Shown here: one piece after another, positions 1-64,000 of the stretch
Layout of the letters: every line of letters starts with the position of its first letter
Position numbering within the stretch: the stretch's first letter is position 1
Assembly (NCBI GenBank): GCA_029781975.1
Contig: JAKOVQ010000003.1
Span: 188,034-252,033 of the forward strand
Origin: Acidobacteriota bacterium
Lineage (GTDB): Bacteria > Acidobacteriota > Thermoanaerobaculia > UBA5066
Direction of reading: 5' to 3'
DNA length: 64,000 nt
The notes under the pieces: model-generated
The model's database searches: none
Told to the model about the DNA's origin: nothing
The model's input: the letters and a program-made list of their open reading frames with translations, nothing else
Made by a program: the position numbers and the translations under genes

Positions 1-268
1 CGAGGTGCGGGCAGGGCGGATAGCCCACGACGAAGCCCGTGGCCAGGTGGATCACCTCCGCCCCGTTCCTCTTCATCTCCTCGGGCGCGTACTCGACGTT
101 GCCGCCGGGGCAGCCTCCGCACGTCGCGAAGCCGACGAGCTCGACGTCGCGTCCGGCGTAGGCGGCGAACGCGCCCTCTCGCTCGCGAAGGGCTCGGAAG
201 CACTTCCCTCCCGCGCACGTGCCGTAGCGCCCGCAGATCACGATCCCCACCTTCACCTTCTCGCCCAT
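1..268 (-). CDS. CGGC domain-containing protein (3' end lies outside the window)
   Basis: Not in the ORF track; translated by hand from ATG at 268: MGEKVKVGIVICGRYGTCAGGKCFRALREREGAF...GFATCGGCPGG...IHLATGFVVGYPPCPHL. It has the CGGC motif and the conserved Cys/His pattern of the family. Confidence 0.85.
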   Translation of the reverse strand, partial: MGEKVKVGIVICGRYGTCAGGKCFRALREREGAFAAYAGRDVELVGFATCGGCPGGNVEYAPEEMKRNGAEVIHLATGFVVGYPPCPHL

Positions 269-280
269 CTCGTCCGCCTT

Positions 281-1321
281 TCACCATCCAAACGCCATGA
301 GGGCGCCCCCGAGGGCCAGCCCCGCGAGCGCCGTGACCGTCTTGACCTTGACGAACTCCCATCGCGACTCCGCGAGGAGCGGCAGCATCCCGTGGCCGTC
401 CTGCACCACCGACGACGCAGCCAGGACGGAGAAGGGGAGGGCCCCCTGAGCGAAGAGCGTCACGAACATCATGTGCGGGCCCGACTCCGGGATGACGCCG
501 ACCGCGACAGCGGCGAGGAGGGCCCAGCCCCTGTGGCGCTCGATCCATTCCTGCAGGGGCAGGCCGGCGGCCTCGAGCCAGCCCAGGGCGAGGAGGATCC
601 CCAGGACCCATAGGAAGATCCTCGGAAGGTGCTTGCGGGCGACATGGCGGTAGAGGTGCTCCTCCAGGAAGTGCTCCTGTGCGAGGAAGACGACGGCCAG
701 CGCCAGAGCGGCGACGGCGACGAGCGTCACCCGGACCCAGTTCCAGGCGGGAGGCCCGATCCACCCGGCCGCGACCGCCGCGAGGAAGAGCGCCAGCACC
801 CCGCAGAGCGCCGCTCGCGGGAAGCTCCACTCTCCGAAGGACCGTCGCAGGGGCGGCTCCGCCGGGAGCGCGAGCTCCTGGGGGTGGAGCGGGATTCCTT
901 CGGGGCACGAGTCGCACCGGTAGAAGCGCGGCCGGCCGACCCGGTCGACCACGAGCGCGACGAGGAGACCGTACGCGAAGAGGAGGGCGAAGAGGGGGAT
1001 CGCCTTCCCGGGGAAGAGGGCCAGCATGACGAACGCCTCGTCCCCGCTCGACGCGATCATCGCGCCGACGAGGGCTCCGAACGAGATGAGCCGGTGGGTG
1101 TAGAGGGTGACGTCGGTGAAGGCGCCGAGGCATCCGGGGACGGTCCCCAGGAGGGCGACCGCCGCCGTCCGCAGGACGCCCCCGTGCTGGAGCCACCGTC
1201 CGAGGAGGCCGGCCGTCATCACCTGGCCGAACTCGACCAGGATCATCATCACGAAGACGAACCCCGTGATCATCGTGGCCTCGGCGAGGATCCGGACGGC
1301 TCCGGTCAGCGCCGCCGCCAT
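281..1321 (-). CDS. Putative manganese transporter family integral membrane protein
   Basis: Real start is ATG 1321 (MAAALTGAVRILAEATMITGFVFVMMILVE) within track ORF 281..2062. Multiple TM segments; motifs PGCLGAF, SSGDEAFVML, IPESGPH, VVQDGHGMLPLL; central CDSC...H loop. Confidence 0.75.
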   Translation of the reverse strand: MAAALTGAVRILAEATMITGFVFVMMILVEFGQVMTAGLLGRWLQHGGVLRTAAVALLGTVPGCLGAFTDVTLYTHRLISFGALVGAMIASSGDEAFVMLALFPGKAIPLFALLFAYGLLVALVVDRVGRPRFYRCDSCPEGIPLHPQELALPAEPPLRRSFGEWSFPRAALCGVLALFLAAVAAGWIGPPAWNWVRVTLVAVAALALAVVFLAQEHFLEEHLYRHVARKHLPRIFLWVLGILLALGWLEAAGLPLQEWIERHRGWALLAAVAVGVIPESGPHMMFVTLFAQGALPFSVLAASSVVQDGHGMLPLLAESRWEFVKVKTVTALAGLALGGALMAFGW

Positions 1322-2301
1322 CGGGCTCCCCCTCCCGGGACCGCGACGAAGAAGGTGGCTCCCGCCCGGCGTCGAGCGCGGACGGCGCCCGCCGCGACGA
1401 GGGCCAGGAGCTCGCGGCGCGCCGCCGCCTCCGGAACGCGGAGCCCTGCGGCGACGACGGCGAGGGTGCAGGGCCGCCTTCCGAGCAGGGCGAGGGTCGA
1501 TGCGCCGCTCGCGGAGGCGGGATCCGGGGCCCCGCGATTCGAGGCGAACTCGGCCACGACCTCTGCCCGTGGCACGAAGCGGCCGCAGAGTCCTTCCATC
1601 GACGCGGGGGCGAGCGCCTTCGCCACGTCCCGGCCGCCGGGCCGCACCGGGGTGTTGAGCTGGATCCGGTCCGGCCGGATCGTCGTCGCCGCCGCCGCGA
1701 TGGCGGCGACGCGGCGCGCCTCGTCGGAGATCCCTGCGAGGATCATGACCTCCAGCCAGATCTGGCCGCGGTAGAGACCGCGGAAGCATCTCAATCCCTC
1801 GATGACGTCGGACAGCGCGAGCCCTCTCGCCGGTCGGTTCACCTCGCGGAAGAGCTCCTCGTCCCCGGCGTCGAGGCTGGGGAGGACGACGTCGGCGAGC
1901 GCCGCCGCGCGCCTGACCTCGCCGTCGGAGAAGAGCGAGCCGTTGGTGAGGAGTGCGACCGGGACGTCCGAGAGTCGCTTCAAACCCTCGAGGACGTCTC
2001 CGAGTCGGCTCTCCAGCGTCGGCTCGCCGCTCCCCGCCACGGTGACGAAGTCGGGACGGCACCGCGCCAGCCCGAGCCGCGCCTCCTCCAGCACGAGGTC
2101 CACCGGGAAGAACCGCCGCCTCTCGAGCGTCTTCGTCCGAGTCGGACCGAGCTGGCAGTAGAGGCAGTCGTAGGTGCAGGTCTTCAGGGGGACGAGGTCG
2201 ACCCCGAGGCTGAGGCCCAGCCGCCGGCTCGGGACCGGACCGTAGACCCTGGTCCCGGGTCCATGCGCGCCGGCTCCGGTCGGTCCCGGGGTGGTAGCCA
2301 C
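1306..2301 (-). CDS. Radical SAM protein (COG0731-like, uncharacterised)
   Basis: YGPVPSRRLGLSLGVDL followed by CTYDCLYC (CxxxCxxC), GSGEPTL and LLTNGSL; C-terminal HTH-like segment. Confidence 0.88.
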   Translation of the reverse strand: MATTPGPTGAGAHGPGTRVYGPVPSRRLGLSLGVDLVPLKTCTYDCLYCQLGPTRTKTLERRRFFPVDLVLEEARLGLARCRPDFVTVAGSGEPTLESRLGDVLEGLKRLSDVPVALLTNGSLFSDGEVRRAAALADVVLPSLDAGDEELFREVNRPARGLALSDVIEGLRCFRGLYRGQIWLEVMILAGISDEARRVAAIAAAATTIRPDRIQLNTPVRPGGRDVAKALAPASMEGLCGRFVPRAEVVAEFASNRGAPDPASASGASTLALLGRRPCTLAVVAAGLRVPEAAARRELLALVAAGAVRARRRAGATFFVAVPGGGARWRRR

Positions 2302-2375
2302 CTCATCCCCCTGCGCGGGCTATCGGGAGGCGCCGCGGTCCCTCACGGGCACGAGCGGGCCGCGGCGCCCGCCCC

Positions 2376-2663
2376 TCACGGGCGGTCCCCCGCTTTCGTC
2401 GCTTCGGAGCTCCCGGGGTCGGCGAGGCGCGCCTCCAGGGCGGCGATCCGCGTCTCGAGAGCCTCGACGAGGTCCCAGGGAGTGCGGTTCGGCCGGACGG
2501 GGCCGGCGGGGTCCTGCTCGAGCGCCGCGAACCGTCCGCCCTGGCCGCCGCCGAAGCACCGGCCACGACCTCCGCCCCGCGGCTCTCCCCCCTGGCCTGC
2601 TCCCGGCGGTCCGGCTGGCGAGGACTGTCCCCGACAACGCCTTCTCGATCCGTTTCCGTTCAT
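2376..2663 (-). CDS. DUF5320-like Gly/Arg-rich small protein with C-terminal coiled coil
   Basis: ATG 2663 overlaps the DUF134 stop (ATGA). Gly/Arg-rich N-terminus (GGGRGRCFGGG), then LEALETRIAALEARL-type coiled coil. This family usually accompanies DUF134. Confidence 0.6.
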   Translation of the reverse strand: MNGNGSRRRCRGQSSPAGPPGAGQGGEPRGGGRGRCFGGGQGGRFAALEQDPAGPVRPNRTPWDLVEALETRIAALEARLADPGSSEATKAGDRP

Positions 2664-3058
2664 CTCGTGCCTCCGTTCCTTTCCGGCTCGGGCGCGCGGG
2701 CGCACCCGCAGTTGCGGCCGCGTCGGCGCGGCCCCCCGTGCACGGCGCAGAGCCCGCGCTCGCCGCGCTTGAACTCCACCGGGCCCTCTCCGATCACGAG
2801 GGCCTTCCCTTCGAGGAGCGCCTCCGCGACCTTTTCGTGGGCCTCCCGGAGGATCCGGCCGAAGGTGACCCGCGAGACGCCCATCCTGTCCGCCGCGGCC
2901 TCCTGATAGAGGCCCTCCCGGTCCGTGAGCCTGATGGCCTCGAGCTGGTCGAGCTGGAGCGTCAGAACCTCCAGCTCCGGCATCGGGGTCCCGATCGGCT
3001 TGAACCCGCGGAAACGGGGCCTCTGGGAGACCTGTCGGACACGTGCGGGACGGGACAT
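2660..3058 (-). CDS. DUF134 domain-containing protein (predicted DNA-binding)
   Basis: MSRPARVRQV...FKPIG...LEAIRLTDREGLYQEAAADRMGVSRVTFGRIL...KVAEALLEGKALVIGEG, plus a Cys-containing tail. Confidence 0.9.
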   Translation of the reverse strand: MSRPARVRQVSQRPRFRGFKPIGTPMPELEVLTLQLDQLEAIRLTDREGLYQEAAADRMGVSRVTFGRILREAHEKVAEALLEGKALVIGEGPVEFKRGERGLCAVHGGPRRRGRNCGCARAPEPERNGGTR

Positions 3059-3100
3059 CTGCGGCGTTCCTCCCGGCGGCCTTCGGGCGCCGCCTGATAT

Positions 3101-3130
3101 GAACATATGTTCGAAATAGGGGGATGTCAA
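3101..3130 (-). promoter_or_regulatory. Sigma-70 promoter TTGACA-N17-TATGTT, overlapped by the perfect palindrome GAACATATGTTC (candidate operator)
   Basis: Minus strand: TTGACA (3130-3125), 17-nt spacer, TATGTT (3107-3102). Palindrome at 3101-3112 covers the -10. Lies about 45 nt upstream of the DUF134 start. Confidence 0.75.
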
Positions 3131-3167
3131 GCCCCGGGGCGTCGGACCGTTCCCTTCCGCCCGGCGC

Positions 3168-4553
3168 TCAGTCGAAGCCGATGTGGAGCTCGCGCATCCG
3201 GCGCCAGAGCTTGGTCCGGCTCATCCCCAGCTCCGCGGCCGCCTTCGAGCGGTTCCAGAGGTTCCGCTCCAGCGAGCCCCGGATCCGCGTCGACTCGTCG
3301 TCCGCGTGCGGGCCGGCGACGGAGGGACGAGCCGCCCTCGGGGGAAGGGCCGCCGGGGCCCCGTCCCGGATCTCCGGCGGCAGGCTCTCGGCCTGGATCG
3401 TCTGTCCGCGGCAGAGGGCGACCGCGTACTCGAGGGCGTTCTCGAGCTCCCGGACGTTGCCGGGCCACGGGTACCTCTCCAGGACCGACAGGGTGTCGGG
3501 CGAGAGCCAGAGGGCCCGGCCCTCGCGGCCGCCGATCCGCGCGAGGAGGTGCTGGGCGATGAGGCCGACGTCCTCGGGCCGCTCCCGGAGCGGCGGGATG
3601 TGGATGGGGACGACGCGGAGCCGGTAGTAGAGGTCCTCGCGCATCCGCCCCTCGCGGATCGCCTGCGCCATGTCGGCGTTGGTGGCGGCGATGATCCGCG
3701 CCTCCAGCTGCCTCGGTGCGCTCTCGCCGACCCGCTCGAAGACGCGGTCCTGCAGGACGCGGAGGAGCTTGACCTGGACGCCGAGGGGGATGTCGCCGGC
3801 CTCGTCGAGGAAGAGGGTCCCGCCCCGCGCCAGCTCCAGCCGCCCGACGCGGTCCTTCACCGCCCCGGTGAAGGCTCCCCTCACGTGGCCGAAGAGCTCG
3901 GACTCGAGGAGGTCCGCCGGAAGGGCCGCGCAGTTCACCGGGACGAACGGCCCGTCGTGTCGCGGAGACTGCGCGTGGATGGCGCGGGCGATGACCTCCT
4001 TGCCGGTCCCGCTCTCGCCCGTGATCAGGACGGTGGCCTCGGAGAGGTTGAGCGACTCGACGAGGCGGACGATCCGGCTCATCGCGGGCGAGCGCGTCAC
4101 GAGGCCGTGGCTGACGATCGCATTCTGGAGCGCGGCGTCCTCGTCCTCCGCCGGCCGGACCACGACGAGGTAGCGGGCGCGCGGGTCGCAGCAATGGAGG
4201 AACGCCTCCGAGAGGGCGGACGTCGTGATCGAGACGAGGCGGGCGGTCTCTCCCTCGCAGCGGAGGACGCCGCGCCGTCCCTCCTCCCTCCTCCCCTGCT
4301 GGAGGGCCTCGCGGAGGGTCTCCGAGGGGCCGAAGAGGCGGGCGCCGATCAGCTCGTCGATGGGCTTGCCGACGGCCGCGTCGGTGGTCCCGGCGCCGGC
4401 GAGGTCGTCGAGGGTGTGGCTGGCGCGGAGGATCTGGAAGTGCCGGTCGAGGATGATGACGACGCGGCCGAGCGAGCTGAAGATCGCCTCGATCTTGTCC
4501 CAGCCGAGCTCGGCGGGCTCCGCGGGTTCGGCGGGCGCGGACGTCGCGGTCAT
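3168..4553 (-). CDS. PAS-domain sigma-54-dependent transcriptional activator (bEBP), copy 1
   Basis: N-terminal PAS-like domain; Walker A GESGTGKE; GAFTGA loop; FLDE; RLRVVPI; C-terminal Fis HTH ([20 protein letters not shown]). Own -10-like TATCAT at 4569-4564. Confidence 0.92.
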
Positions 4554-4596
4554 TCCCGCCCGGATGATAGCGAAGCCGGCCCGAGGCGACGGGCCC

Positions 4597-6468
4597 TCAG
4601 CCGCCCGGCCGTGACGGGCCGAGGGCGATCGTCCACGACGGCGCCCGCCCCTGGCAGCGCGGCACGCGGCCCGCCGCGAGCCGCTTCCTCGCCGCCCCGA
4701 AGTCCCTCCACACCGGGTCGGCAGCCGTACCGTGGCAGGGGAGGCACGCGCCGACGGCGAGGACGCGGCGGATCTCGCCTCGGGAGAGCGACCGGAAGCC
4801 GACGCGCGTCCCCTTCCCCGGGGCCGGCGCGTCGAGCGCGGTCCAGCCGTCGAGGGCGAGCGCGGGGTCGTCCGGCGCGGGGGCCGCAGGGGAGAAGCGG
4901 GGCTCGCTGCCCGTCAGGTCCAGCCGTCCGGTCCCGAGCCCCGGAGCGACGCTCGACAGGTGGCAGCTCTCGCAGGTCCGGGCCTTCCTGCCGGTCGTGT
5001 GGGGCTCCGCGGGGGCGAAGAGGCGGTGGGAAGCCTTCGTCCCTCCGGCCGCGGTGGCGTCGAGGTCGAGGATCATCCCCGGCACCGCCGGGACGATCCG
5101 CCCGTCGCCCGTGACGCCGAGGGCGGGAGGGCCCCAGGCGTACCCCTCCGACCGCTCGACCCACGCCCACTTCGTCGCGGCGGCCGCTCGAAAGTCCCAC
5201 TGGGAGCGGGCGGGGTCGAAGCCGGTGTGGCAGGTGGTGCACGACGGGGCCCACGCCGTGTGACAGGAGGAGCAGGTGAGCCGCTCGTGGCCGGGGAGCC
5301 GGTGGTTGGCGTCGGGCGGCGTCTGCTTCGTCGCAAGCGCGACGTCGGAGCCCTTCCGGTGCAGGGTCCACGCCGTGCCGTCCGGCGCCGGCCGGAGGTT
5401 CCAGAGGGGCGTCCCGCGCCGGCCGAGCCGGACTCTCTCGGCAGGGAGCCGCTCCTGGCCGCGCATCCTCAGGACGTCGCGCGTGACGGGGTCCGCGACG
5501 GACGCCCACGTCGTCTCGCCTCCCCGCGAGGGGCTCGCTGCCGGCTCCACCGGGCCGTGGCAGGCCTCGCAGGTCACCTCCACCTGCTCCTCCTCGTGCC
5601 GGTGGCGGACGCCGTCCCCCATCAGGTCGGTGTGGAGGTGGCAGTCGACGCAGGCCATCCCGGCGGCCTGGTGGACGTCCGGCTCGACCCGGCAGGCGGG
5701 GCGGCCGTCGTGGAGGACGGCCGGCTCGGCGCACGAGCCCGCCTGGCTCGCCTCGACCTCGGCGAGCCCCTGGTACGAGAGGCTGATCCGCCCGCTCCGG
5801 CTGTGGCAGCCGAGGCAGCGGTCGTCGCCGATCCTCGCGTCGACGGCGGGGTGCGGGCGGGGGAGCTTCCCCTCCGTCCGGCGCTCGACGTGGCAGGCGG
5901 AGCAGCCGGAGCCGTTCCCGTGGATCGCGTCGTCGCGGTTGCCCCGGCGGGCCCCGAGGTGGCACCCGGCGCAGAGCTTGCCGAGGTGGCTCTCGGCCGG
6001 CGTCGGGGGGCGCGACGACAGGACGTCGGCCATCGTCTGAAGGCCGTCCGGCGTCGGCCTCTCGCCGAAGACGAACCGGTCGACCGAGACGATCCCCCGC
6101 GCGGTCGCCATCAGCGACGTCGAGACGCGGGCCGCCTCGCGCTCGTGACAGCCGGCGCGGCCGCAGGTGAGGGAAACGGTCGCGAGGGCCCCCGGCTCCG
6201 GCTCCATCCCCCGGTGCGCGCTCTCCTCGTCGAAGGCGTACGGGTTCCCGAGGTGGCAGGGCGAGCAGCCGAGGGCGGCCCGGGCGTGGGCACCGCCGGG
6301 GTCCTCCTCCGGCCGGACGTGGCAGGTGACGCAGCGCTCGACGCGCCCTCCGGCTCGATCCGGGCCCCGGCCGAGAGCCGCCACGCGCGCCCCTTCCCGG
6401 CCGAGGGCGGCGAGGAGCGACGCCGCCGCGACGAGGAGGGCGACGACGAGGCTCCGCGTCCGGAACAT
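4597..6468 (-). CDS. Multiheme cytochrome c (11 CxxCH + 1 CxxxxCH = 12 hemes)
   Basis: ATG 6468 ([19 protein letters not shown], signal/anchor) overlaps the cyt b stop. Motifs CVTCH, CSPCH, CGRAGCH, CAGCH, CSACH, CLGCH, CVDCH, CEACH, CSSCH, CTTCH, CESCH, CLPCH. Confidence 0.9.
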
Positions 6469-7298
6469 CAGCGCGCGTGGGCGAGGAGGAGGACGCGGAC
6501 GGTGAACGCCGCGTCGGCGAGAAGCCAGGCGCCGCAGAAGGCGACGAGGGCGGCGCGCGCGCGCCCGTCCGCGTGGCGGACGAGCCCCAGCGCGACGACG
6601 AGGAGGAGCGGCAGGAGCCAGCCGGCCGCCGCGGGGAGCGAGACGAGCGCCCCCTGCAGCCCGAGCAGGTACCACGGGCCGAGAAGGAGGTGCGGGGAGG
6701 GGACGGCCGGGGAGGCGCCGAGGCCGGGCGGGAGGAAGCCGGCGAGGGTCACGGAGGAGAGCCCCGCGAGGACCGTCGCGCGCGCGTCGGGCCAGAGGCG
6801 CCCGCCGTGCTCGGCGGTCAGGAGCCAGAGGAGGAGGGTGAAGGTCCCGGCGTGGTGGAGCGCGACGGCGCCGAGGTCGCCCGGAAGCGCGCCGAGGAGG
6901 AGGTCGGCGAGGAAGGGCCCGGCGAGCGGGATCGAGCCCGCGATCTCGCGCCAGACCGCCGCGGCGGCCGCCGCCTCCGCGTCGCCGCGGAGGAGGAAGC
7001 CCCCCAGGAGGGCGAGGACGGCGACCGGGAGGAGGACGACCGAGCGCCACCAGATCCCGGCCCCGAGCTTCCGCTCGGCGCGCCGGAGGACGACGTCCCC
7101 CAGGTGGACCGCCGTGAGGGCGAGGAGGCCCCAGCCGGCCCAGGCGTGGACCGCCCGGAGCCACCATCCCCACGGGATGCCGCCGCGGAGCGTCTCGAGG
7201 CTCTCGAGCGGACGCCCCGCGGAGAGGAGCGGGGCGAGGGCGAGGCCGGAGAGGACCGCGATCGCCAGGAAGCCGAAGGCGAGCCGCGCGATCGCCAC
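6468..7298 (-). CDS. Cytochrome b/b6-type membrane subunit
   Basis: GTG 7298 with upstream GAGG. Heme-b His pairs in LRAVHAWAG...TAVHLGD and ALHHAG...TAEHGG; PWY motif reminiscent of PEWY; TM helices; follows a Rieske gene. Confidence 0.8.
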   Translation of the reverse strand: MAIARLAFGFLAIAVLSGLALAPLLSAGRPLESLETLRGGIPWGWWLRAVHAWAGWGLLALTAVHLGDVVLRRAERKLGAGIWWRSVVLLPVAVLALLGGFLLRGDAEAAAAAAVWREIAGSIPLAGPFLADLLLGALPGDLGAVALHHAGTFTLLLWLLTAEHGGRLWPDARATVLAGLSSVTLAGFLPPGLGASPAVPSPHLLLGPWYLLGLQGALVSLPAAAGWLLPLLLVVALGLVRHADGRARAALVAFCGAWLLADAAFTVRVLLLAHAR

Positions 7299-7312
7299 GC
7301 CCTGAGCCTCGC

Positions 7313-7707
7313 TCAGAGGGTGACGACCCACCGCCCGCCCGAGCGGGCGACGGGGAGGCGCTCGAGGGGGCGCGGGGCGGGGCCCGCCACGGGGCGCCCC
7401 GCGGCGTCGTAGCGGCTCCCGTGGCACGGGCAGCTGAACCCCCCCTCCGGCAGGGGCGAGACGCGACATCGCATGTGGGTGCAGACGAGCCGGAAGGCCT
7501 CGGGCCGCTCCGGCGTCCCGCTCACCCAGAGCTCGCCGTCGGCGGCGCCCCCGGCCTCGCGCAGCCGGCGAAGGAGGTCGTCGGAGAGGACGACCTCCCG
7601 CTTCGGCGGGACGGCGCCGCGGAGCGCGCGGACGAGGGCCAGGACGCCCAGGGCGGCGAGGGCTCCGCCCGCGGCGCGCCAGGCGTCGGCGACGAAGTCG
7701 CGGCGGG

Positions 7708-7714
<7 letters not shown>
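7313..7714 (-). CDS. Rieske [2Fe-2S] protein (bc/b6f-type)
   Basis: Tat-like RRDF N-terminus with TM helix; box I CTHMRC and box II CPCHGS; GPAPRPL. Confidence 0.92.
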
Positions 7715-9120
<1,406 letters not shown>

Positions 9121-9178
9121 CTGCTGACGTAAGCTCCGGAGCCCGGAGCCCGACGGATTATTTCACCCGAGGACGCAG

Positions 9179-10837
9179 ATGAGATCGATCTACACGAGCG
9201 ACGACCACGAAGCCTTCCGAAAGAGCGTTCGCCAGTTCCTCCTGACCGAGGTCGCTCCCCACGCCGAGGAGTGGGAGGAGGCCCGGAGGATCCCCCGGGA
9301 GGTCTACCGGAAGATGGGCGAGGCGGGGTTCCTGGGGATCCTCTTCCCCGAGTCGCTCGGGGGGGCCGGGGCGTCGATCTTCCACGCCCTGGCCTTCCTC
9401 GAGGAGCTGCCGCGCTCGCGGATGGGGGGGTTCGTCGGCGCCGTCTCCGTCCAGGAGTTCATCGCCACCGGCGCCCTCTGGAACCACGGGACCGAGGAGC
9501 AGCAGCGGCGCTGGCTGGTCCCGTCGATCGAGGGGCGGATGGTGGGGGCGATCGCCATCTCCGAGCCCGACGCCGGCTCGGACGTGGCGGCGATCCGGAC
9601 GACGGCCCGGAGGGACGGCGACTCGTTCGTCCTCGACGGGGCCAAGACGTGGATCACGAACGGCGTGGAGGCCGACTTCATCGTCGTCGCCGCGAAGACC
9701 GACAAGGACGCCGGGGCGGGGGGGATCAGCCTCCTCGTCGTCGACGGCGACGCGCCGGGCCTCACCCGGACGAAGCTCCGGAAGATGGGGTGGCACTGCT
9801 CCGACACGGCCGAGCTCGTCTTCGAGGGGGTCCGCGTCCCGGCCTCGAACCTTCTCGGCGAGGAGAACGAGGGGTTCCTCCTCATCATGGACACCTTCGC
9901 CCTCGAGCGGATCGTGGCCGCGGCCACCTCCATCGGAAGCGTGCAGTTCTGCCTCGAGGAGACGCTCGGCTACATGGCGAGCCGGCAGGCCTTCGGCAGG
10001 CCGCTCTCCAAGTTCCAGGCGCTCCGCCACCGGCTGGCCGACCTCTTCGCCGAGCTGGAGGCCGTCCGGCAGCTCACCTACCACGCCGCCTGGCTCTGGC
10101 AGGAGGGGGAGGAGGCGACGCCGGAGGCTGCCATGGCCAAGCTCCTCGCCAGCGAGCTCTCCAAGAGGGCCGCCGACGAGTGCCTCCAGTTCTACGGCGG
10201 CTTCGGGACCGTCGAGGAATACCCGATGGCGCGCCTCTACCGCGACGCGCGGTTCGGGACGATCGTGGCGGGGACGAGCGAGATCATGAGGGAGATCGTC
10301 GCGAAGACGGCGATCGACGGCGTCCGGTTCGCGCGGAGGCCCTCCCGCGAGAAGGCCTCCGCGGCGCCCCAGGCGCCCGCTCCGGAAGAGCCGGCCCCGT
10401 CGTCCGCGGCCGTCGAGGCGGCGCCGGCCGCCGCGGAGACCCCGCAGGCGCCCCCGCCCCCCGCGGCCCCGGAAGCCCCCGCCGCCGCCCCTCCCGTCCC
10501 CGTCGCCGTCCCGACGAGCGCCCGCGAGCTCTTCGCCTCGCTGCCGCTCCGCCTCCGGACGGACCGGACGGCCGGCTGGAGGGCGACGTTCCACTTCACC
10601 TTCAAGGACGTCGACGAGAGCGACTGGACGGTCGTGATCGACGGCGAGCGGTGCGCGACCCGGGCGGGCCACGTCGGGACGCCCGACTGCGTGGTGACGA
10701 CGACGGAGAAGACCTACCTCGCGATCGAGGCCGGGACGCAGAGCCCCGAGACCGCCTTCCTCCTCGGGAAGGTGAAGGTGTCGAACATCGCCGCGATGAC
10801 GCGGTTCGTGAAGGCGTTCCGGAAGGCCGGAAGGTGA
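9179..10837 (+). CDS. Acyl-CoA dehydrogenase (LCAD/IVD-type) fused to a C-terminal SCP2 sterol/lipid-binding domain
   Basis: ACAD motifs AISEPDAGSD, GAKTWITNG, KMGWHCSDT, QFYGGFG, IVAGTSEIMR. Pro/Ala linker, then an SCP2-like segment (ATFHFTF...WTVVIDG...PDCVVTTT...AFLLGKVKV). Confidence 0.9.
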   Translation: MRSIYTSDDHEAFRKSVRQFLLTEVAPHAEEWEEARRIPREVYRKMGEAGFLGILFPESLGGAGASIFHALAFLEELPRSRMGGFVGAVSVQEFIATGALWNHGTEEQQRRWLVPSIEGRMVGAIAISEPDAGSDVAAIRTTARRDGDSFVLDGAKTWITNGVEADFIVVAAKTDKDAGAGGISLLVVDGDAPGLTRTKLRKMGWHCSDTAELVFEGVRVPASNLLGEENEGFLLIMDTFALERIVAAATSIGSVQFCLEETLGYMASRQAFGRPLSKFQALRHRLADLFAELEAVRQLTYHAAWLWQEGEEATPEAAMAKLLASELSKRAADECLQFYGGFGTVEEYPMARLYRDARFGTIVAGTSEIMREIVAKTAIDGVRFARRPSREKASAAPQAPAPEEPAPSSAAVEAAPAAAETPQAPPPPAAPEAPAAAPPVPVAVPTSARELFASLPLRLRTDRTAGWRATFHFTFKDVDESDWTVVIDGERCATRAGHVGTPDCVVTTTEKTYLAIEAGTQSPETAFLLGKVKVSNIAAMTRFVKAFRKAGR

Positions 10838-11970
10838 CTTCGGAGCTCCCCCTCTCCGGGACGGTCGTCGTCGACCTCTCCCGGATGCTCCCGGGAGCCG
10901 TCCTCGTCAGGACGCTGGTCGACCTCGGGGCGAGGGTGATCAAGGTGGAGGACCCGGCCGGCGGCGACCCGATGCGGGCGACGCCGCCCCTCGTCGGCGG
11001 GACGGGCGTCGGCTTCGCGACGTTCTTCCGGGGCGTCGAGTCGGTGGCTCTCGACCTGAGGGGCGAGGCCGGGGCCGCGGCCGCGCGCCGCCTCGCCTCG
11101 CACGCCGACGTCCTCGTCGAGAGCTTCCGCCCCGGGACGCTGGAGCGCTGGGGGCTCGGCCTCGATCGCCTCCAGGCCCTCAACCCCGTCCTCGTCACCT
11201 GCTCCCTCTCGAGCTTCGGGACGGCGGGTCCGCTCGCCGGGCGGGTCGGTCACGACCTGAACTTCGTCGCGATGACCGGCCTCCTCGACCGGCTCGGCGC
11301 CTCCGGCGTCCCGCGGGTCCAGCTCGCCGACGTCACGGCCGGCCTCCTCGGGGCGGCGTCGGTCCTCTCCGCGCTCCTGCTGCGGCACCGGACGGGGCGC
11401 GGGAGCCGGATCGACCAGCCTCTCGTGACCGGGCCGCTCCCCTTCCTCGCCTGGGCCTTCGCGGAGGACGCGGCCGGGGGAGCGGACGTCGTGGGGGACC
11501 TTCTCGGCGGAGGGATGCCCGCCTACCGGACGTACGCGTGCGGAGACGGACGCCGCGTGGCGCTCGGCGCGCTCGAGCCGAAGTTCTGGGCCGGGCTGTG
11601 CGAGCTGGCGGGGCTCCCCGAGCACGCGGGGGACGGCCTCGACGGGGAGGCCGGCGGGCGGGCCGCGGCCGCCGCGCTGGAGGCGAAGCTCTCCGAGCGG
11701 CCCCGCGACGAGTGGCTGGAGAGGGCCGCGGCGAGGGGAATCCCTCTCACCGCGGTGAACGACCTTTCGGGCGGCCGCGCCGCGACGGCCGCCTGGTCCG
11801 AGGAGACGGCCGCACCGGGCGGCGGGACGATCGCCGCCCCCGGCCCGTTCCTGGGCGCCGCGCCGCGCGGGCGCCCGCTCCGGGCTGCGCCGGCCCTCGG
11901 CGCGGACACCGCGCGGGTCCTCTCCGAGGTGGGGTACACGGCCGAGGAGGCGCGACGCCTGGCGTCGTGA
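10834..11970 (+). CDS. CaiB/BaiF family CoA-transferase / alpha-methylacyl-CoA racemase-like
   Basis: GTG 10834 overlaps the ACAD stop. VVDLSRMLPG, DLGARVIKVE, DVLVESFRPG, GHDLNF, QLADVTAG, APALGADT. Confidence 0.88.
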   Translation: MTSELPLSGTVVVDLSRMLPGAVLVRTLVDLGARVIKVEDPAGGDPMRATPPLVGGTGVGFATFFRGVESVALDLRGEAGAAAARRLASHADVLVESFRPGTLERWGLGLDRLQALNPVLVTCSLSSFGTAGPLAGRVGHDLNFVAMTGLLDRLGASGVPRVQLADVTAGLLGAASVLSALLLRHRTGRGSRIDQPLVTGPLPFLAWAFAEDAAGGADVVGDLLGGGMPAYRTYACGDGRRVALGALEPKFWAGLCELAGLPEHAGDGLDGEAGGRAAAAALEAKLSERPRDEWLERAAARGIPLTAVNDLSGGRAATAAWSEETAAPGGGTIAAPGPFLGAAPRGRPLRAAPALGADTARVLSEVGYTAEEARRLAS

Positions 11971-12007
11971 GAGGGGCGCGCGGGCGCCCCGTGATTCGGG
12001 AGGCGAG

Positions 12008-12448
12008 ATGAGCACGTTCCCCCTGGCCCTGGTGATGATGGCTGCCGGCGCGATGATCGCGTTCCAGTCGCCGATCAACGCGTCCCTCGCCCGCAACGTC
12101 GGAGCGTTCGAGGCGGCGCTCGTCTCCTTCGCGACCGGGACCGGGCTCCTCCTCCTCGTGGTCCTCCTCCGGGGGAAGGGGAATGTCCGGGCGCTGGCCG
12201 GCGTCCCGGCGTGGCAGTACCTCGGCGGGCTCCTCGGGGCCGCCTACATCACGGCGATCATCCTGCTGGTGCCGCGGATCGGCGTCGGCTCGCTGATGGT
12301 GACGGCTCTGACGGGCCAGCTCGGGGCCGCCCTCCTGATCGACCGGATGGGGTGGTTCGGGCTCGCGGCGCGGCCGCTCGACGCCCGGCGTCTCGCGGCC
12401 GTGGCGCTCCTCTTCGTCGCGGTCCTCCTGATGACGGGGAGGAAGTGA
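12008..12448 (+). CDS. DMT family transporter (YdcZ/DUF606-like)
   Basis: 146 aa; AGAMIAFQSPINASL, WQYLGGLLGA, GQLGAALLIDRMGWFG. Confidence 0.85.
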   Translation: MSTFPLALVMMAAGAMIAFQSPINASLARNVGAFEAALVSFATGTGLLLLVVLLRGKGNVRALAGVPAWQYLGGLLGAAYITAIILLVPRIGVGSLMVTALTGQLGAALLIDRMGWFGLAARPLDARRLAAVALLFVAVLLMTGRK

Positions 12449-12458
12449 CGCCGGGCGG

Positions 12459-13358
12459 TCAGGCGCCCGCGACGGCCGCGACGACCTCGCTCCGGGGCCG
12501 CGGCCCGTGGAGGATCGAGCGGACGAGGTTCGCCGTCGTCGCGTCGCCGAACGTCAGGACGTAGAACCGCGACGACGTGGTGAGGCCGAGCCGCCTCACG
12601 ATCGCCCGGACCGAGCGCCCCTCCCCGGCCAGCCGCTTCACCGTCCCCTCGAGCTCCCGCATCCACTGGAGCTTCGCCCGGATCGCCTCCTTGCCGCCGG
12701 TGAAGCGCGGCCGGTGGGCGCAGAGGAGGGCGTCGAAGTCGAGCGCGAGGAACCGCTCCAGCGTCGCGCAGCTCTCGTGGAAGTCCTCGTCGCCCCGGAA
12801 GATCTTGATCTTCTCGGCGACGAAGGCGTCCCCCGAGAAGAGCCACCCCTCCCCGGGGACGAAGAGCGCAAGCTGGTCGATCGCGTGGCCCGAGGCGGGG
12901 ATCACGCGGGCGACGTGGCGCCCGAGCGGGACCGTCTCGCCCGTCGCGCCGGCGGCGACGGGGTCCGCCTCGCCCCAGAGGACGTGCTGGTAGAAGCGGC
13001 GGGGGAGGTCGCGGGCGACGAGCCGCACGCCCGTCGGGGTCGCCACCACCTCGGCGCCGAGCCGCGCGAGGAGGGCTGCGTTCCCCGAGTGGTCCTCGTG
13101 GTGGTGCGTCAGGACGGCGCGGCCGATCCTCGCATCGCGCGCGAACGCCTCGACCTCGGGCGCCACGGACGAGATCCCGGTGTCGACGAGCGTGTCGCCG
13201 ACGCCGTAGCAGTAGACCGGGAGGATCTCGTTCCCGAGGTAGGTCCGCGACATCCTGAGGACCGAGATCCCCTGGAACGCGGTCCGCTCGAACCGGTGGC
13301 CCGCCGGGAAGGGGAAGCGCCGCCAGAACGGGTCGAGGAGGTGGTAGAGGGGACGCAC
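12459..13358 (-). CDS. MBL-fold metallo-hydrolase
   Basis: LVDTG, THHHEDHSG (HxHxDH), GHAIDQ, LFSGD, CAH. Confidence 0.85.
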   Translation of the reverse strand: MRPLYHLLDPFWRRFPFPAGHRFERTAFQGISVLRMSRTYLGNEILPVYCYGVGDTLVDTGISSVAPEVEAFARDARIGRAVLTHHHEDHSGNAALLARLGAEVVATPTGVRLVARDLPRRFYQHVLWGEADPVAAGATGETVPLGRHVARVIPASGHAIDQLALFVPGEGWLFSGDAFVAEKIKIFRGDEDFHESCATLERFLALDFDALLCAHRPRFTGGKEAIRAKLQWMRELEGTVKRLAGEGRSVRAIVRRLGLTTSSRFYVLTFGDATTANLVRSILHGPRPRSEVVAAVAGA

Positions 13359-13368
13359 CCGGGAATGA

Positions 13369-15192
13369 TCAGGCCGTTTTCGCCACCGGGTCCCCCGTCC
13401 GCGCCGCGCGGGCGGGGTCGAGGGCGTCGCGCGTCGCCTCGTAGCCGTGGGCGACGAGCTCGTCGAGGGCGGCGAAGTCGGTGGGCGAGTAGCGGTCGAG
13501 CGGCGGGCGGACGAGGAGGTCGGCGGCGGCCTCCTGGCGGGAGACGTCGCCGCCGAAGAGGGCGGCCCCGAGGAGGAGGTCGAAGAGGAGCGGCGGCTTC
13601 TCCTTCGCCCTGGCCCGGAAGTGGCGGGCGAGCGCGCGGGTCCCGGAGGGGGCCGGGCCGATGCCGACCCCCGGGAAGCCGAGGCCGGTCCGCGCGGCGA
13701 CGTCGACGCCGATCACCGTCCCGACGCCCGAGGCCCGCATCTCCGGCGTCGGGAGGATGCTGGCGACGCAGCCGTCGACGAGGATGTCGCCGTCGCGGAC
13801 GATCGGCGGGCCGACGCCCGGGATCGCCATGCTCGCCAGAACCCAGGTCGCCAGCGGGCCGTCCCGGTGGATCTCCAGCCTGTTCTTCGTGATGTTGGTC
13901 GAGACGCAGAAGTACGGGACCCCGAGGTCCTCGACGAGCGTCGTCCCGAACCAGGCCTCCACCATCCGCATGAAGGCGCGGCCGGAGATGAGCGACGTTG
14001 CGGGGACGACGAGCTGGAAGAGAGGGCCCGACTTCAGGAAGCGCTTCCGCGTCTCGCGGACCATGTGGTCGAGGTCCCCGGAGACGGCGAAGAAGGCGCC
14101 GAAGAGCGCTCCGCCGCTGCTCCCGCCGATCGCGTCGATCGGGACCCCGGCCTCGCGCAGCGCGCGGAGCGCCCCGAGGTGGGCGAAGGTGCGGGCGCCT
14201 CCCCCTCCGAGGACGAGGCCGTGGGCCTTCCCGAGGAGGAAGCGGACGAGGCGCGCCGCGTCCTCGCCGCCCCGCGCCGACACGAAGTGGTGCCGCGAGA
14301 CCTTCCGGTCCTTCAGCCAGCCGCTCGCGGAGGAGCCCCCCTTCCCGTCGTCGAGGAGGACCAGCTCGCGCTCGGCGAGGCCGGTCGCGACCGGGAGGAG
14401 CTCCCGCTCGAGCGGGCCGAGGGCGGGGGGCGCCGACCGCCGGCCGGCCAGGATCACCCGGTCCGCCTGGCGGAGCGACAGGCGGCTCCATTCGCTCGGC
14501 CCGGGGTCGCCGAGGTAGACGACGACGGTGTAGTCGCGCTCGATCTCGTTGAGCCAGCGCCGCGTGGCGGCCCCCTTCGGATCGGACGCGGGGGCCTGCG
14601 CGTGGCCCGGGCCGAGCTTCTCGTCGACGAACGCGCTCGTCACGACGAGGACCCGGCCGCTCCTGCCGATCTCCGCGGCGACGAGCCGCGCCACCTCCTC
14701 CTCGGCCGGGGCGGCTCCCGCGCGGACGATCGCCACCGTGGAGACGGGCCGCGGCGCGGGCGTTCCGCTCGAGGCGAGCTGGAGCCGCTTCATGATCTTC
14801 CGCGCCAGCTCGACCGCCGTGTCGGGGCGGTTCGCGACGAGCCGCTGGAAGCCCTCGCGCGAGAGCTGGACGAGGGCGGTGTCGCGGACGGCGACGACGG
14901 TCGCCGACCGCGGGGCCCCGGTCAGGAGCGACCCTTCGCCGACCAGCTCGAGGTCGCCCAGCTCCGCGAGGCGGACGTCCTGGCCCGAGGAGGTCCTCAC
15001 GACGACGGCCAGCCGGCCGTGGTCGACGATGTAGAGGCTGTCTCCCGCGTCCCCCTGCCGGAAGAGGACCTCGCCCCCCGCGAGCTGCAGCGGGCGGAGC
15101 TCGACGGCGAGCCGGGCGAGGTCGGAGTTGTCGAGCTGGCTGAACGCCTCGGAGACCTTCCGCCTCCGGATGACCGCGGTTTCCCCCTCCAT
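13369..15192 (-). CDS. cNMP-binding domain + patatin-like phospholipase (NTE/RssA-like)
   Basis: ATG 15192 overlaps the desaturase stop. cNMP domain (LFRQGDAGDSLYIV...GEGSLLTGAPRSATV); patatin GGGGAR, GSSGG (GxSxG) and DGC. Confidence 0.88.
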   Translation of the reverse strand: MEGETAVIRRRKVSEAFSQLDNSDLARLAVELRPLQLAGGEVLFRQGDAGDSLYIVDHGRLAVVVRTSSGQDVRLAELGDLELVGEGSLLTGAPRSATVVAVRDTALVQLSREGFQRLVANRPDTAVELARKIMKRLQLASSGTPAPRPVSTVAIVRAGAAPAEEEVARLVAAEIGRSGRVLVVTSAFVDEKLGPGHAQAPASDPKGAATRRWLNEIERDYTVVVYLGDPGPSEWSRLSLRQADRVILAGRRSAPPALGPLERELLPVATGLAERELVLLDDGKGGSSASGWLKDRKVSRHHFVSARGGEDAARLVRFLLGKAHGLVLGGGGARTFAHLGALRALREAGVPIDAIGGSSGGALFGAFFAVSGDLDHMVRETRKRFLKSGPLFQLVVPATSLISGRAFMRMVEAWFGTTLVEDLGVPYFCVSTNITKNRLEIHRDGPLATWVLASMAIPGVGPPIVRDGDILVDGCVASILPTPEMRASGVGTVIGVDVAARTGLGFPGVGIGPAPSGTRALARHFRARAKEKPPLLFDLLLGAALFGGDVSRQEAAADLLVRPPLDRYSPTDFAALDELVAHGYEATRDALDPARAARTGDPVAKTA

Positions 15193-16247
15193 CAGCTCTC
15201 GGTGGCTCCGGCGGGCGCGACCGTCACGGTCTCCTTCGGGTGGAAGGCGACCCGCGCGCTCGCGGCGAGGGCCTCGCCCCACCCGAGGAGACGGTAGGGG
15301 TAGCCGTGCCGCGCGAAGGTCTCGCGGACGAGCGGGGCGAGGCGCCTGTAGTGGACGTGGGGGAGACCGGGGAAGAGGTGGTGCTCCAGCTGGAACTGGA
15401 GCCCCGAGAGGAAGAAGGAGCTCAGCGTCCCGGCCCGGTAGTCGATCGTCGTCGCGGCCTGGCGGAGGACCAGGTCGTCGGGGAAGGCGTCCTTCGAGTA
15501 GAACGCGCAGGAGTGCGGGATGTGGGCGGGGGTGAAGATGAGGAAGAGGGCGACCGACAGGAGGACGTCCCGTCCGACGTTCAGGGCCACGGCCTGGAGG
15601 GGGGACGCGAGGGTCCAGGGGAGGACCCACCAGAGGGTCACGTAGAGGACGAACGCGCCGAGGTCCGCCGCCGTCGCCCGGCGGGAGGGGCCCTTGAAGA
15701 GCCGCCCGATCGCGTGGGCGACGCCGAGGACCCTCATGTTGTGCGACATCAGGAGGGCTCCGACCGGCATGAAGAGGAAGCCCTGGATCCGCCGCTGGTA
15801 GAAGCGGAGGAGCCGGGAGCCGCCGACCTGCGAGTCGGCGAGGGCGAACCAGGGCTGGAACTCGTGGTCCGGGTCGACGCCGTCCACGTTCGGGGAGCCG
15901 TGGTGGAGGACGTTGTGCTTCTGCCGCCAGTAGGTGATCGAGAGGCCGAGGAGGATCGGGTAGCCGAGGATCGCCAGGAGGTCGTTGATCCAGCGCCGCT
16001 CGCTCGTGGCGCCGTGGGCCGACGTGTGGGTGTTCGTCCCCACGCCGACGCTCCCGAGCGCGGTGACGAGCAGCCCGGCCGTCTTCGGCGCGAAGCCGTC
16101 CGCGGCGAAGAAGAGGACCACGCCCCCCGCGAGGAGGGAGACGTGGACGGCGAGCTCGACGAGGATCCGGCCGGGGACCTTGCGCTGCAGGCCGGCGCGG
16201 ACGAGCGCGGAGCGGATCTCGGCGAGAGCGGCGGTGCCTGGGCGCAT
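15192..16247 (-). CDS. Fatty acid (acyl-CoA/lipid) desaturase, front-end type
   Basis: ATG 16247 with GAGGAG RBS. His boxes HTSAH, HNVLHH and QLEHHLFP; TM segments. Confidence 0.88.
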   Translation of the reverse strand: MRPGTAALAEIRSALVRAGLQRKVPGRILVELAVHVSLLAGGVVLFFAADGFAPKTAGLLVTALGSVGVGTNTHTSAHGATSERRWINDLLAILGYPILLGLSITYWRQKHNVLHHGSPNVDGVDPDHEFQPWFALADSQVGGSRLLRFYQRRIQGFLFMPVGALLMSHNMRVLGVAHAIGRLFKGPSRRATAADLGAFVLYVTLWWVLPWTLASPLQAVALNVGRDVLLSVALFLIFTPAHIPHSCAFYSKDAFPDDLVLRQAATTIDYRAGTLSSFFLSGLQFQLEHHLFPGLPHVHYRRLAPLVRETFARHGYPYRLLGWGEALAASARVAFHPKETVTVAPAGATES

Positions 16248-16337
16248 GGTGAACGTCTCCTCGGCGGGCGGGGCTGCCCGATCATCCGGCGGCCGGATGA
16301 TCCGGGTCGGAACGCCCGGACGCAAGTCCGCGTGCGA

Positions 16338-17843
16338 TCAGACGGGCGAGCTGCGCCGGGCCACGACGCGCGCCGACCGCCCGGGGAGCGAGAGCTGCGG
16401 CCTCGCGGCCTCCTCGCTCCCGCCGCCCGCGAGCGCGTCGACCCAGGGCTCCGGGCCGAGGTCGGGAAGGGTGACGGAGGCCGGCTCGCGGCCGGCGTTG
16501 AACGCAGCGACGACGGTCTCGCCGCCGAGCCGTCGGGCGAACGCGTAGACGCTCCCCTCGGCGAGGAGCGGCTCGAAGGAGCCCCGCCTCAGGGCGGGGT
16601 GCGCGCGCCGCAGGGCGATCGCCCGGCGGTACGCCCCGTGAAGCCCCTGGTCCCAGCGCGCCTCGTCCCACGGAAAGGCCTTCCGGCAGTCGGGGTCGCA
16701 TCCCCCGGTGAGGCCGACCTCGTCCCCCCACGTGACGCAGGGGGCTCCGGGGACGGTGCAGAGGAAGAGGAAGGCGAGCTCGAGCGCCGTTCGGTCGCCC
16801 CCCGCCGACGTCAGGTACCGGGGGGTGTCGTGGCTCCCGAGGAGGTTCAGCTGGACGTCCCGGACGGCCGGGTCGTAGAGCGCCATCACCCGCTCGATCT
16901 CCGCCCCGAAGGCGCTCGCGTCGAGGGGCCTCACGTCGCGGTAGCTGAAGACGCGCCGGGTCAGGTCGGTCTCGAGGGTCCCGGCCGCGAAGAAGCCGAG
17001 GAGCGCCTTCGTCAGGAGGTAGTTCATCACCGCGTCGAACTGGTCGCCCCGGAGCCACCGGCCCGCCTCGTGCCAGATCTCCCCGACGAGGTAGGCGTCG
17101 GGGTTCGCCCCCTTCACGCGGTCGCGGAAGGCGCGCCAGAAGGAGTCGTCGTCGATCTCCGCCGGGACGTCGAGCCGCCAGCCGTCGATCCCGAAGCGGA
17201 TCCACCGCTCGGCGACGTCGAGGAGGTACTCCCGGACGGCGGGGTTCGACGTGTTCAGCTTCGGGAGCGCCGGCAGGTCCCACCAGGCCTCGTACCCGAG
17301 GGCCTCGAGGCTCCCGCGGGGGCGCGCGCTCCGGCGTCCCGGCCGGGGGACCGGGTAGGCGTCGACGGGCCGTCCCCGCGCGAGCCTCGCCCGGTCGACG
17401 TGGAACCAGTCGAGGTAGGGCGAGGCGGCGCCGTTCTCGAGGAGGTGGTGGAAGGGGTAGAAGCCCCGCCCCGTGTGGTTGAAGACGCCGTCGAGGACGA
17501 CGCGCATCCCGCGCGCGTGCGCGGCGTCGAGGAGCTCGCGCAGGGCCGCGTCGCCCCCGAGGATCGGGTCGACCCGGTGGTAGTCGTAGGTGTGATAGCG
17601 GTGGTTCGCCGCCGAGGCGAAGACCGGCGTCAGGTAGAGCGCGTTCACGCCGAGGTCGCCGAGGTAGCCGAGCCGCTCGGCGACCCCGAGGAGGTCGCCC
17701 CCCTTGAAGCCGTGGGTCGTGGGAGGGGCGTCCCACGGCTCGAGCCCCGCGGGCTTCGGGACCCGCGCGCTGGACGCGAACCGGTCGGGGAAGACCAGGT
17801 AGAAGACGGCGTCGCGGACCCAGTCGGGAGTCTCGGGTGCCAT
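16338..17843 (-). CDS. Glycoside hydrolase family 13 (neopullulanase/cyclomaltodextrinase-like)
   Basis: ATG 17843 (MAPETPDWVRDAVFYLVFPDRF); DGVFNH, DGWRLDV, GEIW, LLGSHDT, GDEVG. Confidence 0.92.
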   Translation of the reverse strand: MAPETPDWVRDAVFYLVFPDRFASSARVPKPAGLEPWDAPPTTHGFKGGDLLGVAERLGYLGDLGVNALYLTPVFASAANHRYHTYDYHRVDPILGGDAALRELLDAAHARGMRVVLDGVFNHTGRGFYPFHHLLENGAASPYLDWFHVDRARLARGRPVDAYPVPRPGRRSARPRGSLEALGYEAWWDLPALPKLNTSNPAVREYLLDVAERWIRFGIDGWRLDVPAEIDDDSFWRAFRDRVKGANPDAYLVGEIWHEAGRWLRGDQFDAVMNYLLTKALLGFFAAGTLETDLTRRVFSYRDVRPLDASAFGAEIERVMALYDPAVRDVQLNLLGSHDTPRYLTSAGGDRTALELAFLFLCTVPGAPCVTWGDEVGLTGGCDPDCRKAFPWDEARWDQGLHGAYRRAIALRRAHPALRRGSFEPLLAEGSVYAFARRLGGETVVAAFNAGREPASVTLPDLGPEPWVDALAGGGSEEAARPQLSLPGRSARVVARRSSPV

Positions 17844-17926
17844 GCGACGGACTCTACGACGCCCGCGGGCGCCGGAGCGGGGAAGGGGGCGAGGGGCGGC
17901 CGGGAGCCGCCCCTCGCCGGGCCGGG

Positions 17927-18649
17927 CTACTTCTTCTTCGGCTGGGGCGGCGCCGCGGGGGCCGCGGGGGTCGGCTTCACGTCGAGGAGCTCGACCTCGA
18001 AGACGAGGGTGGAGCCCCCCTTGATGTTCGGCGGGGCGCCCTGGTCGCCGTAGGCCGTGTCCGACGGGCAGACGATCTGGCTCTTGCCCCCGACCTTCAT
18101 CGTCTGGACCGCGTCGGTCCAGCACTTGATGACGCCGTTCAGCGGGAACTCGGCGGGCTGGCCGCGCTTGATCGAGCTGTCGAAGACGGTGCCGTCGAGA
18201 AGGGTCCCCTGGTAGTGGACCTTCACCGTGTCGGTCGCCTTGGGCGACGCGCCGGTGCCCGGCTTGATCACCTTGACGAGCTCGCCGTTGGGGAGCTTCT
18301 TGTAGCCCGGCTCCCCGGCGGTCTTCGCGAGGTAGGCCTCGCCCTTCTTCTTCTCGGTGGCCGCGGCGGCGGCCGAGCGGCCCTGCGCGAAGCCCTGGAG
18401 CTTCGGCCCGTAGACCTCGAGCTGCACCTTCGGGGTCTTGTTCAGGACGCCGTCCGTCAGGCCGGCCTTGACCATCTCGAGGTCGGTCGCGGTCAGGTTG
18501 AGCGTCTGGAGGTTCCGGCTGATGACGAGGCCCAGCGCGTAGAGCGTCTTCTCGTCCTCGGTCTTGGGGTCCGCCGGAGGCTGCGCGACGAGCGCGGGAG
18601 CCAGGACGAGGCAGGCGGCGAGCAGGGCGGCGAACGGGGTCTTTCTCAT
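17927..18649 (-). CDS. FKBP-type peptidyl-prolyl cis-trans isomerase (FkpA/Mip-like, exported)
   Basis: Signal peptide; N-terminal dimerisation segment (LYALG); VHYQGTLLDGTVFDSS, FPLNGVIKCW, AYG, TLVFEVELL. Confidence 0.93.
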   Translation of the reverse strand: MRKTPFAALLAACLVLAPALVAQPPADPKTEDEKTLYALGLVISRNLQTLNLTATDLEMVKAGLTDGVLNKTPKVQLEVYGPKLQGFAQGRSAAAAATEKKKGEAYLAKTAGEPGYKKLPNGELVKVIKPGTGASPKATDTVKVHYQGTLLDGTVFDSSIKRGQPAEFPLNGVIKCWTDAVQTMKVGGKSQIVCPSDTAYGDQGAPPNIKGGSTLVFEVELLDVKPTPAAPAAPPQPKKK

Positions 18650-18833
18650 CTGGGGCCTTTCTTGCTTTTCTCTCCGGCGTCTCCTGCGTCCCGCCGTCCG
18701 GGCGGTGGGCAGACCGGCGGCGCGGAGTCTACTCCCCGGGGCGCTTGGACCGTCACGGATTCCCTCCCGGCCGCCGGGGCTGGCATAGTCGGCGGACGTC
18801 CGGCCCCCCGAGGCCCCGGACGCGGAGGTCTCG

Positions 18834-20162
18834 ATGACGCGATCCCTCGTGATCCCCCTCCTCGCGCTCTCGCTCCCCGCCCTCGCCGCCGGTCCGGCTG
18901 CCGATTCCCTGAAGGCCCGCGTCGACGCGGTCGTCGCGCCCCTTTCGGCGGTGGCTCCAGGCCTCGAGGAGCTCTACCTGGACCTCCACCGCCACCCCGA
19001 GCTCTCGTTCCAGGAGAAGGAGACCGCCCGGAAGCTCGCGGCGCGGCTGAAGGAGGCCGGCTTCGAGGTGACCGAAGGGGTGGGCGGGAACGGCGTCGTC
19101 GGGATCCTCCGGAACGGCGACGGCCCGGTCGTGATGCTCCGGACCGACCTCGACGCCCTCCCGGTGAAGGAGACGACCGGGGTCCCGTACGCCAGCGCGG
19201 TCGTCGCGAAGGACGACTCGGGCGCGGCGGTCCCGGTGATGCACGCCTGCGGCCACGACCTCCACATGTCGGTCTGGACGGGGGCCGCGACGCTCCTGGC
19301 GCGGGGGAAGTCGCGGTGGCGCGGGACGCTGATGGTGATCGGCCAGCCCGCCGAGGAGCGGGGGAGCGGGGCGCAGAAGATGCTGGACGACGGCCTCTTC
19401 ACCCGCTTCCCGAAGCCGTCGTTCGCCCTCGCGCTCCACGACACGAACGACCTCCCGGCGGGCAAGGCCGGCGTGACGCCCGGCTACGCGCTCGCGAACG
19501 TCGACTCGGTCGACGTCACGATCCACGGCCGCGGCGGCCACGGCGCGGCGCCCCAGTTCACCGTCGACCCGATCGTCCTCGGCGCCAAGATCGTCCTGGC
19601 CCTCCAGACGCTGGTGTCGCGCGAGCGGAGCCCGTTCGACCCGGCCGTCGTCACCGTCGGCGCGTTCCAGGCCGGGACCAAGCACAACATCATCCCGTCG
19701 GAGGCGACGCTCAAGATCACCGTCCGCTCGTACAGCGACGAGGTGCGCCAGCGGCTCCTCGACGGGATTCGGCGGATCACCGCGGGCGAGGCGATCGCCT
19801 CCGGCGCCCCGGCGGCCCCGGACGTCGTCCTCTCCGAGCCGACCCCGTCGGTCTACAACGACCCCGTCCTGACGGGCCGGGTCAAGGGGGCCCTCGCCGC
19901 CGTCCTCGGGCCGGCCAACGTCGTCGACGTCCCGCCCGCGACGTTCAGCGAGGACTTCGCCCTCTACGGCCGGGCGGGAGTCCCGGCGACGATCTTCTGG
20001 CTCGGCGCGGCCGACCCGAAGGCCCTCGCCGAGGCGAAGGCCGCCGGGCGGACTCTTCCCCCGCTCCACTCGGGCGAGTTCGTCCCCGACTACGCGCCGG
20101 CGATCCGGACCGGGGTCACCTCGATGGTCGCCGCGGCGCTCGAGGTGCTGGGCAAGCCGTAG
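18834..20162 (+). CDS. M20D family amidohydrolase (exported)
   Basis: Signal peptide; LHRHPELSFQE, RTDLDALP, MHACGHD, QPAEE, SEDF, HS. Confidence 0.9.
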   Translation: MTRSLVIPLLALSLPALAAGPAADSLKARVDAVVAPLSAVAPGLEELYLDLHRHPELSFQEKETARKLAARLKEAGFEVTEGVGGNGVVGILRNGDGPVVMLRTDLDALPVKETTGVPYASAVVAKDDSGAAVPVMHACGHDLHMSVWTGAATLLARGKSRWRGTLMVIGQPAEERGSGAQKMLDDGLFTRFPKPSFALALHDTNDLPAGKAGVTPGYALANVDSVDVTIHGRGGHGAAPQFTVDPIVLGAKIVLALQTLVSRERSPFDPAVVTVGAFQAGTKHNIIPSEATLKITVRSYSDEVRQRLLDGIRRITAGEAIASGAPAAPDVVLSEPTPSVYNDPVLTGRVKGALAAVLGPANVVDVPPATFSEDFALYGRAGVPATIFWLGAADPKALAEAKAAGRTLPPLHSGEFVPDYAPAIRTGVTSMVAAALEVLGKP

Positions 20163-20206
20163 CGCGGGAGCGCCGGACCTCCGTGCCGCGGCGGACCGGG
20201 CGCTCG

Positions 20207-20986
20207 TCAGCCGTCGAGCCGCTCGAGAGCGCCCAGGACGGCGTCGAGCGCGTCGCTCGCCCGCGCGGCGATCCTCACGTCCACCGAGTCGGAGACGACG
20301 GTCCGGTCGGGGTTGACCTCGACGGTCCCCGCGCCCCACCTCCGCGCGAGGAGGACCGGCGCGGCGACGTAGGGGAAGACGCTCGTCGTGCCGATCGAGA
20401 AGACGGCGTCGAAGCCCCGCGAGAGCTCGTCCTCCAGCCGGGAGACGGCGGCCCCGGGGAGGAGCTCCCCGAACAGGACCACCGCCGGCCGCACGAGCCC
20501 GCCGCAGCGGGGGCAGCGGGGAGGGAAGGCGAGGGAGGAGTAGTCGGGGACGCGCTCCTCCCACGGGCACCGCGTGCAGACGAGGTCGTGGAAGTCCCCG
20601 TGGATCTCGATGACGTCGCGCGAGCCGGCGTCGCGGTGGAGGCCGTCGACGTTCTGCGTCAGGACGACGCACCGCTCGAGCCGGTCCTGGAGCCGCGCGA
20701 TCGCCTCGTGCGCCCGGTTCGGCCGCGCGCCGCGGCAGGCCTCCTCCACGGCCCGGAGGTACTTCCACGTCACCTCGGGACGGGCCGCCATCGTCTCGCC
20801 CGAGAGGAGCTCCTCGATCGGGAGCCCCTCCTCGGTGACGCCCGTGTCGTAGAGCCCTCCGACCCCGCGGTACGTCGGGAGGCCGGAGTCGGCGGAGATC
20901 CCCGCCCCCGTCACGAAGAGGACCGAGCGGGCGCGGCCGAGGAGCCGGGCCGCCGCGTCGACGGCGGCCGGGTCGAGCTCGGCCAC
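20207..20986 (-). CDS. cobB: NAD-dependent protein deacylase (sirtuin)
   Basis: GTG 20986; TGAGISADSGLPTYRG, TQNVDGLH, EIHG, Zn motifs CTRC/CPRC, RPAVVLFGE, GTT, VNP. Confidence 0.9.
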   Translation of the reverse strand: MAELDPAAVDAAARLLGRARSVLFVTGAGISADSGLPTYRGVGGLYDTGVTEEGLPIEELLSGETMAARPEVTWKYLRAVEEACRGARPNRAHEAIARLQDRLERCVVLTQNVDGLHRDAGSRDVIEIHGDFHDLVCTRCPWEERVPDYSSLAFPPRCPRCGGLVRPAVVLFGELLPGAAVSRLEDELSRGFDAVFSIGTTSVFPYVAAPVLLARRWGAGTVEVNPDRTVVSDSVDVRIAARASDALDAVLGALERLDG

Positions 20987-20991
20987 CCCGC

Positions 20992-23900
20992 CTACTGCTT
21001 CCTTTCGCCGCCGAGGGCGGCGAGCCGCCGCCGGGCGAGGGTCGTCACGGAGAGCCGGGAGGGCTCGTCGTTGGCCTCTCCCTCCTTCAGGAGGCGCCCG
21101 TAGGCCTTCCGCGCGTCGTCCAGGAGCCCGTAGTTCTCGCGGATCCTGCCGACGACGAGCCAGTCCGCCTCCTCGGGCTCGTCGAGGCCGTCGACCTCCA
21201 TCGAGCGGAGGACGAGCGAGTGGGCCTCCTCGTTCCGCCCGAGCTCCGCGAAGATCGCCGCGAGCGTGTTGAGGTAGCCGGGGCGGGGCTCGCGCGTCCC
21301 GCCCGCCGCGAGCCGGCCGTACTCCAGCGCCTTCTCGTCCGTCCGGCCGAGGGCGTACCTCAGCCAGGCGGCCTCGTTGGCGTCCCCGGGCGACGGCGAG
21401 GGCCGGGCCATCAGCCTCTCCGACAGGTCGAGGGCCCCCGCCTCGTCCCCGGCGTCGAGCCGGAGCGAGACGAGGAGCGACCCGACGACCCGGCACCCCC
21501 CGTGGCTCGTCGCGTGCTCCTCGGCCCTCTCGAGCGCCTCCTTTCGCCGGCCGAGGCGCTGGAGGAGGGAGATCGAGGTGAGCCGCGCGGCCTCGCTGCT
21601 CGGCTTGTCGGCCGCGACGACCTCGAGGAGCGGGACCGCCTCCTGCCGCAGCGCCTCGGCACGCGCCGCCGAGGGGGGCGGGACGGCGGCCGCCCGCGCG
21701 GAGAGGGCGCGGAAGAGGAGGGCGGCGCGGACCGGGTCGTCCGGCTTCTCCTTCCGGAACGCGCGGAGCTCGTCGACGCGGGAGTCGGCGAGCGGCGTGC
21801 CGGCGAGGCCCGCGAGCGCCTCGATCCGCAGGTCGCGCGCCGGCGAGCCCTCCCCTGCGCGGAGAGCCGGCAGGAGCGGGTCGAGGAGGAGGTCGCGCTC
21901 TTCGTCGCCCCGTTCGAGCTCGCGCGCGGCGCGGTCCAGCCAGCGCCTCGCGCCGGCGACGTCGCCACGGTCGAGGAGGTCGAGCGCGTAGAGGGAGAGG
22001 TCCCGTACGACGGGGCCGTCCGAGACGATCCTCACGTGCCCCCCCTCGCGCGCCAGCCAGACGCGGAGGCGGACGGGGCCGGAGCCGGCGCCGAGGAACG
22101 TCCCGCTGGCGAGCCAGCCGTCCTCCGGGCTCCCCTCGGCCGTGAGCTTTCCCGAGCTGAACCCTCCGTCGCGGACGACGGCGATGGGGAGGGTCGTCAG
22201 GCGCGCGGTGGTCGAGATCGTCCGCCGCGTCTCGCGGATCGCCTCGACGACGGGTCGGCGGCCCGCGGCGTCGCGGGCCTCGCCGACGGCCCGGACGAAC
22301 AGGGCCGCCACCGACTCCGGAGGGACCGTCGGGTCGAACGTCGTCGCGAGGTAGGCCCGAACCACCGCGACCGGGTCGTCCGCGGGGGGCGGGACCGGGC
22401 CGTCGAGACGCCGGAAGCCCGCGACGTAGTCCGCCTGGGCGGCCGTCGCGGCCGCGGCGTCCCCGCCTCGGGAGGCCTCCCGGATGAAGGCCGCCGCCTC
22501 CCCGTAGCGCCGACCCGAGAGGAGGAGGCTGCCGATCTCCGCCGCGCGGGAGCGGCGCGTGGCGTCGTCGGGGACCTCCCGCCGCAGCTGCTCGAGCGCC
22601 CGTTCCGCGCCCCGGAGGCACGCGAGGGCCCAGACCTTCAGGCCGGGGAGCTGGGCGACGTCGCTCCTCTTCTCGAGGACCGCCAGGGCCTCGGTCGCGT
22701 GTCCCGCCCGGAGGAGCGCCACGACCTCGTTCCGGGCCAGCGTCGTGTTCTCCGGCTCCTTCTCGACGAGCTTCCGGTACTCGGCCAGGGCCCGCTCGAG
22801 CCGGGCGGCATCGGCGTAGCGATACCCCTCGGCGTCGAATTCCAGGAGGATCGCCGTCTCGAACCGCGACTCCAGGTCGTCGGGATCGAGCTCGGCGGCC
22901 TTCCGGAGCGCCTTCTCCGCCTCGGCCGGCTCCCACCCCTTCCGGCGCAGCCGTCCCGCCAGGTCGTGCTCGAGGACGAAGCCGAGCTGGAACCAGGCCC
23001 GCCCCGAGCCGGGCTCGACCCGGACCGCCTCGCGGGCCTCGCGACGCGCCGCCTCCCCGAGGCCCACCGCGAGGTAGAGCCGCGACAGCCGGCGGTGCGG
23101 CGCCGCCCGCGACGGGTCGCGGGCGATCTCGGCGCGGAGGAGGGCGAGGCCCTCGGCCACCTTCCCGTGCGTCACGGCGACCTCGGCCTCGTGGGCGAAC
23201 GAGATCGCCACCGGCTCGAGGCCGCGCAGCTCCTCGAGCCCGGCCCGGAGCGCCTCGGCGTCGGCGGGGTTGAGGCGCGCCGAGTCGAGACGGACGGAGA
23301 GCGTCACCCGGACGCTCCCGTCCGGGTCGCGGGCGGCCTCCGACTCGAACCGGGCGGGGCCCATCTCGCGGACGCGCCCCTTCGGGAGCTCGAGGGGGAC
23401 GAACCCCGGGGGCGGGACCAGCCGGTAGGTCTGGACCTGGAGGAACGCCGTGGCCTCGAGGTCGAGACGCCTCTTCTTCTCCCCCGGGTCGGGGAGGTTC
23501 CCGAGGACGACGGACGGCTCGACGAGGAAGGTGGCGCCCTGGTCGGTCGCCTCCGCGAGCCGGGAGCGCTCCATCTCCAGCTCGACCCGGAACGGCTTCG
23601 AGAGGTCCCTCGCGTCGGTGACGGTCCCCCGGACGAGCGTCGCGCCGAGGTAGCGGACGTCCGCCTGGCGCTCGAAGTACTTCTTCCGGTCGGCCTCGGA
23701 GACGCCGTCGTAGAACGAGCGGCGGTTCGTCTCGAACGCGCCGGTGTAGGCGACCTCCTCCCGGCAGCGCGTGCGGCCGAACTCGGGGATGGTCACCGTG
23801 ACGGTGGTCCGGCTGGTGTTCGCGGCCGCGGGGGAGGCGGGGATCCGGACGAGGCCGGTCGTGCCCGGCCGGCAGATCAGGGCGAGGCGCCCTTCGAGCG

Positions 23901-25140
23901 GGGCCGGCACCTCGCCGACGCGCTCGAATCGGGACGTCGTGTCGATGAAGACCCCGGACGCCCCGAACCCGGCGACGTGGACGATCGCGTGGTCGAACCC
24001 CTCGAGCGAGGGGAGGGCGGGCTCGACGTCGGGATAGCCGTCGGCGTTCACCAGGGCCACGGCCGCGTCGAAGCCGCGCGCGCGCAGCAGCGCCGTCAGG
24101 AGGGTCGCCTGGTCCTTGCAGTCGCCGAAGCGGCGGCGGACCACCTCGTCGGGCGCGGTCGGCACGAGCGCCGCCTCTCCGAAGTGGACGCCCGTGTAGC
24201 GGACGTCCCGCCTCACCACCTCCGCGAGGGAGGCCATCTCGTGCAGCCGGCTCTCGAACGGCCCGCGGGGCAGGAAGCCGGCCGGCGGCGCGCCCGCGGC
24301 GATCCTCTCGTCGACCCGGGCCCGGTAGAAGTCGGCGGCCTTCTGCCACGACGTCCCCGTCGAGAACTCGACCTGCGGCTGCTGGGCGACGTCCGGGGGG
24401 GTCCCGTCCTCGATGTCGTCGAGGGGGGGGACGGCCGTCCGTTCCCAGGTGCGGACGATCCGGCCGGACGCCAGCGCCGTCCTCGGCTGAAGGTCGAGGC
24501 CCAGGCTCTTCCACGCGAACGGGAGCGAGGCGGACGCCTCGACGCGGCACCGGATCCGTCCCACGGGGTAGAGGTAAGCCAGGGGCTGGCCCCCGAGCGT
24601 CCCGGCGAACGGGGGAGTCGTCCGGGTCTTCGTCGTCTCCCACTCGACGATCGCCCCGGCCTCCACGCCCGGGATCGGCGCGCGGAGCAGCTTGCGGTCG
24701 TCGAAGAGGCCCGGATCGGGGGAGGCGGGGGACTCGTCGATCGTCTTCGGGTCCAGGACGAGGACGGCGCCGTTCGGCCGGATGACGCGGGCCCGGAGGA
24801 GCGGAGCGGCCTCGAGCCACGGCTTCCAGGTCGCCTGCACCGTGTCGGCCCCCTCGACCGCGTCGGCCGTCAGGACCTTGACGACGCGCCTGCGGCTGAC
24901 GGTGGCCCGACCCTCGGCATCGAGGCTGTAGCGCGCCTCGTCGAGGAGGACCCGGATCCCTTCGGTGTTCTCCTCGGTCTCTCCCGGAAGGGGCTTCTCG
25001 GCAGCCTTCAGCGCCGCGGAGGGATCGGCCGAGAAGGGCTTCTCGAGCCAAGGCTCGTCGGCTCCCCGGAGGGATGCCGGGAGGAGGCCGAGGAGGAGGG
25101 CTGCGATCGGGGCGAGGAGGCGCGGGCGCATTCCGGGCAT
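20992..25140 (-). CDS. Large exported DUF3857 + transglutaminase-like + TPR protein
   Basis: Signal peptide (MPGMRPRLLAPIAALLLGLLPASLRG) with GGAG RBS; DUF3857-like N-terminus; triad FGDCKD / FDHAI / FIDTT; long TPR-like helical region. Confidence 0.8.
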   Translation of the reverse strand: MPGMRPRLLAPIAALLLGLLPASLRGADEPWLEKPFSADPSAALKAAEKPLPGETEENTEGIRVLLDEARYSLDAEGRATVSRRRVVKVLTADAVEGADTVQATWKPWLEAAPLLRARVIRPNGAVLVLDPKTIDESPASPDPGLFDDRKLLRAPIPGVEAGAIVEWETTKTRTTPPFAGTLGGQPLAYLYPVGRIRCRVEASASLPFAWKSLGLDLQPRTALASGRIVRTWERTAVPPLDDIEDGTPPDVAQQPQVEFSTGTSWQKAADFYRARVDERIAAGAPPAGFLPRGPFESRLHEMASLAEVVRRDVRYTGVHFGEAALVPTAPDEVVRRRFGDCKDQATLLTALLRARGFDAAVALVNADGYPDVEPALPSLEGFDHAIVHVAGFGASGVFIDTTSRFERVGEVPAPLEGRLALICRPGTTGLVRIPASPAAANTSRTTVTVTIPEFGRTRCREEVAYTGAFETNRRSFYDGVSEADRKKYFERQADVRYLGATLVRGTVTDARDLSKPFRVELEMERSRLAEATDQGATFLVEPSVVLGNLPDPGEKKRRLDLEATAFLQVQTYRLVPPPGFVPLELPKGRVREMGPARFESEAARDPDGSVRVTLSVRLDSARLNPADAEALRAGLEELRGLEPVAISFAHEAEVAVTHGKVAEGLALLRAEIARDPSRAAPHRRLSRLYLAVGLGEAARREAREAVRVEPGSGRAWFQLGFVLEHDLAGRLRRKGWEPAEAEKALRKAAELDPDDLESRFETAILLEFDAEGYRYADAARLERALAEYRKLVEKEPENTTLARNEVVALLRAGHATEALAVLEKRSDVAQLPGLKVWALACLRGAERALEQLRREVPDDATRRSRAAEIGSLLLSGRRYGEAAAFIREASRGGDAAAATAAQADYVAGFRRLDGPVPPPADDPVAVVRAYLATTFDPTVPPESVAALFVRAVGEARDAAGRRPVVEAIRETRRTISTTARLTTLPIAVVRDGGFSSGKLTAEGSPEDGWLASGTFLGAGSGPVRLRVWLAREGGHVRIVSDGPVVRDLSLYALDLLDRGDVAGARRWLDRAARELERGDEERDLLLDPLLPALRAGEGSPARDLRIEALAGLAGTPLADSRVDELRAFRKEKPDDPVRAALLFRALSARAAAVPPPSAARAEALRQEAVPLLEVVAADKPSSEAARLTSISLLQRLGRRKEALERAEEHATSHGGCRVVGSLLVSLRLDAGDEAGALDLSERLMARPSPSPGDANEAAWLRYALGRTDEKALEYGRLAAGGTREPRPGYLNTLAAIFAELGRNEEAHSLVLRSMEVDGLDEPEEADWLVVGRIRENYGLLDDARKAYGRLLKEGEANDEPSRLSVTTLARRRLAALGGERKQ

Positions 25141-25426
25141 GACGGCTTCTCCATCGAGCACGCCCAGGGAACGGCAGCGGCCCCCGGACGGGAAATCGAG
25201 CGATTATGCGCCGACGCGAGGCTGATCGCTCGCCTGCAGCCGGGCGCGGGAGCCGGCATCCGGACGGAGCCGCCGAGCCGTGTCCGTCAGCGGCGGGGAC
25301 CCGTCGGCCTCTGCCTCGACCCGTCGGGAGTGCCGCAGGGGCCGGTCCTGATGGCGCGGGTCTGACGTGAGCCCGGCTCGCGCTGCGCGAGCGGGATCCG
25401 GCGGCGCAGGCGGCGCGCGAAGCCGG

Positions 25427-26086
25427 TCACTTCAGCGTCAGGGCCACCTCCGGGAAGTCGGCCGTCGCGTCGAACGGGCCGTCGCTCTCCCGCGCGACGA
25501 TCCGGACCGTCTGGCCGGGCTTCACGCCGAGGTCCGCGTACGAGAGGCTCGCCGAGACGAGGGCTCCCTGGATCGGCACGGCGGGCGCGTCCATGGCGCT
25601 GATCACCTGCTCGGGGTTGATCGGGTCGCTCTTGAACCGGCCGAGGTCCGCGACCGCGTAGTAGCCCTTGACCTTCGATCCCGTCAGCCCCCCCGAGCAC
25701 GCGCTCCCGCCCTCGTAGCGGACGCAGCCGTAGAGCTTCGCCAGGAGCTCGAAGCCGGGCTTCCTGCTCCAGAAGGTCGCGGCGCCCGTCTGCGGGTCGT
25801 CGTCGGTGTCGATGTAGACCCGGACGACGTCCGACGCGAAGTCGCCGGTCGGCGGGGCGTTCAACGTGGCGGCGATGGTGAGCTTCGTCCCGTCGCTCCT
25901 CAGGGCGAGCTTGACGACGTCGCGGCCCGGACGCTCCCCGCCGCTCGTGCTCCCGGGATGGACGTCGCCTGCGGGGTCCGTCCACTCGACGGCGTGAGTC
26001 GCCTCCTGGGGCGCGGTGTTCTTCGGAGGCGAGGCGAGCGCGAGGACGACGGGAACGAGACAGGGGAGAAGGAGGCGAACGTCCAT
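25427..26086 (-). CDS. Secreted hypothetical protein, DOMON/glucodextranase-C-like beta-sandwich
   Basis: Signal peptide; WTDPAGDV, DVVKL, VYIDTDDD...TG motifs resembling DOMON/CBM9-like domains; one Cys pair. Confidence 0.6.
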   Translation of the reverse strand: MDVRLLLPCLVPVVLALASPPKNTAPQEATHAVEWTDPAGDVHPGSTSGGERPGRDVVKLALRSDGTKLTIAATLNAPPTGDFASDVVRVYIDTDDDPQTGAATFWSRKPGFELLAKLYGCVRYEGGSACSGGLTGSKVKGYYAVADLGRFKSDPINPEQVISAMDAPAVPIQGALVSASLSYADLGVKPGQTVRIVARESDGPFDATADFPEVALTLK

Positions 26087-26117
26087 CGGGACCTCCTTTC
26101 GCGAGGGGCCGCGGCCC

Positions 26118-26909
26118 CTACCTCGCGAACTCGATCGTGATCTCGGGCTCGGGGTTGAACTTGACCCCCTTGATCCCCTTCAGGGCCACGGGGTCCATGC
26201 TCTTCGGGTCGTCCCCGGCGGCGGCGAACCGCTTGAAGTTCTCCTCGTCGGCCGCGACCTTGTCGAAGTCGATCTGGAGAAGGGTCACGCGCGACCCCTC
26301 GACCCAGGGGCTGCTCGTCTTCAGGAGGCGGCCGGAGACCTCGACCGTCGAGGTCATCTTCAGCCCCTTCATCATCGCCTTCATCATCGCCATCGCCTGG
26401 GCCTTCATCTGGGCGGCGGCCTGGGCCTCCTTCGGCGTCTGCTCCTTCTTCTCTCCCGGCTTGGGCGCGGCGCCGATGACGGTCAGGACGGAACGGTCTC
26501 CCTTTCGGGCGAGACGGAACTCGACGAGGTCCTTTTTCTCGGACTTCGACTCGCTGCTGGACGGCTCCGGCATCGGGTCGATCTTCAGCTTCGAGATGTC
26601 CTTGAACGCGTAGGTCACTATCTCGGGGCCGTCGTTCACCGACGGCACGTACGACACGAACGCGACGCCGTCTCCCATCCCGGTCGCCCGCTCGCGGAGC
26701 GCCGCCTCCTTCTTGGCCCGCTTCTCCGCGGGGGTCGACTTGTCCTCGGCCTCCATGCCCGCGACCATCGCGCGGGCCTGGTCACCGAGGCGGATCGTGT
26801 CGACGATCGTTCCGCTCCCGTCCGGGTTGACGGTGATGACGCGCTCCCCTTCCATGCACGCCCCCATCGCCAGAAGGACGGGGAGCACGACGACCAGGCG
26901 CTTCCTCAT
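26118..26909 (-). CDS. Putative lipoprotein (LppM/DUF3153-like)
   Basis: Lipobox-like LLAMGAC; 'ERVITVNPDGSG' start typical of this class; GGAGG RBS. Confidence 0.65.
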   Translation of the reverse strand: MRKRLVVVLPVLLAMGACMEGERVITVNPDGSGTIVDTIRLGDQARAMVAGMEAEDKSTPAEKRAKKEAALRERATGMGDGVAFVSYVPSVNDGPEIVTYAFKDISKLKIDPMPEPSSSESKSEKKDLVEFRLARKGDRSVLTVIGAAPKPGEKKEQTPKEAQAAAQMKAQAMAMMKAMMKGLKMTSTVEVSGRLLKTSSPWVEGSRVTLLQIDFDKVAADEENFKRFAAAGDDPKSMDPVALKGIKGVKFNPEPEITIEFAR

Positions 26910-27021
26910 GGCTCCTCCCTCTCCCGCCGTCCGCCGGACGGCTTCGGTTGCTTTGCTCCAGTTTAGGCCCGAGCCGGTTCACGATCCATGCCCCCTGCCG
27001 CCGGCTTCCCTCGCGGGGACT

Positions 27022-30000
27022 TCAGCGGAAGTCGTGGCTCCTCATCTCGGGGAGGTCGGGGAGGCGCCAGAAGCGCTCGGCCTTGACGGAGACGGTCCCG
27101 TCGCGCGTCTGGAGGCGCCCCTCGACGACGAGGCCGGGGGAGCCGACGACGAGGGCGCGGTTCTCGCGGAAGAGGTCGGGGCGGACGATCGCCTGGCAGG
27201 TGCCGGTCTCGTCCTCGAGCGAGAGGAAGACGAACCCCTTCGCGGTGCCGGGGCGCTGCCGCACGATGACGGCGCCGGCCGTCTTCACCGTGGCGCCGTC
27301 GGCGTGGCGTGAGAGGTCGCCCGCGGGGAGGACGCCGCAGCGGTCGAGCTCGGCGCGGTAGTGCGCGAGGAGGTGCGGCCCGGCGGTCATCTCGGTGGTG
27401 ACGTAGTCGGCGACGGTCTCCTCCAGCGCCGACATCTCGGCCAGGGGCGAGGCGCCGGGGGGCTCGAGCCTCTCGTAGAGCGGCCCGGGGTCCTTCGCCG
27501 CGGCGGCGGCCTGCCAGAGGGCGGCGCGGCGCGTCAGGCCGGCGGGACCGAGCGAGGCGCGCGCGCGGTCGGGGAAGGAAGACAGGGCGCCGGCATGCGC
27601 CAGCGCCGTCAGCTCGTCCTCGCGCAGGCCGGCCCGCCGCGCCAGGTCGCGCGGCCCGGCGAACGGCTCGAGCGCCGCCTCGCGGGCGATCGCCTCGCCC
27701 GCCGACTTGCGCAGGCCCCGGACGAAGCGGAGGCCGAGCCGGACGGCGAGGTGCGGCGTGGGGGAGAGGCCTCGGCGCGGGCTCGCCGCGGGCGGCGGCA
27801 CCGCCTCGTCCGGCAGCCGCTCGACGCGGCTTCCCCACTGCGAGCGGGTCACGTCGATCGGGAGGACCTCGGTGCCGTGCCGCTGGGCGTCCTTCACGAG
27901 CGTGGCGGGGTGGTAGAAGCCCATCGGCCAGGCGTTGAGGAGGCCGGCGAGGAACGCGGCGGGGTGGTGGACCTTGAGGTAGGCGCTCGCGTAGGCGATG
28001 AGGGCGAAGCTCGCCGCGTGCGACTCGGGGAAGCCGTAGAGCGCGAACGACGTGATCGACCTCACCACCTGCTCCTGGGCCTCGCCGGTGATGCCACGCG
28101 CCGTCATCCCGTCGCGGAGCCGCTGCTCGATCGTCGCCATCCGCTCGACCGACCGCTTGAACCCCATCGCGCGGCGGAGCTCCTCGGCCTCGCCCCCCGT
28201 GAAGCCGGCCGCGACCATGGCGATCCTGAGGAGCTGCTCCTGGAAGAGCGGGACGCCGAGCGTCCGCGCGAGGATCGGCTCGAGCGAGGGGTGCGGGTAG
28301 ACGACCGGCGCGCGTCCCTGCCGGCGGTCGAAGAAGGGGTGGACCATCCCGCCGACGATCGGCCCGGGGCGGATGATCGCCACCTGGATGACGAGGTCGT
28401 AGAAGCAGCGCGGGGCGTTGCGGGGGAGCGAGGCCATCTGCGCGCGGCTCTCCACCTGGAAGAGCCCCACGGTGTCGGCCTCGTTGAGGATCCGGTAGAC
28501 GCCGGGGTCGTCGGCCGGGAGGTGGGCGAGGTCGACCCCGACCCCCTCGGTCGCCTGGATCGTCGGGATCATCTCGGCGATGGCGCCGAGCATCCCGAGG
28601 CCGAGGAGGTCGACCTTGACGATGCCGAGGTCGGCGCAGTCGTCCTTGTCCCACTGGATGACGACGCGCCCCTCCATCGCCGCCGGCTCGAGCGGCACCA
28701 CCTCGTCGAGCCGCCCCTTCGCCACCACCATTCCGCCCGAGTGCTGGCCGAGGTGGCGGGGGAGGTTCTGGATCCGCCGGAAGAGGCTCCCGAAGTGGCG
28801 GAGGCGGACGTCGTCGGGGTCGAAGCCCGCCGCGCGCATCTCCCCGGCCATCGCCTCCCCGAGAGGGGGCGGGCCGGCGGGGACGCCTTCCGCCCTTCCC
28901 GACGCCTCGCTCCCGCCGGCTCCTTCCCCCTCCGTCCCGTTGGTCCTCTCGCGGTACTCGCCGAAGCTCCACGAACCGAGCCGCCTGGCCAGCGCGTCGA
29001 CCTGCGCCGCCGAGAAGCCGAGCGCCTTGGCCGTCTCGCGCGCGGCGGAGCGGTCGCGGTAGGTGATGACGTTGGCCGTCATCGCCGCGCCGTGCGGGCC
29101 GTACGTCCGGTAGACGTGCTGGATCACCTTCTCGCGGTCGTCGCCGGAGGGGAGGTCGAGGTCGATGTCGGGCCACTCCCCCCGCTCCTCCGAGAGGAAC
29201 CGCTCGAAGAGGAGGTCCATCTTCACCGGGTCGACGGCCGTGATGGAGAGCGCGTAGCAGACGGCGCTGTTGGCGGCCGAGCCGCGCCCCTGGACGAGGA
29301 TGTTCTCCCGCCGGCAGAACTCCACGAGGTCCCAGACGATGAGGAAGTAGCCGGCGAGGTCGAGCTTCTCGACGAGGGCGAGCTCCCTGGCGATCTGGGC
29401 CTGCGCCCGGGCCGTCAGCGGCCGGAACCGGGTCCGCGCCCCTTCCCACGCGATCCGCCTCAGGAACGAGGCAGGGGTCTCGCCGGGAGGGAGCGGGTAG
29501 TCGGGGAAGCGGTAGCCGAGGTCCTTCAGGGTGAAGTCGAGGCGGTCGGCGAGGTCGGCGGCCCCCTCCACGGCGCCGGGGACGTCCGCGAAGAGGGCGG
29601 CCATCTCGGCCGGTCCCTTCAGGTGCCGCTCGCTCCCCGCCTCGAGGAGCCGCCCCGCCCCGTCGACCGTGGTGTGGCTCCGGATGCAGGTGAGGACGTC
29701 CCAGAGGTCCTTGTCGCGCTCGCGGGCGTAGCGGACGCCGTTGGTGGCGACGACGGGGAGCCGGAGCGAGCGGGCGAGGTCGAGGAGGGCGGCGTTCCGC
29801 GCCTCCTCCTCGCGGAAGCGGTGGCGCTGCAGCTCGACGTGGGTCCGGCCGGGGAAGTGCGCCGCGAGGCGGTCGAGGAGCTTGCGCGCGGCGCCTTCCC
29901 CCTCCGTCTCGAGCGTCCGGGCCAGCGGCCCCTCGGCCCCTCCCGTCAGGAGGTGGAGCCCCTCGGCGTGCTCGGCCACCTGCGTCCAGGTGACCGACGC

Positions 30001-30504
30001 GTCCCCCTTCGGCTTGCCGAGCGCCCCGGCGGTCAGGAGCCGGCAGAGGTTCCGGTAGCCCTGCCGGCTCCCGACGAGGAGCGTCACCCGCGCGGGGGGG
30101 AGACCCGGCGGCGGAGGCGGCGGCACCAGCCCCAGCGGGCCGCGGCCGATTTCCGGCAAACCCGAGGCCAGGACCGCCTCCACGCCCACCAGCGCCTTCA
30201 GCCCCGCCGCCCGCGCCGCCTTGTAGAAGCGGGGCGCGCCCGAGACGCCGTTCCGGTCGACGAGGGCGACGGCGGGGAGCCCCAGCTCCACGGCCCGCTC
30301 CACGAGCGTCTCCGGCTCCGAGGCGCCGTCGAGGAACGAGAAGGCCGAGGCGGCCCTCAGCTCGGCATACCGGGCCGGGGGGCCGCCGCCGGCATGGCGG
30401 TAGCTCCGCTGCCGGAGCCGCTCCTTCCGCGCGCCGGGGGAGACGATCCTCCCCGCGTCGCCCGGCATGAAGAGGTCGCGGGTGGGGGGGTGGGGGTCGG
30501 CCAT
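27022..30504 (-). CDS. dnaE2: Error-prone DNA polymerase III alpha subunit DnaE2
   Basis: YAELRAASAFSFLDGASEPE, GRGSAANSAVCYAL, ERFLSEERGEWPDIDLD, PRHLGQHSGG, VIQWDKDD, YGFPESHA, NAWPMGFY, OB-fold RQRPGTAKGFVFLSLEDETG, C-terminal SHDFR. Confidence 0.93.
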   Translation of the reverse strand: MADPHPPTRDLFMPGDAGRIVSPGARKERLRQRSYRHAGGGPPARYAELRAASAFSFLDGASEPETLVERAVELGLPAVALVDRNGVSGAPRFYKAARAAGLKALVGVEAVLASGLPEIGRGPLGLVPPPPPPGLPPARVTLLVGSRQGYRNLCRLLTAGALGKPKGDASVTWTQVAEHAEGLHLLTGGAEGPLARTLETEGEGAARKLLDRLAAHFPGRTHVELQRHRFREEEARNAALLDLARSLRLPVVATNGVRYARERDKDLWDVLTCIRSHTTVDGAGRLLEAGSERHLKGPAEMAALFADVPGAVEGAADLADRLDFTLKDLGYRFPDYPLPPGETPASFLRRIAWEGARTRFRPLTARAQAQIARELALVEKLDLAGYFLIVWDLVEFCRRENILVQGRGSAANSAVCYALSITAVDPVKMDLLFERFLSEERGEWPDIDLDLPSGDDREKVIQHVYRTYGPHGAAMTANVITYRDRSAARETAKALGFSAAQVDALARRLGSWSFGEYRERTNGTEGEGAGGSEASGRAEGVPAGPPPLGEAMAGEMRAAGFDPDDVRLRHFGSLFRRIQNLPRHLGQHSGGMVVAKGRLDEVVPLEPAAMEGRVVIQWDKDDCADLGIVKVDLLGLGMLGAIAEMIPTIQATEGVGVDLAHLPADDPGVYRILNEADTVGLFQVESRAQMASLPRNAPRCFYDLVIQVAIIRPGPIVGGMVHPFFDRRQGRAPVVYPHPSLEPILARTLGVPLFQEQLLRIAMVAAGFTGGEAEELRRAMGFKRSVERMATIEQRLRDGMTARGITGEAQEQVVRSITSFALYGFPESHAASFALIAYASAYLKVHHPAAFLAGLLNAWPMGFYHPATLVKDAQRHGTEVLPIDVTRSQWGSRVERLPDEAVPPPAASPRRGLSPTPHLAVRLGLRFVRGLRKSAGEAIAREAALEPFAGPRDLARRAGLREDELTALAHAGALSSFPDRARASLGPAGLTRRAALWQAAAAAKDPGPLYERLEPPGASPLAEMSALEETVADYVTTEMTAGPHLLAHYRAELDRCGVLPAGDLSRHADGATVKTAGAVIVRQRPGTAKGFVFLSLEDETGTCQAIVRPDLFRENRALVVGSPGLVVEGRLQTRDGTVSVKAERFWRLPDLPEMRSHDFR

Positions 30505-30511
30505 CGTGGAA

Positions 30512-30540
30512 ACGATGAGCGTAACAAAGACGCAAGTCAA
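30512..30540 (-). promoter_or_regulatory. Sigma-70 promoter TTGACT-N17-CATCGT of dnaE2 (leaderless), with inverted repeat GCGT-N7-ACGC in the spacer
   Basis: -35 at 30540-30535, -10 at 30517-30512, 7 nt to ATG 30504, no SD sequence; inverted repeat at 30519-30533. Confidence 0.55.
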
Positions 30541-30709
30541 GGCTGAGACCGGCGTCGGTCCCCCGTTCCGGCGGATTCGTCCCGGCCCGGAAACACCGGC
30601 TCCGGGCCGTCGTAGCAGGAAACGGGGCGGGAAGCCCCGTCGGCAGGGGTCCGGACGACCGGACGACATCCGGCCCCCTCCCGCACCCCGCAGGAAAAGG
30701 AGGACACCG

Positions 30710-31750
30710 ATGCGCCGAACCCTCACAGCGTCCCTCGCCGTCCTGGCGCTCGCGGGCACGGGCCCGCTCCTCGCGCAGGCACCCCTGAACCTGCCGCGCG
30801 TCAGCCCGGCGGCGTCGGTCACGCAGACCATCGGCCTGACGGAGGTGACCGTCAGCTATTCCCGTCCGGCCGTGAACGGCCGGAAGGTCTGGGGCGGCCT
30901 CGTCCCGTGGAACGAGGTCTGGCGGACCGGGGCGAACGAGAACACCACCCTGACCGTCTCCACACCTTTCTCCGTCGGGGGGAAGCAGCTGGCGGCCGGG
31001 ACCTACGGACTCCACACGATCCCGGGCGAGAAGGAGTGGACCTTCATCCTCAGCAGCGAGTCCCACGCGTGGGGGAGCTTCAGCTACGACCCGAAGGAGG
31101 ACGTCGTCCGCGTCACCGCCGTCCCGAAGGCGGCCGAGCACCAGGAGCACCTCGCCTTCACGCTCGACGACCCGACCCTCGAGTCGGTGAACGTCACCCT
31201 CCACTGGGAGAAGGTGAAGGTGGGCTTCCCGCTGAAGGTCGACGCGAAGGCGGTCGTCGTCGCGAGCCTGCGCGAGCAGCTCCGCGGCCTGCCGCGCTTC
31301 TCGTGGCAGGGGTGGAACGGCGCGGCCGCCTGGTGCCTGAAGAACGACACGAACCTCGACGAGGCCGAGCGGTGGATCGACCGGTCGCTCCAGATGAACA
31401 GGAACTTCACGAACATGAGCACGAAGGCGGGCTTCCTCGAGAAGAAGGGGGACGCCAGGGGGGCCGCCGACCTGCGCGCGAAGGCGATGGCGGCGGCCAC
31501 CGAGCAGGAGCTGAACACCTACGGATACCAGCTGATCGCCCAGGGGAAGCTCGAGGAGGCGCTGAAGGTCTTCGAGAGGAACACGAAGGACCACCCGAAG
31601 TCGTGGAACGTCTGGGACTCGTACGCCGAGGGGCTCGCGCAGAAGGGCGACAAGGCGGGCGCGAAGGCGAACTACGAGAAGGCCCTCGCGATGACCGAGG
31701 ACGACACCCAGAAGGAGCGGATCCGGAAGGAGCTGGCGAAGCTGAAGTAG
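30710..31750 (+). CDS. DUF2911 domain protein with C-terminal TPR (exported)
   Basis: AGGAGG RBS; signal peptide; PRVSPAASVTQTIG, YSRP, VWRTGANENT, YGLHTIP; TPR region. Confidence 0.88.
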   Translation: MRRTLTASLAVLALAGTGPLLAQAPLNLPRVSPAASVTQTIGLTEVTVSYSRPAVNGRKVWGGLVPWNEVWRTGANENTTLTVSTPFSVGGKQLAAGTYGLHTIPGEKEWTFILSSESHAWGSFSYDPKEDVVRVTAVPKAAEHQEHLAFTLDDPTLESVNVTLHWEKVKVGFPLKVDAKAVVVASLREQLRGLPRFSWQGWNGAAAWCLKNDTNLDEAERWIDRSLQMNRNFTNMSTKAGFLEKKGDARGAADLRAKAMAAATEQELNTYGYQLIAQGKLEEALKVFERNTKDHPKSWNVWDSYAEGLAQKGDKAGAKANYEKALAMTEDDTQKERIRKELAKLK

Positions 31751-31754
31751 CCCG

Positions 31755-32645
31755 TCAGCCGAGGAGCCCGGCGGCGCGCAGCGTGGCCTCCACCTCGCGG
31801 CGCGCCGCCTCTCCCAGAGGGAGGAGCGGCCCGCGGGGGACCCCGGCGGGCCGCCCGAGCATCTCGAGGGCGGCCTTCAGCCCCGGCACGCCGAAGCGGG
31901 TCGTGACGGCGCGCGCGACCGGCAGCAGCCTCAGGTGGAGCTCGCGGGCCTCGTCGAGCCGCCCCGCGAGGAAGGCCTCGCGGATCGCCGCGCACTCCCG
32001 CGGCGCGACGTTCGCCACCGCCAGGATCGCCCCGACGCAGCCGACCGCGTAGCCGGGGAGCGCCGCGCCGAAGTTGCCCGAGAGGACGTCGAACGCCCCG
32101 GACCCTCGCGTCACGCGGACGAGCTCGGCGAGCTGTCCCACGTCGCCGGCGCTGTCCTTCATCCCGGCGACGTTCTGGTGGCCCGCGAGGGCGGCGGCGA
32201 CGGCGGGGGGCATGTTCAGCCCGGTGTTGGCGGGGACGTTGTAGAGGAGGACCGGGACGGGGGAGGCGTCGGCGACCGCCTCGAAGTGGCGCCGGAGCGC
32301 CTCCTCGGTCATCGCCCCCTTGAAGTAGTACGGCGTCAGGACGAGGACGGCGTCCGCCCCGGCCCCCGCCGCCCTTCGCGTCATCTCGATCGTGGCGCGG
32401 GTCCCGAGCTGGCCCGTCCCCGCGAGGACCGTCCGGCCCGGCCCCGCCGCGGCCCGGACGGAGCCGATCGCCTCGACGGCCTCGTCCACCTCGAGGTGGA
32501 CCGCCTCGCCGTTCGAGCCGAGGACGAGGTAGCCCGCGAGCGGCGTCGCGTTGAGCGAGAGGACGAGGTCGCAGAGGAGCCCGAAGTCGGGCGCGCCGTC
32601 CGCGGCGAACGGGGTGGGGAGGGGAGGGAGGACGCCGTTCAGCAT
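31755..32645 (-). CDS. Dihydrodipicolinate synthase family protein (HOG aldolase-like)
   Basis: PPLPTPF, LGSNGE, LYNVP, Schiff-base GMKDS. Confidence 0.88.
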   Translation of the reverse strand: MLNGVLPPLPTPFAADGAPDFGLLCDLVLSLNATPLAGYLVLGSNGEAVHLEVDEAVEAIGSVRAAAGPGRTVLAGTGQLGTRATIEMTRRAAGAGADAVLVLTPYYFKGAMTEEALRRHFEAVADASPVPVLLYNVPANTGLNMPPAVAAALAGHQNVAGMKDSAGDVGQLAELVRVTRGSGAFDVLSGNFGAALPGYAVGCVGAILAVANVAPRECAAIREAFLAGRLDEARELHLRLLPVARAVTTRFGVPGLKAALEMLGRPAGVPRGPLLPLGEAARREVEATLRAAGLLG

Positions 32646-32654
32646 CGCCCGATC

Positions 32655-32683
32655 TTGGCATGGAGGCGGTGCCGTCCCACATT
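32655..32683 (+). promoter_or_regulatory. Candidate sigma-70 promoter TTGGCA-N17-CACATT (leaderless ridA)
   Basis: -35 at 32655-32660, -10 at 32678-32683, 6 nt to ATG 32690. Confidence 0.45.
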
Positions 32684-32689
32684 CTCCGC

Positions 32690-33070
32690 ATGCACACCAT
32701 CGAGACGCCGCACGCCCCCCACCCCGCCGGCCACTACGCGCAGGCCGTCGTGAACGGCGGCCTCGTCTTCGTGGCCGGCCAGCTTCCGATCGACCCCTCC
32801 GACCCGCAACGCCCTCCCGGCGGCGTGGAGGAGCAGACGGAGCGCGCGCTCCGGAACGTCGAGGCGATCCTCGCCGCCGCTGGCAGCGGTCTCGAACGGC
32901 TGCTGTCCGTGACCGTCTACGTCGCGGACATCGCGCTCTGGCAGCGGGTCAACGCCGTCTACGGACGCGTCCTCGGGGCGCACCGCCCCGCGCGCGCCGT
33001 GGTGCCGGTCCCGCAGCTCCACCATGGCTACCTGGTGGAGGTCCAGGCGGTGGCCGCCGTGCGGGACTGA
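32690..33070 (+). CDS. RidA/YjgF/UK114 family enamine/imine deaminase
   Basis: GHYAQAV, VFVAGQLP, EEQTERALRN, HRPARAVV, VEVQAVA. Alternative start at 32660. Confidence 0.9.
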   Translation: MHTIETPHAPHPAGHYAQAVVNGGLVFVAGQLPIDPSDPQRPPGGVEEQTERALRNVEAILAAAGSGLERLLSVTVYVADIALWQRVNAVYGRVLGAHRPARAVVPVPQLHHGYLVEVQAVAAVRD

Positions 33071-33143
33071 CGCGGGACGGCGGACGCAGGACGAAGGCCC
33101 GACCCCTGGGAGGCCGGGTCGCCGCTGGCGCAGAATGCCGCGC

Positions 33144-34649
33144 ATGCCGAGCGAGGAGCGGGTCGGGGTCTTCCGGCTGATCCTGTGGCTTCTCTGGGCG
33201 GCCATCGTCGTCGTCGTCCCTTCGGTCGGCGTCTGGACGGCGTCGTCCCTCGCGGCCTACCGCAACGGCCCGGTCTGGCTCGTCTGTCTCGCGGGCCTCC
33301 TCCTCTTCCCCGTCCTCCCCCTCCTCTGGGAGGCCCGCGCGGCGCGAAGGCGGGCGAAGCGGGGGGGCGGAGCGAAGCCGGCGCTGACGTTCGGGGACCG
33401 GCTCGTCCTCAGGACCCTCGCGGTGAACGTCCTCTTCCTCGGCGTCCTCCTCGCGGCGTTCCCTGCGGGCGCGTTCGCGGCCCTCTCCACGCGCGGGGAC
33501 TGGTTCCTCGAGGGGAGGAGCGGACCGCGCGTCACCGAGCTGCGCGCCCGCCTCTTCCAGGCGGCGTCGGGGCTCGAGTGGCTCTACCGGCGGGCGCGGA
33601 GGAACCCCTACGAGAAGGAGCTCGACCCCGGGTCGCTCCGCCGCCCCGACGAGACCCCCGTCGCCGCCGTCGTCGAGAGGCAGCCGCTCCCCGAGGCCCC
33701 GGTGCCGGTCCTCGGGGGGCGCCGCGGCGGCGTCATGCCCGAGGCGCCCGTCGACTCCTTCGCCGCCGGGGGCCCCCCCTCCTGGCCGCTCCCCGCCGAG
33801 CTCGCGCCCGTCGTCGCACGGATGGGCCCGGCGGACGAGACGTCGCTCGCCGCCGTCGCCCGGGCCATCGGCGCCGCCGAGACGGACCCGTGGCGCCGGG
33901 TGAAGGCCCTCCACGACTGGGTGGCCGACCGGGTGGCCTACGACGTCGAGGCGCTGAAGGCGGCCGCCCGCCCGCCCCAGGACGCCGAGAGCGTCTTCCG
34001 GACGCGGAAGGCCGTCTGCGCGGGCTACGCGAACCTCCTGGCGGCGATGGGGGAGGTGACGGGAGACGAGATCCGCGTCGTCCCCGGCGACGCCCGCCAG
34101 AGGACCGACGACCTGACCGGGTCGGGGCACGCCTGGAACGCCGCGAGGATCGACGGGCGCTGGGTCCTCGTCGACGCGACGTGGGACGCCGGCTCGATCG
34201 GCGAGGACGGCTTCACGAAGCGCTACGGCACCCGCTACCTCTTCGTCCCGCCCGAGGTCATGGGGGTGACCCACTTCCCCGAGGACCCGGCGTGGCAGCT
34301 GCGCCAGCCGCCGCTCGCGAGGGGGGAGTTCTTCCGGCAGCCGGTCCTCAGGGCGGGCTTCTTCGCCGACGGCCTCCAGCTCGTCTCGCCGGACCGCTCG
34401 CAGGTGACCGTGGATCGAGAGGTCGAGGTCGTCCTGCGCAATCCCCGCGGCCGGTCGCTCCTCTCCGACCTCGAGCCCCTGGACGGCGGCAAGCCGGTCG
34501 ACTGTCGCGTGACGCCGGGGAGCGAGCCGCGGATCGACTGCACCCTGCCGGGCCGCGGGCGCCATCGGCTCCGGATCTTCTCCGCCGCGCCGGGCGTCTC
34601 GTGGCACGACCTCGTCGGCGAGATCGAGGTGAACGGGACCGGGGGATGA
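33144..34649 (+). CDS. Membrane-anchored transglutaminase-like (KY/CYK3-type) protein
   Basis: N-terminal TM helices; ALHDWVADRVAYD, AVCAGYA, HAWNA...LVDATW triad. Confidence 0.8.
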   Translation: MPSEERVGVFRLILWLLWAAIVVVVPSVGVWTASSLAAYRNGPVWLVCLAGLLLFPVLPLLWEARAARRRAKRGGGAKPALTFGDRLVLRTLAVNVLFLGVLLAAFPAGAFAALSTRGDWFLEGRSGPRVTELRARLFQAASGLEWLYRRARRNPYEKELDPGSLRRPDETPVAAVVERQPLPEAPVPVLGGRRGGVMPEAPVDSFAAGGPPSWPLPAELAPVVARMGPADETSLAAVARAIGAAETDPWRRVKALHDWVADRVAYDVEALKAAARPPQDAESVFRTRKAVCAGYANLLAAMGEVTGDEIRVVPGDARQRTDDLTGSGHAWNAARIDGRWVLVDATWDAGSIGEDGFTKRYGTRYLFVPPEVMGVTHFPEDPAWQLRQPPLARGEFFRQPVLRAGFFADGLQLVSPDRSQVTVDREVEVVLRNPRGRSLLSDLEPLDGGKPVDCRVTPGSEPRIDCTLPGRGRHRLRIFSAAPGVSWHDLVGEIEVNGTGG

Positions 34650-34689
34650 CGAACGCGTCCTGGTCCCGACGAGCGGCGTGGAGCGTGGC

Positions 34690-34815
34690 GTGAAGGCCCT
34701 CGTCGTCGAGGGCAGCCGCGCGGCCGTCCTCGGGGCCGGAACGCTCGGCACTCTCGTGGCTCTGGTCCTCCGGGCCGCGGGCGCCGACGTGGCGCTCCTC
34801 GGAAGGGGAGACGAG
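34690..34815 (+). pseudogene. Remnant of a zinc/NAD-dependent dehydrogenase (internally deleted)
   Basis: VKALVVEG is joined directly to a Rossmann motif, AAVLGAGTLGTLVALVLRAAGADVALLGR, then decays into low-complexity sequence. Confidence 0.4.
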
Positions 34816-34861
34816 CCGCGGCGCGGCGGGGGTCCGGAAGGTCCTCCTCCGCCCCCTGACC

Positions 34862-35884
34862 TCAGCCCGGGGGCCGCGTCCTGGCGTTCGCGAGCGCCGA
34901 CTCGACGGCCGCCCGGATCGTCCTCTCCTGTCCCTCCGCCCAGCCCCGGCCGGCGAAGGCGACGGTGCCGTCCGCGCCGAGGACGAAGTAGGCGGGGAGG
35001 CTCGTCACGTCGAAGATGGCGCGTCCCACCTTCACGTTCGGGTCCCATGCCTGGGGCCAGGTCATCCTCTCCTTCGCCACCCGGCTCTTCACGACCGCCT
35101 CGTCCTCGTCCGCGGCGACGCTGACGAGGACGAAGGGCTTCCGGGCGAGGTCGCGCGCGAGCCGCCTCAGGTGCGGGAGCGCCGCGTTGCAGGGCTCGCA
35201 CCAGGTGGCCCAGAAGTCGAGGAGGACGACCTTCCCGCGGAGGCCGTCGGACGTGATCTCGCGTCCGTCCAGCCCGGTGAAGCGGAAGGCGACCTTCCGC
35301 TTCGCGTCGAGCGCGCCGGGGTCCGCGATCATCGCGCGGGCCTTGTCGGCGTCGGGGCCGGAGGGGACGAGCTTCAGGAACTCCTCGAGCTCGGCGACCC
35401 CCTCCTTGCGGCGCCCGAGCCTCAGAAGGACCCGCCCGAGGTTCATCCGGGCCATCCGGGACTCGCCGCCGGTGAGGACGACCACCTGCCGGAAATGGTC
35501 GGCGGCCTCCTCGAGGTCCTTCCTCGAGGCGTCGCGGCGATAGAGGGCGATGGCGAGCTGGCTGTGGGCGGCCGCCTCGAGCGGGTCGCCCGCCAGGAGC
35601 TGGACGGCCCGGCGCCCCGCGGCCACCGCGTCGCCGGCGGCGCCGCGGTTCGCGGCGGTCGCCATCCCGAGCGCGCAGGCGCCGCACGGCGCGCCCGCGA
35701 GCGCCGCGGCTTTCTCGAAGGCGGCCCAGGCCTCCGCGGGACGCCCCTCGTCGAGGAGCGCGGACCCCCTGGCGAGCTCCGTCTCGGACGCCGTCGGCTG
35801 CTGCCCGTCGGCGTACGGGCGGATGACGGCGAGGAAGGCGAGGAGGACGAAGGGGGCGAGGAACGCCAGCCGGGCACGCTGCAT
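34862..35884 (-). CDS. TPR + TlpA-family thiol-disulfide oxidoreductase (exported)
   Basis: ATG 35884 with GGAGG RBS; N-terminal anchor; TPRs; GKVVLLDFWATWCEPC; F..TSLP. Confidence 0.88.
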   Translation of the reverse strand: MQRARLAFLAPFVLLAFLAVIRPYADGQQPTASETELARGSALLDEGRPAEAWAAFEKAAALAGAPCGACALGMATAANRGAAGDAVAAGRRAVQLLAGDPLEAAAHSQLAIALYRRDASRKDLEEAADHFRQVVVLTGGESRMARMNLGRVLLRLGRRKEGVAELEEFLKLVPSGPDADKARAMIADPGALDAKRKVAFRFTGLDGREITSDGLRGKVVLLDFWATWCEPCNAALPHLRRLARDLARKPFVLVSVAADEDEAVVKSRVAKERMTWPQAWDPNVKVGRAIFDVTSLPAYFVLGADGTVAFAGRGWAEGQERTIRAAVESALANARTRPPG

Positions 35885-36164
35885 CGGTGAGACCTCCCGC
35901 GCGGGGCCGTCGTCGGGCGCGGAGGCCCGGCCGCGTGGCGGGGATGATACGCAGCGGGGACGGCGGCCGCGCCGCGGGTCGCCGCGGGGCGGAATCCGGG
36001 GGGCGGGCGAGCCGGGCCCGCGCTCCGTTCCGGGCGGCGATGCTCCGTTCCGGAGGAGGAGCGTCGGTCCCGGCCGTCGTCCTGCGGCCCCGAGGGTGGC
36101 ATCCCGATTGATGATGGTCCTGCGCCGCCGGTGCCCGACGCCCCGGACGGCGAAAGGAGCTCGC

Positions 36165-37190
36165 GTGAACTCTCTCTTCCCCCGCCTCCTCGCCGCCCTC
36201 CTCGCACCGCCCCTCCTCGTCGTTCCGGCCGAGGGGAGGGCCGGGCCCGCCGTGGCGGACCCGCTCGCCTCGCTGGAGGCGCGCCTCCCGTCCCTCGCGC
36301 GCGACGCGCGGGGGGACGTCGGGGTCCACGTCGTCCACCTCCCCTCGGGCCGGACGGCCTCGCTCGCCCCCGACCGGCGCTTCCCGCTGGCGAGCGTCTT
36401 CAAGCTCCCCCTCGCCTGCGCGGTCCTCGCGAAGGCCGACGCGTCGGCCCTCTCGCTCGACGAGAGGATCGAGGTCCGCCGCGGCGACCTGCGCAGGGTC
36501 GGCCCCGTGGAACGGGACTGGAAGCCCGGGACCTCGATCCCGATCGCGAGCCTCCTGGAGGCGATGATGGTCGACAGCGACAACACCGCGGCCGACCTCC
36601 TCCTGGGTCGGATCGGCGGCGCGACGCAGGTCCAGTCGTGGCTGGTCGCGCACGGCCTCGACGGGATCGAGGTGACCGGCTCCGAGCTCGAGATGGCGGC
36701 GCTCTACGAGGGGATCGGCCTGGCGGCGCTTCCCGCCGACCGCCTCTGCGACCCGGCGTGCCTGGCCGCGCTGGCGGACCGGGTCCCGCCGGAGCGGCGC
36801 CGCGAGGCCCGGCTCCGCTTCGAGGAGGCGCCGATGAACGCGGGGACGGCGCGCGGCGTCGCCGAGCTCCTCGTGAGGCTCCGGAAGGGGGAGCTCCTCT
36901 CGGCGGCCTCCACCGGGCGGCTCCTCGACCTGATGGGACGGTGCCGGACCGGCGACGGGAGGATCCGCGGCCTCCTCCCGAAGGGGACGCCCGTCCTCGA
37001 CAAGACCGGGACGGTCGGGAGGGGGGCGAACGACGCCGGCCTCGTCACGCTCCCCGGCGGGCGGGGAGAGATCGCCGTCGTCGTCCTCGTCCAGGGCTCC
37101 GAGGCGACGCCCCGCGAGAGGGACCGCGTGATCGCCCGGATCGCCCGCGCGGCGTTCGACGCGTCCGGAAGAGGTGTTTACAAAAAGTAA
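36165..37190 (+). CDS. Class A beta-lactamase-like serine hydrolase with omega-loop insertion
   Basis: GTG 36165 with AAAGGAG RBS; signal peptide; FPLASVFK (SxxK), SDN, SELE (E166-like), DKTG. Confidence 0.85.
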   Translation: MNSLFPRLLAALLAPPLLVVPAEGRAGPAVADPLASLEARLPSLARDARGDVGVHVVHLPSGRTASLAPDRRFPLASVFKLPLACAVLAKADASALSLDERIEVRRGDLRRVGPVERDWKPGTSIPIASLLEAMMVDSDNTAADLLLGRIGGATQVQSWLVAHGLDGIEVTGSELEMAALYEGIGLAALPADRLCDPACLAALADRVPPERRREARLRFEEAPMNAGTARGVAELLVRLRKGELLSAASTGRLLDLMGRCRTGDGRIRGLLPKGTPVLDKTGTVGRGANDAGLVTLPGGRGEIAVVVLVQGSEATPRERDRVIARIARAAFDASGRGVYKK

Positions 37191-37238
37191 AAAAATTCTC
37201 CGCCTCTCTTTACGAAACGACCAGATCGGTCCCATATT
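37177..37238 (+). promoter_or_regulatory. AT-rich regulatory island upstream of lrp: palindrome TTTAC-N5-GTAAA and candidate promoter TTTACG-N18-CATATT
   Basis: Palindrome at 37177-37191; TTTACG 37209-37214; CATATT 37233-37238; GACC-N5-GGTC at 37219-37231. Conspicuous A/T run in GC-rich DNA. Confidence 0.55.
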
Positions 37239-37253
37239 GTGGGCGGAGCGACG

Positions 37254-37757
37254 ATGACGAGGCCCCTTCTCGACGACGACCTGAACCGGAAGCTGGTGGC
37301 GATCCTCCTCTCCGAGGGGAGGATCAGCCACGCCGAGCTGGCCGAGCGGCTCGGCGTCAGCCGCCCGACGGTGATCGAGCGGGTCCGCAGGCTCGAGGAG
37401 CAGGGGATCGTCGAGGGGTACGCCGCGGTCGTCCGCCCCGCCTCGGTCGGCAAGCCTGTCGTCTCCTTCGTCGCCGTAAGGTACCGGCCCGGGATCGACG
37501 AGGCCGGGGAGCAGAAGTTCGTCGCCGCGGTCCGGAAGGAGCCCGACGTCCTCGAGGCCCACACCGTCGCCGGGGAGGACTGCCTCCTCCTCAAGGTCGT
37601 CGCGGCCGACCCGCAGGCGCTCCACGAGCTCCTCCGGAGGATCCGGAATCACGGGACCCAGGTGACGACGCGGACGACCGTCGTCCTCGAGACCCACTTC
37701 GTCAAGCCGGGGCCGAGCCCGCTCCCCGCCGAGGAGCGGAAGGGAGGGAAGGCGTGA
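37254..37757 (+). CDS. Lrp/AsnC family transcriptional regulator
   Basis: LDDDLNRKLVAILLSEGRISHAELAERLGVSRPTVIERVRRLEEQGIVEGY; VAGEDCLLLKV. Confidence 0.93.
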   Translation: MTRPLLDDDLNRKLVAILLSEGRISHAELAERLGVSRPTVIERVRRLEEQGIVEGYAAVVRPASVGKPVVSFVAVRYRPGIDEAGEQKFVAAVRKEPDVLEAHTVAGEDCLLLKVVAADPQALHELLRRIRNHGTQVTTRTTVVLETHFVKPGPSPLPAEERKGGKA

Positions 37758-38749
37758 GCCCCCCTGCCGCCGCCCGCGCGATCGAGGAGACCGTCGAGCC
37801 CTCGGCCGAGACCGCCCCGGCCTGCGCGGCGGGGCTGCCGGCTCTCGCCGTCCCGGCGGCCGGGAGCCGTGGGGCGGAGCGCGACCGTGCGCAGCTCGTC
37901 GCCTGGCTCGCCTACGCCACGTGCGCCGTGGTTTGGGGCAGCACCTACCTCGCCATCGCGGTCGCGCTCGACTCGTTCACCCCTTACGGGATGGTCGCGG
38001 TGAGGTTCGGGATCGCCGCGGTCCTTACCCTCGGCCTCGGCCGCCTCCTGGGCGAGCCGCTCCCGAGCGCCCGCGAGCTGCCGCACCTCCTCTGGGTCGG
38101 CACCCTCCTCCTCGGCATCTGCAACACCCTCGTCGTCTGGTCCGAGAGGCACGTCAGCTCCGGCGTGGCGGCGGTCCTCTGCGCGCTCGTCCCCGCGTGG
38201 TTCGCCGTCCTGACGATGAAGAGCGAGCCGCTCGGGGCGAGGGGCTGGGCGGGGACCGCGCTCGGCCTCGCCGGGGTGGCCGTCCTCGTCGCCCCTTCCG
38301 GCGGGCACGCGATCTCCCTCGCGGGGGTCGGCGCGATCCTCGTCTCGACGGCGCTCTGGGCGGTGGGGACGCTCCACCACCGGAACCACGTCCGCGGGGG
38401 GGGCGTCCTGACGAACGCGGGGATCGAGATGGTGGCCGCGGCCGTCATCGGGAACGTCGCCGCCCCCCTCTTCGGGGGCTTCGTGACCCGCCCGCCGACC
38501 CCACGGGCCCTCGTCGCGGTCGGGTACCTCGCGATCTTCGGGTCGTGCCTCGCCTACACGGCGCACAGCTACCTGGCGAAGGCGTGGAACCCGGTCCGGT
38601 CCGGGACCTACGCCTACCTCAACCCGGTGATCGCGGTCGTCCTCGGCGCGGCCCTCCTCGGCGAGCGCTTCACGCCGCGGATGGGGCTCGGGATGGCCGT
38701 CATCCTCGCCGGCGTCGCGCTGGTGCAGTACCGCGGACGCGGGCGCTGA
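37754..38749 (+). CDS. EamA/DMT family transporter (YedA-like)
   Basis: GTG overlaps the lrp stop; VVWGSTYLAI, SSGVAAVL, YLAIFGSCLAY, YAYLNPVIAV. Confidence 0.88.
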   Translation: MSPPAAARAIEETVEPSAETAPACAAGLPALAVPAAGSRGAERDRAQLVAWLAYATCAVVWGSTYLAIAVALDSFTPYGMVAVRFGIAAVLTLGLGRLLGEPLPSARELPHLLWVGTLLLGICNTLVVWSERHVSSGVAAVLCALVPAWFAVLTMKSEPLGARGWAGTALGLAGVAVLVAPSGGHAISLAGVGAILVSTALWAVGTLHHRNHVRGGGVLTNAGIEMVAAAVIGNVAAPLFGGFVTRPPTPRALVAVGYLAIFGSCLAYTAHSYLAKAWNPVRSGTYAYLNPVIAVVLGAALLGERFTPRMGLGMAVILAGVALVQYRGRGR

Positions 38750-38786
38750 ACGGAATCGCGCCGCGGCGCGATCCCGCCGCCGCGCG

Positions 38787-39404
38787 TCAGCGTCCCCCCT
38801 TCGCCCCGCCGGGGGGGGCAGGGCCGAGCGCGACGAACTGGCCCGCGGTGGCGCGGATCTCCTCGGCGCCGTAGACCTTCCCGTCGGCGAACGCCTCCTC
38901 GCCGCAGAGCGCGCGGACCTTCAGGTCCCAGGTCTCCCGGGACGCGACCGTGTGGGGCCAGAAGGGGAAGGCGCGGCACTGGAGCGGGCGGACGTCGTAG
39001 ACCCCGCAGCGGTTCGTCGCGTCCTCGAGGAAGACGCAGCCGTGCGGGAGGAACTTCAGCGAGACGCCGGGCTGCGGCTGGCCCGGCACCGGGACGTCGC
39101 GGGTGTAGCGCGCGCGGAAGTCGGGGACCGACAGGCCCAGGTAGGTCGCCATCCGGATGACGTCGATCGCCCCGAGCCAGACGTATCCCTGCTGTCGGCA
39201 GCAGGCCCCGCAGCCGGTGCAGCCGAAGCGGATCCCCTCGTGGTACCAGGGGAGGGCGGCGACCGGCTCGGGCGGAGCCTCGGGACCCGCGGGCTCGCCG
39301 TGGGGCTGCCCGGCCGGGGCGCCGGCGTACGGGACGGGTCCGCCGGGCCCGGAGGGGCCTGGTTCGTCGCTCGTCGGAGAGGACGGGCTGCCGTGTTCGC
39401 TCAC
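38787..39404 (-). CDS. YkgJ family cysteine-cluster protein
   Basis: FGCTGCGACC, CVFL...CGVYDVRPLQCRAFPFW, terminal C; GAGGAG RBS. Confidence 0.88.
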   Translation of the reverse strand: MSEHGSPSSPTSDEPGPSGPGGPVPYAGAPAGQPHGEPAGPEAPPEPVAALPWYHEGIRFGCTGCGACCRQQGYVWLGAIDVIRMATYLGLSVPDFRARYTRDVPVPGQPQPGVSLKFLPHGCVFLEDATNRCGVYDVRPLQCRAFPFWPHTVASRETWDLKVRALCGEEAFADGKVYGAEEIRATAGQFVALGPAPPGGAKGGR

Positions 39405-39559
39405 CGGGGGGCGCTCCTCGTCTCCTCGCGGGTCCTGCGGGGCACCATCGATTGTAGGACCGCGTCTCGCCTTCGGGGAGCGGGGCTGCGCCCGTCGTTG
39501 ATTCGGCTCCCCGCCCGGTCCATCCTCTCCGCGGGACGGGGGTCCCTCGAGGTGTTTTC

Positions 39560-42187
39560 ATGCCCGTCGTCCGGTTCACGCTGAACGGCCTCCCGGCCGA
39601 GGCCCGCTTCGAGGAGGGGATGCACTTCCTCGAGGTCCTCCGCGAGGAGTGCGGCGTCACGTCCGCCAAGGACGGCTGCGCCCCGCAGGGGTTCTGCGGC
39701 TGCTGCACGGTCCTCGTCGACGGGCGTCCCGCCCTGGCGTGCCTGGCGAAGCCCGAGAGGATGGAGGGGAAGAGCGTCGTCACGCTCGAGGGGGTCCCGG
39801 AGGCGGAGCGGCAGCTCCTGGCCCGCGCCTTCGTCGCCGAGGGGGCGATCCAGTGCGGCTTCTGCACGCCCGGGATCGTCGTCCGCGGGAGCGCCCTCCT
39901 GGCGGCCGGCACCGCGTCCGACGAGGAGTCGGTCCGCCACGCCCTCTCCGCCCACTTCTGCCGCTGCACGGGCTACAACCGGATCGTCGACGCCGTCACC
40001 GCCGCCGGGGCGGCCCGGGAGGGGAGGCGCGAGCTCCCCCCGCCGGAGGAGGGGCCGTCGCGCCCGGGGGAGTCGGCGCCGCACTACCGCGGCGAGGAGA
40101 TGGCCCTGGGCGCGAAGAAGTACGCGGCCGACCTGACGGCGCCCGGGATGCTCCACGCGGCGTTCGTCCTCTCGCCCCACCCGCGCGCCCTCCTCCGCGG
40201 GATCGACCCCTCCGCGGCCCTCGCCTCCGAGGGCGTCGTCCGGGTCCTGACGGCCGCCGACGTCCCGGGCGAGAGGTTCGTCGGCCTCATCGTCAGGGAC
40301 TGGCCCGTCCTCGTCGCGGTGGGGGAGGAGACGCGCTGCGTCGGGGACGTCGTCGCCGTGGTGGTGGCGGACACCCCGTTCCGCGCGCGGAAGGGGGCCG
40401 CGCTCGTGAAGGTCGACGCCGAGCCGCTCCCCCCGGTGACGAGCCCCGAGGAGGCGCTCGCCGAGGGGGCCCCGGCCCTCCACCCGAAGGGGAACCTCCT
40501 CGAGGTCTGCTCCTTCTCGCGGGGCGACGTCGACGCGGCGCTCGCCGCCTCCGCGCACGTCGTGCGGCGGACCTTCCGGACGCAGCGGATCGAGCACGCC
40601 TTCCTCGAGCCGGAGGCGTGCCTGGCGGTCCCCGCGGACGACGGGACCCTCCACCTCTACTCGCAGGGGCAGGGGGTCCACGACGACCAGCTCCAGGTGG
40701 CGGCCGTCCTCGGCGTGGCGCGCGAGAGGGTCCGCGTCGAGCTCGTCTCCGCCGGGGGCGCGTTCGGCGGGAAGGAGGACCTCTCGGTCCAGGCGCAGAC
40801 GGCCCTCGCCGCCTTCGTCCTGGGGCGGCCGGTGAGGACGGTCCTGACCCGGGACCAGTCGATCCTGCTCCATCCCAAGCGCCACCCGCTCACCCTCGAC
40901 TACACCGTCGGCTGCGACGCCGAGGGGCGGCTGACGGCGGTGAGGGCGCGAATCGTCGGCGACACGGGGGCCTACGCGTCGGTGGGGATGAAGGTCCTCG
41001 AGCGCGCCGCCGGCCACTCGTGCGGCCCGTACCGGGTCCCGAACGTCGACGTCGAGGCACGGACGGTCTACACGAACAACCCGCCGTCGGGCGCGATGCG
41101 CGGCTTCGGCGCCAACCAGGCGTCGTTCGCGATCGAGGGGATGCTGGACGTCCTCGCGGCCGAGGTGGGGCTCGACGGCTACGACATCCGCGAGCGGAAC
41201 GTCCTCGTCCCCGGCGACCGCTTCGCCACCGGCCAGCTGATGGACGAGAGCTGCGGCGTCCTGGCGACGCTCCGGGCGGTGCGCGAGGTCTACAAGGGGG
41301 CCCGCTACGCCGGGATCGCCTGCGGCATCAAGAACACCGGGATCGGGAACGGGATGCAGGACGTCGGCCGCGTCGTCCTGAAGGTCCTCCCCGGCGGGCG
41401 GCTCGAGGTGGTGACCGGCTACACGGAGATGGGGCAGGGGCTCTTCACGGTCCTCCGCCAGGTCGTCTCGGGCGAGACGGGGCTCCCCGTCGGCGCGATG
41501 AACGTGACGACGCGGAGCGACCTCGCCGTCCTCTCGGGGATGACGACCGCCTCGCGCGCGACGGTCCTCGCCTCGACGGCGGCGGCCTTCGCGGCGCGCG
41601 AGCTGGCCGCGGAGCTCCGGGCGGCGCCCCTCTCCGCGCTGGCGGGGCGCGAGTTCGCGGGCGAGTTCGTCTGCGACTTCACGACGAGGCCGGGCGAGGC
41701 GACGGAGAACCCGCGGACCCACATGACGTTCGGGTACGCGACGCAGGTCGTGGTCCTCGGCGACGACGGGCGGCTTGCGCGCGTCGTCGCCGCCCACGAC
41801 GTGGGACGCGCGATGAACCCGCAGCAGTGCGCGGGACAGATCGAAGGAGCGGTCCACATGGGGCTCGGCTACGCGCTCTCGGAGGAGCTGGTGGTGGAGG
41901 GGGGGCGTCCCGTCTCGACGCGGCTCCGCGACCTCGGGATCCTGAAGGCGGCCGACATGCCGCGCGTCGACGTGATCCTCGTCGAGGTGCCCGACCGCGT
42001 CGGCGCCCACGGGGCCAAGGGGGTCGGCGAGATCGGCCTCGTCCCGACGGCGGGGGCCGTCGCGGGGGCGCTCTTCGCGTTCGACGGGAAGCGGCGGACG
42101 GTCCTCCCGATGAGCGACGCGCCGGCGGCGCGCCCCTCGGTCCCGAGGTCGCGAACGGCCCGCGAGGGCGTGGAGGTGAGGGCGTGA
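39560..42187 (+). CDS. xdh: Xanthine dehydrogenase family molybdoenzyme, selenium-dependent type ([2Fe-2S] domains fused to Mo-binding domain; XdhD-like)
   Basis: CAPQGFCGCCTV, QCGFCTPG, CRCTGY; Mo domain motifs EHAFLEPE, GGAFGGKE, AMRGFG, EMGQG, TTASR and the catalytic GAKGVGE. Confidence 0.85.
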   Translation: MPVVRFTLNGLPAEARFEEGMHFLEVLREECGVTSAKDGCAPQGFCGCCTVLVDGRPALACLAKPERMEGKSVVTLEGVPEAERQLLARAFVAEGAIQCGFCTPGIVVRGSALLAAGTASDEESVRHALSAHFCRCTGYNRIVDAVTAAGAAREGRRELPPPEEGPSRPGESAPHYRGEEMALGAKKYAADLTAPGMLHAAFVLSPHPRALLRGIDPSAALASEGVVRVLTAADVPGERFVGLIVRDWPVLVAVGEETRCVGDVVAVVVADTPFRARKGAALVKVDAEPLPPVTSPEEALAEGAPALHPKGNLLEVCSFSRGDVDAALAASAHVVRRTFRTQRIEHAFLEPEACLAVPADDGTLHLYSQGQGVHDDQLQVAAVLGVARERVRVELVSAGGAFGGKEDLSVQAQTALAAFVLGRPVRTVLTRDQSILLHPKRHPLTLDYTVGCDAEGRLTAVRARIVGDTGAYASVGMKVLERAAGHSCGPYRVPNVDVEARTVYTNNPPSGAMRGFGANQASFAIEGMLDVLAAEVGLDGYDIRERNVLVPGDRFATGQLMDESCGVLATLRAVREVYKGARYAGIACGIKNTGIGNGMQDVGRVVLKVLPGGRLEVVTGYTEMGQGLFTVLRQVVSGETGLPVGAMNVTTRSDLAVLSGMTTASRATVLASTAAAFAARELAAELRAAPLSALAGREFAGEFVCDFTTRPGEATENPRTHMTFGYATQVVVLGDDGRLARVVAAHDVGRAMNPQQCAGQIEGAVHMGLGYALSEELVVEGGRPVSTRLRDLGILKAADMPRVDVILVEVPDRVGAHGAKGVGEIGLVPTAGAVAGALFAFDGKRRTVLPMSDAPAARPSVPRSRTAREGVEVRA

Positions 42188-45100
42188 GGGGACGCGCCCG
42201 GCTCCTCGCCGCCCCGCTCCTCGCGCTCGGCCTGGCCGGGGCGGCGCCGCTCGGCGCGGCGCCGGGAGCGGCTCTCCCTTCCGGCGGTAAGGTCCAGGTC
42301 CTCCTCGAGCTCGACGGGGAGCCGCTCGCCCGCGTCTGGGCGCGGACCCTGGAGGCCCGTGGCGTCGCCGGGAGGCCCGGCGCCTCGGCGCGGGCCGCCG
42401 CCGGCGCGGCGGTCGCCCGGCAGGCGAGCGTCCTCGAGGCGCGGCAGGCCGAGGTCCTCGCGCGGGCGACGGCGCCCGCGATCGGGGGCGAGGTGATCTA
42501 CGCCGTCGAGCGGGCGTACAACGGCATCGCCCTCCGCGTCGACGCGGAGAAGCTCGCCTCGCTCCGGGCGATCCCGGGAGTCAGGGCCGTCCGCCCCCTC
42601 GTCCTCCACGTCCCCGACAACGCCGTCAGCGTCCCCTTCATCGGCGTCCCCACCGGGGCCTGGCAGGCGTTCGGGGTGACGGGGAAGGGGATCCGGATCG
42701 GGATCATCGACACCGGCGTCGACTACCTCCACGGGGACTTCGGCGGGAGCGGCAGCGCGGCGGACTACCAGGCGAACGACCGGACGAAGGCGCCGGACGC
42801 GTACTTCCCGACGGCGCGCGTCGTCGGCGGCTGGGACTTCGCGGGGGACGACTACGACGGGAACGGGGCGCCCAAGCCCGACCCCGACCCGATGGACTGC
42901 AACGGGCACGGGACGCACGTCGCGGGGATCGCGGCCGGCCAGGGCGTCACCTCCGGCGGGGCCGCCTTCCGCGGACCGTGGGACGCGAGCGTCCCCTTCG
43001 CCGACCTCGCGATCGGCCCGGGCGCGGCGCCCGAGGCGAGCCTCTACGCCCTCCGGGTCTTCGGCTGCGGCGGCTCGACCGCCCTGACGATCCAGGCGAT
43101 CGACTGGGCGATCGACCCGAACGGCGACAAGGACTTCTCCGACCACCTCGACGTGGTCAACATGTCGCTCGGCTCGCCGGGGGGCGCGACGGACGACGCC
43201 ACCTCCGAGGCGGCCGACGCGGCGGGAGCGGCCGGGGTGATCGTCGTCGCCTCCGCGGGGAACGAGGGCGACACCGCCTTCGTCTCCGGGAGCCCGGGGG
43301 CGTCGGCGCGAGCCATCAGCGTCGCGGCCTCCACGGCGCGCGGCGCGGCGGTGAGGGTGACGGCCCCTCAGGGGGCGGCGGGTCTCTACCCCGCGGGAGA
43401 CGCGCTCTTCGGGCCGAGGATCCCGGCCGACGGGCTCGCCGGGCCGGTCGTGGCGACCGTCCCCGCCGATGCCTGCTCCGCCGTCACGAACGGAGCGGCG
43501 CTCGCGGGGAAGCTGGCGCTCGTCGACCGCGGGACCTGCTCGTTCGTCCAGAAGGTGAAGGCCGCGCAGGACGCCGGGGCCACGGGCGTCGTCGTCGTCA
43601 ACAACACGACGGCCGCCCCCGAGATCATCACGATGGCGGGGTCCGACCCGAGCGTCACGATCCCGTCGGCCTTCGTCCGCCAGGGGGACGGAGCGACGAT
43701 GAAGGCGGCGCTGGGGAACGGGCTGTCGGCCGCGCTCCTGACGGCGGGCGACACCCTGGCGAGCTTCTCCTCGCGCGGGCCGGTCCGCGGGCCGGGAGGG
43801 CCGTACCCCAAGCCCGACGTCACGGCGCCGGGCCAGTCGATCGTCTCGGCCCTCTCGGGGATCACCGCGGGGAGCGCCGGCATCCAGGTGAACGCGGGGA
43901 GCCAGTCGACGACCCTGTCGGGGACGTCGATGTCCTCGCCCCTCGTCGCGGGCGTCATGGCCCTCCTCCGGCAGCGCCACCCCGGCTGGAGCGTGGCGGA
44001 GCTGAAGGCCCTCGTCATGAGCACCGCCAGCCACGACACGAGCCCTCTCCCGCCCGGGGGCTCGCCGCCCGTCTACGGCCCCTCGCGCGTCGGCGCCGGG
44101 CGCGTCGACGCGGCCGAGGCGGCGTCCGGCGAGGTGATCGCCTTCTCCGAGGCGGACCCCGTCCGCGTCGGCCTCCTCTTCCAGGTGGAGCCGAGCGAGC
44201 CGCTGGCGGTCTCGAAGGCGATCACGGTCGTCAACAAGGGGTCGTCCGCGGTCACGCTCGACCCGTCGTTCGTCCAGGCCGCGCCGCTTCCGGGCGTGAC
44301 CCTGGAGCTCCTCCCCGCCGACCGGTTCACTCTCGGGCCGGGGGAGCGGAGGTCGCTGGAGGTGAAGCTCTCCGTCCCCGATCCGAGGGCCGTCCCCCAC
44401 CCCCTCGACCCGACGATGAGCGCGACGCAGTCGAGCGCCGTCGCCCCGAGCTCGCGTTCCTGGGCCTCGGAGGCCTCCGGGTGGGCCGTCCTGACCGGCG
44501 CCCCTTCGGGGACCCTCCGGGTCCCGGTCCACGCATACGTCCGCGGCGCCTCCTCCATGCGGGCGGCGCCGAGCCTCGGCATCGTCGGCGACGGAGCCGG
44601 GACCTTCTCGCTCCCGCTCTCGGGCTCGGACCTCGCGGTGGAAGCCGCGCCGCCCGCGGCGGTGACGTCGACCGCGTCGGCCTTCGAGCTCGCGCCGACC
44701 ACCCCCACCGACGGCACCGGCCCGACCGCGATCCGTTACGTCGGCGTCGCGAGCGACGTCCCCGCGAAGGGGGTCGCCGACGGCCGCGTCTTCTTCGCGG
44801 TCGCGACGAAGGCGCCCTGGACGACCCCGGGAGAGGTCGAGGTGAAGGTCGAGGTCGACCGGGACGGCGACGGAAAGGTGGACGCGGTCGTCCGCTCGAT
44901 GGACACCGGGTCGCTCACGAACCTCGTCGAGCCCGGGTCTGACGCCTCTCCGACCGACGTCTTCGTCGCCTTCACGGCGCACGACTCCCCGGCGTTCGTC
45001 CAGGGGACGTCGCGCTACCTGAACCTCGACCCGCTCGTGCGCGACACGGCGCTCGACTTCAGCGACGTCGTCGTTCTGCCGGCCCCCGCCGGTGGGACCG

Positions 45101-47088
45101 GCCTCGACCTGACGGCCGGCACGACGCGCTTCCGCTACCGCGTCAGGACGACGTCCGTCGACACCGGGACCGGCGACGCCACCGGGTGGCTGACCTACGA
45201 CCCGGGAAGGCCCGGCCTCGCGGTCGACGGGACGCTCGACGGGCCGTTCGTCGACGACCGGAACGGGGCGACGGTGACGGGGCGGTACGACATCCCCGCC
45301 CTGACCGCGAACGGCAGCGCCGGGCTCCTCGTCCTCCACCACCACAACCGGACGGGAGAGCGCGCCCAGGTGGTCCGCCTCCGGAACTCGGCTCCCGCGG
45401 TCGTCATCGACCAGCCGGGGGAAGGGGCCGTCCTCGACCCGGGCGCCGCCGTGGCCTTCGCCGGGACGGCCACCGACCCGGACGCCGGGGACACGGTGAC
45501 CTACTCGTGGAGCTTCGGCGACGGCGGGTCCGCCTCCGGCGCCGCCGCGACGCACGCGTACCACGCCCCGGGGACCTACCCCGTCACGCTGACGGCGAGC
45601 GACCTGACGGGGGCCGTCGCGACCGCCTCCGTTACGGTGACGGTCCGCTCCGTCGACGGGCTCGGACCGCAGCTCCTCCTCCCGGTGGTCCTCGACGTCC
45701 ACGGCGGGGGAGGGAGCCACTACACCACCGAGGCGACGCTCTCGTCCCGGGCGGCCGCACCGGTCCCCGTCTTCCTCGTCTACACCGCCTCGCGCGGCAC
45801 CGGGTCGGGGATCGTCCGGGTCGAGCTCGCGCCGGGCGAGACGCGGATCTTCCGCGATGTGATCGCCTTCCTCAGGGAGCAGGGGCTGCCGGTCGTCGAC
45901 GAGGGGGCGGGGATCGTCGGGACCCTTCGCGCGGTCTTCTCCGGGGCCCCGGCCGGCGAGGTCTTCGTCGGAGGCCGGACGTCGACCCCGGGCGGCGGAG
46001 GGACCTTCGGCCTCTTCTACGCCGCGGCCGACGCCACGACGACGACGGCGGTCGTCCCCGGCCTCCAGCAGAACGCGTCGACCCGCTCGAACCTCGCCCT
46101 CGTCAACCTCGGGCCCGACCCGGTCACGCTCCGCGTGGCGCTGGCGGGACCGCTCGGCGAGGAGCTGGGGAGCCTGCCGGACGTCGTCCTCCCCGGCTGG
46201 GGCTGGCAGCAGCTCGACCGGCCGCTCGAGGGGAAGGCCGCGTCCGGGCGCGCGACCGTCACGCGCGTGGCGGGGGGCTCGCCCTTCTCCGCCTACGGCG
46301 TCCTGAACGACGCCGTGACCTCCGACGGCTCCTACCTCCCGCCGGTCCTCCCCGGAGGCACCGGTCCGGCGGACCGGACCATCCCGGTGGTCCTCGACGT
46401 GAGCGGGCTCGGAGGGAGCCACTACACGACCGAGGTGACGCTCGCGAACCTCTCGGCCGCTCCCCTCGACCTGACGCTCGCCTACACGGCGGCCCGGGAC
46501 TTCGGGACCGGCTCGGGGGAGGTGCCGCTGACGCTCGCCGCCGGCGAGCAGCGGGTGATCCCCGCCGTCATCGACTTCCTGAGGGGCCATGGGCTCCAGA
46601 TCCCGGCCGGCGGCGTGAACGTCGCGGGCTCGCTCGCCGTGAAGGCGCCCGCCGGGACGCCGGCGAGCTCCCTTGCGGTGGGCGCGCGGACGTTCACCCC
46701 CGCGGCCTCCGGCGGAGGGACCTTCGGCGTCTACTACCCCGGCCTGACGGCCGAAGAGGCCGCCTCGTCGGCCGCCTGGGTCGAGGGGCTCCAGCAGGAC
46801 GCGGCGACGCGGTCGAACCTGGCGGCCGTTAACCTCGGCGACGGCGGCGACCCGGTGACGCTCCGGTTCCGGTTCTACGACGCCTCGGGGGCGGAGCTTT
46901 CCCCCGTCGAGGAGAAGACCCTGGCGCCGGGCGAATGGCTCCAGCTGAGCCAGCCGCTCGGCTCGCGCGGCGCGACTTCGGGGCGCGTCCACGTCGAGAG
47001 GCTCTCGGGCACCTCGCGCTTCCTCGCCTACGGCGTCCTCAACGACGCCGCGACCTCCGACGGGAGCTACCTCCCGATGACGCGGTGA
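42184..47088 (+). CDS. Large secreted S8 subtilase: I9 prodomain, PA domain, PKD domain and two tandem C-terminal domains
   Basis: GTG overlaps the xdh stop; signal peptide; triad IIDTG / GHGTHVAG / GTSMSSP; PA domain (LVDRGTCSF); PKD (WSFGDG...HAY..PGTY). Confidence 0.9.
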   Translation: MRGRARLLAAPLLALGLAGAAPLGAAPGAALPSGGKVQVLLELDGEPLARVWARTLEARGVAGRPGASARAAAGAAVARQASVLEARQAEVLARATAPAIGGEVIYAVERAYNGIALRVDAEKLASLRAIPGVRAVRPLVLHVPDNAVSVPFIGVPTGAWQAFGVTGKGIRIGIIDTGVDYLHGDFGGSGSAADYQANDRTKAPDAYFPTARVVGGWDFAGDDYDGNGAPKPDPDPMDCNGHGTHVAGIAAGQGVTSGGAAFRGPWDASVPFADLAIGPGAAPEASLYALRVFGCGGSTALTIQAIDWAIDPNGDKDFSDHLDVVNMSLGSPGGATDDATSEAADAAGAAGVIVVASAGNEGDTAFVSGSPGASARAISVAASTARGAAVRVTAPQGAAGLYPAGDALFGPRIPADGLAGPVVATVPADACSAVTNGAALAGKLALVDRGTCSFVQKVKAAQDAGATGVVVVNNTTAAPEIITMAGSDPSVTIPSAFVRQGDGATMKAALGNGLSAALLTAGDTLASFSSRGPVRGPGGPYPKPDVTAPGQSIVSALSGITAGSAGIQVNAGSQSTTLSGTSMSSPLVAGVMALLRQRHPGWSVAELKALVMSTASHDTSPLPPGGSPPVYGPSRVGAGRVDAAEAASGEVIAFSEADPVRVGLLFQVEPSEPLAVSKAITVVNKGSSAVTLDPSFVQAAPLPGVTLELLPADRFTLGPGERRSLEVKLSVPDPRAVPHPLDPTMSATQSSAVAPSSRSWASEASGWAVLTGAPSGTLRVPVHAYVRGASSMRAAPSLGIVGDGAGTFSLPLSGSDLAVEAAPPAAVTSTASAFELAPTTPTDGTGPTAIRYVGVASDVPAKGVADGRVFFAVATKAPWTTPGEVEVKVEVDRDGDGKVDAVVRSMDTGSLTNLVEPGSDASPTDVFVAFTAHDSPAFVQGTSRYLNLDPLVRDTALDFSDVVVLPAPAGGTGLDLTAGTTRFRYRVRTTSVDTGTGDATGWLTYDPGRPGLAVDGTLDGPFVDDRNGATVTGRYDIPALTANGSAGLLVLHHHNRTGERAQVVRLRNSAPAVVIDQPGEGAVLDPGAAVAFAGTATDPDAGDTVTYSWSFGDGGSASGAAATHAYHAPGTYPVTLTASDLTGAVATASVTVTVRSVDGLGPQLLLPVVLDVHGGGGSHYTTEATLSSRAAAPVPVFLVYTASRGTGSGIVRVELAPGETRIFRDVIAFLREQGLPVVDEGAGIVGTLRAVFSGAPAGEVFVGGRTSTPGGGGTFGLFYAAADATTTTAVVPGLQQNASTRSNLALVNLGPDPVTLRVALAGPLGEELGSLPDVVLPGWGWQQLDRPLEGKAASGRATVTRVAGGSPFSAYGVLNDAVTSDGSYLPPVLPGGTGPADRTIPVVLDVSGLGGSHYTTEVTLANLSAAPLDLTLAYTAARDFGTGSGEVPLTLAAGEQRVIPAVIDFLRGHGLQIPAGGVNVAGSLAVKAPAGTPASSLAVGARTFTPAASGGGTFGVYYPGLTAEEAASSAAWVEGLQQDAATRSNLAAVNLGDGGDPVTLRFRFYDASGAELSPVEEKTLAPGEWLQLSQPLGSRGATSGRVHVERLSGTSRFLAYGVLNDAATSDGSYLPMTR
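45673..47085 (+). repeat. Tandem duplication of a ~230-aa domain at the S8 C-terminus
   Basis: Copy 1 ~45673-46345 and copy 2 ~46378-47085. Both begin PVVLDVxGxGGSHYTTE and end AYGVLNDAxTSDGSYLP, and share GGTFG and GLQQxAxTRSNLAxVNLG. Confidence 0.85.
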
Positions 47089-47094
47089 GAGCGG

Positions 47095-47118
47095 CCGGCC
47101 CCGCCGAGGCGGGGCCGG
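47095..47118. terminator. GC-rich hairpin between convergent genes
   Basis: CCGGCCCCGC-CGAG-GCGGGGCCGG, a perfect 10-bp stem with no clear U-tract. Confidence 0.45.
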
Positions 47119-47128
47119 CGCGCGGACC

Positions 47129-48313
47129 TCAGAAGCTGCCGGTCACCGTGTCCGCGACGTTCAGCTCGTTGACGAACGGGCGGTGGCCGGGTCGCTCGTG
47201 CTGGAGGATCCACATCGAGGCGAGGTCCGGCGAGTAGATGTCGTCGTTGCCGACGCCGAAGTCGTCGGAGATCTGGACCGTCAGGTCTCCCTCGAACGTC
47301 CGCGCGTTCTCCGGGACCCGGAAGTTCGTCAGGTAGAGCCGGACGCCGTGGACGCCGCCGATCATGGCGCGGAACGCGCGGGGGACCGACGTGTCGTGCG
47401 TGAAGGTCGAGAAGGGGATGTCGGTGGTCAGCCAGAGGAGGCGCCAGTCGATCACGCCCGACGGGACCATCGCCTGGACCTGCCGGACGATCTCCGCCCG
47501 GAACGAGGCGACCGCGGTCCGGTAGGTGGCGGTCGCCTTCGCCATCTCGCAGAGGACGGAGCCTGGGGTGTGGACGAACGGCGTCCCGCTCCCGAGCATG
47601 AACCGCGTGATCATGCTCTGGCCGAGCGGACCCGTCCCGTAGAGCTCCTCGAACGCCGTCCGCCAGATCGCCTCCAGCCGCGTGTCGGGCTGGACCCGGA
47701 GGGCCTCGAACGCGAGCTGCGGGAACGCCCCGCGCGTCTGCGGGTTCGCCGGGTGGTCGTTGAACTGCATGTCCTCCTCGCCCGGGTCGCCCACCACGTA
47801 CCGGCTGCTCTGGCCGATCAGGAAGGGGACGGAGGACGGGGGGACGATCTTCAGCCCGTCGGGCCGGGTCGGCTTCGGAGGCGGGGGGTCGTCCGGGATC
47901 TCGTGCGGGATGTGCGGCCGCGGCGGCCGCGGCGTCGGCGGCCCCGGCGGCCGGGGCGCCGGCGGGAGCGGTGAGGGGTTCGGGTGGGGAGGCGGCCACG
48001 GGACGTCGGGGGGCGCCGGCCTGCCGGCGAAGAAGGCGTCCATCCGACCCAGCGTCTTCGTCCCCGCGATCCCGTCGGGCTTCAGCCCCTCCTTCGTCTG
48101 GTACTGCCTGACGGCGCGCGCCGTCTCGTCGCCGTAGATCCCGTCGGGGAAGCCGTACTTCATCGAGACCGGGAGCTCGTATCCGAGGTCGGCCAGCGCC
48201 TGCTGGAGGATCGCGACCCCCTTGCTCGTCTCGTAGACCGCCATCGGGGGCCGGTTCTCGGAGGCGGACTGGAGGCGGGCGTTCCCGGCGAACCGAGCGG
48301 AGCGTAGTGCCAC
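47129..48313 (-). CDS. Peptidoglycan-binding domain + Pro-rich linker + DUF3289 (YPO3983)-like domain protein
   Basis: GGAGG RBS. PG_binding_1 (VAILQQALADLGY...DGIYGDETARAVRQYQ...GLKPDGIAGTKTL). C-terminal motifs MIT..GTPF, IDW, DDFGVGNDDI, WILQ, RPF match my recollection of the DUF3289 consensus. Confidence 0.7.
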   Translation of the reverse strand: MALRSARFAGNARLQSASENRPPMAVYETSKGVAILQQALADLGYELPVSMKYGFPDGIYGDETARAVRQYQTKEGLKPDGIAGTKTLGRMDAFFAGRPAPPDVPWPPPHPNPSPLPPAPRPPGPPTPRPPRPHIPHEIPDDPPPPKPTRPDGLKIVPPSSVPFLIGQSSRYVVGDPGEEDMQFNDHPANPQTRGAFPQLAFEALRVQPDTRLEAIWRTAFEELYGTGPLGQSMITRFMLGSGTPFVHTPGSVLCEMAKATATYRTAVASFRAEIVRQVQAMVPSGVIDWRLLWLTTDIPFSTFTHDTSVPRAFRAMIGGVHGVRLYLTNFRVPENARTFEGDLTVQISDDFGVGNDDIYSPDLASMWILQHERPGHRPFVNELNVADTVTGSF

Positions 48314-48626
48314 GGCGACCTCCCGCGCGTCCTGCGCGCTTCGGCGAATCGCCTCGACGACGGGTCCGCGTACGTAGCGGGCCGGCGACGTCGCATGGGA
48401 GGAGAGCCGTCCGGGCGAGGCGTCTGGTTTCCCGGAGATTCCGTCTCGGCGGGACCGGGAGTCAAGCGCGGAAGGGCGCCGGAGGACGTTCGCGTGCGCC
48501 GCGTCACCGGACCGGAGAGGTCGGGGACCGCGTCCGGAGGAGGAAGGACGAGGGCGCGTCGCATCAGATCGCGTGACGAATTCGCATCATGGACGCCTCG
48601 AATCGGCCCGGCGTACCGTTCCTGCG

Positions 48627-50555
48627 ATGGTGGGCCTCGTCCCGGTCCCGTTTGCCGTGCTGCTCCGGCGGCTCGCCGCCGAGGGGCGCCGGGGCGGTTC
48701 CGTCTACGGCCTCCCGGCCACCTCGTGGTGGGTCCCGGCCCCGGGCCTCGACCTCTCCGCGACGCTGCCTGGCGGGCCGGCCGCCACCCCCGTCGGTCCC
48801 GCCGACGGACCGCAGACGCAGCTCGCCGCGAACGTCGTCGTGGCCTGGCTCGCCGGGGGGCGCGTGGTCGAGCTGCGGACGGTCGAGGAAGGGGCACGGA
48901 GCCCCGCCGCGGCCCGGACGATCCACGCGGCAGGCGCCGTCCTGAGGACCGAAGGGGGGGCGGGGCTGGAGCCCGAGGCGGCCCTCCGCGAGTACGCGAA
49001 GGCCGCCTGCCTCGTCGAGGTCCTGAGGGCGACGCGGGCCTTCGGGAGGCTCGACGCCTCGGCGCTCGACACCCTTTTCGACGCCGGCGTCCGCGGAGAC
49101 CTCGAGGGGATCTCCTCCCCCGCCGTTCAGGGCTTCCTCGACGGCCTGGCCGACCCCACGGCGCTCTACGACGAGCTGCGGGAGGAGGTCCCCGACGACC
49201 TCGCCGCGTGGCGCGACCTCTCGCCCCCCGTTCCGCTCGCCTCGTCGATCACCTTCGAGCCGTCGCGGGGCTGTCCCGGGGACGAGGTGGAGCCGGTGCT
49301 CCGCCACCTGATGACGCGCGGGCTCGCGGTGTGGCTGAAGCTCTCCCCGGCGCTCCTGGGCCGCGAGGCGGTGGAGGAGCTCCTGCACCGGCGGCTCGGC
49401 TACCGGCAGCTGGCGCTCCTCCCGGACGCGTTCGACGACGGCCTCGCGTGGGACGAGACGGTTCCGCTGATCGAGCGGCTGAGGGAGACCTCGCGCGCGA
49501 CCGGCGTCCCGTTCGGGGTCAAGCTCGCCCGTCCGCTCCCGGTCCGCCGGGACCCCGCCCTCTTCCCGTCCGCCACCGGGACGGCGCTGGAGCTGTCGGG
49601 GCCGCCGCTCCACCTCCTCGCCCTGGCCCTTCTCGAGAGGCTCCGCGCGGCCGTCGGGCCCGACCTCCCCGTCTCCTTCTCCGCCGGAGCCGACGCGGGG
49701 AACCTCGCTGACACGCTCGCCTGCGGCGTCGCGCCCGTGACGCTCGGCGAGGATCTCCTGAAGCCGGGGGGCGCGGGGCGCCTCGCCCTCGCCCTCCGCG
49801 CGCTGGAGGCGGCGATGTCCGCCGCCGGTGCCCGCACCCTCCCGGAGCTCCTCCGCGCGGCGCCGCGGGACGCCGGCGCGTTCGCCGCGGCGGTGGCGGC
49901 CTCTCCCCGTTACCGGGCCGCGGCGGCCGGCGGCGCGCCCGGGGAGGAGGCGGCTTCGCTCCCCGTCCACGACTGCTCCGGCTGCGACGTCTGCCTCTCG
50001 GTCTGCCCGAACGCGGCCTTCTTCACCTACCGCTCGGAGCCCGTCGAGGTCGTGACCGTCCTGGCGACGGCCGCCCCCGGAGGCCGCGTGACCCTGGGGC
50101 CCGGCCGGGGCTTCGTCATTCGCGGCTCCGAGCAGACGGCCGTCGTGGCGGACCTCTGCGACGACTGCGGCAGCTGCGTCCCGTTCTGCCCGGAGGAGGG
50201 GGAGCCCCAGCACGTGAAGGAGCGGGTCTTCCTCGGCCTGGGCGCGTGGGAGGCGCTCCCCCCGCGCGACGGCTACCTCCGCGAGGGGAACGGGCTGCGC
50301 GCCCGGCTCCGCGGCGTCGAGCTCCGCTTCGTCCCCGACCCCGCGAACGACCGGGCCGTCGTGAGCGGCGGCGGCCTCGAGCTCCTCTTCACCCTCTCGG
50401 GCCTCGAGCTCCTTGAGGCCCGCTCCGGCCGTCCGGGCGCCTCTTTCGACACGGCGGACGCGTGGCTGATGCGGATGGTCTGGCGCGGGCTCCTCGAGTC
50501 GGAGGCCCCGAGCTGGGTCGACCCCGACCCGGCCCGGGCGGAGGTGCGGGTGTGA
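48627..50555 (+). CDS. YgfK N-terminal-like (DHOD-like barrel) + 2x[4Fe-4S] protein; active-site motifs degenerate
   Basis: TPVGPADGPQTQL, GCPGDEVE, KLSPALLG, GVKL, SGPPLH, DLLKPGG scaffold; ferredoxin motifs CSGCDVCLSVCP and CDDCGSCVPFCP. Confidence 0.75.
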   Translation: MVGLVPVPFAVLLRRLAAEGRRGGSVYGLPATSWWVPAPGLDLSATLPGGPAATPVGPADGPQTQLAANVVVAWLAGGRVVELRTVEEGARSPAAARTIHAAGAVLRTEGGAGLEPEAALREYAKAACLVEVLRATRAFGRLDASALDTLFDAGVRGDLEGISSPAVQGFLDGLADPTALYDELREEVPDDLAAWRDLSPPVPLASSITFEPSRGCPGDEVEPVLRHLMTRGLAVWLKLSPALLGREAVEELLHRRLGYRQLALLPDAFDDGLAWDETVPLIERLRETSRATGVPFGVKLARPLPVRRDPALFPSATGTALELSGPPLHLLALALLERLRAAVGPDLPVSFSAGADAGNLADTLACGVAPVTLGEDLLKPGGAGRLALALRALEAAMSAAGARTLPELLRAAPRDAGAFAAAVAASPRYRAAAAGGAPGEEAASLPVHDCSGCDVCLSVCPNAAFFTYRSEPVEVVTVLATAAPGGRVTLGPGRGFVIRGSEQTAVVADLCDDCGSCVPFCPEEGEPQHVKERVFLGLGAWEALPPRDGYLREGNGLRARLRGVELRFVPDPANDRAVVSGGGLELLFTLSGLELLEARSGRPGASFDTADAWLMRMVWRGLLESEAPSWVDPDPARAEVRV

Positions 50556-51952
50556 GGACGCGGTTCGTCAACCTCCGCCTCCCCGCGGGAGGCGACGCGA
50601 CCGCGCCCTCCGAGCTCCTCGTCGAGGGGCCGCTCTTCTCCCGGATCGGCCGCGCGGGGGAGATCCCCGCGCCGGAAGGGACGGTGACGGTCGACCTGGG
50701 AGGCGCCCTCGTCCTGCCGGGCGTGATCGACGGGCACGTCCACTTCGACGACCCCGGCTTCACGCACCGCGAGACGTTCGCCACCGGGACGCGCGCGGCC
50801 GCGGCCGGCGGGGTGACGTGCGTCGTCGACATGCCGTGCACGTCGCTCCCGCCGGTGACGAGCGCGGAGCGCCTCGCCGGCAAGCTCGCGGCGGTCGCGC
50901 CGAAGGCGCACGTCGACTACATGATGTGGGGCGGCGTCTCGGGCAACGCCGTCGCGGAGGGGGACTGGCGGCGCGACGTGGCCGGGCTCGCCGGCGCGGG
51001 CGTCGCCGCGTTCAAGCTCTACATGCTCTCGGGGATGGAGACGTTCCGCGACCTGACGCCGGAGGAGCTCCGCGAGGCGCTCGCGGCCGCCGCCGCGGCC
51101 GGGGTGCCGGCCGGCGTCCACGCCGAGGCGAAGGGAGAGGTGCTCGAGAGGACGGAGCGCCTCCGCGACGGGGGGCACGACGGCCCGCTCGCCTACGCCG
51201 ACTCCCGCCCCGCCGCCGTCGAGGTCTCGGCCGTGAAGCTCCTCGCGTCCCTGGCGCGGGAGACCGGCGCGCGGGCGCACGTCGTCCACGTGGCGGCCGG
51301 CGACGCGCTCGACGCCGTGGCCGAGGCCCGCCGCTCGGGCGTGGCCCTCTCGGCCGAGACGTGCCCCCACTACCTCGCCTTCACGCGCGACGACCTCGAG
51401 GCGCAGGGGTCGGTCCTGAAGACGGCGCCCGTCGTGAAGGGGGCCGCCGACCGCGACCGGCTCTGGCGCGGCCTCGCGAGCGGCGACGTCCAGCACGTGG
51501 CCACCGACCACGCCGCCGGGGAGTGGCCGCGCGAGAAGACGACCGGGTCGATCTGGACCGACTACGGGGGCGTCCCCGGCGTGGAGCTGCTCCTCCCGTT
51601 CCTCTTCTCGGAGGGAGTGGGGAAGGGACGGGTCACGCTGGAGCGCCTCACCGAGCTCCTCTCGGCGGCCCCGGCCCGCTTCTTCGGCGTGGCGTCGCGG
51701 AAGGGGCGGATCGCCGAGGGGCTCGACGCCGACTTCACCGTCCTCGACGACGGGGCGGCCTTCACGGTCCGCGCGGAGGAGCTCCACAACCTGAACCGGT
51801 ACACCCCGTTCGAGGGGTGGAGCCTCACCGGACGCGTGCGGCAGACCTGGGTGCGCGGGACGAGGGTCTTCGCGCGGGCGGACGACGGGAGCGAGAGCTT
51901 CGGTCCCGCAGGGGGGGGCCGCTTCGTCAGGCGGCAGGAGCCGACGGGATGA
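50552..51952 (+). CDS. Allantoinase/dihydropyrimidinase-family cyclic amidohydrolase
   Basis: GTG overlaps the previous stop; IDGHVHFDDPG, AGGVTCVVDMP, FKLYM, VHAE, HVVH, ETCPHYL, ATDHA, GRIAEGLDADF. Confidence 0.88.
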   Translation: MRTRFVNLRLPAGGDATAPSELLVEGPLFSRIGRAGEIPAPEGTVTVDLGGALVLPGVIDGHVHFDDPGFTHRETFATGTRAAAAGGVTCVVDMPCTSLPPVTSAERLAGKLAAVAPKAHVDYMMWGGVSGNAVAEGDWRRDVAGLAGAGVAAFKLYMLSGMETFRDLTPEELREALAAAAAAGVPAGVHAEAKGEVLERTERLRDGGHDGPLAYADSRPAAVEVSAVKLLASLARETGARAHVVHVAAGDALDAVAEARRSGVALSAETCPHYLAFTRDDLEAQGSVLKTAPVVKGAADRDRLWRGLASGDVQHVATDHAAGEWPREKTTGSIWTDYGGVPGVELLLPFLFSEGVGKGRVTLERLTELLSAAPARFFGVASRKGRIAEGLDADFTVLDDGAAFTVRAEELHNLNRYTPFEGWSLTGRVRQTWVRGTRVFARADDGSESFGPAGGGRFVRRQEPTG

Positions 51953-53310
51953 TCCAGAAGAGGACGCTGATCGGGAACGGGACGGTCGTCACGGGCGGGG
52001 CGCGCCCGCAGATCGTGCCGCAGGGGGCGGTGCTGATCTCGGGCGGCCGCGTCGAGGCCGTCGGGGAGATGGAGGCGCTGGAAGGACGCGCGCGGGACGC
52101 CTGGCTCCTCGACGCCCGCGGCGGCCTCATCCTGCCGGGCTTCGTCAACCTCCACCACCACTTCTACTCGGCGCTGGCCCGCGGGCTCGACCCGGGGTTC
52201 CGCCCGTCGGGGTTCGCCGACGTCCTCCGCCAGCTCTGGTGGAGGCTCGACCGGGCGCTCGACCGGGACTCCGTCCGCCTCTCGGCGCTCCTGACCCTCG
52301 CCGACTGCATCCGGTGGGGCTGCACGACGGTCTTCGACCACCACGCCTCGCCCTCCTGCATCCCCGGCATCCTCGACGTCCTCGCCGGCGCGGTGGAGGA
52401 GGCCGGCCTCTCGGCCGTCCTCTGCTACGAGGTGACCGACCGGAACGGCGCCGCCGCCGCGCGCGCGGGGCTCGAGGAGAACCTCCGCTTCCTCTCGGGG
52501 CGGGACGCCGGGCGGGTCCGCGGGGCCCTCGGCCTCCACGCCAGCTTCACGCTCCGCGACGAGACGCTGGCGGAGGCGGGGCGCCGCCGCCCCGCGGGCG
52601 CCGCGTGTCACGTCCACGTGGCCGAGGACCCCGTCGACGTCGCCTTCTCCGTCGAGACCTTCGGCGCCGGGCCGATCGCGCGGCTCGACCGCGCGGGGCT
52701 CCTCGACGAACGGACGATCGTCGCGCACGGCATCCACCTCCCCGAGGCCGAGCTCGACCTCGCCATCCGCCGCGGGGCGGTCCTCGTCCACAACCCCGAG
52801 TCGAACATGAACAACGGCGTGGGGCGGTTCGACCCGCTCGCGGCCGCCGAGCGCGGCGCCACCATCGGCCTCGGGACCGACGGGATGTCCTCCTCGATGC
52901 TCCGGGCCCTGCGGGCGGCCTTCCTCGCCCTGCGCGACGGGCGCCGCGACCCGGGGGCCGGCTTCACCGTCCTCCCCGGCCTCCTCCTGTCGAACGCCCT
53001 CCTCGCCCGCCGCCTCCTCGACGAGCCCCACCTGGGCGAGCTCGTCCCCGGCGCTCCGGCGGACGTCGCGGTCGTCGACGCACCGCCGCCGACCCCGCTC
53101 ACCGTCGCGAACCTCTTCGGGCACCTCGTCTACGGCGCCGCCGAGGCACCCGTCCGCCACACCGTCGCCCGCGGCGTCGTCCTCATGGAGAACTTCCAGC
53201 TCACCACGCTCGACCCCGCCGCGCTCGCCGCCGAGGCGCGACGGACGGCGCCCGACGTCTGGAGGCGCTTCGCCGCCCTCGACGCCCGGACCCCGTTCGT
53301 CGCCCCCTGA
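51949..53310 (+). CDS. ssnA: SsnA-type aminohydrolase
   Basis: LPGFVNLHHHFYSALARG, LWWRLDRALD, GCTTVFDHHAS, HNPESNMNNGVG, LGTDG. Confidence 0.85.
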   Translation: MIQKRTLIGNGTVVTGGARPQIVPQGAVLISGGRVEAVGEMEALEGRARDAWLLDARGGLILPGFVNLHHHFYSALARGLDPGFRPSGFADVLRQLWWRLDRALDRDSVRLSALLTLADCIRWGCTTVFDHHASPSCIPGILDVLAGAVEEAGLSAVLCYEVTDRNGAAAARAGLEENLRFLSGRDAGRVRGALGLHASFTLRDETLAEAGRRRPAGAACHVHVAEDPVDVAFSVETFGAGPIARLDRAGLLDERTIVAHGIHLPEAELDLAIRRGAVLVHNPESNMNNGVGRFDPLAAAERGATIGLGTDGMSSSMLRALRAAFLALRDGRRDPGAGFTVLPGLLLSNALLARRLLDEPHLGELVPGAPADVAVVDAPPPTPLTVANLFGHLVYGAAEAPVRHTVARGVVLMENFQLTTLDPAALAAEARRTAPDVWRRFAALDARTPFVAP

Positions 53311-53350
53311 CCCCAGCCGCGAACCGGGGCCCCGCACGAAAGGACCGCCC

Positions 53351-54838
53351 GTGACCGACCCGAACCGAGACGCCGTCCGCAGCCGCGCCGTCGCGCGCTG
53401 CCGCCAGAAGGGAATCCTGATCCCGCGGATCGCCGAGCAGCGCGACCCGTCGCTCGTCGACCCGGCCGTGGCCGCGCTCCTCCCGGGAGTCGACATGCAG
53501 GCCGTCGACCCGCTCAACCTCTTCCGGATCACCTGGCACAACGACCCCGCGACGGGCGGGTTCGGGCCGGTCGACGCCCTCGAGCTCCCGTCCGCGCTCA
53601 CCGGGGTCCCGGCCCGGATCGCCGGCCTCGTCGGGAAGCACTTCCCGACCGGGGCGCACAAGGTGGGGGCGGCGTTCGGCTGCCTCGTCCCGCGGCTCGT
53701 CAGCGGGGAGTTCGACCCGACCTCGCAGAAGGCGGTCTGGCCGTCGACGGGGAACTACTGCCGCGGGGGGGCGTTCGACAGCGCGCTCCTCGGCTGCACC
53801 GCGCTGGCCATCCTCCCGGAGGAGATGAGCCGGGAGCGGTTCGACTGGCTCGCCTCGATCGGCGCCGAGATCCTCGCGACCCCCGGCTGCGAGAGCAACG
53901 TGAAGGAGATCTTCGACGCCTGCTGGGACATCAAGAAGACGCGGAAGGACTGCGTCGTCTTCAACCAGTTCGAGGAGTGGGGGAACTACCTCTGGCACTG
54001 GTCGGTCACGGCCGCCGCTGCCGAGGAGGCGTTCGGCCGGCTCCCGGGGGAGCACAAGCGCTTCGCGGCCTGGGTCGGCGCGACGGGGTCGGCCGGGACC
54101 CTCGCGGCCGGGGACGGCCTGAAGCAACGCTTCGCGGGCCTGACCGTCACCGCGGCCGAGGCGCTCCAGTGCCCCACGCTCCTCCTCAACGGCTTCGGCG
54201 GCCACCGGATCGAGGGGATCGGCGACAAGCACGTCCCCTGGATCCACAACGCCAGGAGCACCGACCTCGTGACGGCGGTCGACGACGAGGCGGCCCTCCG
54301 CGTCTTCCGCCTCTTCAACGAGCCCGCGGGGCAGGCGGTGCTCGCACGGCGCGGCGTCGCGCCCGAGGTCGTCGAGCGGCTGCCGCTCCTCGGGATCTCG
54401 AGCGTCTGTAACGTCCTGGCGGCGATCCGGACCGCCCGCTGGTACGAGCTGGGGAGCGAGGACGTCCTCCTCACCTCGTTCACCGACTCCTCGTCGCTCT
54501 ACCTGACCCGCCTGGCCGAGATGACGAAGGAGCGGGGCCCGCTGTCCGAGGCGCGGGCCGAGGCCGACTTCGACCGGTTCCTCCTCGGCTGCTCCCCCGC
54601 CGACACGCGCGAGCTGACCTACCCCGACCGCAAGGCGATCCACAACCTGAAGTACTTCACCTGGGTCGAGCAGCAGGGGAGGACCGTGGACGAGCTGAAC
54701 GCCCTCTGGTCCCCCTCGTTCTGGACCGACCTGCAGCAGCAGCTCCCCGAGTGGGACCGCGCCATCGACGCCTTCAACGCGGAGAGCGGCGCGCTCGAGA
54801 TCGTGAAGCTCCGCGCGGCCGTCGCGGCCGGCGCGTGA
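53351..54838 (+). CDS. Uncharacterised fold-type II PLP-dependent enzyme (495 aa)
   Basis: FPTGAHKVG (PLP Lys), PSTGNYCRG, GSAGTL phosphate loop, HRIEGIGDKH. Confidence 0.8.
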   Translation: MTDPNRDAVRSRAVARCRQKGILIPRIAEQRDPSLVDPAVAALLPGVDMQAVDPLNLFRITWHNDPATGGFGPVDALELPSALTGVPARIAGLVGKHFPTGAHKVGAAFGCLVPRLVSGEFDPTSQKAVWPSTGNYCRGGAFDSALLGCTALAILPEEMSRERFDWLASIGAEILATPGCESNVKEIFDACWDIKKTRKDCVVFNQFEEWGNYLWHWSVTAAAAEEAFGRLPGEHKRFAAWVGATGSAGTLAAGDGLKQRFAGLTVTAAEALQCPTLLLNGFGGHRIEGIGDKHVPWIHNARSTDLVTAVDDEAALRVFRLFNEPAGQAVLARRGVAPEVVERLPLLGISSVCNVLAAIRTARWYELGSEDVLLTSFTDSSSLYLTRLAEMTKERGPLSEARAEADFDRFLLGCSPADTRELTYPDRKAIHNLKYFTWVEQQGRTVDELNALWSPSFWTDLQQQLPEWDRAIDAFNAESGALEIVKLRAAVAAGA

Positions 54839-54864
54839 GAGGCGAGACGAGGAGAGGAGACGAG

Positions 54865-56109
54865 ATGACGACGACGACCGGGACGGCGGCGAAGACCTCG
54901 GGAGCCGAGGCCCTCGCGGCCGCGCGCCTCCACCAGGACGACATCGTGAGGTTCCTCCGCGACCTGATCGCGATCCCCGCCGAGAGCGGGAAGGAGCGGG
55001 CTCGCTGCCACCGGGTGAAGGACGAGTACGACAGGCTCGGCCTCGACGAGACCTGGTTCGACGGCCTCGGGACGGTGGTCGCGCGCGTGGGGAACGGTCC
55101 CCTGAAGGTCCTGATGGACGGCCACATCGACTGCGTCGGCATCGGGGACCCGGCCTCCTGGGCGTTCGACCCGTTCGAGGGGAAGCTGGAGGACGGGAAG
55201 GTCTTCGGGAGGGGAGCCGTCGACGAGCTCCCCGCCATCGCCTGCATGGCGTACGGCGCGAAGCTCCTCAAGGAGAGGGGCGTCCCGCCCGAGCTGACGG
55301 TCTACCTCTCGGCGTCCGTCCTCGAGGAGGACCTCGACGGCCACTGCCTCCTCCACCTGATCGGGAAGGAGGGTCTCCGCCCCGACGCCGTCGTCCTGGG
55401 CGAGCCGACCGGCCTCGACGTCTACCGCGGGCACCGCGGCCGGATGGAGATGACCATCACGACCCGGGGGGTGGCGGCCCACGGCGCCCACGCGCAGCGG
55501 GGCGTGAACGCCCTCTACAAGGCGGCGCCGATCATCCTCGACGTCGAGAGGCTGAACGGCACGCTCCGGACCGACCCGTTCCTCGGGAAGGGGTCGATCA
55601 TCGTCTCGTACGTCGACGTGAAGACCCCCTCGATGTGCGCCGTCCCCGACCGGGCGACGATCTACCTGGACCGGCGCCTCACCGCGGGCGAGACGATCGA
55701 GACGGCCCTCGCGGAGGTGAAGGCCCTTCCGCACCTCGGCGACGCCGAGGTGGCCGTCCGGTCGTACGAGGGGACTGCCTGGACCGGGAAGAAGGTCGAG
55801 CAGGAGGCCTACTACCCGACCTGGGTCCTCCCCGAGGAGCACCCGCTCGTCCGGGGGACCGTCCAGGCCGTGGAGGCCGTCCTCGGGAGGAAGCCGAAGG
55901 TCTCCCGCTGGCACTTCTCGACGAACGGCGTCGCGTCGATGGGGCGCCTCGGCATCCCGTCGATCGGCTTCGCGCCGGGGCTCGAGGAGCTCTCCCACTC
56001 GACGGACGAGTGGGTCGCCGTCGACGACCTGGTGAAGGCGACAGCCGTCTACTCCCTCCTCCCCGAGACCCTCGCCGTCCTCGCCTCCGAGCTGAAGGCG
56101 AAGGGCTGA
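54865..56109 (+). CDS. ygeY: YgeY-family M20 hydrolase
   Basis: LMDGHIDCVG, GRGAVDE, SVLEED, GEPT, YRGHRGR, STNGV, GFAPGLEELSH. Confidence 0.85.
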   Translation: MTTTTGTAAKTSGAEALAAARLHQDDIVRFLRDLIAIPAESGKERARCHRVKDEYDRLGLDETWFDGLGTVVARVGNGPLKVLMDGHIDCVGIGDPASWAFDPFEGKLEDGKVFGRGAVDELPAIACMAYGAKLLKERGVPPELTVYLSASVLEEDLDGHCLLHLIGKEGLRPDAVVLGEPTGLDVYRGHRGRMEMTITTRGVAAHGAHAQRGVNALYKAAPIILDVERLNGTLRTDPFLGKGSIIVSYVDVKTPSMCAVPDRATIYLDRRLTAGETIETALAEVKALPHLGDAEVAVRSYEGTAWTGKKVEQEAYYPTWVLPEEHPLVRGTVQAVEAVLGRKPKVSRWHFSTNGVASMGRLGIPSIGFAPGLEELSHSTDEWVAVDDLVKATAVYSLLPETLAVLASELKAKG

Positions 56110-56131
56110 CCCTCCCGCCACGGAGCGAGAG

Positions 56132-57271
56132 ATGCAGACCTCCTCCCTCGAACGGCCCGTCCTCGAGCCCGCCGTCCTCGACCGCCTCTTCGGGCGGAGC
56201 CTCCTCCTGACCGACGACTACGACCAGACGGAGCTCGGGGCGCTCCTCGCCGTCGCGGCCCGCCTCGCGGCGCTCGACCGGGCCGGGACGAAGACCCCGT
56301 TCCTGCCCCACGAGCTCGCCTACGCCCTCTTCTTCGACAACTCGACGCGGACGAAGTCCGCCTGGGCCGGCGCCGCCGCCCGGCTCGGCATGCAGCCCGT
56401 CATCGTCGACGGCTCCTCGACGCAGATCGCCCACGGCGAGACGGCCGTCGAGACCGGCGCGATGCTCGGGATGAACGCCCACGCCCTCGGGGTCCGCCAC
56501 GACCTGATCCTCGGCGAGGGGAACTCCTTCATGCGCGACGTCAGGAAGGGGATCGACGACTACCTCGCGGCGACGGGCGACCCCCGGAAGGTCCCGATCG
56601 TCAACCTCCAGTGCGACGTCGACCACCCGACGCAGACGCTCGCCGACCTCTGCTGGCTCCTGGAGCGGTTCCCGGAGGGGCTCTCGGGGAAGCGGATCGC
56701 GATGTCGTGGGCCTACTCGCCCAGCTACGCCAAGCCCCTCTCCGTCCCGCAGGGGATCGCCATGCTGATGACCCGCTTCGGGGCGCACGTCACGCTGGCT
56801 CACCCCGACGGGTACTCTCTGATGGAGCCGTGCCTCGCGTCGGCGGCGCGGCACGCCGCCGAGTCGGGGGGCTCGTTCCGCGTCGTCGACTCGATGGACG
56901 AGGCCTTCCGCGACGCCGACGTCGTCTACCCCAAGAGCTGGGGGCCATACGACCTGATGCTCGAGCGCGTCGCCGCGAACCGGGCCCGCGACGCGAAGGC
57001 GATGGGGGAGATCGAGCGCCGCGCCCTCGAGCGGAACGCCCGGCACCGCGACTGGATCTGCGACGAGCGGCGGATGGCGCTGACGAAGGGGGGCGACGCC
57101 CTCTACATGCACTGCCTGCCGGCGGACATCGGAGCCGAGGTGTCGCCCGGCGTCATGGCGCGCCACACCGTGAACGTCGCCCGCGAGGCGAGCTGGAAGG
57201 TCCACGTGATCATGGCGCTCCTGGCGACGGCGAAGGTGCCGAACCTGGCGGAGAAGCTCGCGGCGGCGTGA
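56132..57271 (+). CDS. ygeW: YgeW-family knotted carbamoyltransferase
   Basis: FFDNSTRT, STQIAHGET, HPTQTLAD, SWAYSPSYAKPLSVPQG (YgeW signature), PKSW, MHCLPAD. Confidence 0.88.
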   Translation: MQTSSLERPVLEPAVLDRLFGRSLLLTDDYDQTELGALLAVAARLAALDRAGTKTPFLPHELAYALFFDNSTRTKSAWAGAAARLGMQPVIVDGSSTQIAHGETAVETGAMLGMNAHALGVRHDLILGEGNSFMRDVRKGIDDYLAATGDPRKVPIVNLQCDVDHPTQTLADLCWLLERFPEGLSGKRIAMSWAYSPSYAKPLSVPQGIAMLMTRFGAHVTLAHPDGYSLMEPCLASAARHAAESGGSFRVVDSMDEAFRDADVVYPKSWGPYDLMLERVAANRARDAKAMGEIERRALERNARHRDWICDERRMALTKGGDALYMHCLPADIGAEVSPGVMARHTVNVAREASWKVHVIMALLATAKVPNLAEKLAAA

Positions 57272-57290
57272 GCCCGCCGGCCAGGGGGCC

Positions 57291-59684
57291 TCAGGCCGCG
57301 GCGAGGCCGGCGTCCGCGAGGAGCGCCCGGAACCGGGGCTCCTCGCGGAGCGGGGCCAGGTCCGGCTCGACGAGAGCCCTCCGGAGCGTCAGCGACGGGC
57401 GGAGGCGCGCCGCCTCGGCCAGGGCGTCGAGGGCGCGGGCGGTCTCCCCGAGGAGGGTCCGGGCGACGGCCACGTAGTAGCGTGTGAAGGGGTCGTCCCT
57501 CCCGGCCGCCAGCCGCTCCTCGAATGCCGCGACGGAGCGGGCCAGGGCGGCGCGGGCGTCCGCCTCGCGCCCGAGGTGGCCCAGGGCGCTCCCGAGCCGG
57601 GCCTCGACCTCCACGGTCGTCCGGCCGCGGAGGGCGTGGTCGACCGATTCGAGGTGGCGCCTCTCCTCCACCAGCTCGGTCACCGCCTCCGCCCAGCGCC
57701 CCGCCAGCGCGTGGACCTGGGCGAGCCGGACGTGGGAGCCGACGATCAGGAGCCCCTTCTTCCCCGACAGCGCCTGGGTCTGGAGCTCGATCGCGCGCCG
57801 CGCGACCGCCTCGGCCCGGGGGAGCTCGCCGATCAGCGCGAGGCAGTGCGCGAGCTGGAGGGCCACCCATCCGGCCTGCGGGTTGAGGGCGAGCGCGGTC
57901 TCGTACTCGCGGGCGGCCCCGAGGAAGTCGCCGTTCGCGATGAAGAGGACCCGGGCCACCGCCTGGTGGCCCGCGGCGTCGGACGGGGCGAGCTCCAGGG
58001 AGCGGCGCGCGGCGGCGAGCGCCTCCGCGTCGCGCCGGAGGAAGAGGTTCGCGTAGGCGAGGCCGCGGAACGCCTCGGACGATGCCGGCTCGAGCTCGAT
58101 CGCGCGGCGGAACGCGGCGAGCGCGCGCTCGGAAGGCCCGGGGTCGCCGGCGTACTCGGCCCGGTCCGAGAGCGCCCATCCCAGCGAGACGTGCCCGGCG
58201 GCCCAGCGCGGGTCGAGGGCGATGGCCCGCTCGAAGAGGGCCTCGGCCCTCTCGAGCGAGGCGAGGCTCCCGGCGCGGAGCTCGACGAGCCCCTTCGCGT
58301 GCGCCTCGTAAGCCTCCACGACGCTCGTCCCGGCGGGGGAGCGGGCCCCTTCCCCGGCGAGGCCGCAGGCGGAGCGGAGGGCGGCGGCCAGCTCGCGCCC
58401 CACGGCGTCCTGCAGGGCGAAGATCCCGTCGAGCGTCCCGTCCACCTTGACCGCCCGGAGGACCTCGCCGCTCCAGGCGTCGGCGAGGCTCGCCGTGACC
58501 CGGAGCCTCTCGCCGACGCGCTGGAAGGCGCCCGACGCGACCCACCGGGCCCCGAGCCGCCGCCCCGCCTCCTCGGCGAGCCCCTCCCGTCGCCCGCGCC
58601 GCTCCTCTCGGAGGCGCCGGACGGTCTCGTGGACCCGGTCGGTCCCGACGACGGACGCTCCCGCGGCGGCGCGGAGCTCGGCCGTGAGGCTCTCGACGAG
58701 CCCCGTCTCGAGCCAGTCGTCCTCGGGGCGTCCCGAGACGTTCGCGAACGTGGTGACCGCGACGCAGGCCCCCCCGGCGGGGTCGCGCGGCGGGAGCGCC
58801 GCAGGGCCGGTGCGGGGATGCCGGGCCGCCGCCAGCTCTTCCGCCACCTCCTCCATCGACGGGCTGCGGAGGGCGCGGTCCTTGGCGAGCATTCGCGCGA
58901 CGACGCTCGAGAGCTCGCCGCTCACCTCCGGGTTGACGCTCGACGCGGGCGGGGGGTCGGTCCCCACCACCGACGCGAGGACGGCCCCGACGGTCTCGCC
59001 GGGGAACGCCCGGCGTCCCGTCAGGAGCTCGTAGAGGACCGCTCCCAGGGCGAAGACGTCGCTCCTCCCGTCGGCCTCCTCGCCGCGGACCTGCTCGGGC
59101 GACATGTACGCGGCCGTACCGGCGATCTCGCCCGTCGAGGGGCTCCCCGTCCCGTCGCCCGGGGCGAGCGTCTCGAGCGCGTCCTGGTCGAGGGCGTCGC
59201 AGCGGGTCGCGAGCCCGAAGTCGACGAGCTTGGCGCGGGGCCCCTCGGCGACGAGGACGTTCGACGGCTTCACGTCGCGGTGGACGACGCCCCTCGCGTG
59301 CGCCGCCGCGAGGCCGTCGGCGACCTGCTGGACGAGGCCGACGAGCTCGTCGAGCGGGGCCCCGGCCCGCGCGTGGTCGCCGAGGGTCGGCCCGTCGACG
59401 AGCTCCATCGCGATGTAGGCGAGCGGGCGCCCGTCGACGGTCGTCTCGTCCGCCTCGTAGATGGTGGCGATGGCGGGGTGGGAGAGGGCCGACGCGGCGC
59501 GCGCCTCCGAGAGGAGCGCCTCGGGGCCCCGGGCCGAGGGGCCGTTCCCGGGGCGCAGCACCTTCAACGCCACGTCGCGTCCGAGCCGGACGTCGCGCGC
59601 CACGTAGACCTCGCCCCACGCCCCGGCTCCCCGGAGGTCGCGGACCTCGTACGGTCCCACGCGGAGTCCCGGCGAGAGGCTCAC
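57291..59684 (-). CDS. Hanks-type Ser/Thr protein kinase with TolB-N-like and TPR domains
   Basis: GAGAWGEVY, VALKVL, HRDVKPSN, DFGLA, YMSPEQ, DVFALG; then VAVTTFAN..G...DDWL; TPRs. -10-like TATACT at 59703-59698. Confidence 0.9.
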   Translation of the reverse strand: MSLSPGLRVGPYEVRDLRGAGAWGEVYVARDVRLGRDVALKVLRPGNGPSARGPEALLSEARAASALSHPAIATIYEADETTVDGRPLAYIAMELVDGPTLGDHARAGAPLDELVGLVQQVADGLAAAHARGVVHRDVKPSNVLVAEGPRAKLVDFGLATRCDALDQDALETLAPGDGTGSPSTGEIAGTAAYMSPEQVRGEEADGRSDVFALGAVLYELLTGRRAFPGETVGAVLASVVGTDPPPASSVNPEVSGELSSVVARMLAKDRALRSPSMEEVAEELAAARHPRTGPAALPPRDPAGGACVAVTTFANVSGRPEDDWLETGLVESLTAELRAAAGASVVGTDRVHETVRRLREERRGRREGLAEEAGRRLGARWVASGAFQRVGERLRVTASLADAWSGEVLRAVKVDGTLDGIFALQDAVGRELAAALRSACGLAGEGARSPAGTSVVEAYEAHAKGLVELRAGSLASLERAEALFERAIALDPRWAAGHVSLGWALSDRAEYAGDPGPSERALAAFRRAIELEPASSEAFRGLAYANLFLRRDAEALAAARRSLELAPSDAAGHQAVARVLFIANGDFLGAAREYETALALNPQAGWVALQLAHCLALIGELPRAEAVARRAIELQTQALSGKKGLLIVGSHVRLAQVHALAGRWAEAVTELVEERRHLESVDHALRGRTTVEVEARLGSALGHLGREADARAALARSVAAFEERLAAGRDDPFTRYYVAVARTLLGETARALDALAEAARLRPSLTLRRALVEPDLAPLREEPRFRALLADAGLAAA

Positions 59685-59794
59685 GGCGGCGCCGTCGAGT
59701 ATAGGGACAGGGGCCGGGGCTTCGCGGCCGGTCGCGCCGGTGCGAAGATCGCCCGTCGCGGACGCCGAGCCCGCGACGGACGGGAGGACGCCCG

Positions 59795-61036
59795 GTGGCC
59801 CGATTCACCCTGGTCTGCAACGAATGCGGGCGGCGGCTCGACGAGGACCGCACCCTCTACGTCTGTCCGTCCTGCGCGCGGAAGCAGGAGCCGGGCGGGC
59901 CGACCCGCGGCGTCCTGGCGACGGAGATCGCCGAGGAGGACCTCCCGCGCCGCTGGCCCTCCGCGCGCCTCGAGGACCCGCAGGCGCTGGCGGTGTTCCT
60001 CCCGGTCCGGGGCCCCGGGTCGTTCTTCTCCTTCGCGGCGGGCGGCACCCCGCTCCTGCCGGTCCCGCGGCTCAGGCGCGAGCTCGGGATGCCGCGCCTC
60101 TTCGTCAAGGACGACACGCGCAACCCCTCGGGCTCGACGAAGGACCGCGCCTCGGCGCTCGTCGTCGCCAAGGCGATCGAGTACGGCTACGACACGGTGG
60201 CCGCCGCCTCCACCGGGAACGCGGCGACCGCGCTGGCGGCGGCAGGCGCGGCGGCGGGCGTGAAGACCGTCGTCTTCGTCCCCGCGACGGCCCCTCCGGC
60301 CAAGCTCGTCCAGATGGCGAGCTACGGGGCCCAGGTCGTCCCCGTCGCGGGGAGCTACGACCAGGCCTTCGAGCTCTCGCTGGCGGCGTGCGCCCGCTTC
60401 GGCTGGTACAACAGGAACACGGCGCTGAACCCCTTCACGGTGGAAGGGAAGAAGACGGCGGCCCTGGAGGTCGCGCGCGACCTCGCTCCCGAGGAGCCGG
60501 ACGCCGTCGTCGTGCCGACGGGCGACGGGGTCATCCTCGCGGGGGTCGCGAAGGGCTTCGCGGACCTCGTCCGCTGCGGTCTCCTCCGGAGGCTGCCGCG
60601 GCTCGTCTGCGTCCAGCCGGAGGGGTCGGGGGCGATCGCCCGGGCGCTGCGGTCGGGCGCCGCGGCCATCACCCCGGAGCCGTCCGCCTCGAGCGTGGCC
60701 GACAGCCTGACGGTGGCCGCGCCGCGGAACGCGGTCCTCTGCCTGAAGGAGGTGCGCGCGTCGAAGGGGGCGGGCGTCCTCGTCGGCGACGAGGCGATCC
60801 TCGACGCCATCCCCCGGCTGGCGGCGGCGACCGGGCTCTTCGCCGAGCCCGCGGCTGCGACCGCGCTGGCGGGCCTCCTCGCCGCGCTGGAGGAGGGGCT
60901 CGTCGACCGGGAGGAGCGGGTGGTCCTCCTCGTGACCGGGACGGGGCTCAAGGACGTGCCGGCGGCCGCGCGGCGCGCGAGGATCGGCCCTCCGGTCGAG
61001 CCGACCCTCGACGCGGTGGCGGCGGCCCTCTCGTAG
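59795..61036 (+). CDS. thrC: Threonine synthase-like PLP enzyme with N-terminal Zn ribbon
   Basis: CNEC..CPSC; GGTPL; NPSGSTKDR; ASTGNAA; EGKKT; VPTGDG; EPAAA; VTGTGLKD. Confidence 0.82.
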   Translation: MARFTLVCNECGRRLDEDRTLYVCPSCARKQEPGGPTRGVLATEIAEEDLPRRWPSARLEDPQALAVFLPVRGPGSFFSFAAGGTPLLPVPRLRRELGMPRLFVKDDTRNPSGSTKDRASALVVAKAIEYGYDTVAAASTGNAATALAAAGAAAGVKTVVFVPATAPPAKLVQMASYGAQVVPVAGSYDQAFELSLAACARFGWYNRNTALNPFTVEGKKTAALEVARDLAPEEPDAVVVPTGDGVILAGVAKGFADLVRCGLLRRLPRLVCVQPEGSGAIARALRSGAAAITPEPSASSVADSLTVAAPRNAVLCLKEVRASKGAGVLVGDEAILDAIPRLAAATGLFAEPAAATALAGLLAALEEGLVDREERVVLLVTGTGLKDVPAAARRARIGPPVEPTLDAVAAALS

Positions 61037-61160
61037 CCTGCCGGGAGCGCGCGGCGGGGACGCGGCGCGGGCGGCGGCTCCCCGGCCCGTCTCGTCGGAC
61101 CGGGGAGGCGACCGCGCTATCCTCCCGTCGCCCGCCCTCGCGGCGCGGCGGGAGGCCGGG

Positions 61161-61835
61161 ATGCCCGAGCTCGACGTCAAGCAGAAGGTCCTGGCCGCCA
61201 ACCAGGCGGCCGCGGCCGCGCTGCGACGGACGTTCCGCGACCAGCGGACCCTCGTCGTCAACCTGATCTCCTCGCCGGGGTCGGGGAAGACCACCCTCCT
61301 CGAGGCGACGGTGGCCCGGATGAAGGACCGTTACCGGCTCGGCGGGCTCGACGGGGACATCGCCACCGAGCGCGACGCGGACCGCCTCCGCAAGGCGGGG
61401 ATCCCGGCCCGGCAGATCCTGACCGGTGGGGCCTGCCACCTCGACGCCCGGCAGGTCGACACGGCGCTGGCCGAGGAGGGGGAGACGCTGCGCGGCCTCG
61501 ACATCCTCTTCATCGAGAACGTCGGGAACCTGATCTGCCCCACCTCCTACGACCTCGGCGAGGATTTCAAGGTCGTCCTCCTCTCCACGGCGGAAGGGGA
61601 CGACAAGCCGTTCAAGTACCCCGCCATCTTCGCCCGGTCGAAGGTGGCCGTCCTGACGAAGGTCGACCTCCTGCCGCACGTCGACTTCGACGTGGCCGCC
61701 GTGAGGGCGCAGGTCGCCACCCTCAACCCGGGCGCCCGCTTCGTCGAGCTCTCGGCCCGGACGGGCGAAGGGATGGAGGCGTGGTGCGCGCTCCTCGCGG
61801 AGGAGCTCCGCGAGAAGCGTTCGAAGGCCGTCTGA
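61161..61835 (+). CDS. hypB: Hydrogenase nickel-incorporation GTPase HypB
   Basis: SSPGSGKTTLLE, GGACHLDA, ENVGNLICP, EGDDKPFKYP, TKVD. Lacks the N-terminal CxxCGC/His-rich extension. Confidence 0.9.
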   Translation: MPELDVKQKVLAANQAAAAALRRTFRDQRTLVVNLISSPGSGKTTLLEATVARMKDRYRLGGLDGDIATERDADRLRKAGIPARQILTGGACHLDARQVDTALAEEGETLRGLDILFIENVGNLICPTSYDLGEDFKVVLLSTAEGDDKPFKYPAIFARSKVAVLTKVDLLPHVDFDVAAVRAQVATLNPGARFVELSARTGEGMEAWCALLAEELREKRSKAV

Positions 61836-61884
61836 CGGCCGTGGATCGGAGCGGGCCGGACGGCCCGGGAAACGGAGCGACGCG

Positions 61885-62352
61885 ATGAACGGCCGGCAGA
61901 TCCTGATCCTCGTCCTCGTGGGGGGCGCGGCGTACTGGCTCTACAGCCACCGCTCGCGGACCGCTCCGGCCCCGGCGCCGCCGGCGTCCGCGGGCGCCGC
62001 CCAGACGGGGCCGCCCGCCGCGGGCTGCCTCTCGGCCGCCGAGCGCGCGAACGACGCGGTCCACTCCGCCGCCCTCGTCCTCCTCCGCCCGCCCGTCGAC
62101 CCCGCGTCGTGGGACTCGGAGCAGCGGCGGGCCTCCGAGGCGATCTCTGGGGCGGAGGTGGCCTGCTCCGGCCTGGGGAGCGAAACGGAAGAGCGCGCCA
62201 AGGACGAGGTGAAGGCGGCGATCTCGTCGATGAAGGGCCTGCTCGACGAGCTGTCGGCGGGAGCGCGCGGCGGGGGAGCCCCGGACGCCGTCCGCCGGCA
62301 GGAGGAGGTCGACCAGCACCTCGAGAAGGCGCGGGCGCTCCTCCGCGGCTGA
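61885..62352 (+). CDS. Hypothetical membrane-anchored helical protein
   Basis: N-terminal TM helix; Pro/Ala linker; helical domain with two Cys; GGAG RBS. Confidence 0.6.
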   Translation: MNGRQILILVLVGGAAYWLYSHRSRTAPAPAPPASAGAAQTGPPAAGCLSAAERANDAVHSAALVLLRPPVDPASWDSEQRRASEAISGAEVACSGLGSETEERAKDEVKAAISSMKGLLDELSAGARGGGAPDAVRRQEEVDQHLEKARALLRG

Positions 62353-62396
62353 GCGCCCGGGGGGCGCCGGGCCTTCCTCCCCGCCCGGGCGGGCTC

Positions 62397-62425
62397 AAAA
62401 AAAAAGCCCGGCGCAATGCGCCGGG
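62397..62425 (-). terminator. Rho-independent terminator of the small Ala/Lys-rich gene
   Basis: Minus strand CCCGGCGC-ATT-GCGCCGGG, then C and T9. Confidence 0.85.
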
Positions 62426-62457
62426 ACGTGAAGCTCGAGGCTTTTCCGGAGGCGGTC

Positions 62458-62742
62458 TTACTTGGGCTGCTCGGCGGCCTTGGGGGCCTCGGCAGCGGGC
62501 TTCGCCTCGGCGGCGGGCTTGGCCTCGGCCTTCTTCGCGTGCTTCTTCATCTTCTTGTGGGTGGCCGGCTTCGCCTTCTCGGCGGCCTTCTCGCCCTCGG
62601 CGGGCTTGGCGGCCTCGGCGGGCTTGGCCGTCTCGACGGCGGCGGCCTTGGGGGCCTCGGTGGCCTTCTTCGCCTCTTCGGCGAAGGCGGCGCCCAGGGA
62701 GAGGATGGTGACGGCGACGAGCGTGGCAACGGTCTTCTTCAT
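62458..62742 (-). CDS. Small secreted low-complexity Ala/Lys/Glu/Pro protein (Asr-like)
   Basis: GGAGG RBS; signal peptide ending AFA; repeats AAKPAE/EAKPAA; basic core HKKMKKHAKK. Confidence 0.75.
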   Translation of the reverse strand: MKKTVATLVAVTILSLGAAFAEEAKKATEAPKAAAVETAKPAEAAKPAEGEKAAEKAKPATHKKMKKHAKKAEAKPAAEAKPAAEAPKAAEQPK

Positions 62743-62795
62743 TCTTTTCCTCCGCCGGACCCGCTCTCAGCTCGGCGGCCGGCGTGACGGGAGTC

Positions 62796-62811
62796 TTCAA
62801 GACCGCTGCCA
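62796..62811 (-). promoter_or_regulatory. Candidate sigma-54 promoter TGGCAGCGGTCTTGAA
   Basis: -24 TGGCA and -12 TTGA with GG-N10-GA spacing, about 55 nt upstream of ATG 62742. Confidence 0.55.
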
Positions 62812-62966
62812 CGGGCTGGGCCGGAGCGGGGGGCGTGGCGTAACCGACTCTCCACGAATCTGTTGCGCCCCCCGAGCCCTCGGCGTGCCCGGAGGCCTCC
62901 GACGGCCGGCTCACACGAAAGCGTGCACGGCTCCGACCAAAGCGTCGCGCCGGGTCCCCCGTGGGG

Positions 62967-63773
62967 TCAGCGCGTCGAAGGAGCCTCGGCCGGACGGGCG
63001 GCGGCCAGGAGGTCCGCGGAGAGCGCGGCGTCCGCAGCGGAAGCCACCAGGACGCGATCCGTTCCGATCGAGGCGGCCGAAGGCCCGGCCGCCGCCTCGG
63101 AGTAGTCGAAGACGACCGCGACCGCGGCGCCCTTCTCCCGTCCCCCGGCGGCCCGCGAGGCCGTCGTGTCCGGGACCGACGTCTCCAGCGCCTCCGGCTT
63201 GCCGACCTTGAATCCCAGCCCCTTCAGGGCCGCGGCCGCCCGGGCCCCCGTCAGCGCGTCGACCGGCTTCTGGGCGAGGATGGCGGTCAGCGCGGCGACG
63301 TCGTCGACCCCGGCCCCGGCCGAGACGCCGACGACGACCGCCCTCTCCTTCCCGACGCGAGACGAGCAGGTGATGTTCGGCGCCGAGCGACCCGAGAGAT
63401 CGAGGAGCGCCACCGTGCCGGTCCCCTTCTTCGGGTGCGCCACGCTGAACGTCGCCAGGACGCCGCAGGGGACGAGCCCGTTCCGTCGGGCCTCCTCCCT
63501 GGTGACGGCCCAGCCCGCCTTCCGGAGCGCCGCGGGGATTCCCGTGGCCTCGGCGGCGGCCTTCTGCTCCTCCGTCGGCTTCGGGGGGACGCTCGCCGCC
63601 GACGCGACCGGAGCCCCGGGCGGGGCGGGGGCGGCGACCGATCCGCTCGCCGGGGCCGCGCTCGAGCCCGCGCCCTTCCGGGTGCACGCCGCCGAGGGGG
63701 CGACGGCCAGGACGGAGAGGGCGAGGCAGGAGAGGAGTCGGGCGGCGGGCCGCCCTCGGGTCGTCAGCTTCAT
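62967..63773 (-). CDS. Hypothetical exported/lipoprotein
   Basis: Signal with lipobox-like SAAC; Pro/Ala linker; globular domain with a Cys pair. Confidence 0.6.
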   Translation of the reverse strand: MKLTTRGRPAARLLSCLALSVLAVAPSAACTRKGAGSSAAPASGSVAAPAPPGAPVASAASVPPKPTEEQKAAAEATGIPAALRKAGWAVTREEARRNGLVPCGVLATFSVAHPKKGTGTVALLDLSGRSAPNITCSSRVGKERAVVVGVSAGAGVDDVAALTAILAQKPVDALTGARAAAALKGLGFKVGKPEALETSVPDTTASRAAGGREKGAAVAVVFDYSEAAAGPSAASIGTDRVLVASAADAALSADLLAAARPAEAPSTR

Positions 63774-63824
63774 CGGATACCTCGAGGCCGTCCGGCGGGT
63801 CGAATCCTCCGGCGTGGCCGGGGG

Positions 63825-63852
63825 AGTCTAGCGACCGGGGCGTCCCGGTCAA
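63825..63852 (-). promoter_or_regulatory. Candidate sigma-70 promoter TTGACC-N16-TAGACT
   Basis: -35 at 63852-63847 and -10 at 63830-63825, upstream of ATG 63773. Confidence 0.55.
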
Positions 63853-63876
63853 GGCGGCGCCCGCCGCGCGGCGGCT

Positions 63877-64000
63877 TCAGGCGGACGGCCCGCCGAGGAG
63901 GCGGGTCACCTCGCCCGGCTCGGGGAAGCGGCCCGTGGCCGCCTTCGAGAAGACCAGCTTCCCGGCCGCCCGGACCTCGAAGACGCCGCCGGAGCCTTTC
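63877..64000 (-). CDS. Rdx (SelT/SelW/SelH) family protein, 3' end only
   Basis: Hand translation ...KGSGGVFEVRAAGKLVFSKAATGRFPEPGEVTRLLGGPSA*, the typical Rdx C-terminal signature. Confidence 0.85.
   Translation of the reverse strand, partial: KGSGGVFEVRAAGKLVFSKAATGRFPEPGEVTRLLGGPSA

What the first reader, a model, noticed from the sequence alone, without database searches (positions are those of the whole stretch)
39560..61036. Variant anaerobic purine/urate degradation system with non-orthologous replacements
Xdh(D)-like, YgfK-like, SsnA, YgeY and YgeW are core members of the E. coli ygeWXY-hyuA / ygfK-ssnA-xdhD anaerobic urate pathway. Here HyuA appears replaced by an allantoinase-like amidohydrolase. 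YgeX (diaminopropionate ammonia-lyase) is absent; an uncharacterised 495-aa PLP enzyme sits in the operon and a threonine-synthase-like enzyme lies nearby. No FAD subunit (YgfM), carbamate kinase or YqeB/YqeC/SelD gene is in the window. This looks like a distinct version of the pathway in a non-gut lineage, with candidate new enzymes.
Basis: partly seen in the sequence, partly recalled or inferred. Interest (0 to 1): 0.72.

Follow-up and report, generated by a model that had tools for sequence, protein, structure and literature searches.

The report
Environmental variant of reductive urate pathway
This anaerobic-digester bacterium carries a widespread but undescribed environmental version of the recently solved anaerobic urate-degradation gene cluster, in which the final enzyme YgeX is missing and two uncharacterised vitamin-B6 (PLP) enzymes appear in its place.

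Summary
The window encodes a Se-XDH-type molybdenum hydroxylase and a tight six-gene operon: short YgfK, allantoinase-like hydrolase, SsnA, a 495-aa PLP enzyme (PLP495), YgeY and YgeW. A threonine-synthase-like PLP enzyme lies nearby. No YgeX, FAD subunit, carbamate kinase or YqeB/C is in the window. The flagged span also holds three unrelated genes: a subtilase, a peptidoglycan-binding protein and a Ser/Thr kinase.

The same eight genes lie contiguous and in the same order in Verrucomicrobiota and Gemmatimonadota MAGs. PLP495 occurs in at least 591 species genomes from more than 15 phyla. Of 40 well-flanked PLP495 loci, 30 carry pathway genes, and some carry a UacT-like urate permease.

PLP495 sits beside a genuine diaminopropionate ammonia-lyase in three clusters. 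The ThrC-like enzyme never co-occurs with YgeX in 169 loci, and it lacks the conserved Arg of the threonine-synthase motif. So the ThrC-like enzyme is the better YgeX substitute, and PLP495, which has a CysK-like fold, is an extra step of unknown function.

The YgfK homologue lacks the NAD(P)H/FAD module. I rate this a new variant of a known pathway.

The parts
39560..42187 (+). 875-aa molybdenum hydroxylase with fused N-terminal 2x[2Fe-2S] domains, of the Se-dependent XDH family (XdhAC-like architecture). Probable urate/2,8-dioxopurine oxidoreductase. No FAD subunit is nearby.
   Evidence: Pfam Fer2_2, Ald_Xan_dh_C, MoCoBD_1 and MoCoBD_2. TIGR03311 919 bits against a cut-off of 830. 65-66% identical to XDH genes that lie directly upstream of short ygfK in L003, L004 and L011.
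48573..50555 (+). Short YgfK (660 aa): the YgfK N-terminal (putative FMN/substrate) domain plus a C-terminal 2x[4Fe-4S] ferredoxin domain. The central GltD-like NAD(P)H/FAD module is absent.
   Evidence: TIGR03315 matches only profile positions 5-452 of 1012. E. coli YgfK aligns at residues 7-392 and 905-989 only. Fer4 hits at residues 465-541. The same short form (659-738 aa) occurs in L003, L004, L007, L008, L011, L019, L041 and L050.
50552..51952 (+). Allantoinase-like cyclic amidohydrolase in the HyuA position. Probable ureidomethyl-hydantoin hydrolase.
   Evidence: TIGR03178 371.6 against 357.85; D-hydantoinase TIGR02033 256 against 393. 31% identical to E. coli HyuA. GTGA start overlap with ygfK and ATGA overlap with ssnA. 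Orthologues 59-62% identical sit in the same slot in L003, L004 and L011.
51949..53310 (+). SsnA-family aminohydrolase (ring opening of dihydro-2,8-dioxopurine).
   Evidence: NF005540 435.9 bits against a cut-off of 444, and TIGR03314 412.8. 37% identical to E. coli SsnA over residues 3-441.
53351..54838 (+). PLP495: an uncharacterised, very conserved fold-type-II PLP enzyme. It has a CysK/CBS-like core with an N-terminal extension of about 90 aa and a helical C-terminal extension of about 130 aa. The PLP lysine lies in FPTGAHKVGAAFG.
   Evidence: Weak PALP hit of 49 bits. CysK model 80 bits against a cut-off of 351, and no DAP-lyase hit. AF2 pLDDT 90, with CysK, CBS and beta-cyanoalanine synthase as top Foldseek hits at TMt about 0.8. 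55-83% identical across phyla. Linked to pathway genes.
54865..56109 (+). YgeY-family M20 hydrolase (ureido-group hydrolysis).
   Evidence: NF009555 451.8 bits against a cut-off of 321. 44% identical to E. coli YgeY. The likely ATG at 54865 has a GAGGAG ribosome-binding site.
56132..57271 (+). YgeW-type knotted carbamoyltransferase (phosphorolysis of a ureido group to carbamoyl phosphate).
   Evidence: NF005538 379.6 bits against a cut-off of 453. 51% identical to E. coli YgeW.
59795..61036 (+). ThrC-like PLP enzyme with an N-terminal CxxC...CxxC zinc ribbon. A cassette member and a probable functional substitute for YgeX.
   Evidence: 71% identical to the cassette-linked copy in L001. It lies next to or near PLP495 on the same strand in 32 loci. 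The family has T, M or L (0 of 27 Arg) where solved threonine synthases have the Arg of NPxR(I/L)EGQKT. It never occurs with YgeX. AF2 pLDDT 93.5, threonine-synthase fold.

Best explanation
The window carries an environmental variant of the reductive urate (2,8-dioxopurine) degradation pathway that was worked out in E. coli and Clostridium in 2025. My proposed step-by-step assignment follows.

(1) The FAD-less Se-XDH-type Mo enzyme reduces urate to 2,8-dioxopurine. This is inferred from family and synteny.

(2) The short YgfK dearomatises 2,8-dioxopurine. It keeps the catalytic N-terminal domain and the Fe-S clusters but has no NAD(P)H/FAD module. It must therefore draw electrons from ferredoxin or another Fe-S partner, as has been suggested for C. 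difficile UacX. The domain loss is shown here; the electron donor is inferred.

(3) SsnA opens the pyrimidine ring to ureidomethyl-hydantoin.

(4) An allantoinase-like hydrolase, rather than HyuA, opens the hydantoin. The substrate is allantoin with one extra CH2. This step is inferred.

(5) YgeW and YgeY remove the two ureido groups.

(6) The last step, diaminopropionate to pyruvate plus ammonia, is most likely done by the threonine-synthase-derived PLP enzyme at 59795-61036 and not by YgeX. I put this at about 0.5.

(7) PLP495 is a CysK-fold enzyme that should form an aminoacrylate from a beta-substituted alanine. It adds a step that E. coli lacks. My best guess is that it acts on albizziin or diaminopropionate, either as an alternative elimination or as handling of one stereoisomer. 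I put that specific guess at about 0.3.

The subtilase and PG-binding genes, and the kinase gene, interrupt a cassette that is contiguous elsewhere.
For: - The family assignments and tight operon spacing are.
- The published pathway and its enzyme roles come from PMC12507026 and bioRxiv 10.1101/2025.04.24.650524.
- The order XDH-ygfK(short)-allB-like-ssnA-PLP495-ygeY-ygeW-thrC-like is identical and contiguous in L003 (Akkermansiaceae) and in L004 and L011 (Gemmatimonadota). Most proteins there are 59-71% identical to the window's, short YgfK 43-46% and YgeW 36-38%.
- Of 40 PLP495 loci with at least 8 kb on both sides, 30 hold pathway genes: ThrC-like 21, YgeW 17, XDH 16, SsnA 15, YgeY 15.
- Of 22 well-flanked ThrC-like loci from metagenomes, 20 hold pathway genes.
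- UacT-like permeases 55-57% identical to the E. coli urate transporter lie in PLP495 clusters L037, L081, L160 and L163.
- YgeX plus PLP495 without ThrC-like is seen in L037, L163 and L164.
- YgeX together with ThrC-like is seen in 0 of 169 loci.
- The ThrC-like family lacks the threonine-synthase Arg.
- PLP495 keeps the CysK Asn-loop (STGN), QF motif, Gly-rich phosphate loop and conserved Ser, and it has the CysK fold.
Against: - No enzyme here has been assayed.
- The Mo enzyme is not an XdhD orthologue, and its regiochemistry cannot be read from sequence. XdhD Glu606 lies in an insertion that this clade lacks.
- XDH is 6.4 kb away from the operon, and the ThrC-like gene is separated from it by an opposite-strand kinase gene.
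- No carbamate kinase, YqeB/C or SelD is in the window, and the rest of the genome could not be searched. A canonical ygeX or hyuA elsewhere is therefore not excluded.
- The YgeX/ThrC-like alternation rests on only two or three independent YgeX+PLP495 lineages. By chance alone the probability is roughly 0.1.
- The ThrC-like enzyme just passes the TIGR00260 threonine-synthase cut-off (170.6 against 167.1).
- 10 of the 40 well-flanked PLP495 loci show no pathway gene within 10 kb.
Confidence: 0.7

Rival explanations
1. PLP495 is the non-orthologous diaminopropionate ammonia-lyase that replaces YgeX, and the ThrC-like enzyme is peripheral.
For: PLP495 sits inside the operon between ssnA and ygeY. 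It is a fold-type-II PLP enzyme of the beta-eliminating CysK type. It is linked to the pathway genes in many phyla.
Against: PLP495 coexists with a bona fide DAP ammonia-lyase (NF006058, 305 bits against a cut-off of 276) in L037, L163 and L164, so it is not simply an alternative to YgeX. The ThrC-like enzyme is the one that is never seen with YgeX.
Confidence: 0.15
2. The cassette degrades a related but different N-heterocycle, not urate. Candidates are another oxopurine, or a 2-amino/guanidino analogue whose beta-guanidino- or beta-ureido-alanine product needs PLP495. The XDH would then feed in a different substrate.
For: The Mo enzyme belongs to a different clade from XdhD. PLP495 is an extra enzyme that the urate pathway does not need in vitro. 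The Chloroflexota loci carry only the lower half (hydantoinase, YgeW, carbamate kinase, both PLP enzymes) together with an ABC importer.
Against: UacT-like urate permeases (55-57% identity) are embedded in several PLP495 clusters. SsnA, YgeW and YgeY are clear homologues of the urate enzymes at 37-51% identity.
Confidence: 0.12
3. The ThrC-like gene is the housekeeping threonine synthase, and its nearness to the operon is coincidental.
For: TIGR00260 170.6 bits against a cut-off of 167.1. The best PDB and Foldseek matches are threonine synthases. In the window it is separated from the operon by a kinase gene.
Against: It lies on the same strand as PLP495 in 32 of 32 loci, and within 300 bp in 11 of them. 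Of 22 ThrC-like-centred metagenome loci, 20 carry pathway genes. The invariant Arg of the threonine-synthase NPxR(I/L)EGQKT motif is replaced in all 27 members. It scores below the PRK08197 cut-off (256 against 303).
Confidence: 0.05
4. PLP495 serves sulfur or selenium handling, for example making a (seleno)cysteine-type donor for the Se-dependent Mo cofactor, rather than catabolising the carbon skeleton.
For: It has a CysK-like fold. The Mo enzyme family is annotated as selenium-dependent. In one lineage a canonical CysK (TIGR01139, 365 bits against 351) occupies the same slot next to the ThrC-like gene.
Against: It is most tightly linked to the lower-pathway genes (ThrC-like, YgeW, carbamate kinase, hydantoinase), even in Chloroflexota loci with no XDH nearby. 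It coexists with YqeB/YqeC, the known Se-cofactor markers.
Confidence: 0.05

Closest known systems
E. coli ygeW-ygeX-ygeY-hyuA-yqeA / ygfK-ssnA-ygfM-xdhD reductive urate (2,8-dioxopurine) pathway (Li et al. 2025, PMC12507026; Liu et al. 2025, bioRxiv 10.1101/2025.04.24.650524)
   Same: Homologues of SsnA (37%), YgeW (51%), YgeY (44%), the YgfK N-terminal domain (32%), a cyclic amidohydrolase and a [2Fe-2S]-Moco hydroxylase are clustered. Related clusters carry UacT, carbamate kinase and YqeB/C.
   Different: The window has no YgeX, YgfM, YqeA or YqeB/C. The Mo enzyme is TIGR03311-type, not XdhD. YgfK lacks its NAD(P)H/FAD module. HyuA is replaced by an allantoinase-like paralogue. Two extra PLP enzymes (PLP495 and ThrC-like) are present.
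C. difficile / C. sporogenes variant (XdhAC without a FAD subunit; UacX reductase without a FAD domain; UacY)
   Same: Both redox enzymes lack NAD(P)H-flavin modules, which implies ferredoxin-type electron supply. The Mo enzyme has the fused [2Fe-2S]+Moco architecture.
   Different: The reductase here is a truncated YgfK, not a PydA/UacX homologue. YgeW is kept rather than UacY. YgeX is replaced.
Threonine synthase (class I: B. subtilis 6CGQ, M. tuberculosis 2D1F, T. thermophilus 1UIM)
   Same: The ThrC-like enzyme shares the fold (Foldseek TMt about 0.8), the S-x-K-D-R PLP-lysine motif and 31-36% identity.
   Different: It has an N-terminal zinc ribbon. The conserved Arg and Gln of NPxR(I/L)EGQKT are replaced (NPFTVEGKKT). 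From memory, that Arg binds the substrate phosphate. The genomic context is catabolic.
O-acetylserine sulfhydrylase / cystathionine beta-synthase / beta-cyanoalanine synthase family (CysK-type fold-type-II PLP enzymes)
   Same: The PLP495 core superposes on these at TMt 0.75-0.84. It keeps the Asn-loop, the Gln, the Gly-rich phosphate loop and the Ser facing the pyridine N.
   Different: Identity is only 19-27%. PLP495 scores 80 bits against a cut-off of 351 on the CysK model. Its lysine motif is TrpB-like (GAHKVG). It has N- and C-terminal extensions of about 90 and 130 aa. Its context is purine catabolism.
Diaminopropionate ammonia-lyase YgeX/DpaL (TIGR03528, NF006058)
   Same: It belongs to the same PLP fold type, and its expected reaction is the one missing from the window.
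   Different: Neither window PLP enzyme hits the DAP-lyase models. tblastn with E. coli YgeX finds nothing in the window.

Membership tests
Reductive urate / 2,8-dioxopurine pathway cluster | An SsnA-family aminohydrolase (the IPR017700 marker) is present | tested here: met
   NF005540 E=1.4e-130, 435.9 bits (8 bits under the curated cut-off). The next-best family scores 163 bits. 37% identical to E. coli SsnA over its full length.
Reductive urate / 2,8-dioxopurine pathway cluster | A molybdenum hydroxylase that reduces urate to 2,8-dioxopurine (XdhD or XdhAC/DOPDH) | tested here: inconclusive
   A Moco/[2Fe-2S] enzyme is present (TIGR03311, 919 bits) and is syntenic with ygfK in L003, L004 and L011. 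It is not XdhD-type (TIGR03313, 234 bits against 1102). The XdhD E606 criterion is not transferable. Activity cannot be tested here.
Reductive urate / 2,8-dioxopurine pathway cluster | A yanthine reductase (YgfK or UacX) next to SsnA | tested here: met
   The YgfK N-terminal domain and the ferredoxin domain are present. The NAD(P)H/FAD module is absent.
Reductive urate / 2,8-dioxopurine pathway cluster | The HyuA (D-hydantoinase, IPR011778/TIGR02033) orthologue | tested here: not met
   TIGR02033 256 bits against a cut-off of 393. The best model is allantoinase TIGR03178 (371.6 against 357.85). 31% identical to HyuA.
Reductive urate / 2,8-dioxopurine pathway cluster | YgeW carbamoyltransferase and YgeY hydrolase | tested here: met
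   YgeY scores 452 bits against a cut-off of 321. YgeW scores 380 bits against 453 but is 51% identical to E. coli YgeW.
Reductive urate / 2,8-dioxopurine pathway cluster | YgeX diaminopropionate ammonia-lyase | tested here: not met
   No tblastn hit in the 64 kb and no TIGR03528 or NF006058 hit for either PLP enzyme. The rest of the genome was not searchable.
Reductive urate / 2,8-dioxopurine pathway cluster | Carbamate kinase and the Se-cofactor genes (YqeB, YqeC, SelD) in the genome | not testable with these tools
   All are absent from the window.
Threonine synthase (TIGR00260), tested for the 413-aa enzyme | HMM score above the cut-off, and the conserved NPxR(I/L)EGQKT motif | tested here: inconclusive
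   The score of 170.6 against 167.1 passes marginally. The motif Arg is T, M or L in all 27 family members, and Gln is replaced by Lys. Activity was not tested.
Cysteine synthase CysK (TIGR01139), tested for PLP495 | HMM score above the curated cut-off | tested here: not met
   79.9 bits against a cut-off of 350.95. Only the fold and the cofactor-binding motifs are shared.
Allantoinase AllB (TIGR03178), tested for the 466-aa hydrolase | HMM score above the cut-off, and an allantoin-pathway context | tested here: inconclusive
   The score passes narrowly (371.6 against 357.85). The gene is translationally coupled between ygfK and ssnA and holds that slot in four phyla. No allantoin-pathway genes are nearby.

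The most novel reading that the evidence does not exclude
PLP495 catalyses a reaction not yet described for the reductive purine pathway. Examples are elimination of urea or guanidine from a beta-ureido- or beta-guanidino-alanine, or stereochemical salvage of albizziin or diaminopropionate. Together with a threonine-synthase-derived diaminopropionate lyase and a flavin-module-less XDH/YgfK redox pair, it would define the dominant, ancestral environmental form of the pathway. The gut version (YgeX, with NAD(P)H-linked YgfK and YgfM) would then be a derived offshoot.
Probability: 0.3. Interest if true: 0.78.

Novelty: new variant of a known kind. Interest (0 to 1): 0.62.

Why it matters
The reductive urate pathway was solved only in 2025 and has been presented as enriched in host-associated microbiomes. 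A commentary (PMC12990295) lists four open questions:
- the order of ureido cleavage;
- the stereochemistry of the intermediates;
- the electron donor of the Mo enzyme;
- whether the pathway arose in the gut or was co-opted from the environment.

This cassette bears on all four.
- It shows the cluster is common in soil, sediment and digester phyla.
- It offers natural versions of both redox enzymes without NAD(P)H modules.
- It pinpoints two uncharacterised PLP enzyme families. One of them is among the most conserved unknown enzymes I have seen, at 55-83% identity across more than 15 phyla. Their substrates must be the free-amine intermediates whose identity and chirality are in dispute.
- Published neighbourhood surveys scored 'YgeX' by Pfam PF00291, which cannot tell YgeX, PLP495 and ThrC-like apart.

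Tried and rejected
- Look-up of the window's own PLP495 protein by exact sequence: not on record.
- Using Li et al.'s XdhD Glu606 as a marker of urate-to-yanthine regiochemistry: the residue lies in an XdhD-specific insertion that is absent from XdhA and from all TIGR03311-type enzymes, so it tells nothing here.
- PDB sequence search with short YgfK: no hit.
- Comparison of short YgfK with the 838-aa reductase of L001: unrelated. That protein is a DPD/PydA-like enzyme, a third reductase type.
- Literature searches for any description of PLP495 or ThrC-like enzymes in this cluster: none found.
- A search to document the phosphate-binding role of the threonine-synthase Arg found no usable paper. 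That role is therefore stated from memory only.
- I first guessed the organism was a myxobacterium, from GC content and kinase content. I dropped this because the best named PLP495 relatives are Thermoanaerobaculaceae/Acidobacteriota, and earlier notes call the genome acidobacterial (unverified).
- Co-occurrence patterns could not discriminate between candidate substrates for PLP495.

Full report
**What is in the window.** The window is about 75% G+C, so I called genes from the third-position GC frame plot and then annotated them with Pfam and NCBIfam.

The pathway-related genes are as follows.
- 39560-42187 (+): an 875-aa [2Fe-2S]-Moco hydroxylase. It scores 919 bits on TIGR03311 'selenium-dependent xanthine dehydrogenase' (cut-off 830). 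It scores only 234 bits on the XdhD model TIGR03313.
- 48573-50555 (+): a 660-aa YgfK-like protein.
- 50552-51952 (+): an allantoinase-like amidohydrolase. It scores 371.6 on TIGR03178 (cut-off 357.85) and 256 on the D-hydantoinase model (cut-off 393).
- 51949-53310 (+): SsnA.
- 53351-54838 (+): a 495-aa PLP enzyme, called PLP495 here.
- 54865-56109 (+): YgeY.
- 56132-57271 (+): YgeW.
- 59795-61036 (+): a 413-aa threonine-synthase-like enzyme.

The six genes from ygfK to ygeW are tightly spaced, at -4, -4, +40, +26 and +22 nt.

Three unrelated genes interrupt the flagged span.
- A 1634-aa secreted subtilase (42184-47088). Its GTG start overlaps the XDH stop codon.
- A PG-binding protein (47129-48313, minus strand).
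- A TPR Ser/Thr kinase (57291-59684, minus strand).

hypB follows at 61161-61835.

**What is absent.** I fetched the E. coli K-12 cluster and ran its proteins against the window with tblastn.
- Hits: YgeW 51%, YgeY 44%, SsnA 37%, HyuA 31% (on the allantoinase-like gene), and XdhA/XdhD 26-29%.
- No hits: YgeX, YqeA, YqeB, YqeC, MocA, YgfM/XdhB, UacT.

Pfam scans of every other large ORF in the 64 kb found no SelD or carbamate kinase.

**The YgfK homologue is a short form.**
- E. coli YgfK aligns only at residues 7-392 and 905-989.
- TIGR03315 matches only profile positions 5-452 of 1012.
- The full-length YgfK of L037 carries the GltD-like NAD(P)H/FAD module at residues 449-931. That block is missing here.
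- The same short architecture (659-738 aa) recurs in L003, L004, L007, L008, L011, L019, L041 and L050. In Holophaga L081 the gene is split into two.
- No FAD subunit accompanies the Mo enzyme either.

Li et al. noted the same kind of situation in C. difficile, where XdhD has no YgfM and UacX has no FAD domain. They suggested ferredoxin as the donor. The donor of XdhAC is listed as an open question.

**Is the cassette real and conserved?** PLP495 has thousands of relatives. The best 120 are 68-83% identical, and the named ones come from Thermoanaerobaculaceae, other Acidobacteriota and Gemmatimonadota. Mean column identity is 79% over 16 sequences and 63% over 40 sequences from many phyla. In a library of 1.84 billion representatives clustered at 50% identity, only 306 clusters match at E <= 1e-30, and most of those are fragments. 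The family is therefore one very tight group.

They come from Acidobacteriota, Gemmatimonadota, Verrucomicrobiota, Planctomycetota, Elusimicrobiota, Chloroflexota, Bacteroidota, Ignavibacteriota, Fibrobacterota, Myxococcota, Latescibacterota, Actinomycetota, Bacillota and others.

I clustered all the neighbouring ORFs. Of 40 loci with at least 8 kb on both sides of PLP495, 30 carry at least one pathway family:
- ThrC-like 21
- YgeW 17
- XDH 16
- SsnA 15
- cyclic amidohydrolase 15
- YgeY 15
- YgfK 12
- carbamate kinase 9
- DPD-like reductase 4

L003 (Akkermansiaceae) and L004 and L011 (Gemmatimonadota) have exactly the window's eight genes, contiguous and in the same order. Most of their proteins are 59-71% identical to the window's (short YgfK 43-46%, YgeW 36-38%). 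The window's copy has therefore been split by insertions.

Permeases 55-57% identical to the E. coli urate transporter UacT sit inside PLP495 clusters L037, L081, L160 and L163. This supports urate as the substrate, at least in those clusters.

**The ThrC-like enzyme belongs to the cassette.**
- It is 71% identical to a gene at the end of the cassette in an Acidobacteriia MAG.
- In 32 loci it lies on the same strand as PLP495. It is within 300 bp in 11 of them and within 1.5 kb in 18.
- I ran an independent scan of metagenome contigs centred on this family. Of 22 well-flanked loci, 20 carry pathway genes. Twelve carry PLP495, and three carry a canonical-looking CysK in the same slot.
- The best solved relatives are class-I threonine synthases.
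- Those three enzymes have NP(Y/V/H)R(L/I)EGQKT at the conserved motif. The window protein has NPFTVEGKKT there. All 27 aligned family members have T, M or L, and never Arg.
- From memory of the Thermus thermophilus structure, that Arg binds the phosphate of O-phosphohomoserine. I could not find a paper in the library to cite for this.

**Which PLP enzyme replaces YgeX?** L037 (Thermoanaerobaculia) encodes a bona fide diaminopropionate ammonia-lyase, scoring 305 bits on NF006058 (cut-off 276). It sits alongside PLP495, full-length YgfK, UacT, carbamate kinase, XDH and YqeB/C, and there is no ThrC-like gene.

Starting from that lyase, I looked up further contigs.
- L163 (Holophagales) and L164 show the same pattern: YgeX plus PLP495 (61-62% identical) and no ThrC-like.
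- L167 has YgeX and neither of the other two.
- L166 and L169 are the F420/luciferase-type variant, with YgeX only.

Across the 169 loci examined, YgeX and ThrC-like never occur together. PLP495 occurs with either. The number of independent YgeX+PLP495 lineages is small (two or three), so this is suggestive and not proven. The ThrC-like enzyme is the better candidate for the diaminopropionate lyase step, and PLP495 is an additional conserved function that E. coli lacks.

**What PLP495 looks like.**
- The AlphaFold model is confident (pLDDT 90, pTM 0.92).
- Its core matches O-acetylserine sulfhydrylases, cystathionine beta-synthase, beta-cyanoalanine synthase and related aminoacrylate-forming enzymes at TMt 0.75-0.84.
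- Sequence identity to those enzymes is only 19-27%, and the CysK model gives 80 bits against a cut-off of 351.
- Invariant residues include the lysine in FPTGAHKVG, the STGN carboxylate loop, NQF, the TGSxGT phosphate loop and a GxS serine.
- It has an N-terminal extension of about 90 residues and a helical C-terminal extension of about 130 residues that CysK lacks.

The only pathway intermediates with a free alpha-amino group and a beta-leaving group are albizziin (isosteric with O-acetylserine) and diaminopropionate. These are my best guesses for its substrate, but nothing computed here discriminates between them.

**Comparison with what is known.** The pathway itself is published: urate to 2,8-dioxopurine by XdhD or XdhAC, then YgfK/UacX, SsnA, HyuA, YgeW/UacY, YgeY and YgeX. 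The published variants concern the reductase (UacX, F420-dependent) and the 2-ureido cleavage (UacY).

The published SsnA neighbourhood survey scored 'YgeX' as any PF00291 protein. That cannot separate YgeX, PLP495 and ThrC-like. The other study reports enrichment in host-associated habitats. I found no paper that describes the two PLP families in this context.

This is therefore a new variant of a known pathway, not a new kind of system.

**Provenance.** The stretch is held almost completely (0.99 of sampled words) by one anaerobic-digester metagenome run. Partial matches occur in sediment, mine-drainage and soil runs. Earlier notes of this scan call the genome acidobacterial and mention a possible selenoprotein elsewhere in it. 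If true, a selenoprotein would imply that SelD is present. These are unverified leads.

Noticed in passing
window 42184-47088 (+) and 47129-48313 (-): A 1634-aa secreted subtilase (S8 + PA + PKD domains, with a signal-like N-terminus) starts with a GTG that overlaps the XDH stop codon (GTGA). Together with a PG_binding_1 protein it splits XDH from the rest of a cassette that is contiguous in other phyla.
   Followed up: partly
L106, L115, L116, L118, L124 (e.g. L116 7788-12636): Another cluster variant has the order XDH, an LldD-like FMN alpha-hydroxy-acid dehydrogenase (365 aa), a canonical-scoring CysK (TIGR01139, 365 bits against 351), ThrC-like, SsnA, YgeY, carbamate kinase and YgeW. The FMN dehydrogenase may be yet another yanthine reductase, and CysK sits in the PLP495 slot. 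These loci probably come from one lineage.
   Followed up: partly
L044 11497-12105; L045 3413-5140 (Chloroflexota loci L043-L045, L054, L057, L059, L061, L064, L065, L080): In Anaerolineae, PLP495 is followed by a conserved protein of about 200 aa (14 loci) and often by a 575-aa protein. Neither has any Pfam or NCBIfam match. Upstream lie an ABC importer of the 'B6-type', ThrC-like, YgeW and carbamate kinase. No XDH or SsnA is within 10 kb.
   Followed up: partly
L037 6479-7363; L163 3989-4870: A conserved 293-294-aa protein with no family match sits between the UacT-like permease and ygeW or the hydantoinase in Holophagae/Thermoanaerobaculia urate clusters.
   Followed up: no
L001 7314-9830 (also L002, L019, L027, L035, L121, L122, L126, L153): A third reductase type occurs in PLP495 clusters: an 838-aa DPD/PydA-like protein (GltD-like + DHOD-like + Fer4) that shows no BLAST similarity to the window's short YgfK. 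L019 carries both types.
   Followed up: partly
L081 44-2215 and 2083-3336: In a Holophaga MAG, YgfK is split into a 723-aa N-terminal gene and a separate 417-aa GltD-like gene. This looks like an intermediate between the long and short forms.
   Followed up: no
window 37239-38749 (+): An Lrp/AsnC regulator and an EamA-family transporter lie just upstream of XDH, beyond a divergent CxxCxxCC-domain gene at 38787-39404 (minus strand). They could be the local regulator and exporter or importer. An EamA gene also follows yqeC in L166.
   Followed up: no
window 281-9120 (-): ArsP_2 permease, a radical-SAM protein and DUF134 come first. They are followed by a Rieske / cytochrome b / multihaem cytochrome c unit flanked by two sigma-54 activators. 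Both activators are 41-50% identical to the AAA+ part of E. coli YgeV, which I take to be generic family similarity.
   Followed up: no
window 56132-57271 compared with L003, L004 and L011: The window's YgeW is closer to E. coli YgeW (51%) than to the carbamoyltransferase in the otherwise syntenic L003, L004 and L011 cassettes (36-38%). The latter resemble the L001 type. So two carbamoyltransferase subfamilies are exchanged within the same cassette.
   Followed up: no

What the first reader, a model, noticed from the sequence alone, without database searches (positions are those of the whole stretch)
48627..50555. YgfK-like protein looks like a pseudo-enzyme: scaffold kept, flavin/substrate residues replaced
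Compared with the family consensus as I recall it (GPAAGPHTQ, ELKTVQ, GYNVEWSQEL, TLSTFHGCPPDEIE, KLNPTLLG, KxSNTL, MYxSG, VCTDLLKPGGY), this protein reads GPADGPQTQ, ELRTVE, VLRTEGGAGL, TFEPSRGCPGDEVE, KLSPALLG, KLARPL, LELSG and LGEDLLKPGGA. The polar residues equivalent to the DHOD FMN/substrate ligands change systematically, while both [4Fe-4S] motifs and the reading frame stay intact. The GltD-like FAD/NAD module is also absent. It may be a non-catalytic electron-transfer or structural partner, or have shifted substrate, implying a different reductive step.
Basis: partly seen in the sequence, partly recalled or inferred. Interest (0 to 1): 0.65.

Follow-up and report, generated by a model that had tools for sequence, protein, structure and literature searches.

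The report
YgfK-like reductase with dismantled active site
A gene in an otherwise intact anaerobic uric-acid breakdown cluster encodes a reductase relative that has lost nearly all its substrate-pocket residues but is still kept by natural selection, so it is probably a repurposed iron-sulfur protein and not a dying gene.

Summary
Window 48627-50555 (+) encodes a 642-aa short-form relative of YgfK, the 2,8-dioxopurine reductase: a DHOD-like TIM barrel, two intact CxxCxxCxxxCP motifs and a C-terminal domain, with no GltD module. Every quoted motif is present.

Of 87 columns at least 90% conserved in canonical relatives, 27 differ, 26 of them in the barrel. These include K84R, N107R, S211E, T212P, H214R, N302R and T303P.

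- The Gly loops, K238, K299 and all eight cluster cysteines are kept, so cofactor loss is not shown.
- Lacking the GltD module is normal for about half the family.
- The gene is not decaying. Against about 92%-identical soil-metagenome contigs, dN/dS is 0.16 (SsnA next door: 0.08).
- Its stop codon overlaps the start of the next gene.
- The same genome carries a canonical full-length YgfK at another locus.
- The same set of columns was lost independently in at least four other lineages.

Best reading: a selected pseudo-reductase retained as an Fe-S (possibly flavin) electron-transfer or scaffold partner. A remodelled reductase with a different substrate is the main rival. The role is inferred, not shown.

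The parts
48627..50555 (+). Short-form YgfK-like gene, 642 aa (P0002), with the substrate-pocket module lost
   Evidence: ORF, translation and codon-position GC. TIGR03315 E 5.8e-69 but only 232.6 bits, model positions 5-452. AF2 model pLDDT 92.4, pTM 0.93. dN/dS 0.16.
48627..49826 (+). N-terminal DHOD/DPD-like TIM barrel (about residues 1-400) carrying 26 of the 27 changed conserved columns
   Evidence: Foldseek hits to DHODH, DHODB and DPD: E 2.5e-9, prob 1.0, TMt 0.6-0.7. Column statistics.
48876..48887 (+). R84-T-V-E87 in place of K-T-V-Q (strand 2 lysine, matched to DPD K574 / DHODA K43 from memory)
   Evidence: Unchanged in the soil relative.
48939..48968 (+). V105-L114, VLRTEGGAGL in place of GYNVEWSQEL. 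N107R, W110G, S111G, Q112A and E113G are changed; E109 is kept.
   Evidence: N107 is changed in all 7 other degenerate representatives. The soil relative reads VLRTEGGGGL.
49251..49277 (+). T209-P217, TFEPSRGCP in place of TLSTFHGCP. S211E, T212P and H214R are changed; G215-C216-P217 are kept.
   Evidence: No amino-acid change in the soil relative.
49338..49346 (+). K238-L-S240. The invariant lysine is kept (matched to DHODA K164 / DPD K709 from memory); N240S is changed.
   Evidence: K238 is invariant in all 119 sequences.
49521..49550 (+). K299-R308, KLARPLPVRR in place of KLTNTLxVxN (N302R, T303P, N308R)
   Evidence: The soil relative reads RLASPL here (K299R, R302S), so the positions still drift.
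49590..49601 (+). E322-L-S-G325. Y322E is changed; the S-G loop is kept.
   Evidence: hhalign aligns LSG to GGLSG of the genome's own PyrD. G325 is invariant.
49674..49688 (+). S350-F-S-A-G354 loop, kept
   Evidence: hhalign aligns it to GIGGI of PyrD. G354 is invariant.
49746..49775 (+). G374-E-D-L-L-K-P-G-G-A383 in place of CTDLLKPGGY. D376, L378 and G382 are kept.
49974..50009 (+). First [4Fe-4S] motif, C450 S G C D V C L S V C P461
50157..50192 (+). Second [4Fe-4S] motif, C511 D D C G S C V P F C P522
   Evidence: Contigs covering residues 503-588 and 617-642 (which include this motif) show 3 non-synonymous against 11 synonymous differences.
50232..50552 (+). C-terminal beta-rich domain shared with short and long YgfK forms; function unknown
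   Evidence: AF2 model strands 549-608 with pLDDT above 90. Aligned in the family.
50540..50555 (+). GGAGG (50540-50544), 7 nt, then GTG 50552 overlapping the TGA stop: translational coupling to the next gene
   Evidence: Read directly from the sequence.
50552..51952 (+). Cyclic amidohydrolase (allantoinase/hydantoinase type, HyuA position) with catalytic residues intact
   Evidence: TIGR03178 371.6 bits, above the 357.85 cut-off. DGHVH, FKL, HAE, HVVH and TDHA are present.
51949..53310 (+). SsnA amidohydrolase with metal ligands intact
   Evidence: NF005540 435.9 bits, TIGR03314 412.8 bits. Motifs read. dN/dS 0.08.
53351..54838 (+). Fold-type II PLP enzyme in the YgeX position; not a YgeX orthologue
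54751..56109 (+). YgeY-family M20 hydrolase
   Evidence: NF009555 451.8 bits, above the 321 cut-off.
56132..57271 (+). YgeW-like knotted carbamoyltransferase (divergent subfamily)
   Evidence: NF005538 379.6 bits, below the 453 cut-off. 82% identical to the G019 orthologue.
39560..42187 (+). Fused Fe-S/MoCo xanthine-dehydrogenase homologue (Se-dependent XDH type, with no FAD subunit)
   Evidence: TIGR03311 919 bits, above the 830 cut-off.

Best explanation
The gene encodes a maintained, probably expressed member of the short-form (GltD-less) branch of the YgfK / 2,8-dioxopurine reductase family.

Its substrate-binding and catalytic module has been dismantled. These are the Asn, Thr, Ser and His residues at the C-terminal ends of the barrel strands. 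Its fold, the FMN-anchoring Gly loops and lysines, both [4Fe-4S] clusters and the C-terminal domain remain under purifying selection.

It most likely no longer reduces 2,8-dioxopurine by the canonical mechanism. In this genome that step can be supplied by an intact full-length YgfK encoded elsewhere (contig C15).

The short protein is then retained in the operon as a redox or structural partner. It would be an Fe-S (perhaps still flavin-bearing) electron-transfer or scaffold subunit. Possible partners are the cluster's cofactor-dependent enzymes: the NAD(P)H-independent Se-type XDH, the long YgfK, or the SsnA/HyuA hydrolases.

Shown: the residue replacements, the retained core, purifying selection, translational coupling, the canonical paralogue, and recurrent independent loss of the same columns. 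Inferred: loss of the canonical activity, retention of the cofactors, and the partner role.
For: 1. Pocket loss. 26 of 71 barrel columns that are at least 90% conserved are changed, including K84R, N107R, S211E, T212P, H214R, N240S, N302R, T303P, N308R and Y322E. The barrel has the DHOD/DPD FMN fold. Published modelling places the substrate-reducing FMN site in this part of YgfK (bioRxiv 10.1101/2025.05.19.654654).

2. Core kept. G57, P62, G77, E82, L83, K238, G325, G354 and L378 are invariant. K299, T85, N359, G382 and R385 are kept, as are all eight cluster cysteines. The three Gly loops align to the DHOD phosphate loops.

3. Selection. Against about 92%-identical soil-metagenome contigs there are 95 differences, split 16/11/68 by codon position. 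Sd is 64 and Nd is 30, giving dN/dS 0.16 over 386 codons. The neighbouring SsnA gives 0.08. The degenerate motifs are retained in the relative. In a substitution-only drift simulation to 28% replacement, the ORF stays open in only 2-14 of 300 runs.

4. The columns lost here are the ones lost in seven other degenerate representatives (58% against 17%, p=2e-21). With those columns removed, the protein nests at 98% SH-aLRT among canonical proteins (P0032-P0034). The degenerate state then needs at least 4 origins.

5. The replacements go mostly to R, G, A, P, E and D, away from N, K, Y, S and T. Positions 112 and 302 still vary between close relatives. This is what released constraint under GC pressure would give, not a newly fixed pocket.

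6. Redundancy. This is the only one of 61 related genomes with both a long canonical form and a short form.

7. The rest of the cluster is healthy, and the gene's stop overlaps the next gene's RBS-preceded start.
Against: There is no biochemical evidence.

The residue equivalences to DPD/DHOD ligands for strands 1-6 rest on motif similarity, strand positions in the model and my memory of DPD numbering. They do not come from a computed residue-level structural alignment; hhalign covered only the last three loops.

G215-C216-P217, E109 and K238 are kept, so a changed chemistry is possible. The in-operon position next to HyuA and SsnA is what one would expect of the working reductase.

The long paralogue sits in an unrelated neighbourhood (ppk, GGDEF-EAL, pst), and its role in urate catabolism here is assumed.

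The dN/dS rests on short, low-depth contigs from at least two haplotypes covering 60% of the gene. No partner interaction was tested. A60D, P97R and G156R hit positions that even the other degenerate members keep; these could affect flavin binding.
Confidence: 0.5

Rival explanations
1. It is still an active flavin/Fe-S reductase whose pocket has been rebuilt, now rich in Arg, Glu and Gly. It would then act on a different, probably anionic, purine- or ureide-derived substrate. Alternatively it binds 2,8-dioxopurine through different residues and takes electrons from an external ferredoxin.
For: - Purifying selection, dN/dS 0.16.
- The FMN-anchoring core, K238 and the G-C216-P loop are kept.
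- It is translationally coupled to the ring-opening amidohydrolases.
- The cluster differs from the canonical one: an allantoinase-type amidohydrolase, a non-YgeX PLP enzyme and a divergent YgeW. A shifted substrate is therefore conceivable.
- No other reductase gene lies in the cluster.
Against: - All three pocket Asn residues plus Thr, Ser and His are gone at once.
- The replacements follow GC pressure, and positions 302 and 112 differ again in a 92%-identical relative. That argues against a newly optimised pocket.
- The other lineages that lost the same columns show no common replacement motif, and those whose context was looked up lie outside purine clusters.
- The adjacent SsnA is a near-canonical type A SsnA (436 bits), the kind that pairs with long canonical YgfK in relatives.
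Confidence: 0.3
2. It still performs the canonical 2,8-dioxopurine reduction. On this reading the conserved residues are dispensable.
For: Its operon position matches that of canonical short forms next to SsnA or an amidohydrolase. The fold is predicted with high confidence.
Against: These columns are 91-100% conserved in 111 canonical homologues, and 26 of the 71 barrel ones are changed. The TIGR03315 score is 233 bits, against 401 bits for the canonical short form of a related genus. From my recollection of the DHOD/DPD literature, single Asn substitutions at the equivalent positions cost orders of magnitude in activity.
Confidence: 0.08
3. It is a functionless relic. The gene was made redundant by the long paralogue and is decaying, or is only carried along because downstream genes need its translation.
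For: A canonical paralogue is present. The terminal branch is long (1.2 against a median of 0.44). dN is about three times that of SsnA. Pocket positions still drift.
Against: dN/dS is 0.16, with 72% of differences at third codon positions. There are no stops or frameshifts, although drift to this degree would usually create them. Fe-S motifs and core columns are fully kept. The contigs covering residues 503-588 and 617-642, which include the second cluster motif and the C-terminal domain, show 3 non-synonymous against 11 synonymous changes.
Confidence: 0.07

Closest known systems
E. coli YgfK (DOPOR), NADPH:2,8-dioxopurine oxidoreductase (bioRxiv 10.1101/2025.04.24.650524; 10.1101/2025.05.19.654654)
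   Same: The N-terminal barrel is homologous (TIGR03315 model positions 5-452, E 5.8e-69). It has the same ferredoxin-type 2x[4Fe-4S] and C-terminal domains. It sits in a cluster with SsnA, a hydantoinase-type amidohydrolase, YgeY, a YgeW-like protein and an XDH homologue.
   Different: There is no GltD-like FAD/NADPH module. It scores 233 bits against a cut-off of 835. 26 of 71 conserved barrel columns are changed, including the putative substrate ligands. Activity is unknown.
Canonical short-form YgfK of environmental bacteria (uncharacterised; for example in related Thermoanaerobaculia MAGs, loci L029, L011, L017, L021, and P0032-P0034)
   Same: The domain architecture and length are the same. 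It is 40-50% identical and adjacent to an SsnA-type amidohydrolase. With the module columns removed it nests inside this group (98% SH-aLRT).
   Different: Those proteins keep GPAAGPHTQ, ELKTVQ, NVEWSQEL, TLSTFHGCP, KLNPTLLG, KLTNTL, YLSG and CTDLL. The window protein does not.
Clostridial UacX / PydAc-type reductases (FMN + Fe-S, no FAD domain)
   Same: They are precedents for a ring reductase in this pathway that lacks an NAD(P)H module and needs an external low-potential donor.
   Different: UacX belongs to PF01180 and is a different branch of the DHOD superfamily. It has an intact pocket and shown activity with methyl viologen.
Pig dihydropyrimidine dehydrogenase FMN domain and class 1 DHODs (PDB 1gte, 1ep3, 1d3g)
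   Same: The TIM-barrel fold is the same (Foldseek prob 1.0). The Gly-rich phosphate loops and the strand-5 lysine are equivalent.
   Different: Sequence identity is only 12-18%. The Pfam DHO_dh model does not match. The Asn/Thr ligands and the strand-2 Lys are replaced.
Other degenerate YgfK-family members (P0063, P0129, P0078, P0047, P0066, P0178, P0127), and an earlier AI note on catalytically dead urate-cluster paralogues in Hadarchaeota (e1-3380830)
   Same: The same set of columns is lost, while the core and the Fe-S cysteines are kept.
   Different: Those losses arose independently. The four whose context was looked up (P0047, P0063, P0066, P0129) lie outside purine clusters. The window gene sits inside an intact cluster and keeps the G-C-P loop.

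Membership tests
YgfK / DOPOR (NCBIfam TIGR03315 Se_ygfK) | Whole-protein score above the curated cut-off (835.3 bits) | tested here: not met
   232.6 bits, model positions 5-452 of 1012 only. The genome's long paralogue scores 814.8 bits.
YgfK / DOPOR (NCBIfam TIGR03315 Se_ygfK) | N-terminal DHOD-like barrel homologous to YgfK residues 1-450 | tested here: met
   E 5.8e-69. 325 library representatives at E up to 1e-30. DHOD/DPD fold in the model.
YgfK / DOPOR (NCBIfam TIGR03315 Se_ygfK) | GltD-like FAD/NADPH module between the barrel and the ferredoxin domain | tested here: not met
   No Pyr_redox or Fer4_20 hit. The long-form insert is absent in the alignment.
YgfK / DOPOR (NCBIfam TIGR03315 Se_ygfK) | Conserved pocket residues: N107, E109-W-S-Q-E, S211, T212, H214, N240, N302, T303, N308, Y322 (window numbering) | tested here: not met
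   All of the listed positions are replaced except E109.
YgfK / DOPOR (NCBIfam TIGR03315 Se_ygfK) | Two CxxCxxCxxxCP motifs and the C-terminal domain | tested here: met
YgfK / DOPOR (NCBIfam TIGR03315 Se_ygfK) | Genomic linkage to SsnA and the other urate-pathway genes | tested here: met
   SsnA lies 1.4 kb downstream in the same orientation. HyuA-type, YgeY, YgeW-like and XDH genes are in the window.
YgfK / DOPOR (NCBIfam TIGR03315 Se_ygfK) | NAD(P)H-dependent reduction of 2,8-dioxopurine | not testable with these tools
   This needs an anaerobic enzyme assay coupled to SsnA, as in the two 2025 preprints.
Short-form (GltD-less) YgfK subfamily (uncharacterised) | Architecture of barrel + 2x[4Fe-4S] + C-terminal domain, 590-790 aa, placed in the short-form clade | tested here: met
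DHO_dh superfamily FMN domain (Pfam PF01180) | Match to the Pfam model | tested here: not met
   No PF01180 hit at E up to 1. Only fold-level similarity and partial profile similarity.
DHO_dh superfamily FMN domain (Pfam PF01180) | FMN phosphate-binding Gly loops and the strand-5 Lys | tested here: met
   LSG325, SAG354, PGG382 and K238 are kept. The Gly loops are aligned by hhalign to the genome's own PyrD.
DHO_dh superfamily FMN domain (Pfam PF01180) | Bound FMN | not testable with these tools
   This needs the flavin content of the purified protein.
Pseudogene (neutral decay) | Frameshifts or stops, dN/dS near 1, loss of codon-position bias | tested here: not met
   The ORF is intact. GC3 is 0.92. 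dN/dS is 0.16, with 68 of 95 differences at third positions. The drift simulation gives the same answer.

The most novel reading that the evidence does not exclude
DOPOR/YgfK-family reductases have repeatedly given rise to selected pseudo-reductases. [quoted passage not shown] In this cluster, such a protein would be the dedicated low-potential electron conduit for the NAD(P)H-independent, Se-type xanthine-dehydrogenase homologue that makes 2,8-dioxopurine. The physiological electron donor of that enzyme is still unknown in Clostridia. Alternatively it could be a heterodimer partner of the full-length YgfK.
Probability: 0.2. Interest if true: 0.7.

Novelty: new variant of a known kind. Interest (0 to 1): 0.5.

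Why it matters
YgfK's function was solved only in 2025, and only for the long, NADPH-linked E. coli enzyme. The short, ferredoxin-type forms that dominate environmental genomes are unstudied. About 7% of family representatives have lost the whole substrate pocket, and the one tested here remains under purifying selection.

This window gives a clean natural experiment. An intact urate-type operon carries a pocket-less copy in the reductase position, while a canonical copy sits elsewhere in the genome.

If the pocket-less protein is an electron-transfer or scaffold subunit, it would be a new pseudoenzyme class among Fe-S flavoproteins. It might also identify the missing electron donor of the first pathway step.

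Practically, homology-based calls of 'urate-degrading' genomes that count any YgfK hit would be misled by such copies.

Tried and rejected
- **Neutral decay.** Rejected by dN/dS 0.16 and the third-position bias, by the drift simulation, and by full retention of the core and Fe-S columns.
- **One ancient degenerate subfamily with P0066 and P0129.** The first tree grouped them at 97% SH-aLRT. The grouping vanished when the 36 module columns were dropped and the Fe-S and C-terminal columns were added. The protein then nests with canonical P0032-P0034 at 98%, and it is only 34-35% identical to P0066 and P0129. I read the first grouping as convergent loss or long-branch attraction.
- **An alternative reductase in the cluster or genome.** I looked for a UacX/PF01180 type and, among the ORFs scanned near the cluster, an F420 type. 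The only extra PF01180 protein is a PFOR-linked DHOD-like protein 40 kb outside the window. No reductase domain is in the ORFs scanned near the cluster.
- **The neighbouring amidohydrolases are dead too.** Rejected; their metal ligands are intact.
- **Residue-level mapping to solved structures by sequence.** phmmer and hmmsearch against the PDB gave only ferredoxin hits and weak DHOD/DPD hits (E 0.008-0.26). hhalign to the genome's own PyrD aligned only the last three loops.
- **Riboswitch or other RNA family, sigma-70 promoter, terminator near the gene.** None found.
- **Orthologues in GTDB relatives for dN/dS.** None is closer than 43%, and none in the 5.8-billion-protein search is closer than 46%. 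Metagenome contigs had to be used instead.
- **Organism names from cluster look-ups.** None returned.
Full report
**What is there**

The window is 75% G+C. It belongs to a 5.4-Mb metagenome-assembled genome; an anaerobic-digester run holds 100% of the gene's sampled words.

Codon-position G+C picks out one real gene at the reported place, ATG 48627 to TGA 50555, 642 aa, with GC3 0.92. Pfam sees only a 4Fe-4S dicluster domain. NCBIfam TIGR03315 (YgfK) matches residues 5-461 of the ATG-48627 protein (23-479 of P0001) to model positions 5-452 of 1012. The E-value is 5.8e-69, but the score is 232.6 bits against a cut-off of 835.

**Context**

The gene lies in a look-alike of the reductive uric-acid (2,8-dioxopurine) cluster solved in 2025. 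The neighbours are:
- a fused Se-type XDH homologue, 39560-42187 (919 bits, above cut-off);
- a cyclic amidohydrolase, 50552-51952 (allantoinase model, above cut-off);
- SsnA, 51949-53310 (436 bits);
- a non-YgeX PLP enzyme, 53351-54838;
- YgeY, 54751-56109;
- a YgeW-like carbamoyltransferase, 56132-57271.

A 1,600-aa secreted subtilase-like gene and a PG-binding gene separate the XDH from the rest. The two amidohydrolases keep their metal ligands.

The YgfK-like stop codon overlaps a GTG start that is preceded by GGAGG. The gene is therefore translationally coupled to the operon.

**Checking the observation**

The recalled consensus equals the consensus of 119 aligned homologues drawn from an exhaustive HMMER search.

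With the conserved set defined on all 118 other rows (82 columns at least 90% conserved), the window protein differs at 23, or 28%. The family median is 1.2%. With the set defined on the 111 canonical rows (87 columns), it differs at 26 of 71 barrel columns but at only 1 of 16 Fe-S-domain columns (p=0.018). Both CxxCxxCxxxCP motifs are complete.

The AlphaFold model is confident (pLDDT 92.4, pTM 0.93). Its N-terminal domain matches DHODH, DHODB and pig DPD barrels with probability 1.0. The conserved family residues sit at the C-terminal ends of the strands, which is where this fold binds FMN and substrate.

hhalign against the genome's own PyrD aligns LSG, SFSAG and CTDLL with the three FMN-phosphate loops. 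The equivalences for strands 1-6 rest on motif similarity and my memory of DPD/DHOD numbering. For example, ELKTVQ would match DPD ALTKTF, NVEWSQE would match NIELISE, KLNP would match KLTP, and TNTL would match TNTV. These were not computed at residue level.

**What is lost and what is kept**

Changed: A60D, K84R, Q87E, D90A, P97R, C98T, N107R, W110G, S111G, Q112A, E113G, S154G, G156R, Y157G, S211E, T212P, H214R, N240S, T242A, N302R, T303P, N308R, Y322E, Y383A.

Kept: G57, P62, G77, E82, L83, T85, E109, T209, G215-C216-P217, K238, P241, K299, S324-G325, G354, N359, D376, L378, G382, R385, and all the cysteines.

The pocket-lining polar residues are gone. The positions that anchor the cofactor in DHOD-type enzymes are intact. 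Flavin loss is not shown.

The missing GltD module is not part of the degeneration. About 67 of the 119 aligned family members are short forms, nearly all with canonical motifs. They include those of related Thermoanaerobaculia, where the order is XDH, PLP enzyme, SsnA, short YgfK, YgeW.

**Not unique, but independent**

Seven other representatives are as degenerate (16-24 of 82 columns). Five are short forms and two are long forms. The columns changed in the window protein are the ones changed in these seven (58% against 17% at the unchanged columns, p=2e-21). Each lineage has different replacement residues.

A first tree joined the window protein to two of them. When the 36 module columns were dropped and the Fe-S and C-terminal columns added, it moved into a 98%-supported clade of canonical proteins (P0032-P0034). 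The degenerate state then needs at least four origins among the short forms.

The four other degenerate short forms whose contexts I looked up (P0047, P0063, P0066, P0129) lie in unrelated neighbourhoods. The nearest canonical relative, P0034, is followed by an amidohydrolase.

**Selection**

No orthologue closer than 46% exists in the protein collections or in 60 related genomes. A soil metagenome (run X3), however, holds short contigs 89-96% identical to the gene. One of them runs on into the downstream amidohydrolase. Three other metagenomes hold identical or near-identical pieces, with 0-1 differences.

I compiled the listed differences for eight contig segments covering 386 codons. There are 95 differences, split 16/11/68 by codon position. 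Nei-Gojobori counts give Sd 64, Nd 30, dS 0.23, dN 0.037 and dN/dS 0.16. The same run gives dN/dS 0.08 for SsnA.

The degenerate motifs are the same in the relative, apart from A112G, K299R and R302S. The loss therefore predates that split, and at least two pocket positions still drift.

A substitution-only drift simulation to 28% replacement leaves the ORF open in 2-14 of 300 runs.

So is the other, that the catalytic residues are conserved. The third, that the variants are common in active homologues, cannot be judged because no degenerate member has been assayed.

**The intact paralogue**

The genome has a full-length YgfK at C15:438784-442140 (1,118 aa, 815 bits) with every canonical motif and the GltD module. 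It lies among ppk, GGDEF-EAL and pst genes.

Among 61 related genomes, this is the only one with both a long and a short form. In sister genera the long form sits inside a canonical cluster. In G010 that cluster holds a YgeY-like gene, long YgfK, PbuX, D-hydantoinase, YgeW, SsnA, carbamate kinase, YgeX and XDH. The window's SsnA is of the type that goes with those long forms (413-436 bits). The SsnAs next to canonical short forms score only 300-320 bits.

The closest named relatives that share the PLP-YgeY-YgeW gene block (plus a 66%-identical HyuA-type gene in L047) have no YgfK barrel gene within 10 kb. They do have a GltD-like gene there. The cluster is thus a mosaic, and redundancy with the long paralogue is a plausible cause of the relaxed pocket.

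**Reading**

The protein is a selected, cofactor-scaffold-retaining but pocket-less YgfK relative.

I put about 0.5 on a non-catalytic redox or scaffold role. The Fe-S clusters, and possibly FMN, would pass electrons or hold a complex with the XDH, the long YgfK or the hydrolases. The replacements follow GC pressure and are not fixed between close relatives. The same module is discarded as a unit in other lineages without a shared new motif.

I put about 0.3 on a remodelled active reductase, about 0.08 on unchanged canonical activity and about 0.07 on a functionless relic. The partner role is inference; nothing here tests an interaction.

**Comparison and novelty**

The protein works, or worked, like YgfK/DOPOR, but it fails the family's score cut-off, its domain set and its pocket residues. 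It is best filed as a pocket-less variant of the uncharacterised short-form branch.

The two 2025 preprints that I read for YgfK, found by a keyword search that returned 13 papers, mention neither short forms nor degenerate forms. Earlier AI notes of this scan describe ferredoxin-linked environmental clusters and one archaeal block of 'dead' paralogues. I treat those as leads only.

Noticed in passing
G000 contig C15:438784-442140 (outside the window; locus L001 1489-4845): A full-length canonical YgfK (1,118 aa, 815 bits, all motifs, GltD module) lies alone among ppk, a GGDEF-EAL gene and pst genes. In sister genera the orthologous long form sits inside a complete urate cluster.
   Followed up: partly
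window 42190-47088 (+): A secreted subtilase-like protein of about 1,630 aa with PA/PKD-like parts and a duplicated C-terminal domain of about 230 aa. It is inserted between the XDH gene and the rest of the urate-type cluster. Its true frame is hidden inside a 2,479-codon ORF.
   Followed up: partly
window 53351-54838 (+): A fold-type II PLP enzyme (weak CysK-like hits only) stands where YgeX would be. 70-75% identical orthologues sit in the same PLP-YgeY-YgeW block in two Acidobacteriota MAGs (L047, L054), and L047 also has a 66%-identical HyuA-type gene beside it.
   Followed up: partly
window 56132-57271 (+); loci L047-L126: This YgeW-like carbamoyltransferase scores below the YgeW cut-off (380 against 453 bits). 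It nevertheless has 66-84% identical relatives in MAGs labelled as many phyla (Acidobacteriota, Eisenbacteria, Myxococcota, Actinomycetota, Planctomycetota, Gemmatimonadota). This is a widespread divergent subfamily.
   Followed up: partly
loci L047 (15800-16627) and L054 (7117-5915): The closest named relatives of the PLP-YgeY-YgeW block have no YgfK barrel gene within 10 kb but do carry a GltD-like gene. This suggests yet another reductase arrangement.
   Followed up: no
window 35550-37190 (+): The C-terminal half of this ORF passes the class A beta-lactamase model (208 bits, cut-off 200). It follows an N-terminal extension of about 240 aa, and the ORF overlaps a ResA-like thiol-disulfide oxidoreductase ORF on the other strand.
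   Followed up: no
window 49578-49648 in run X3: Two contigs of the soil metagenome overlap here and disagree at several sites. At least two strains related to this gene therefore coexist in that sample.
   Followed up: no
G000 contig C27:147931-148551 (about 40 kb before the window; locus L043): A 'dihydroorotate dehydrogenase-like protein' (PRK07565, 446 bits) lies directly beside a pyruvate:ferredoxin oxidoreductase gene. It is unrelated to the urate cluster.
   Followed up: partly
window 38787-39404 (-) and 37191-37757 (+): A CxxCxxCC (putative Zn/Fe-chelating) protein and an Lrp/AsnC-type regulator lie just upstream of the XDH gene. The regulator is a possible regulator of the cluster.
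   Followed up: no
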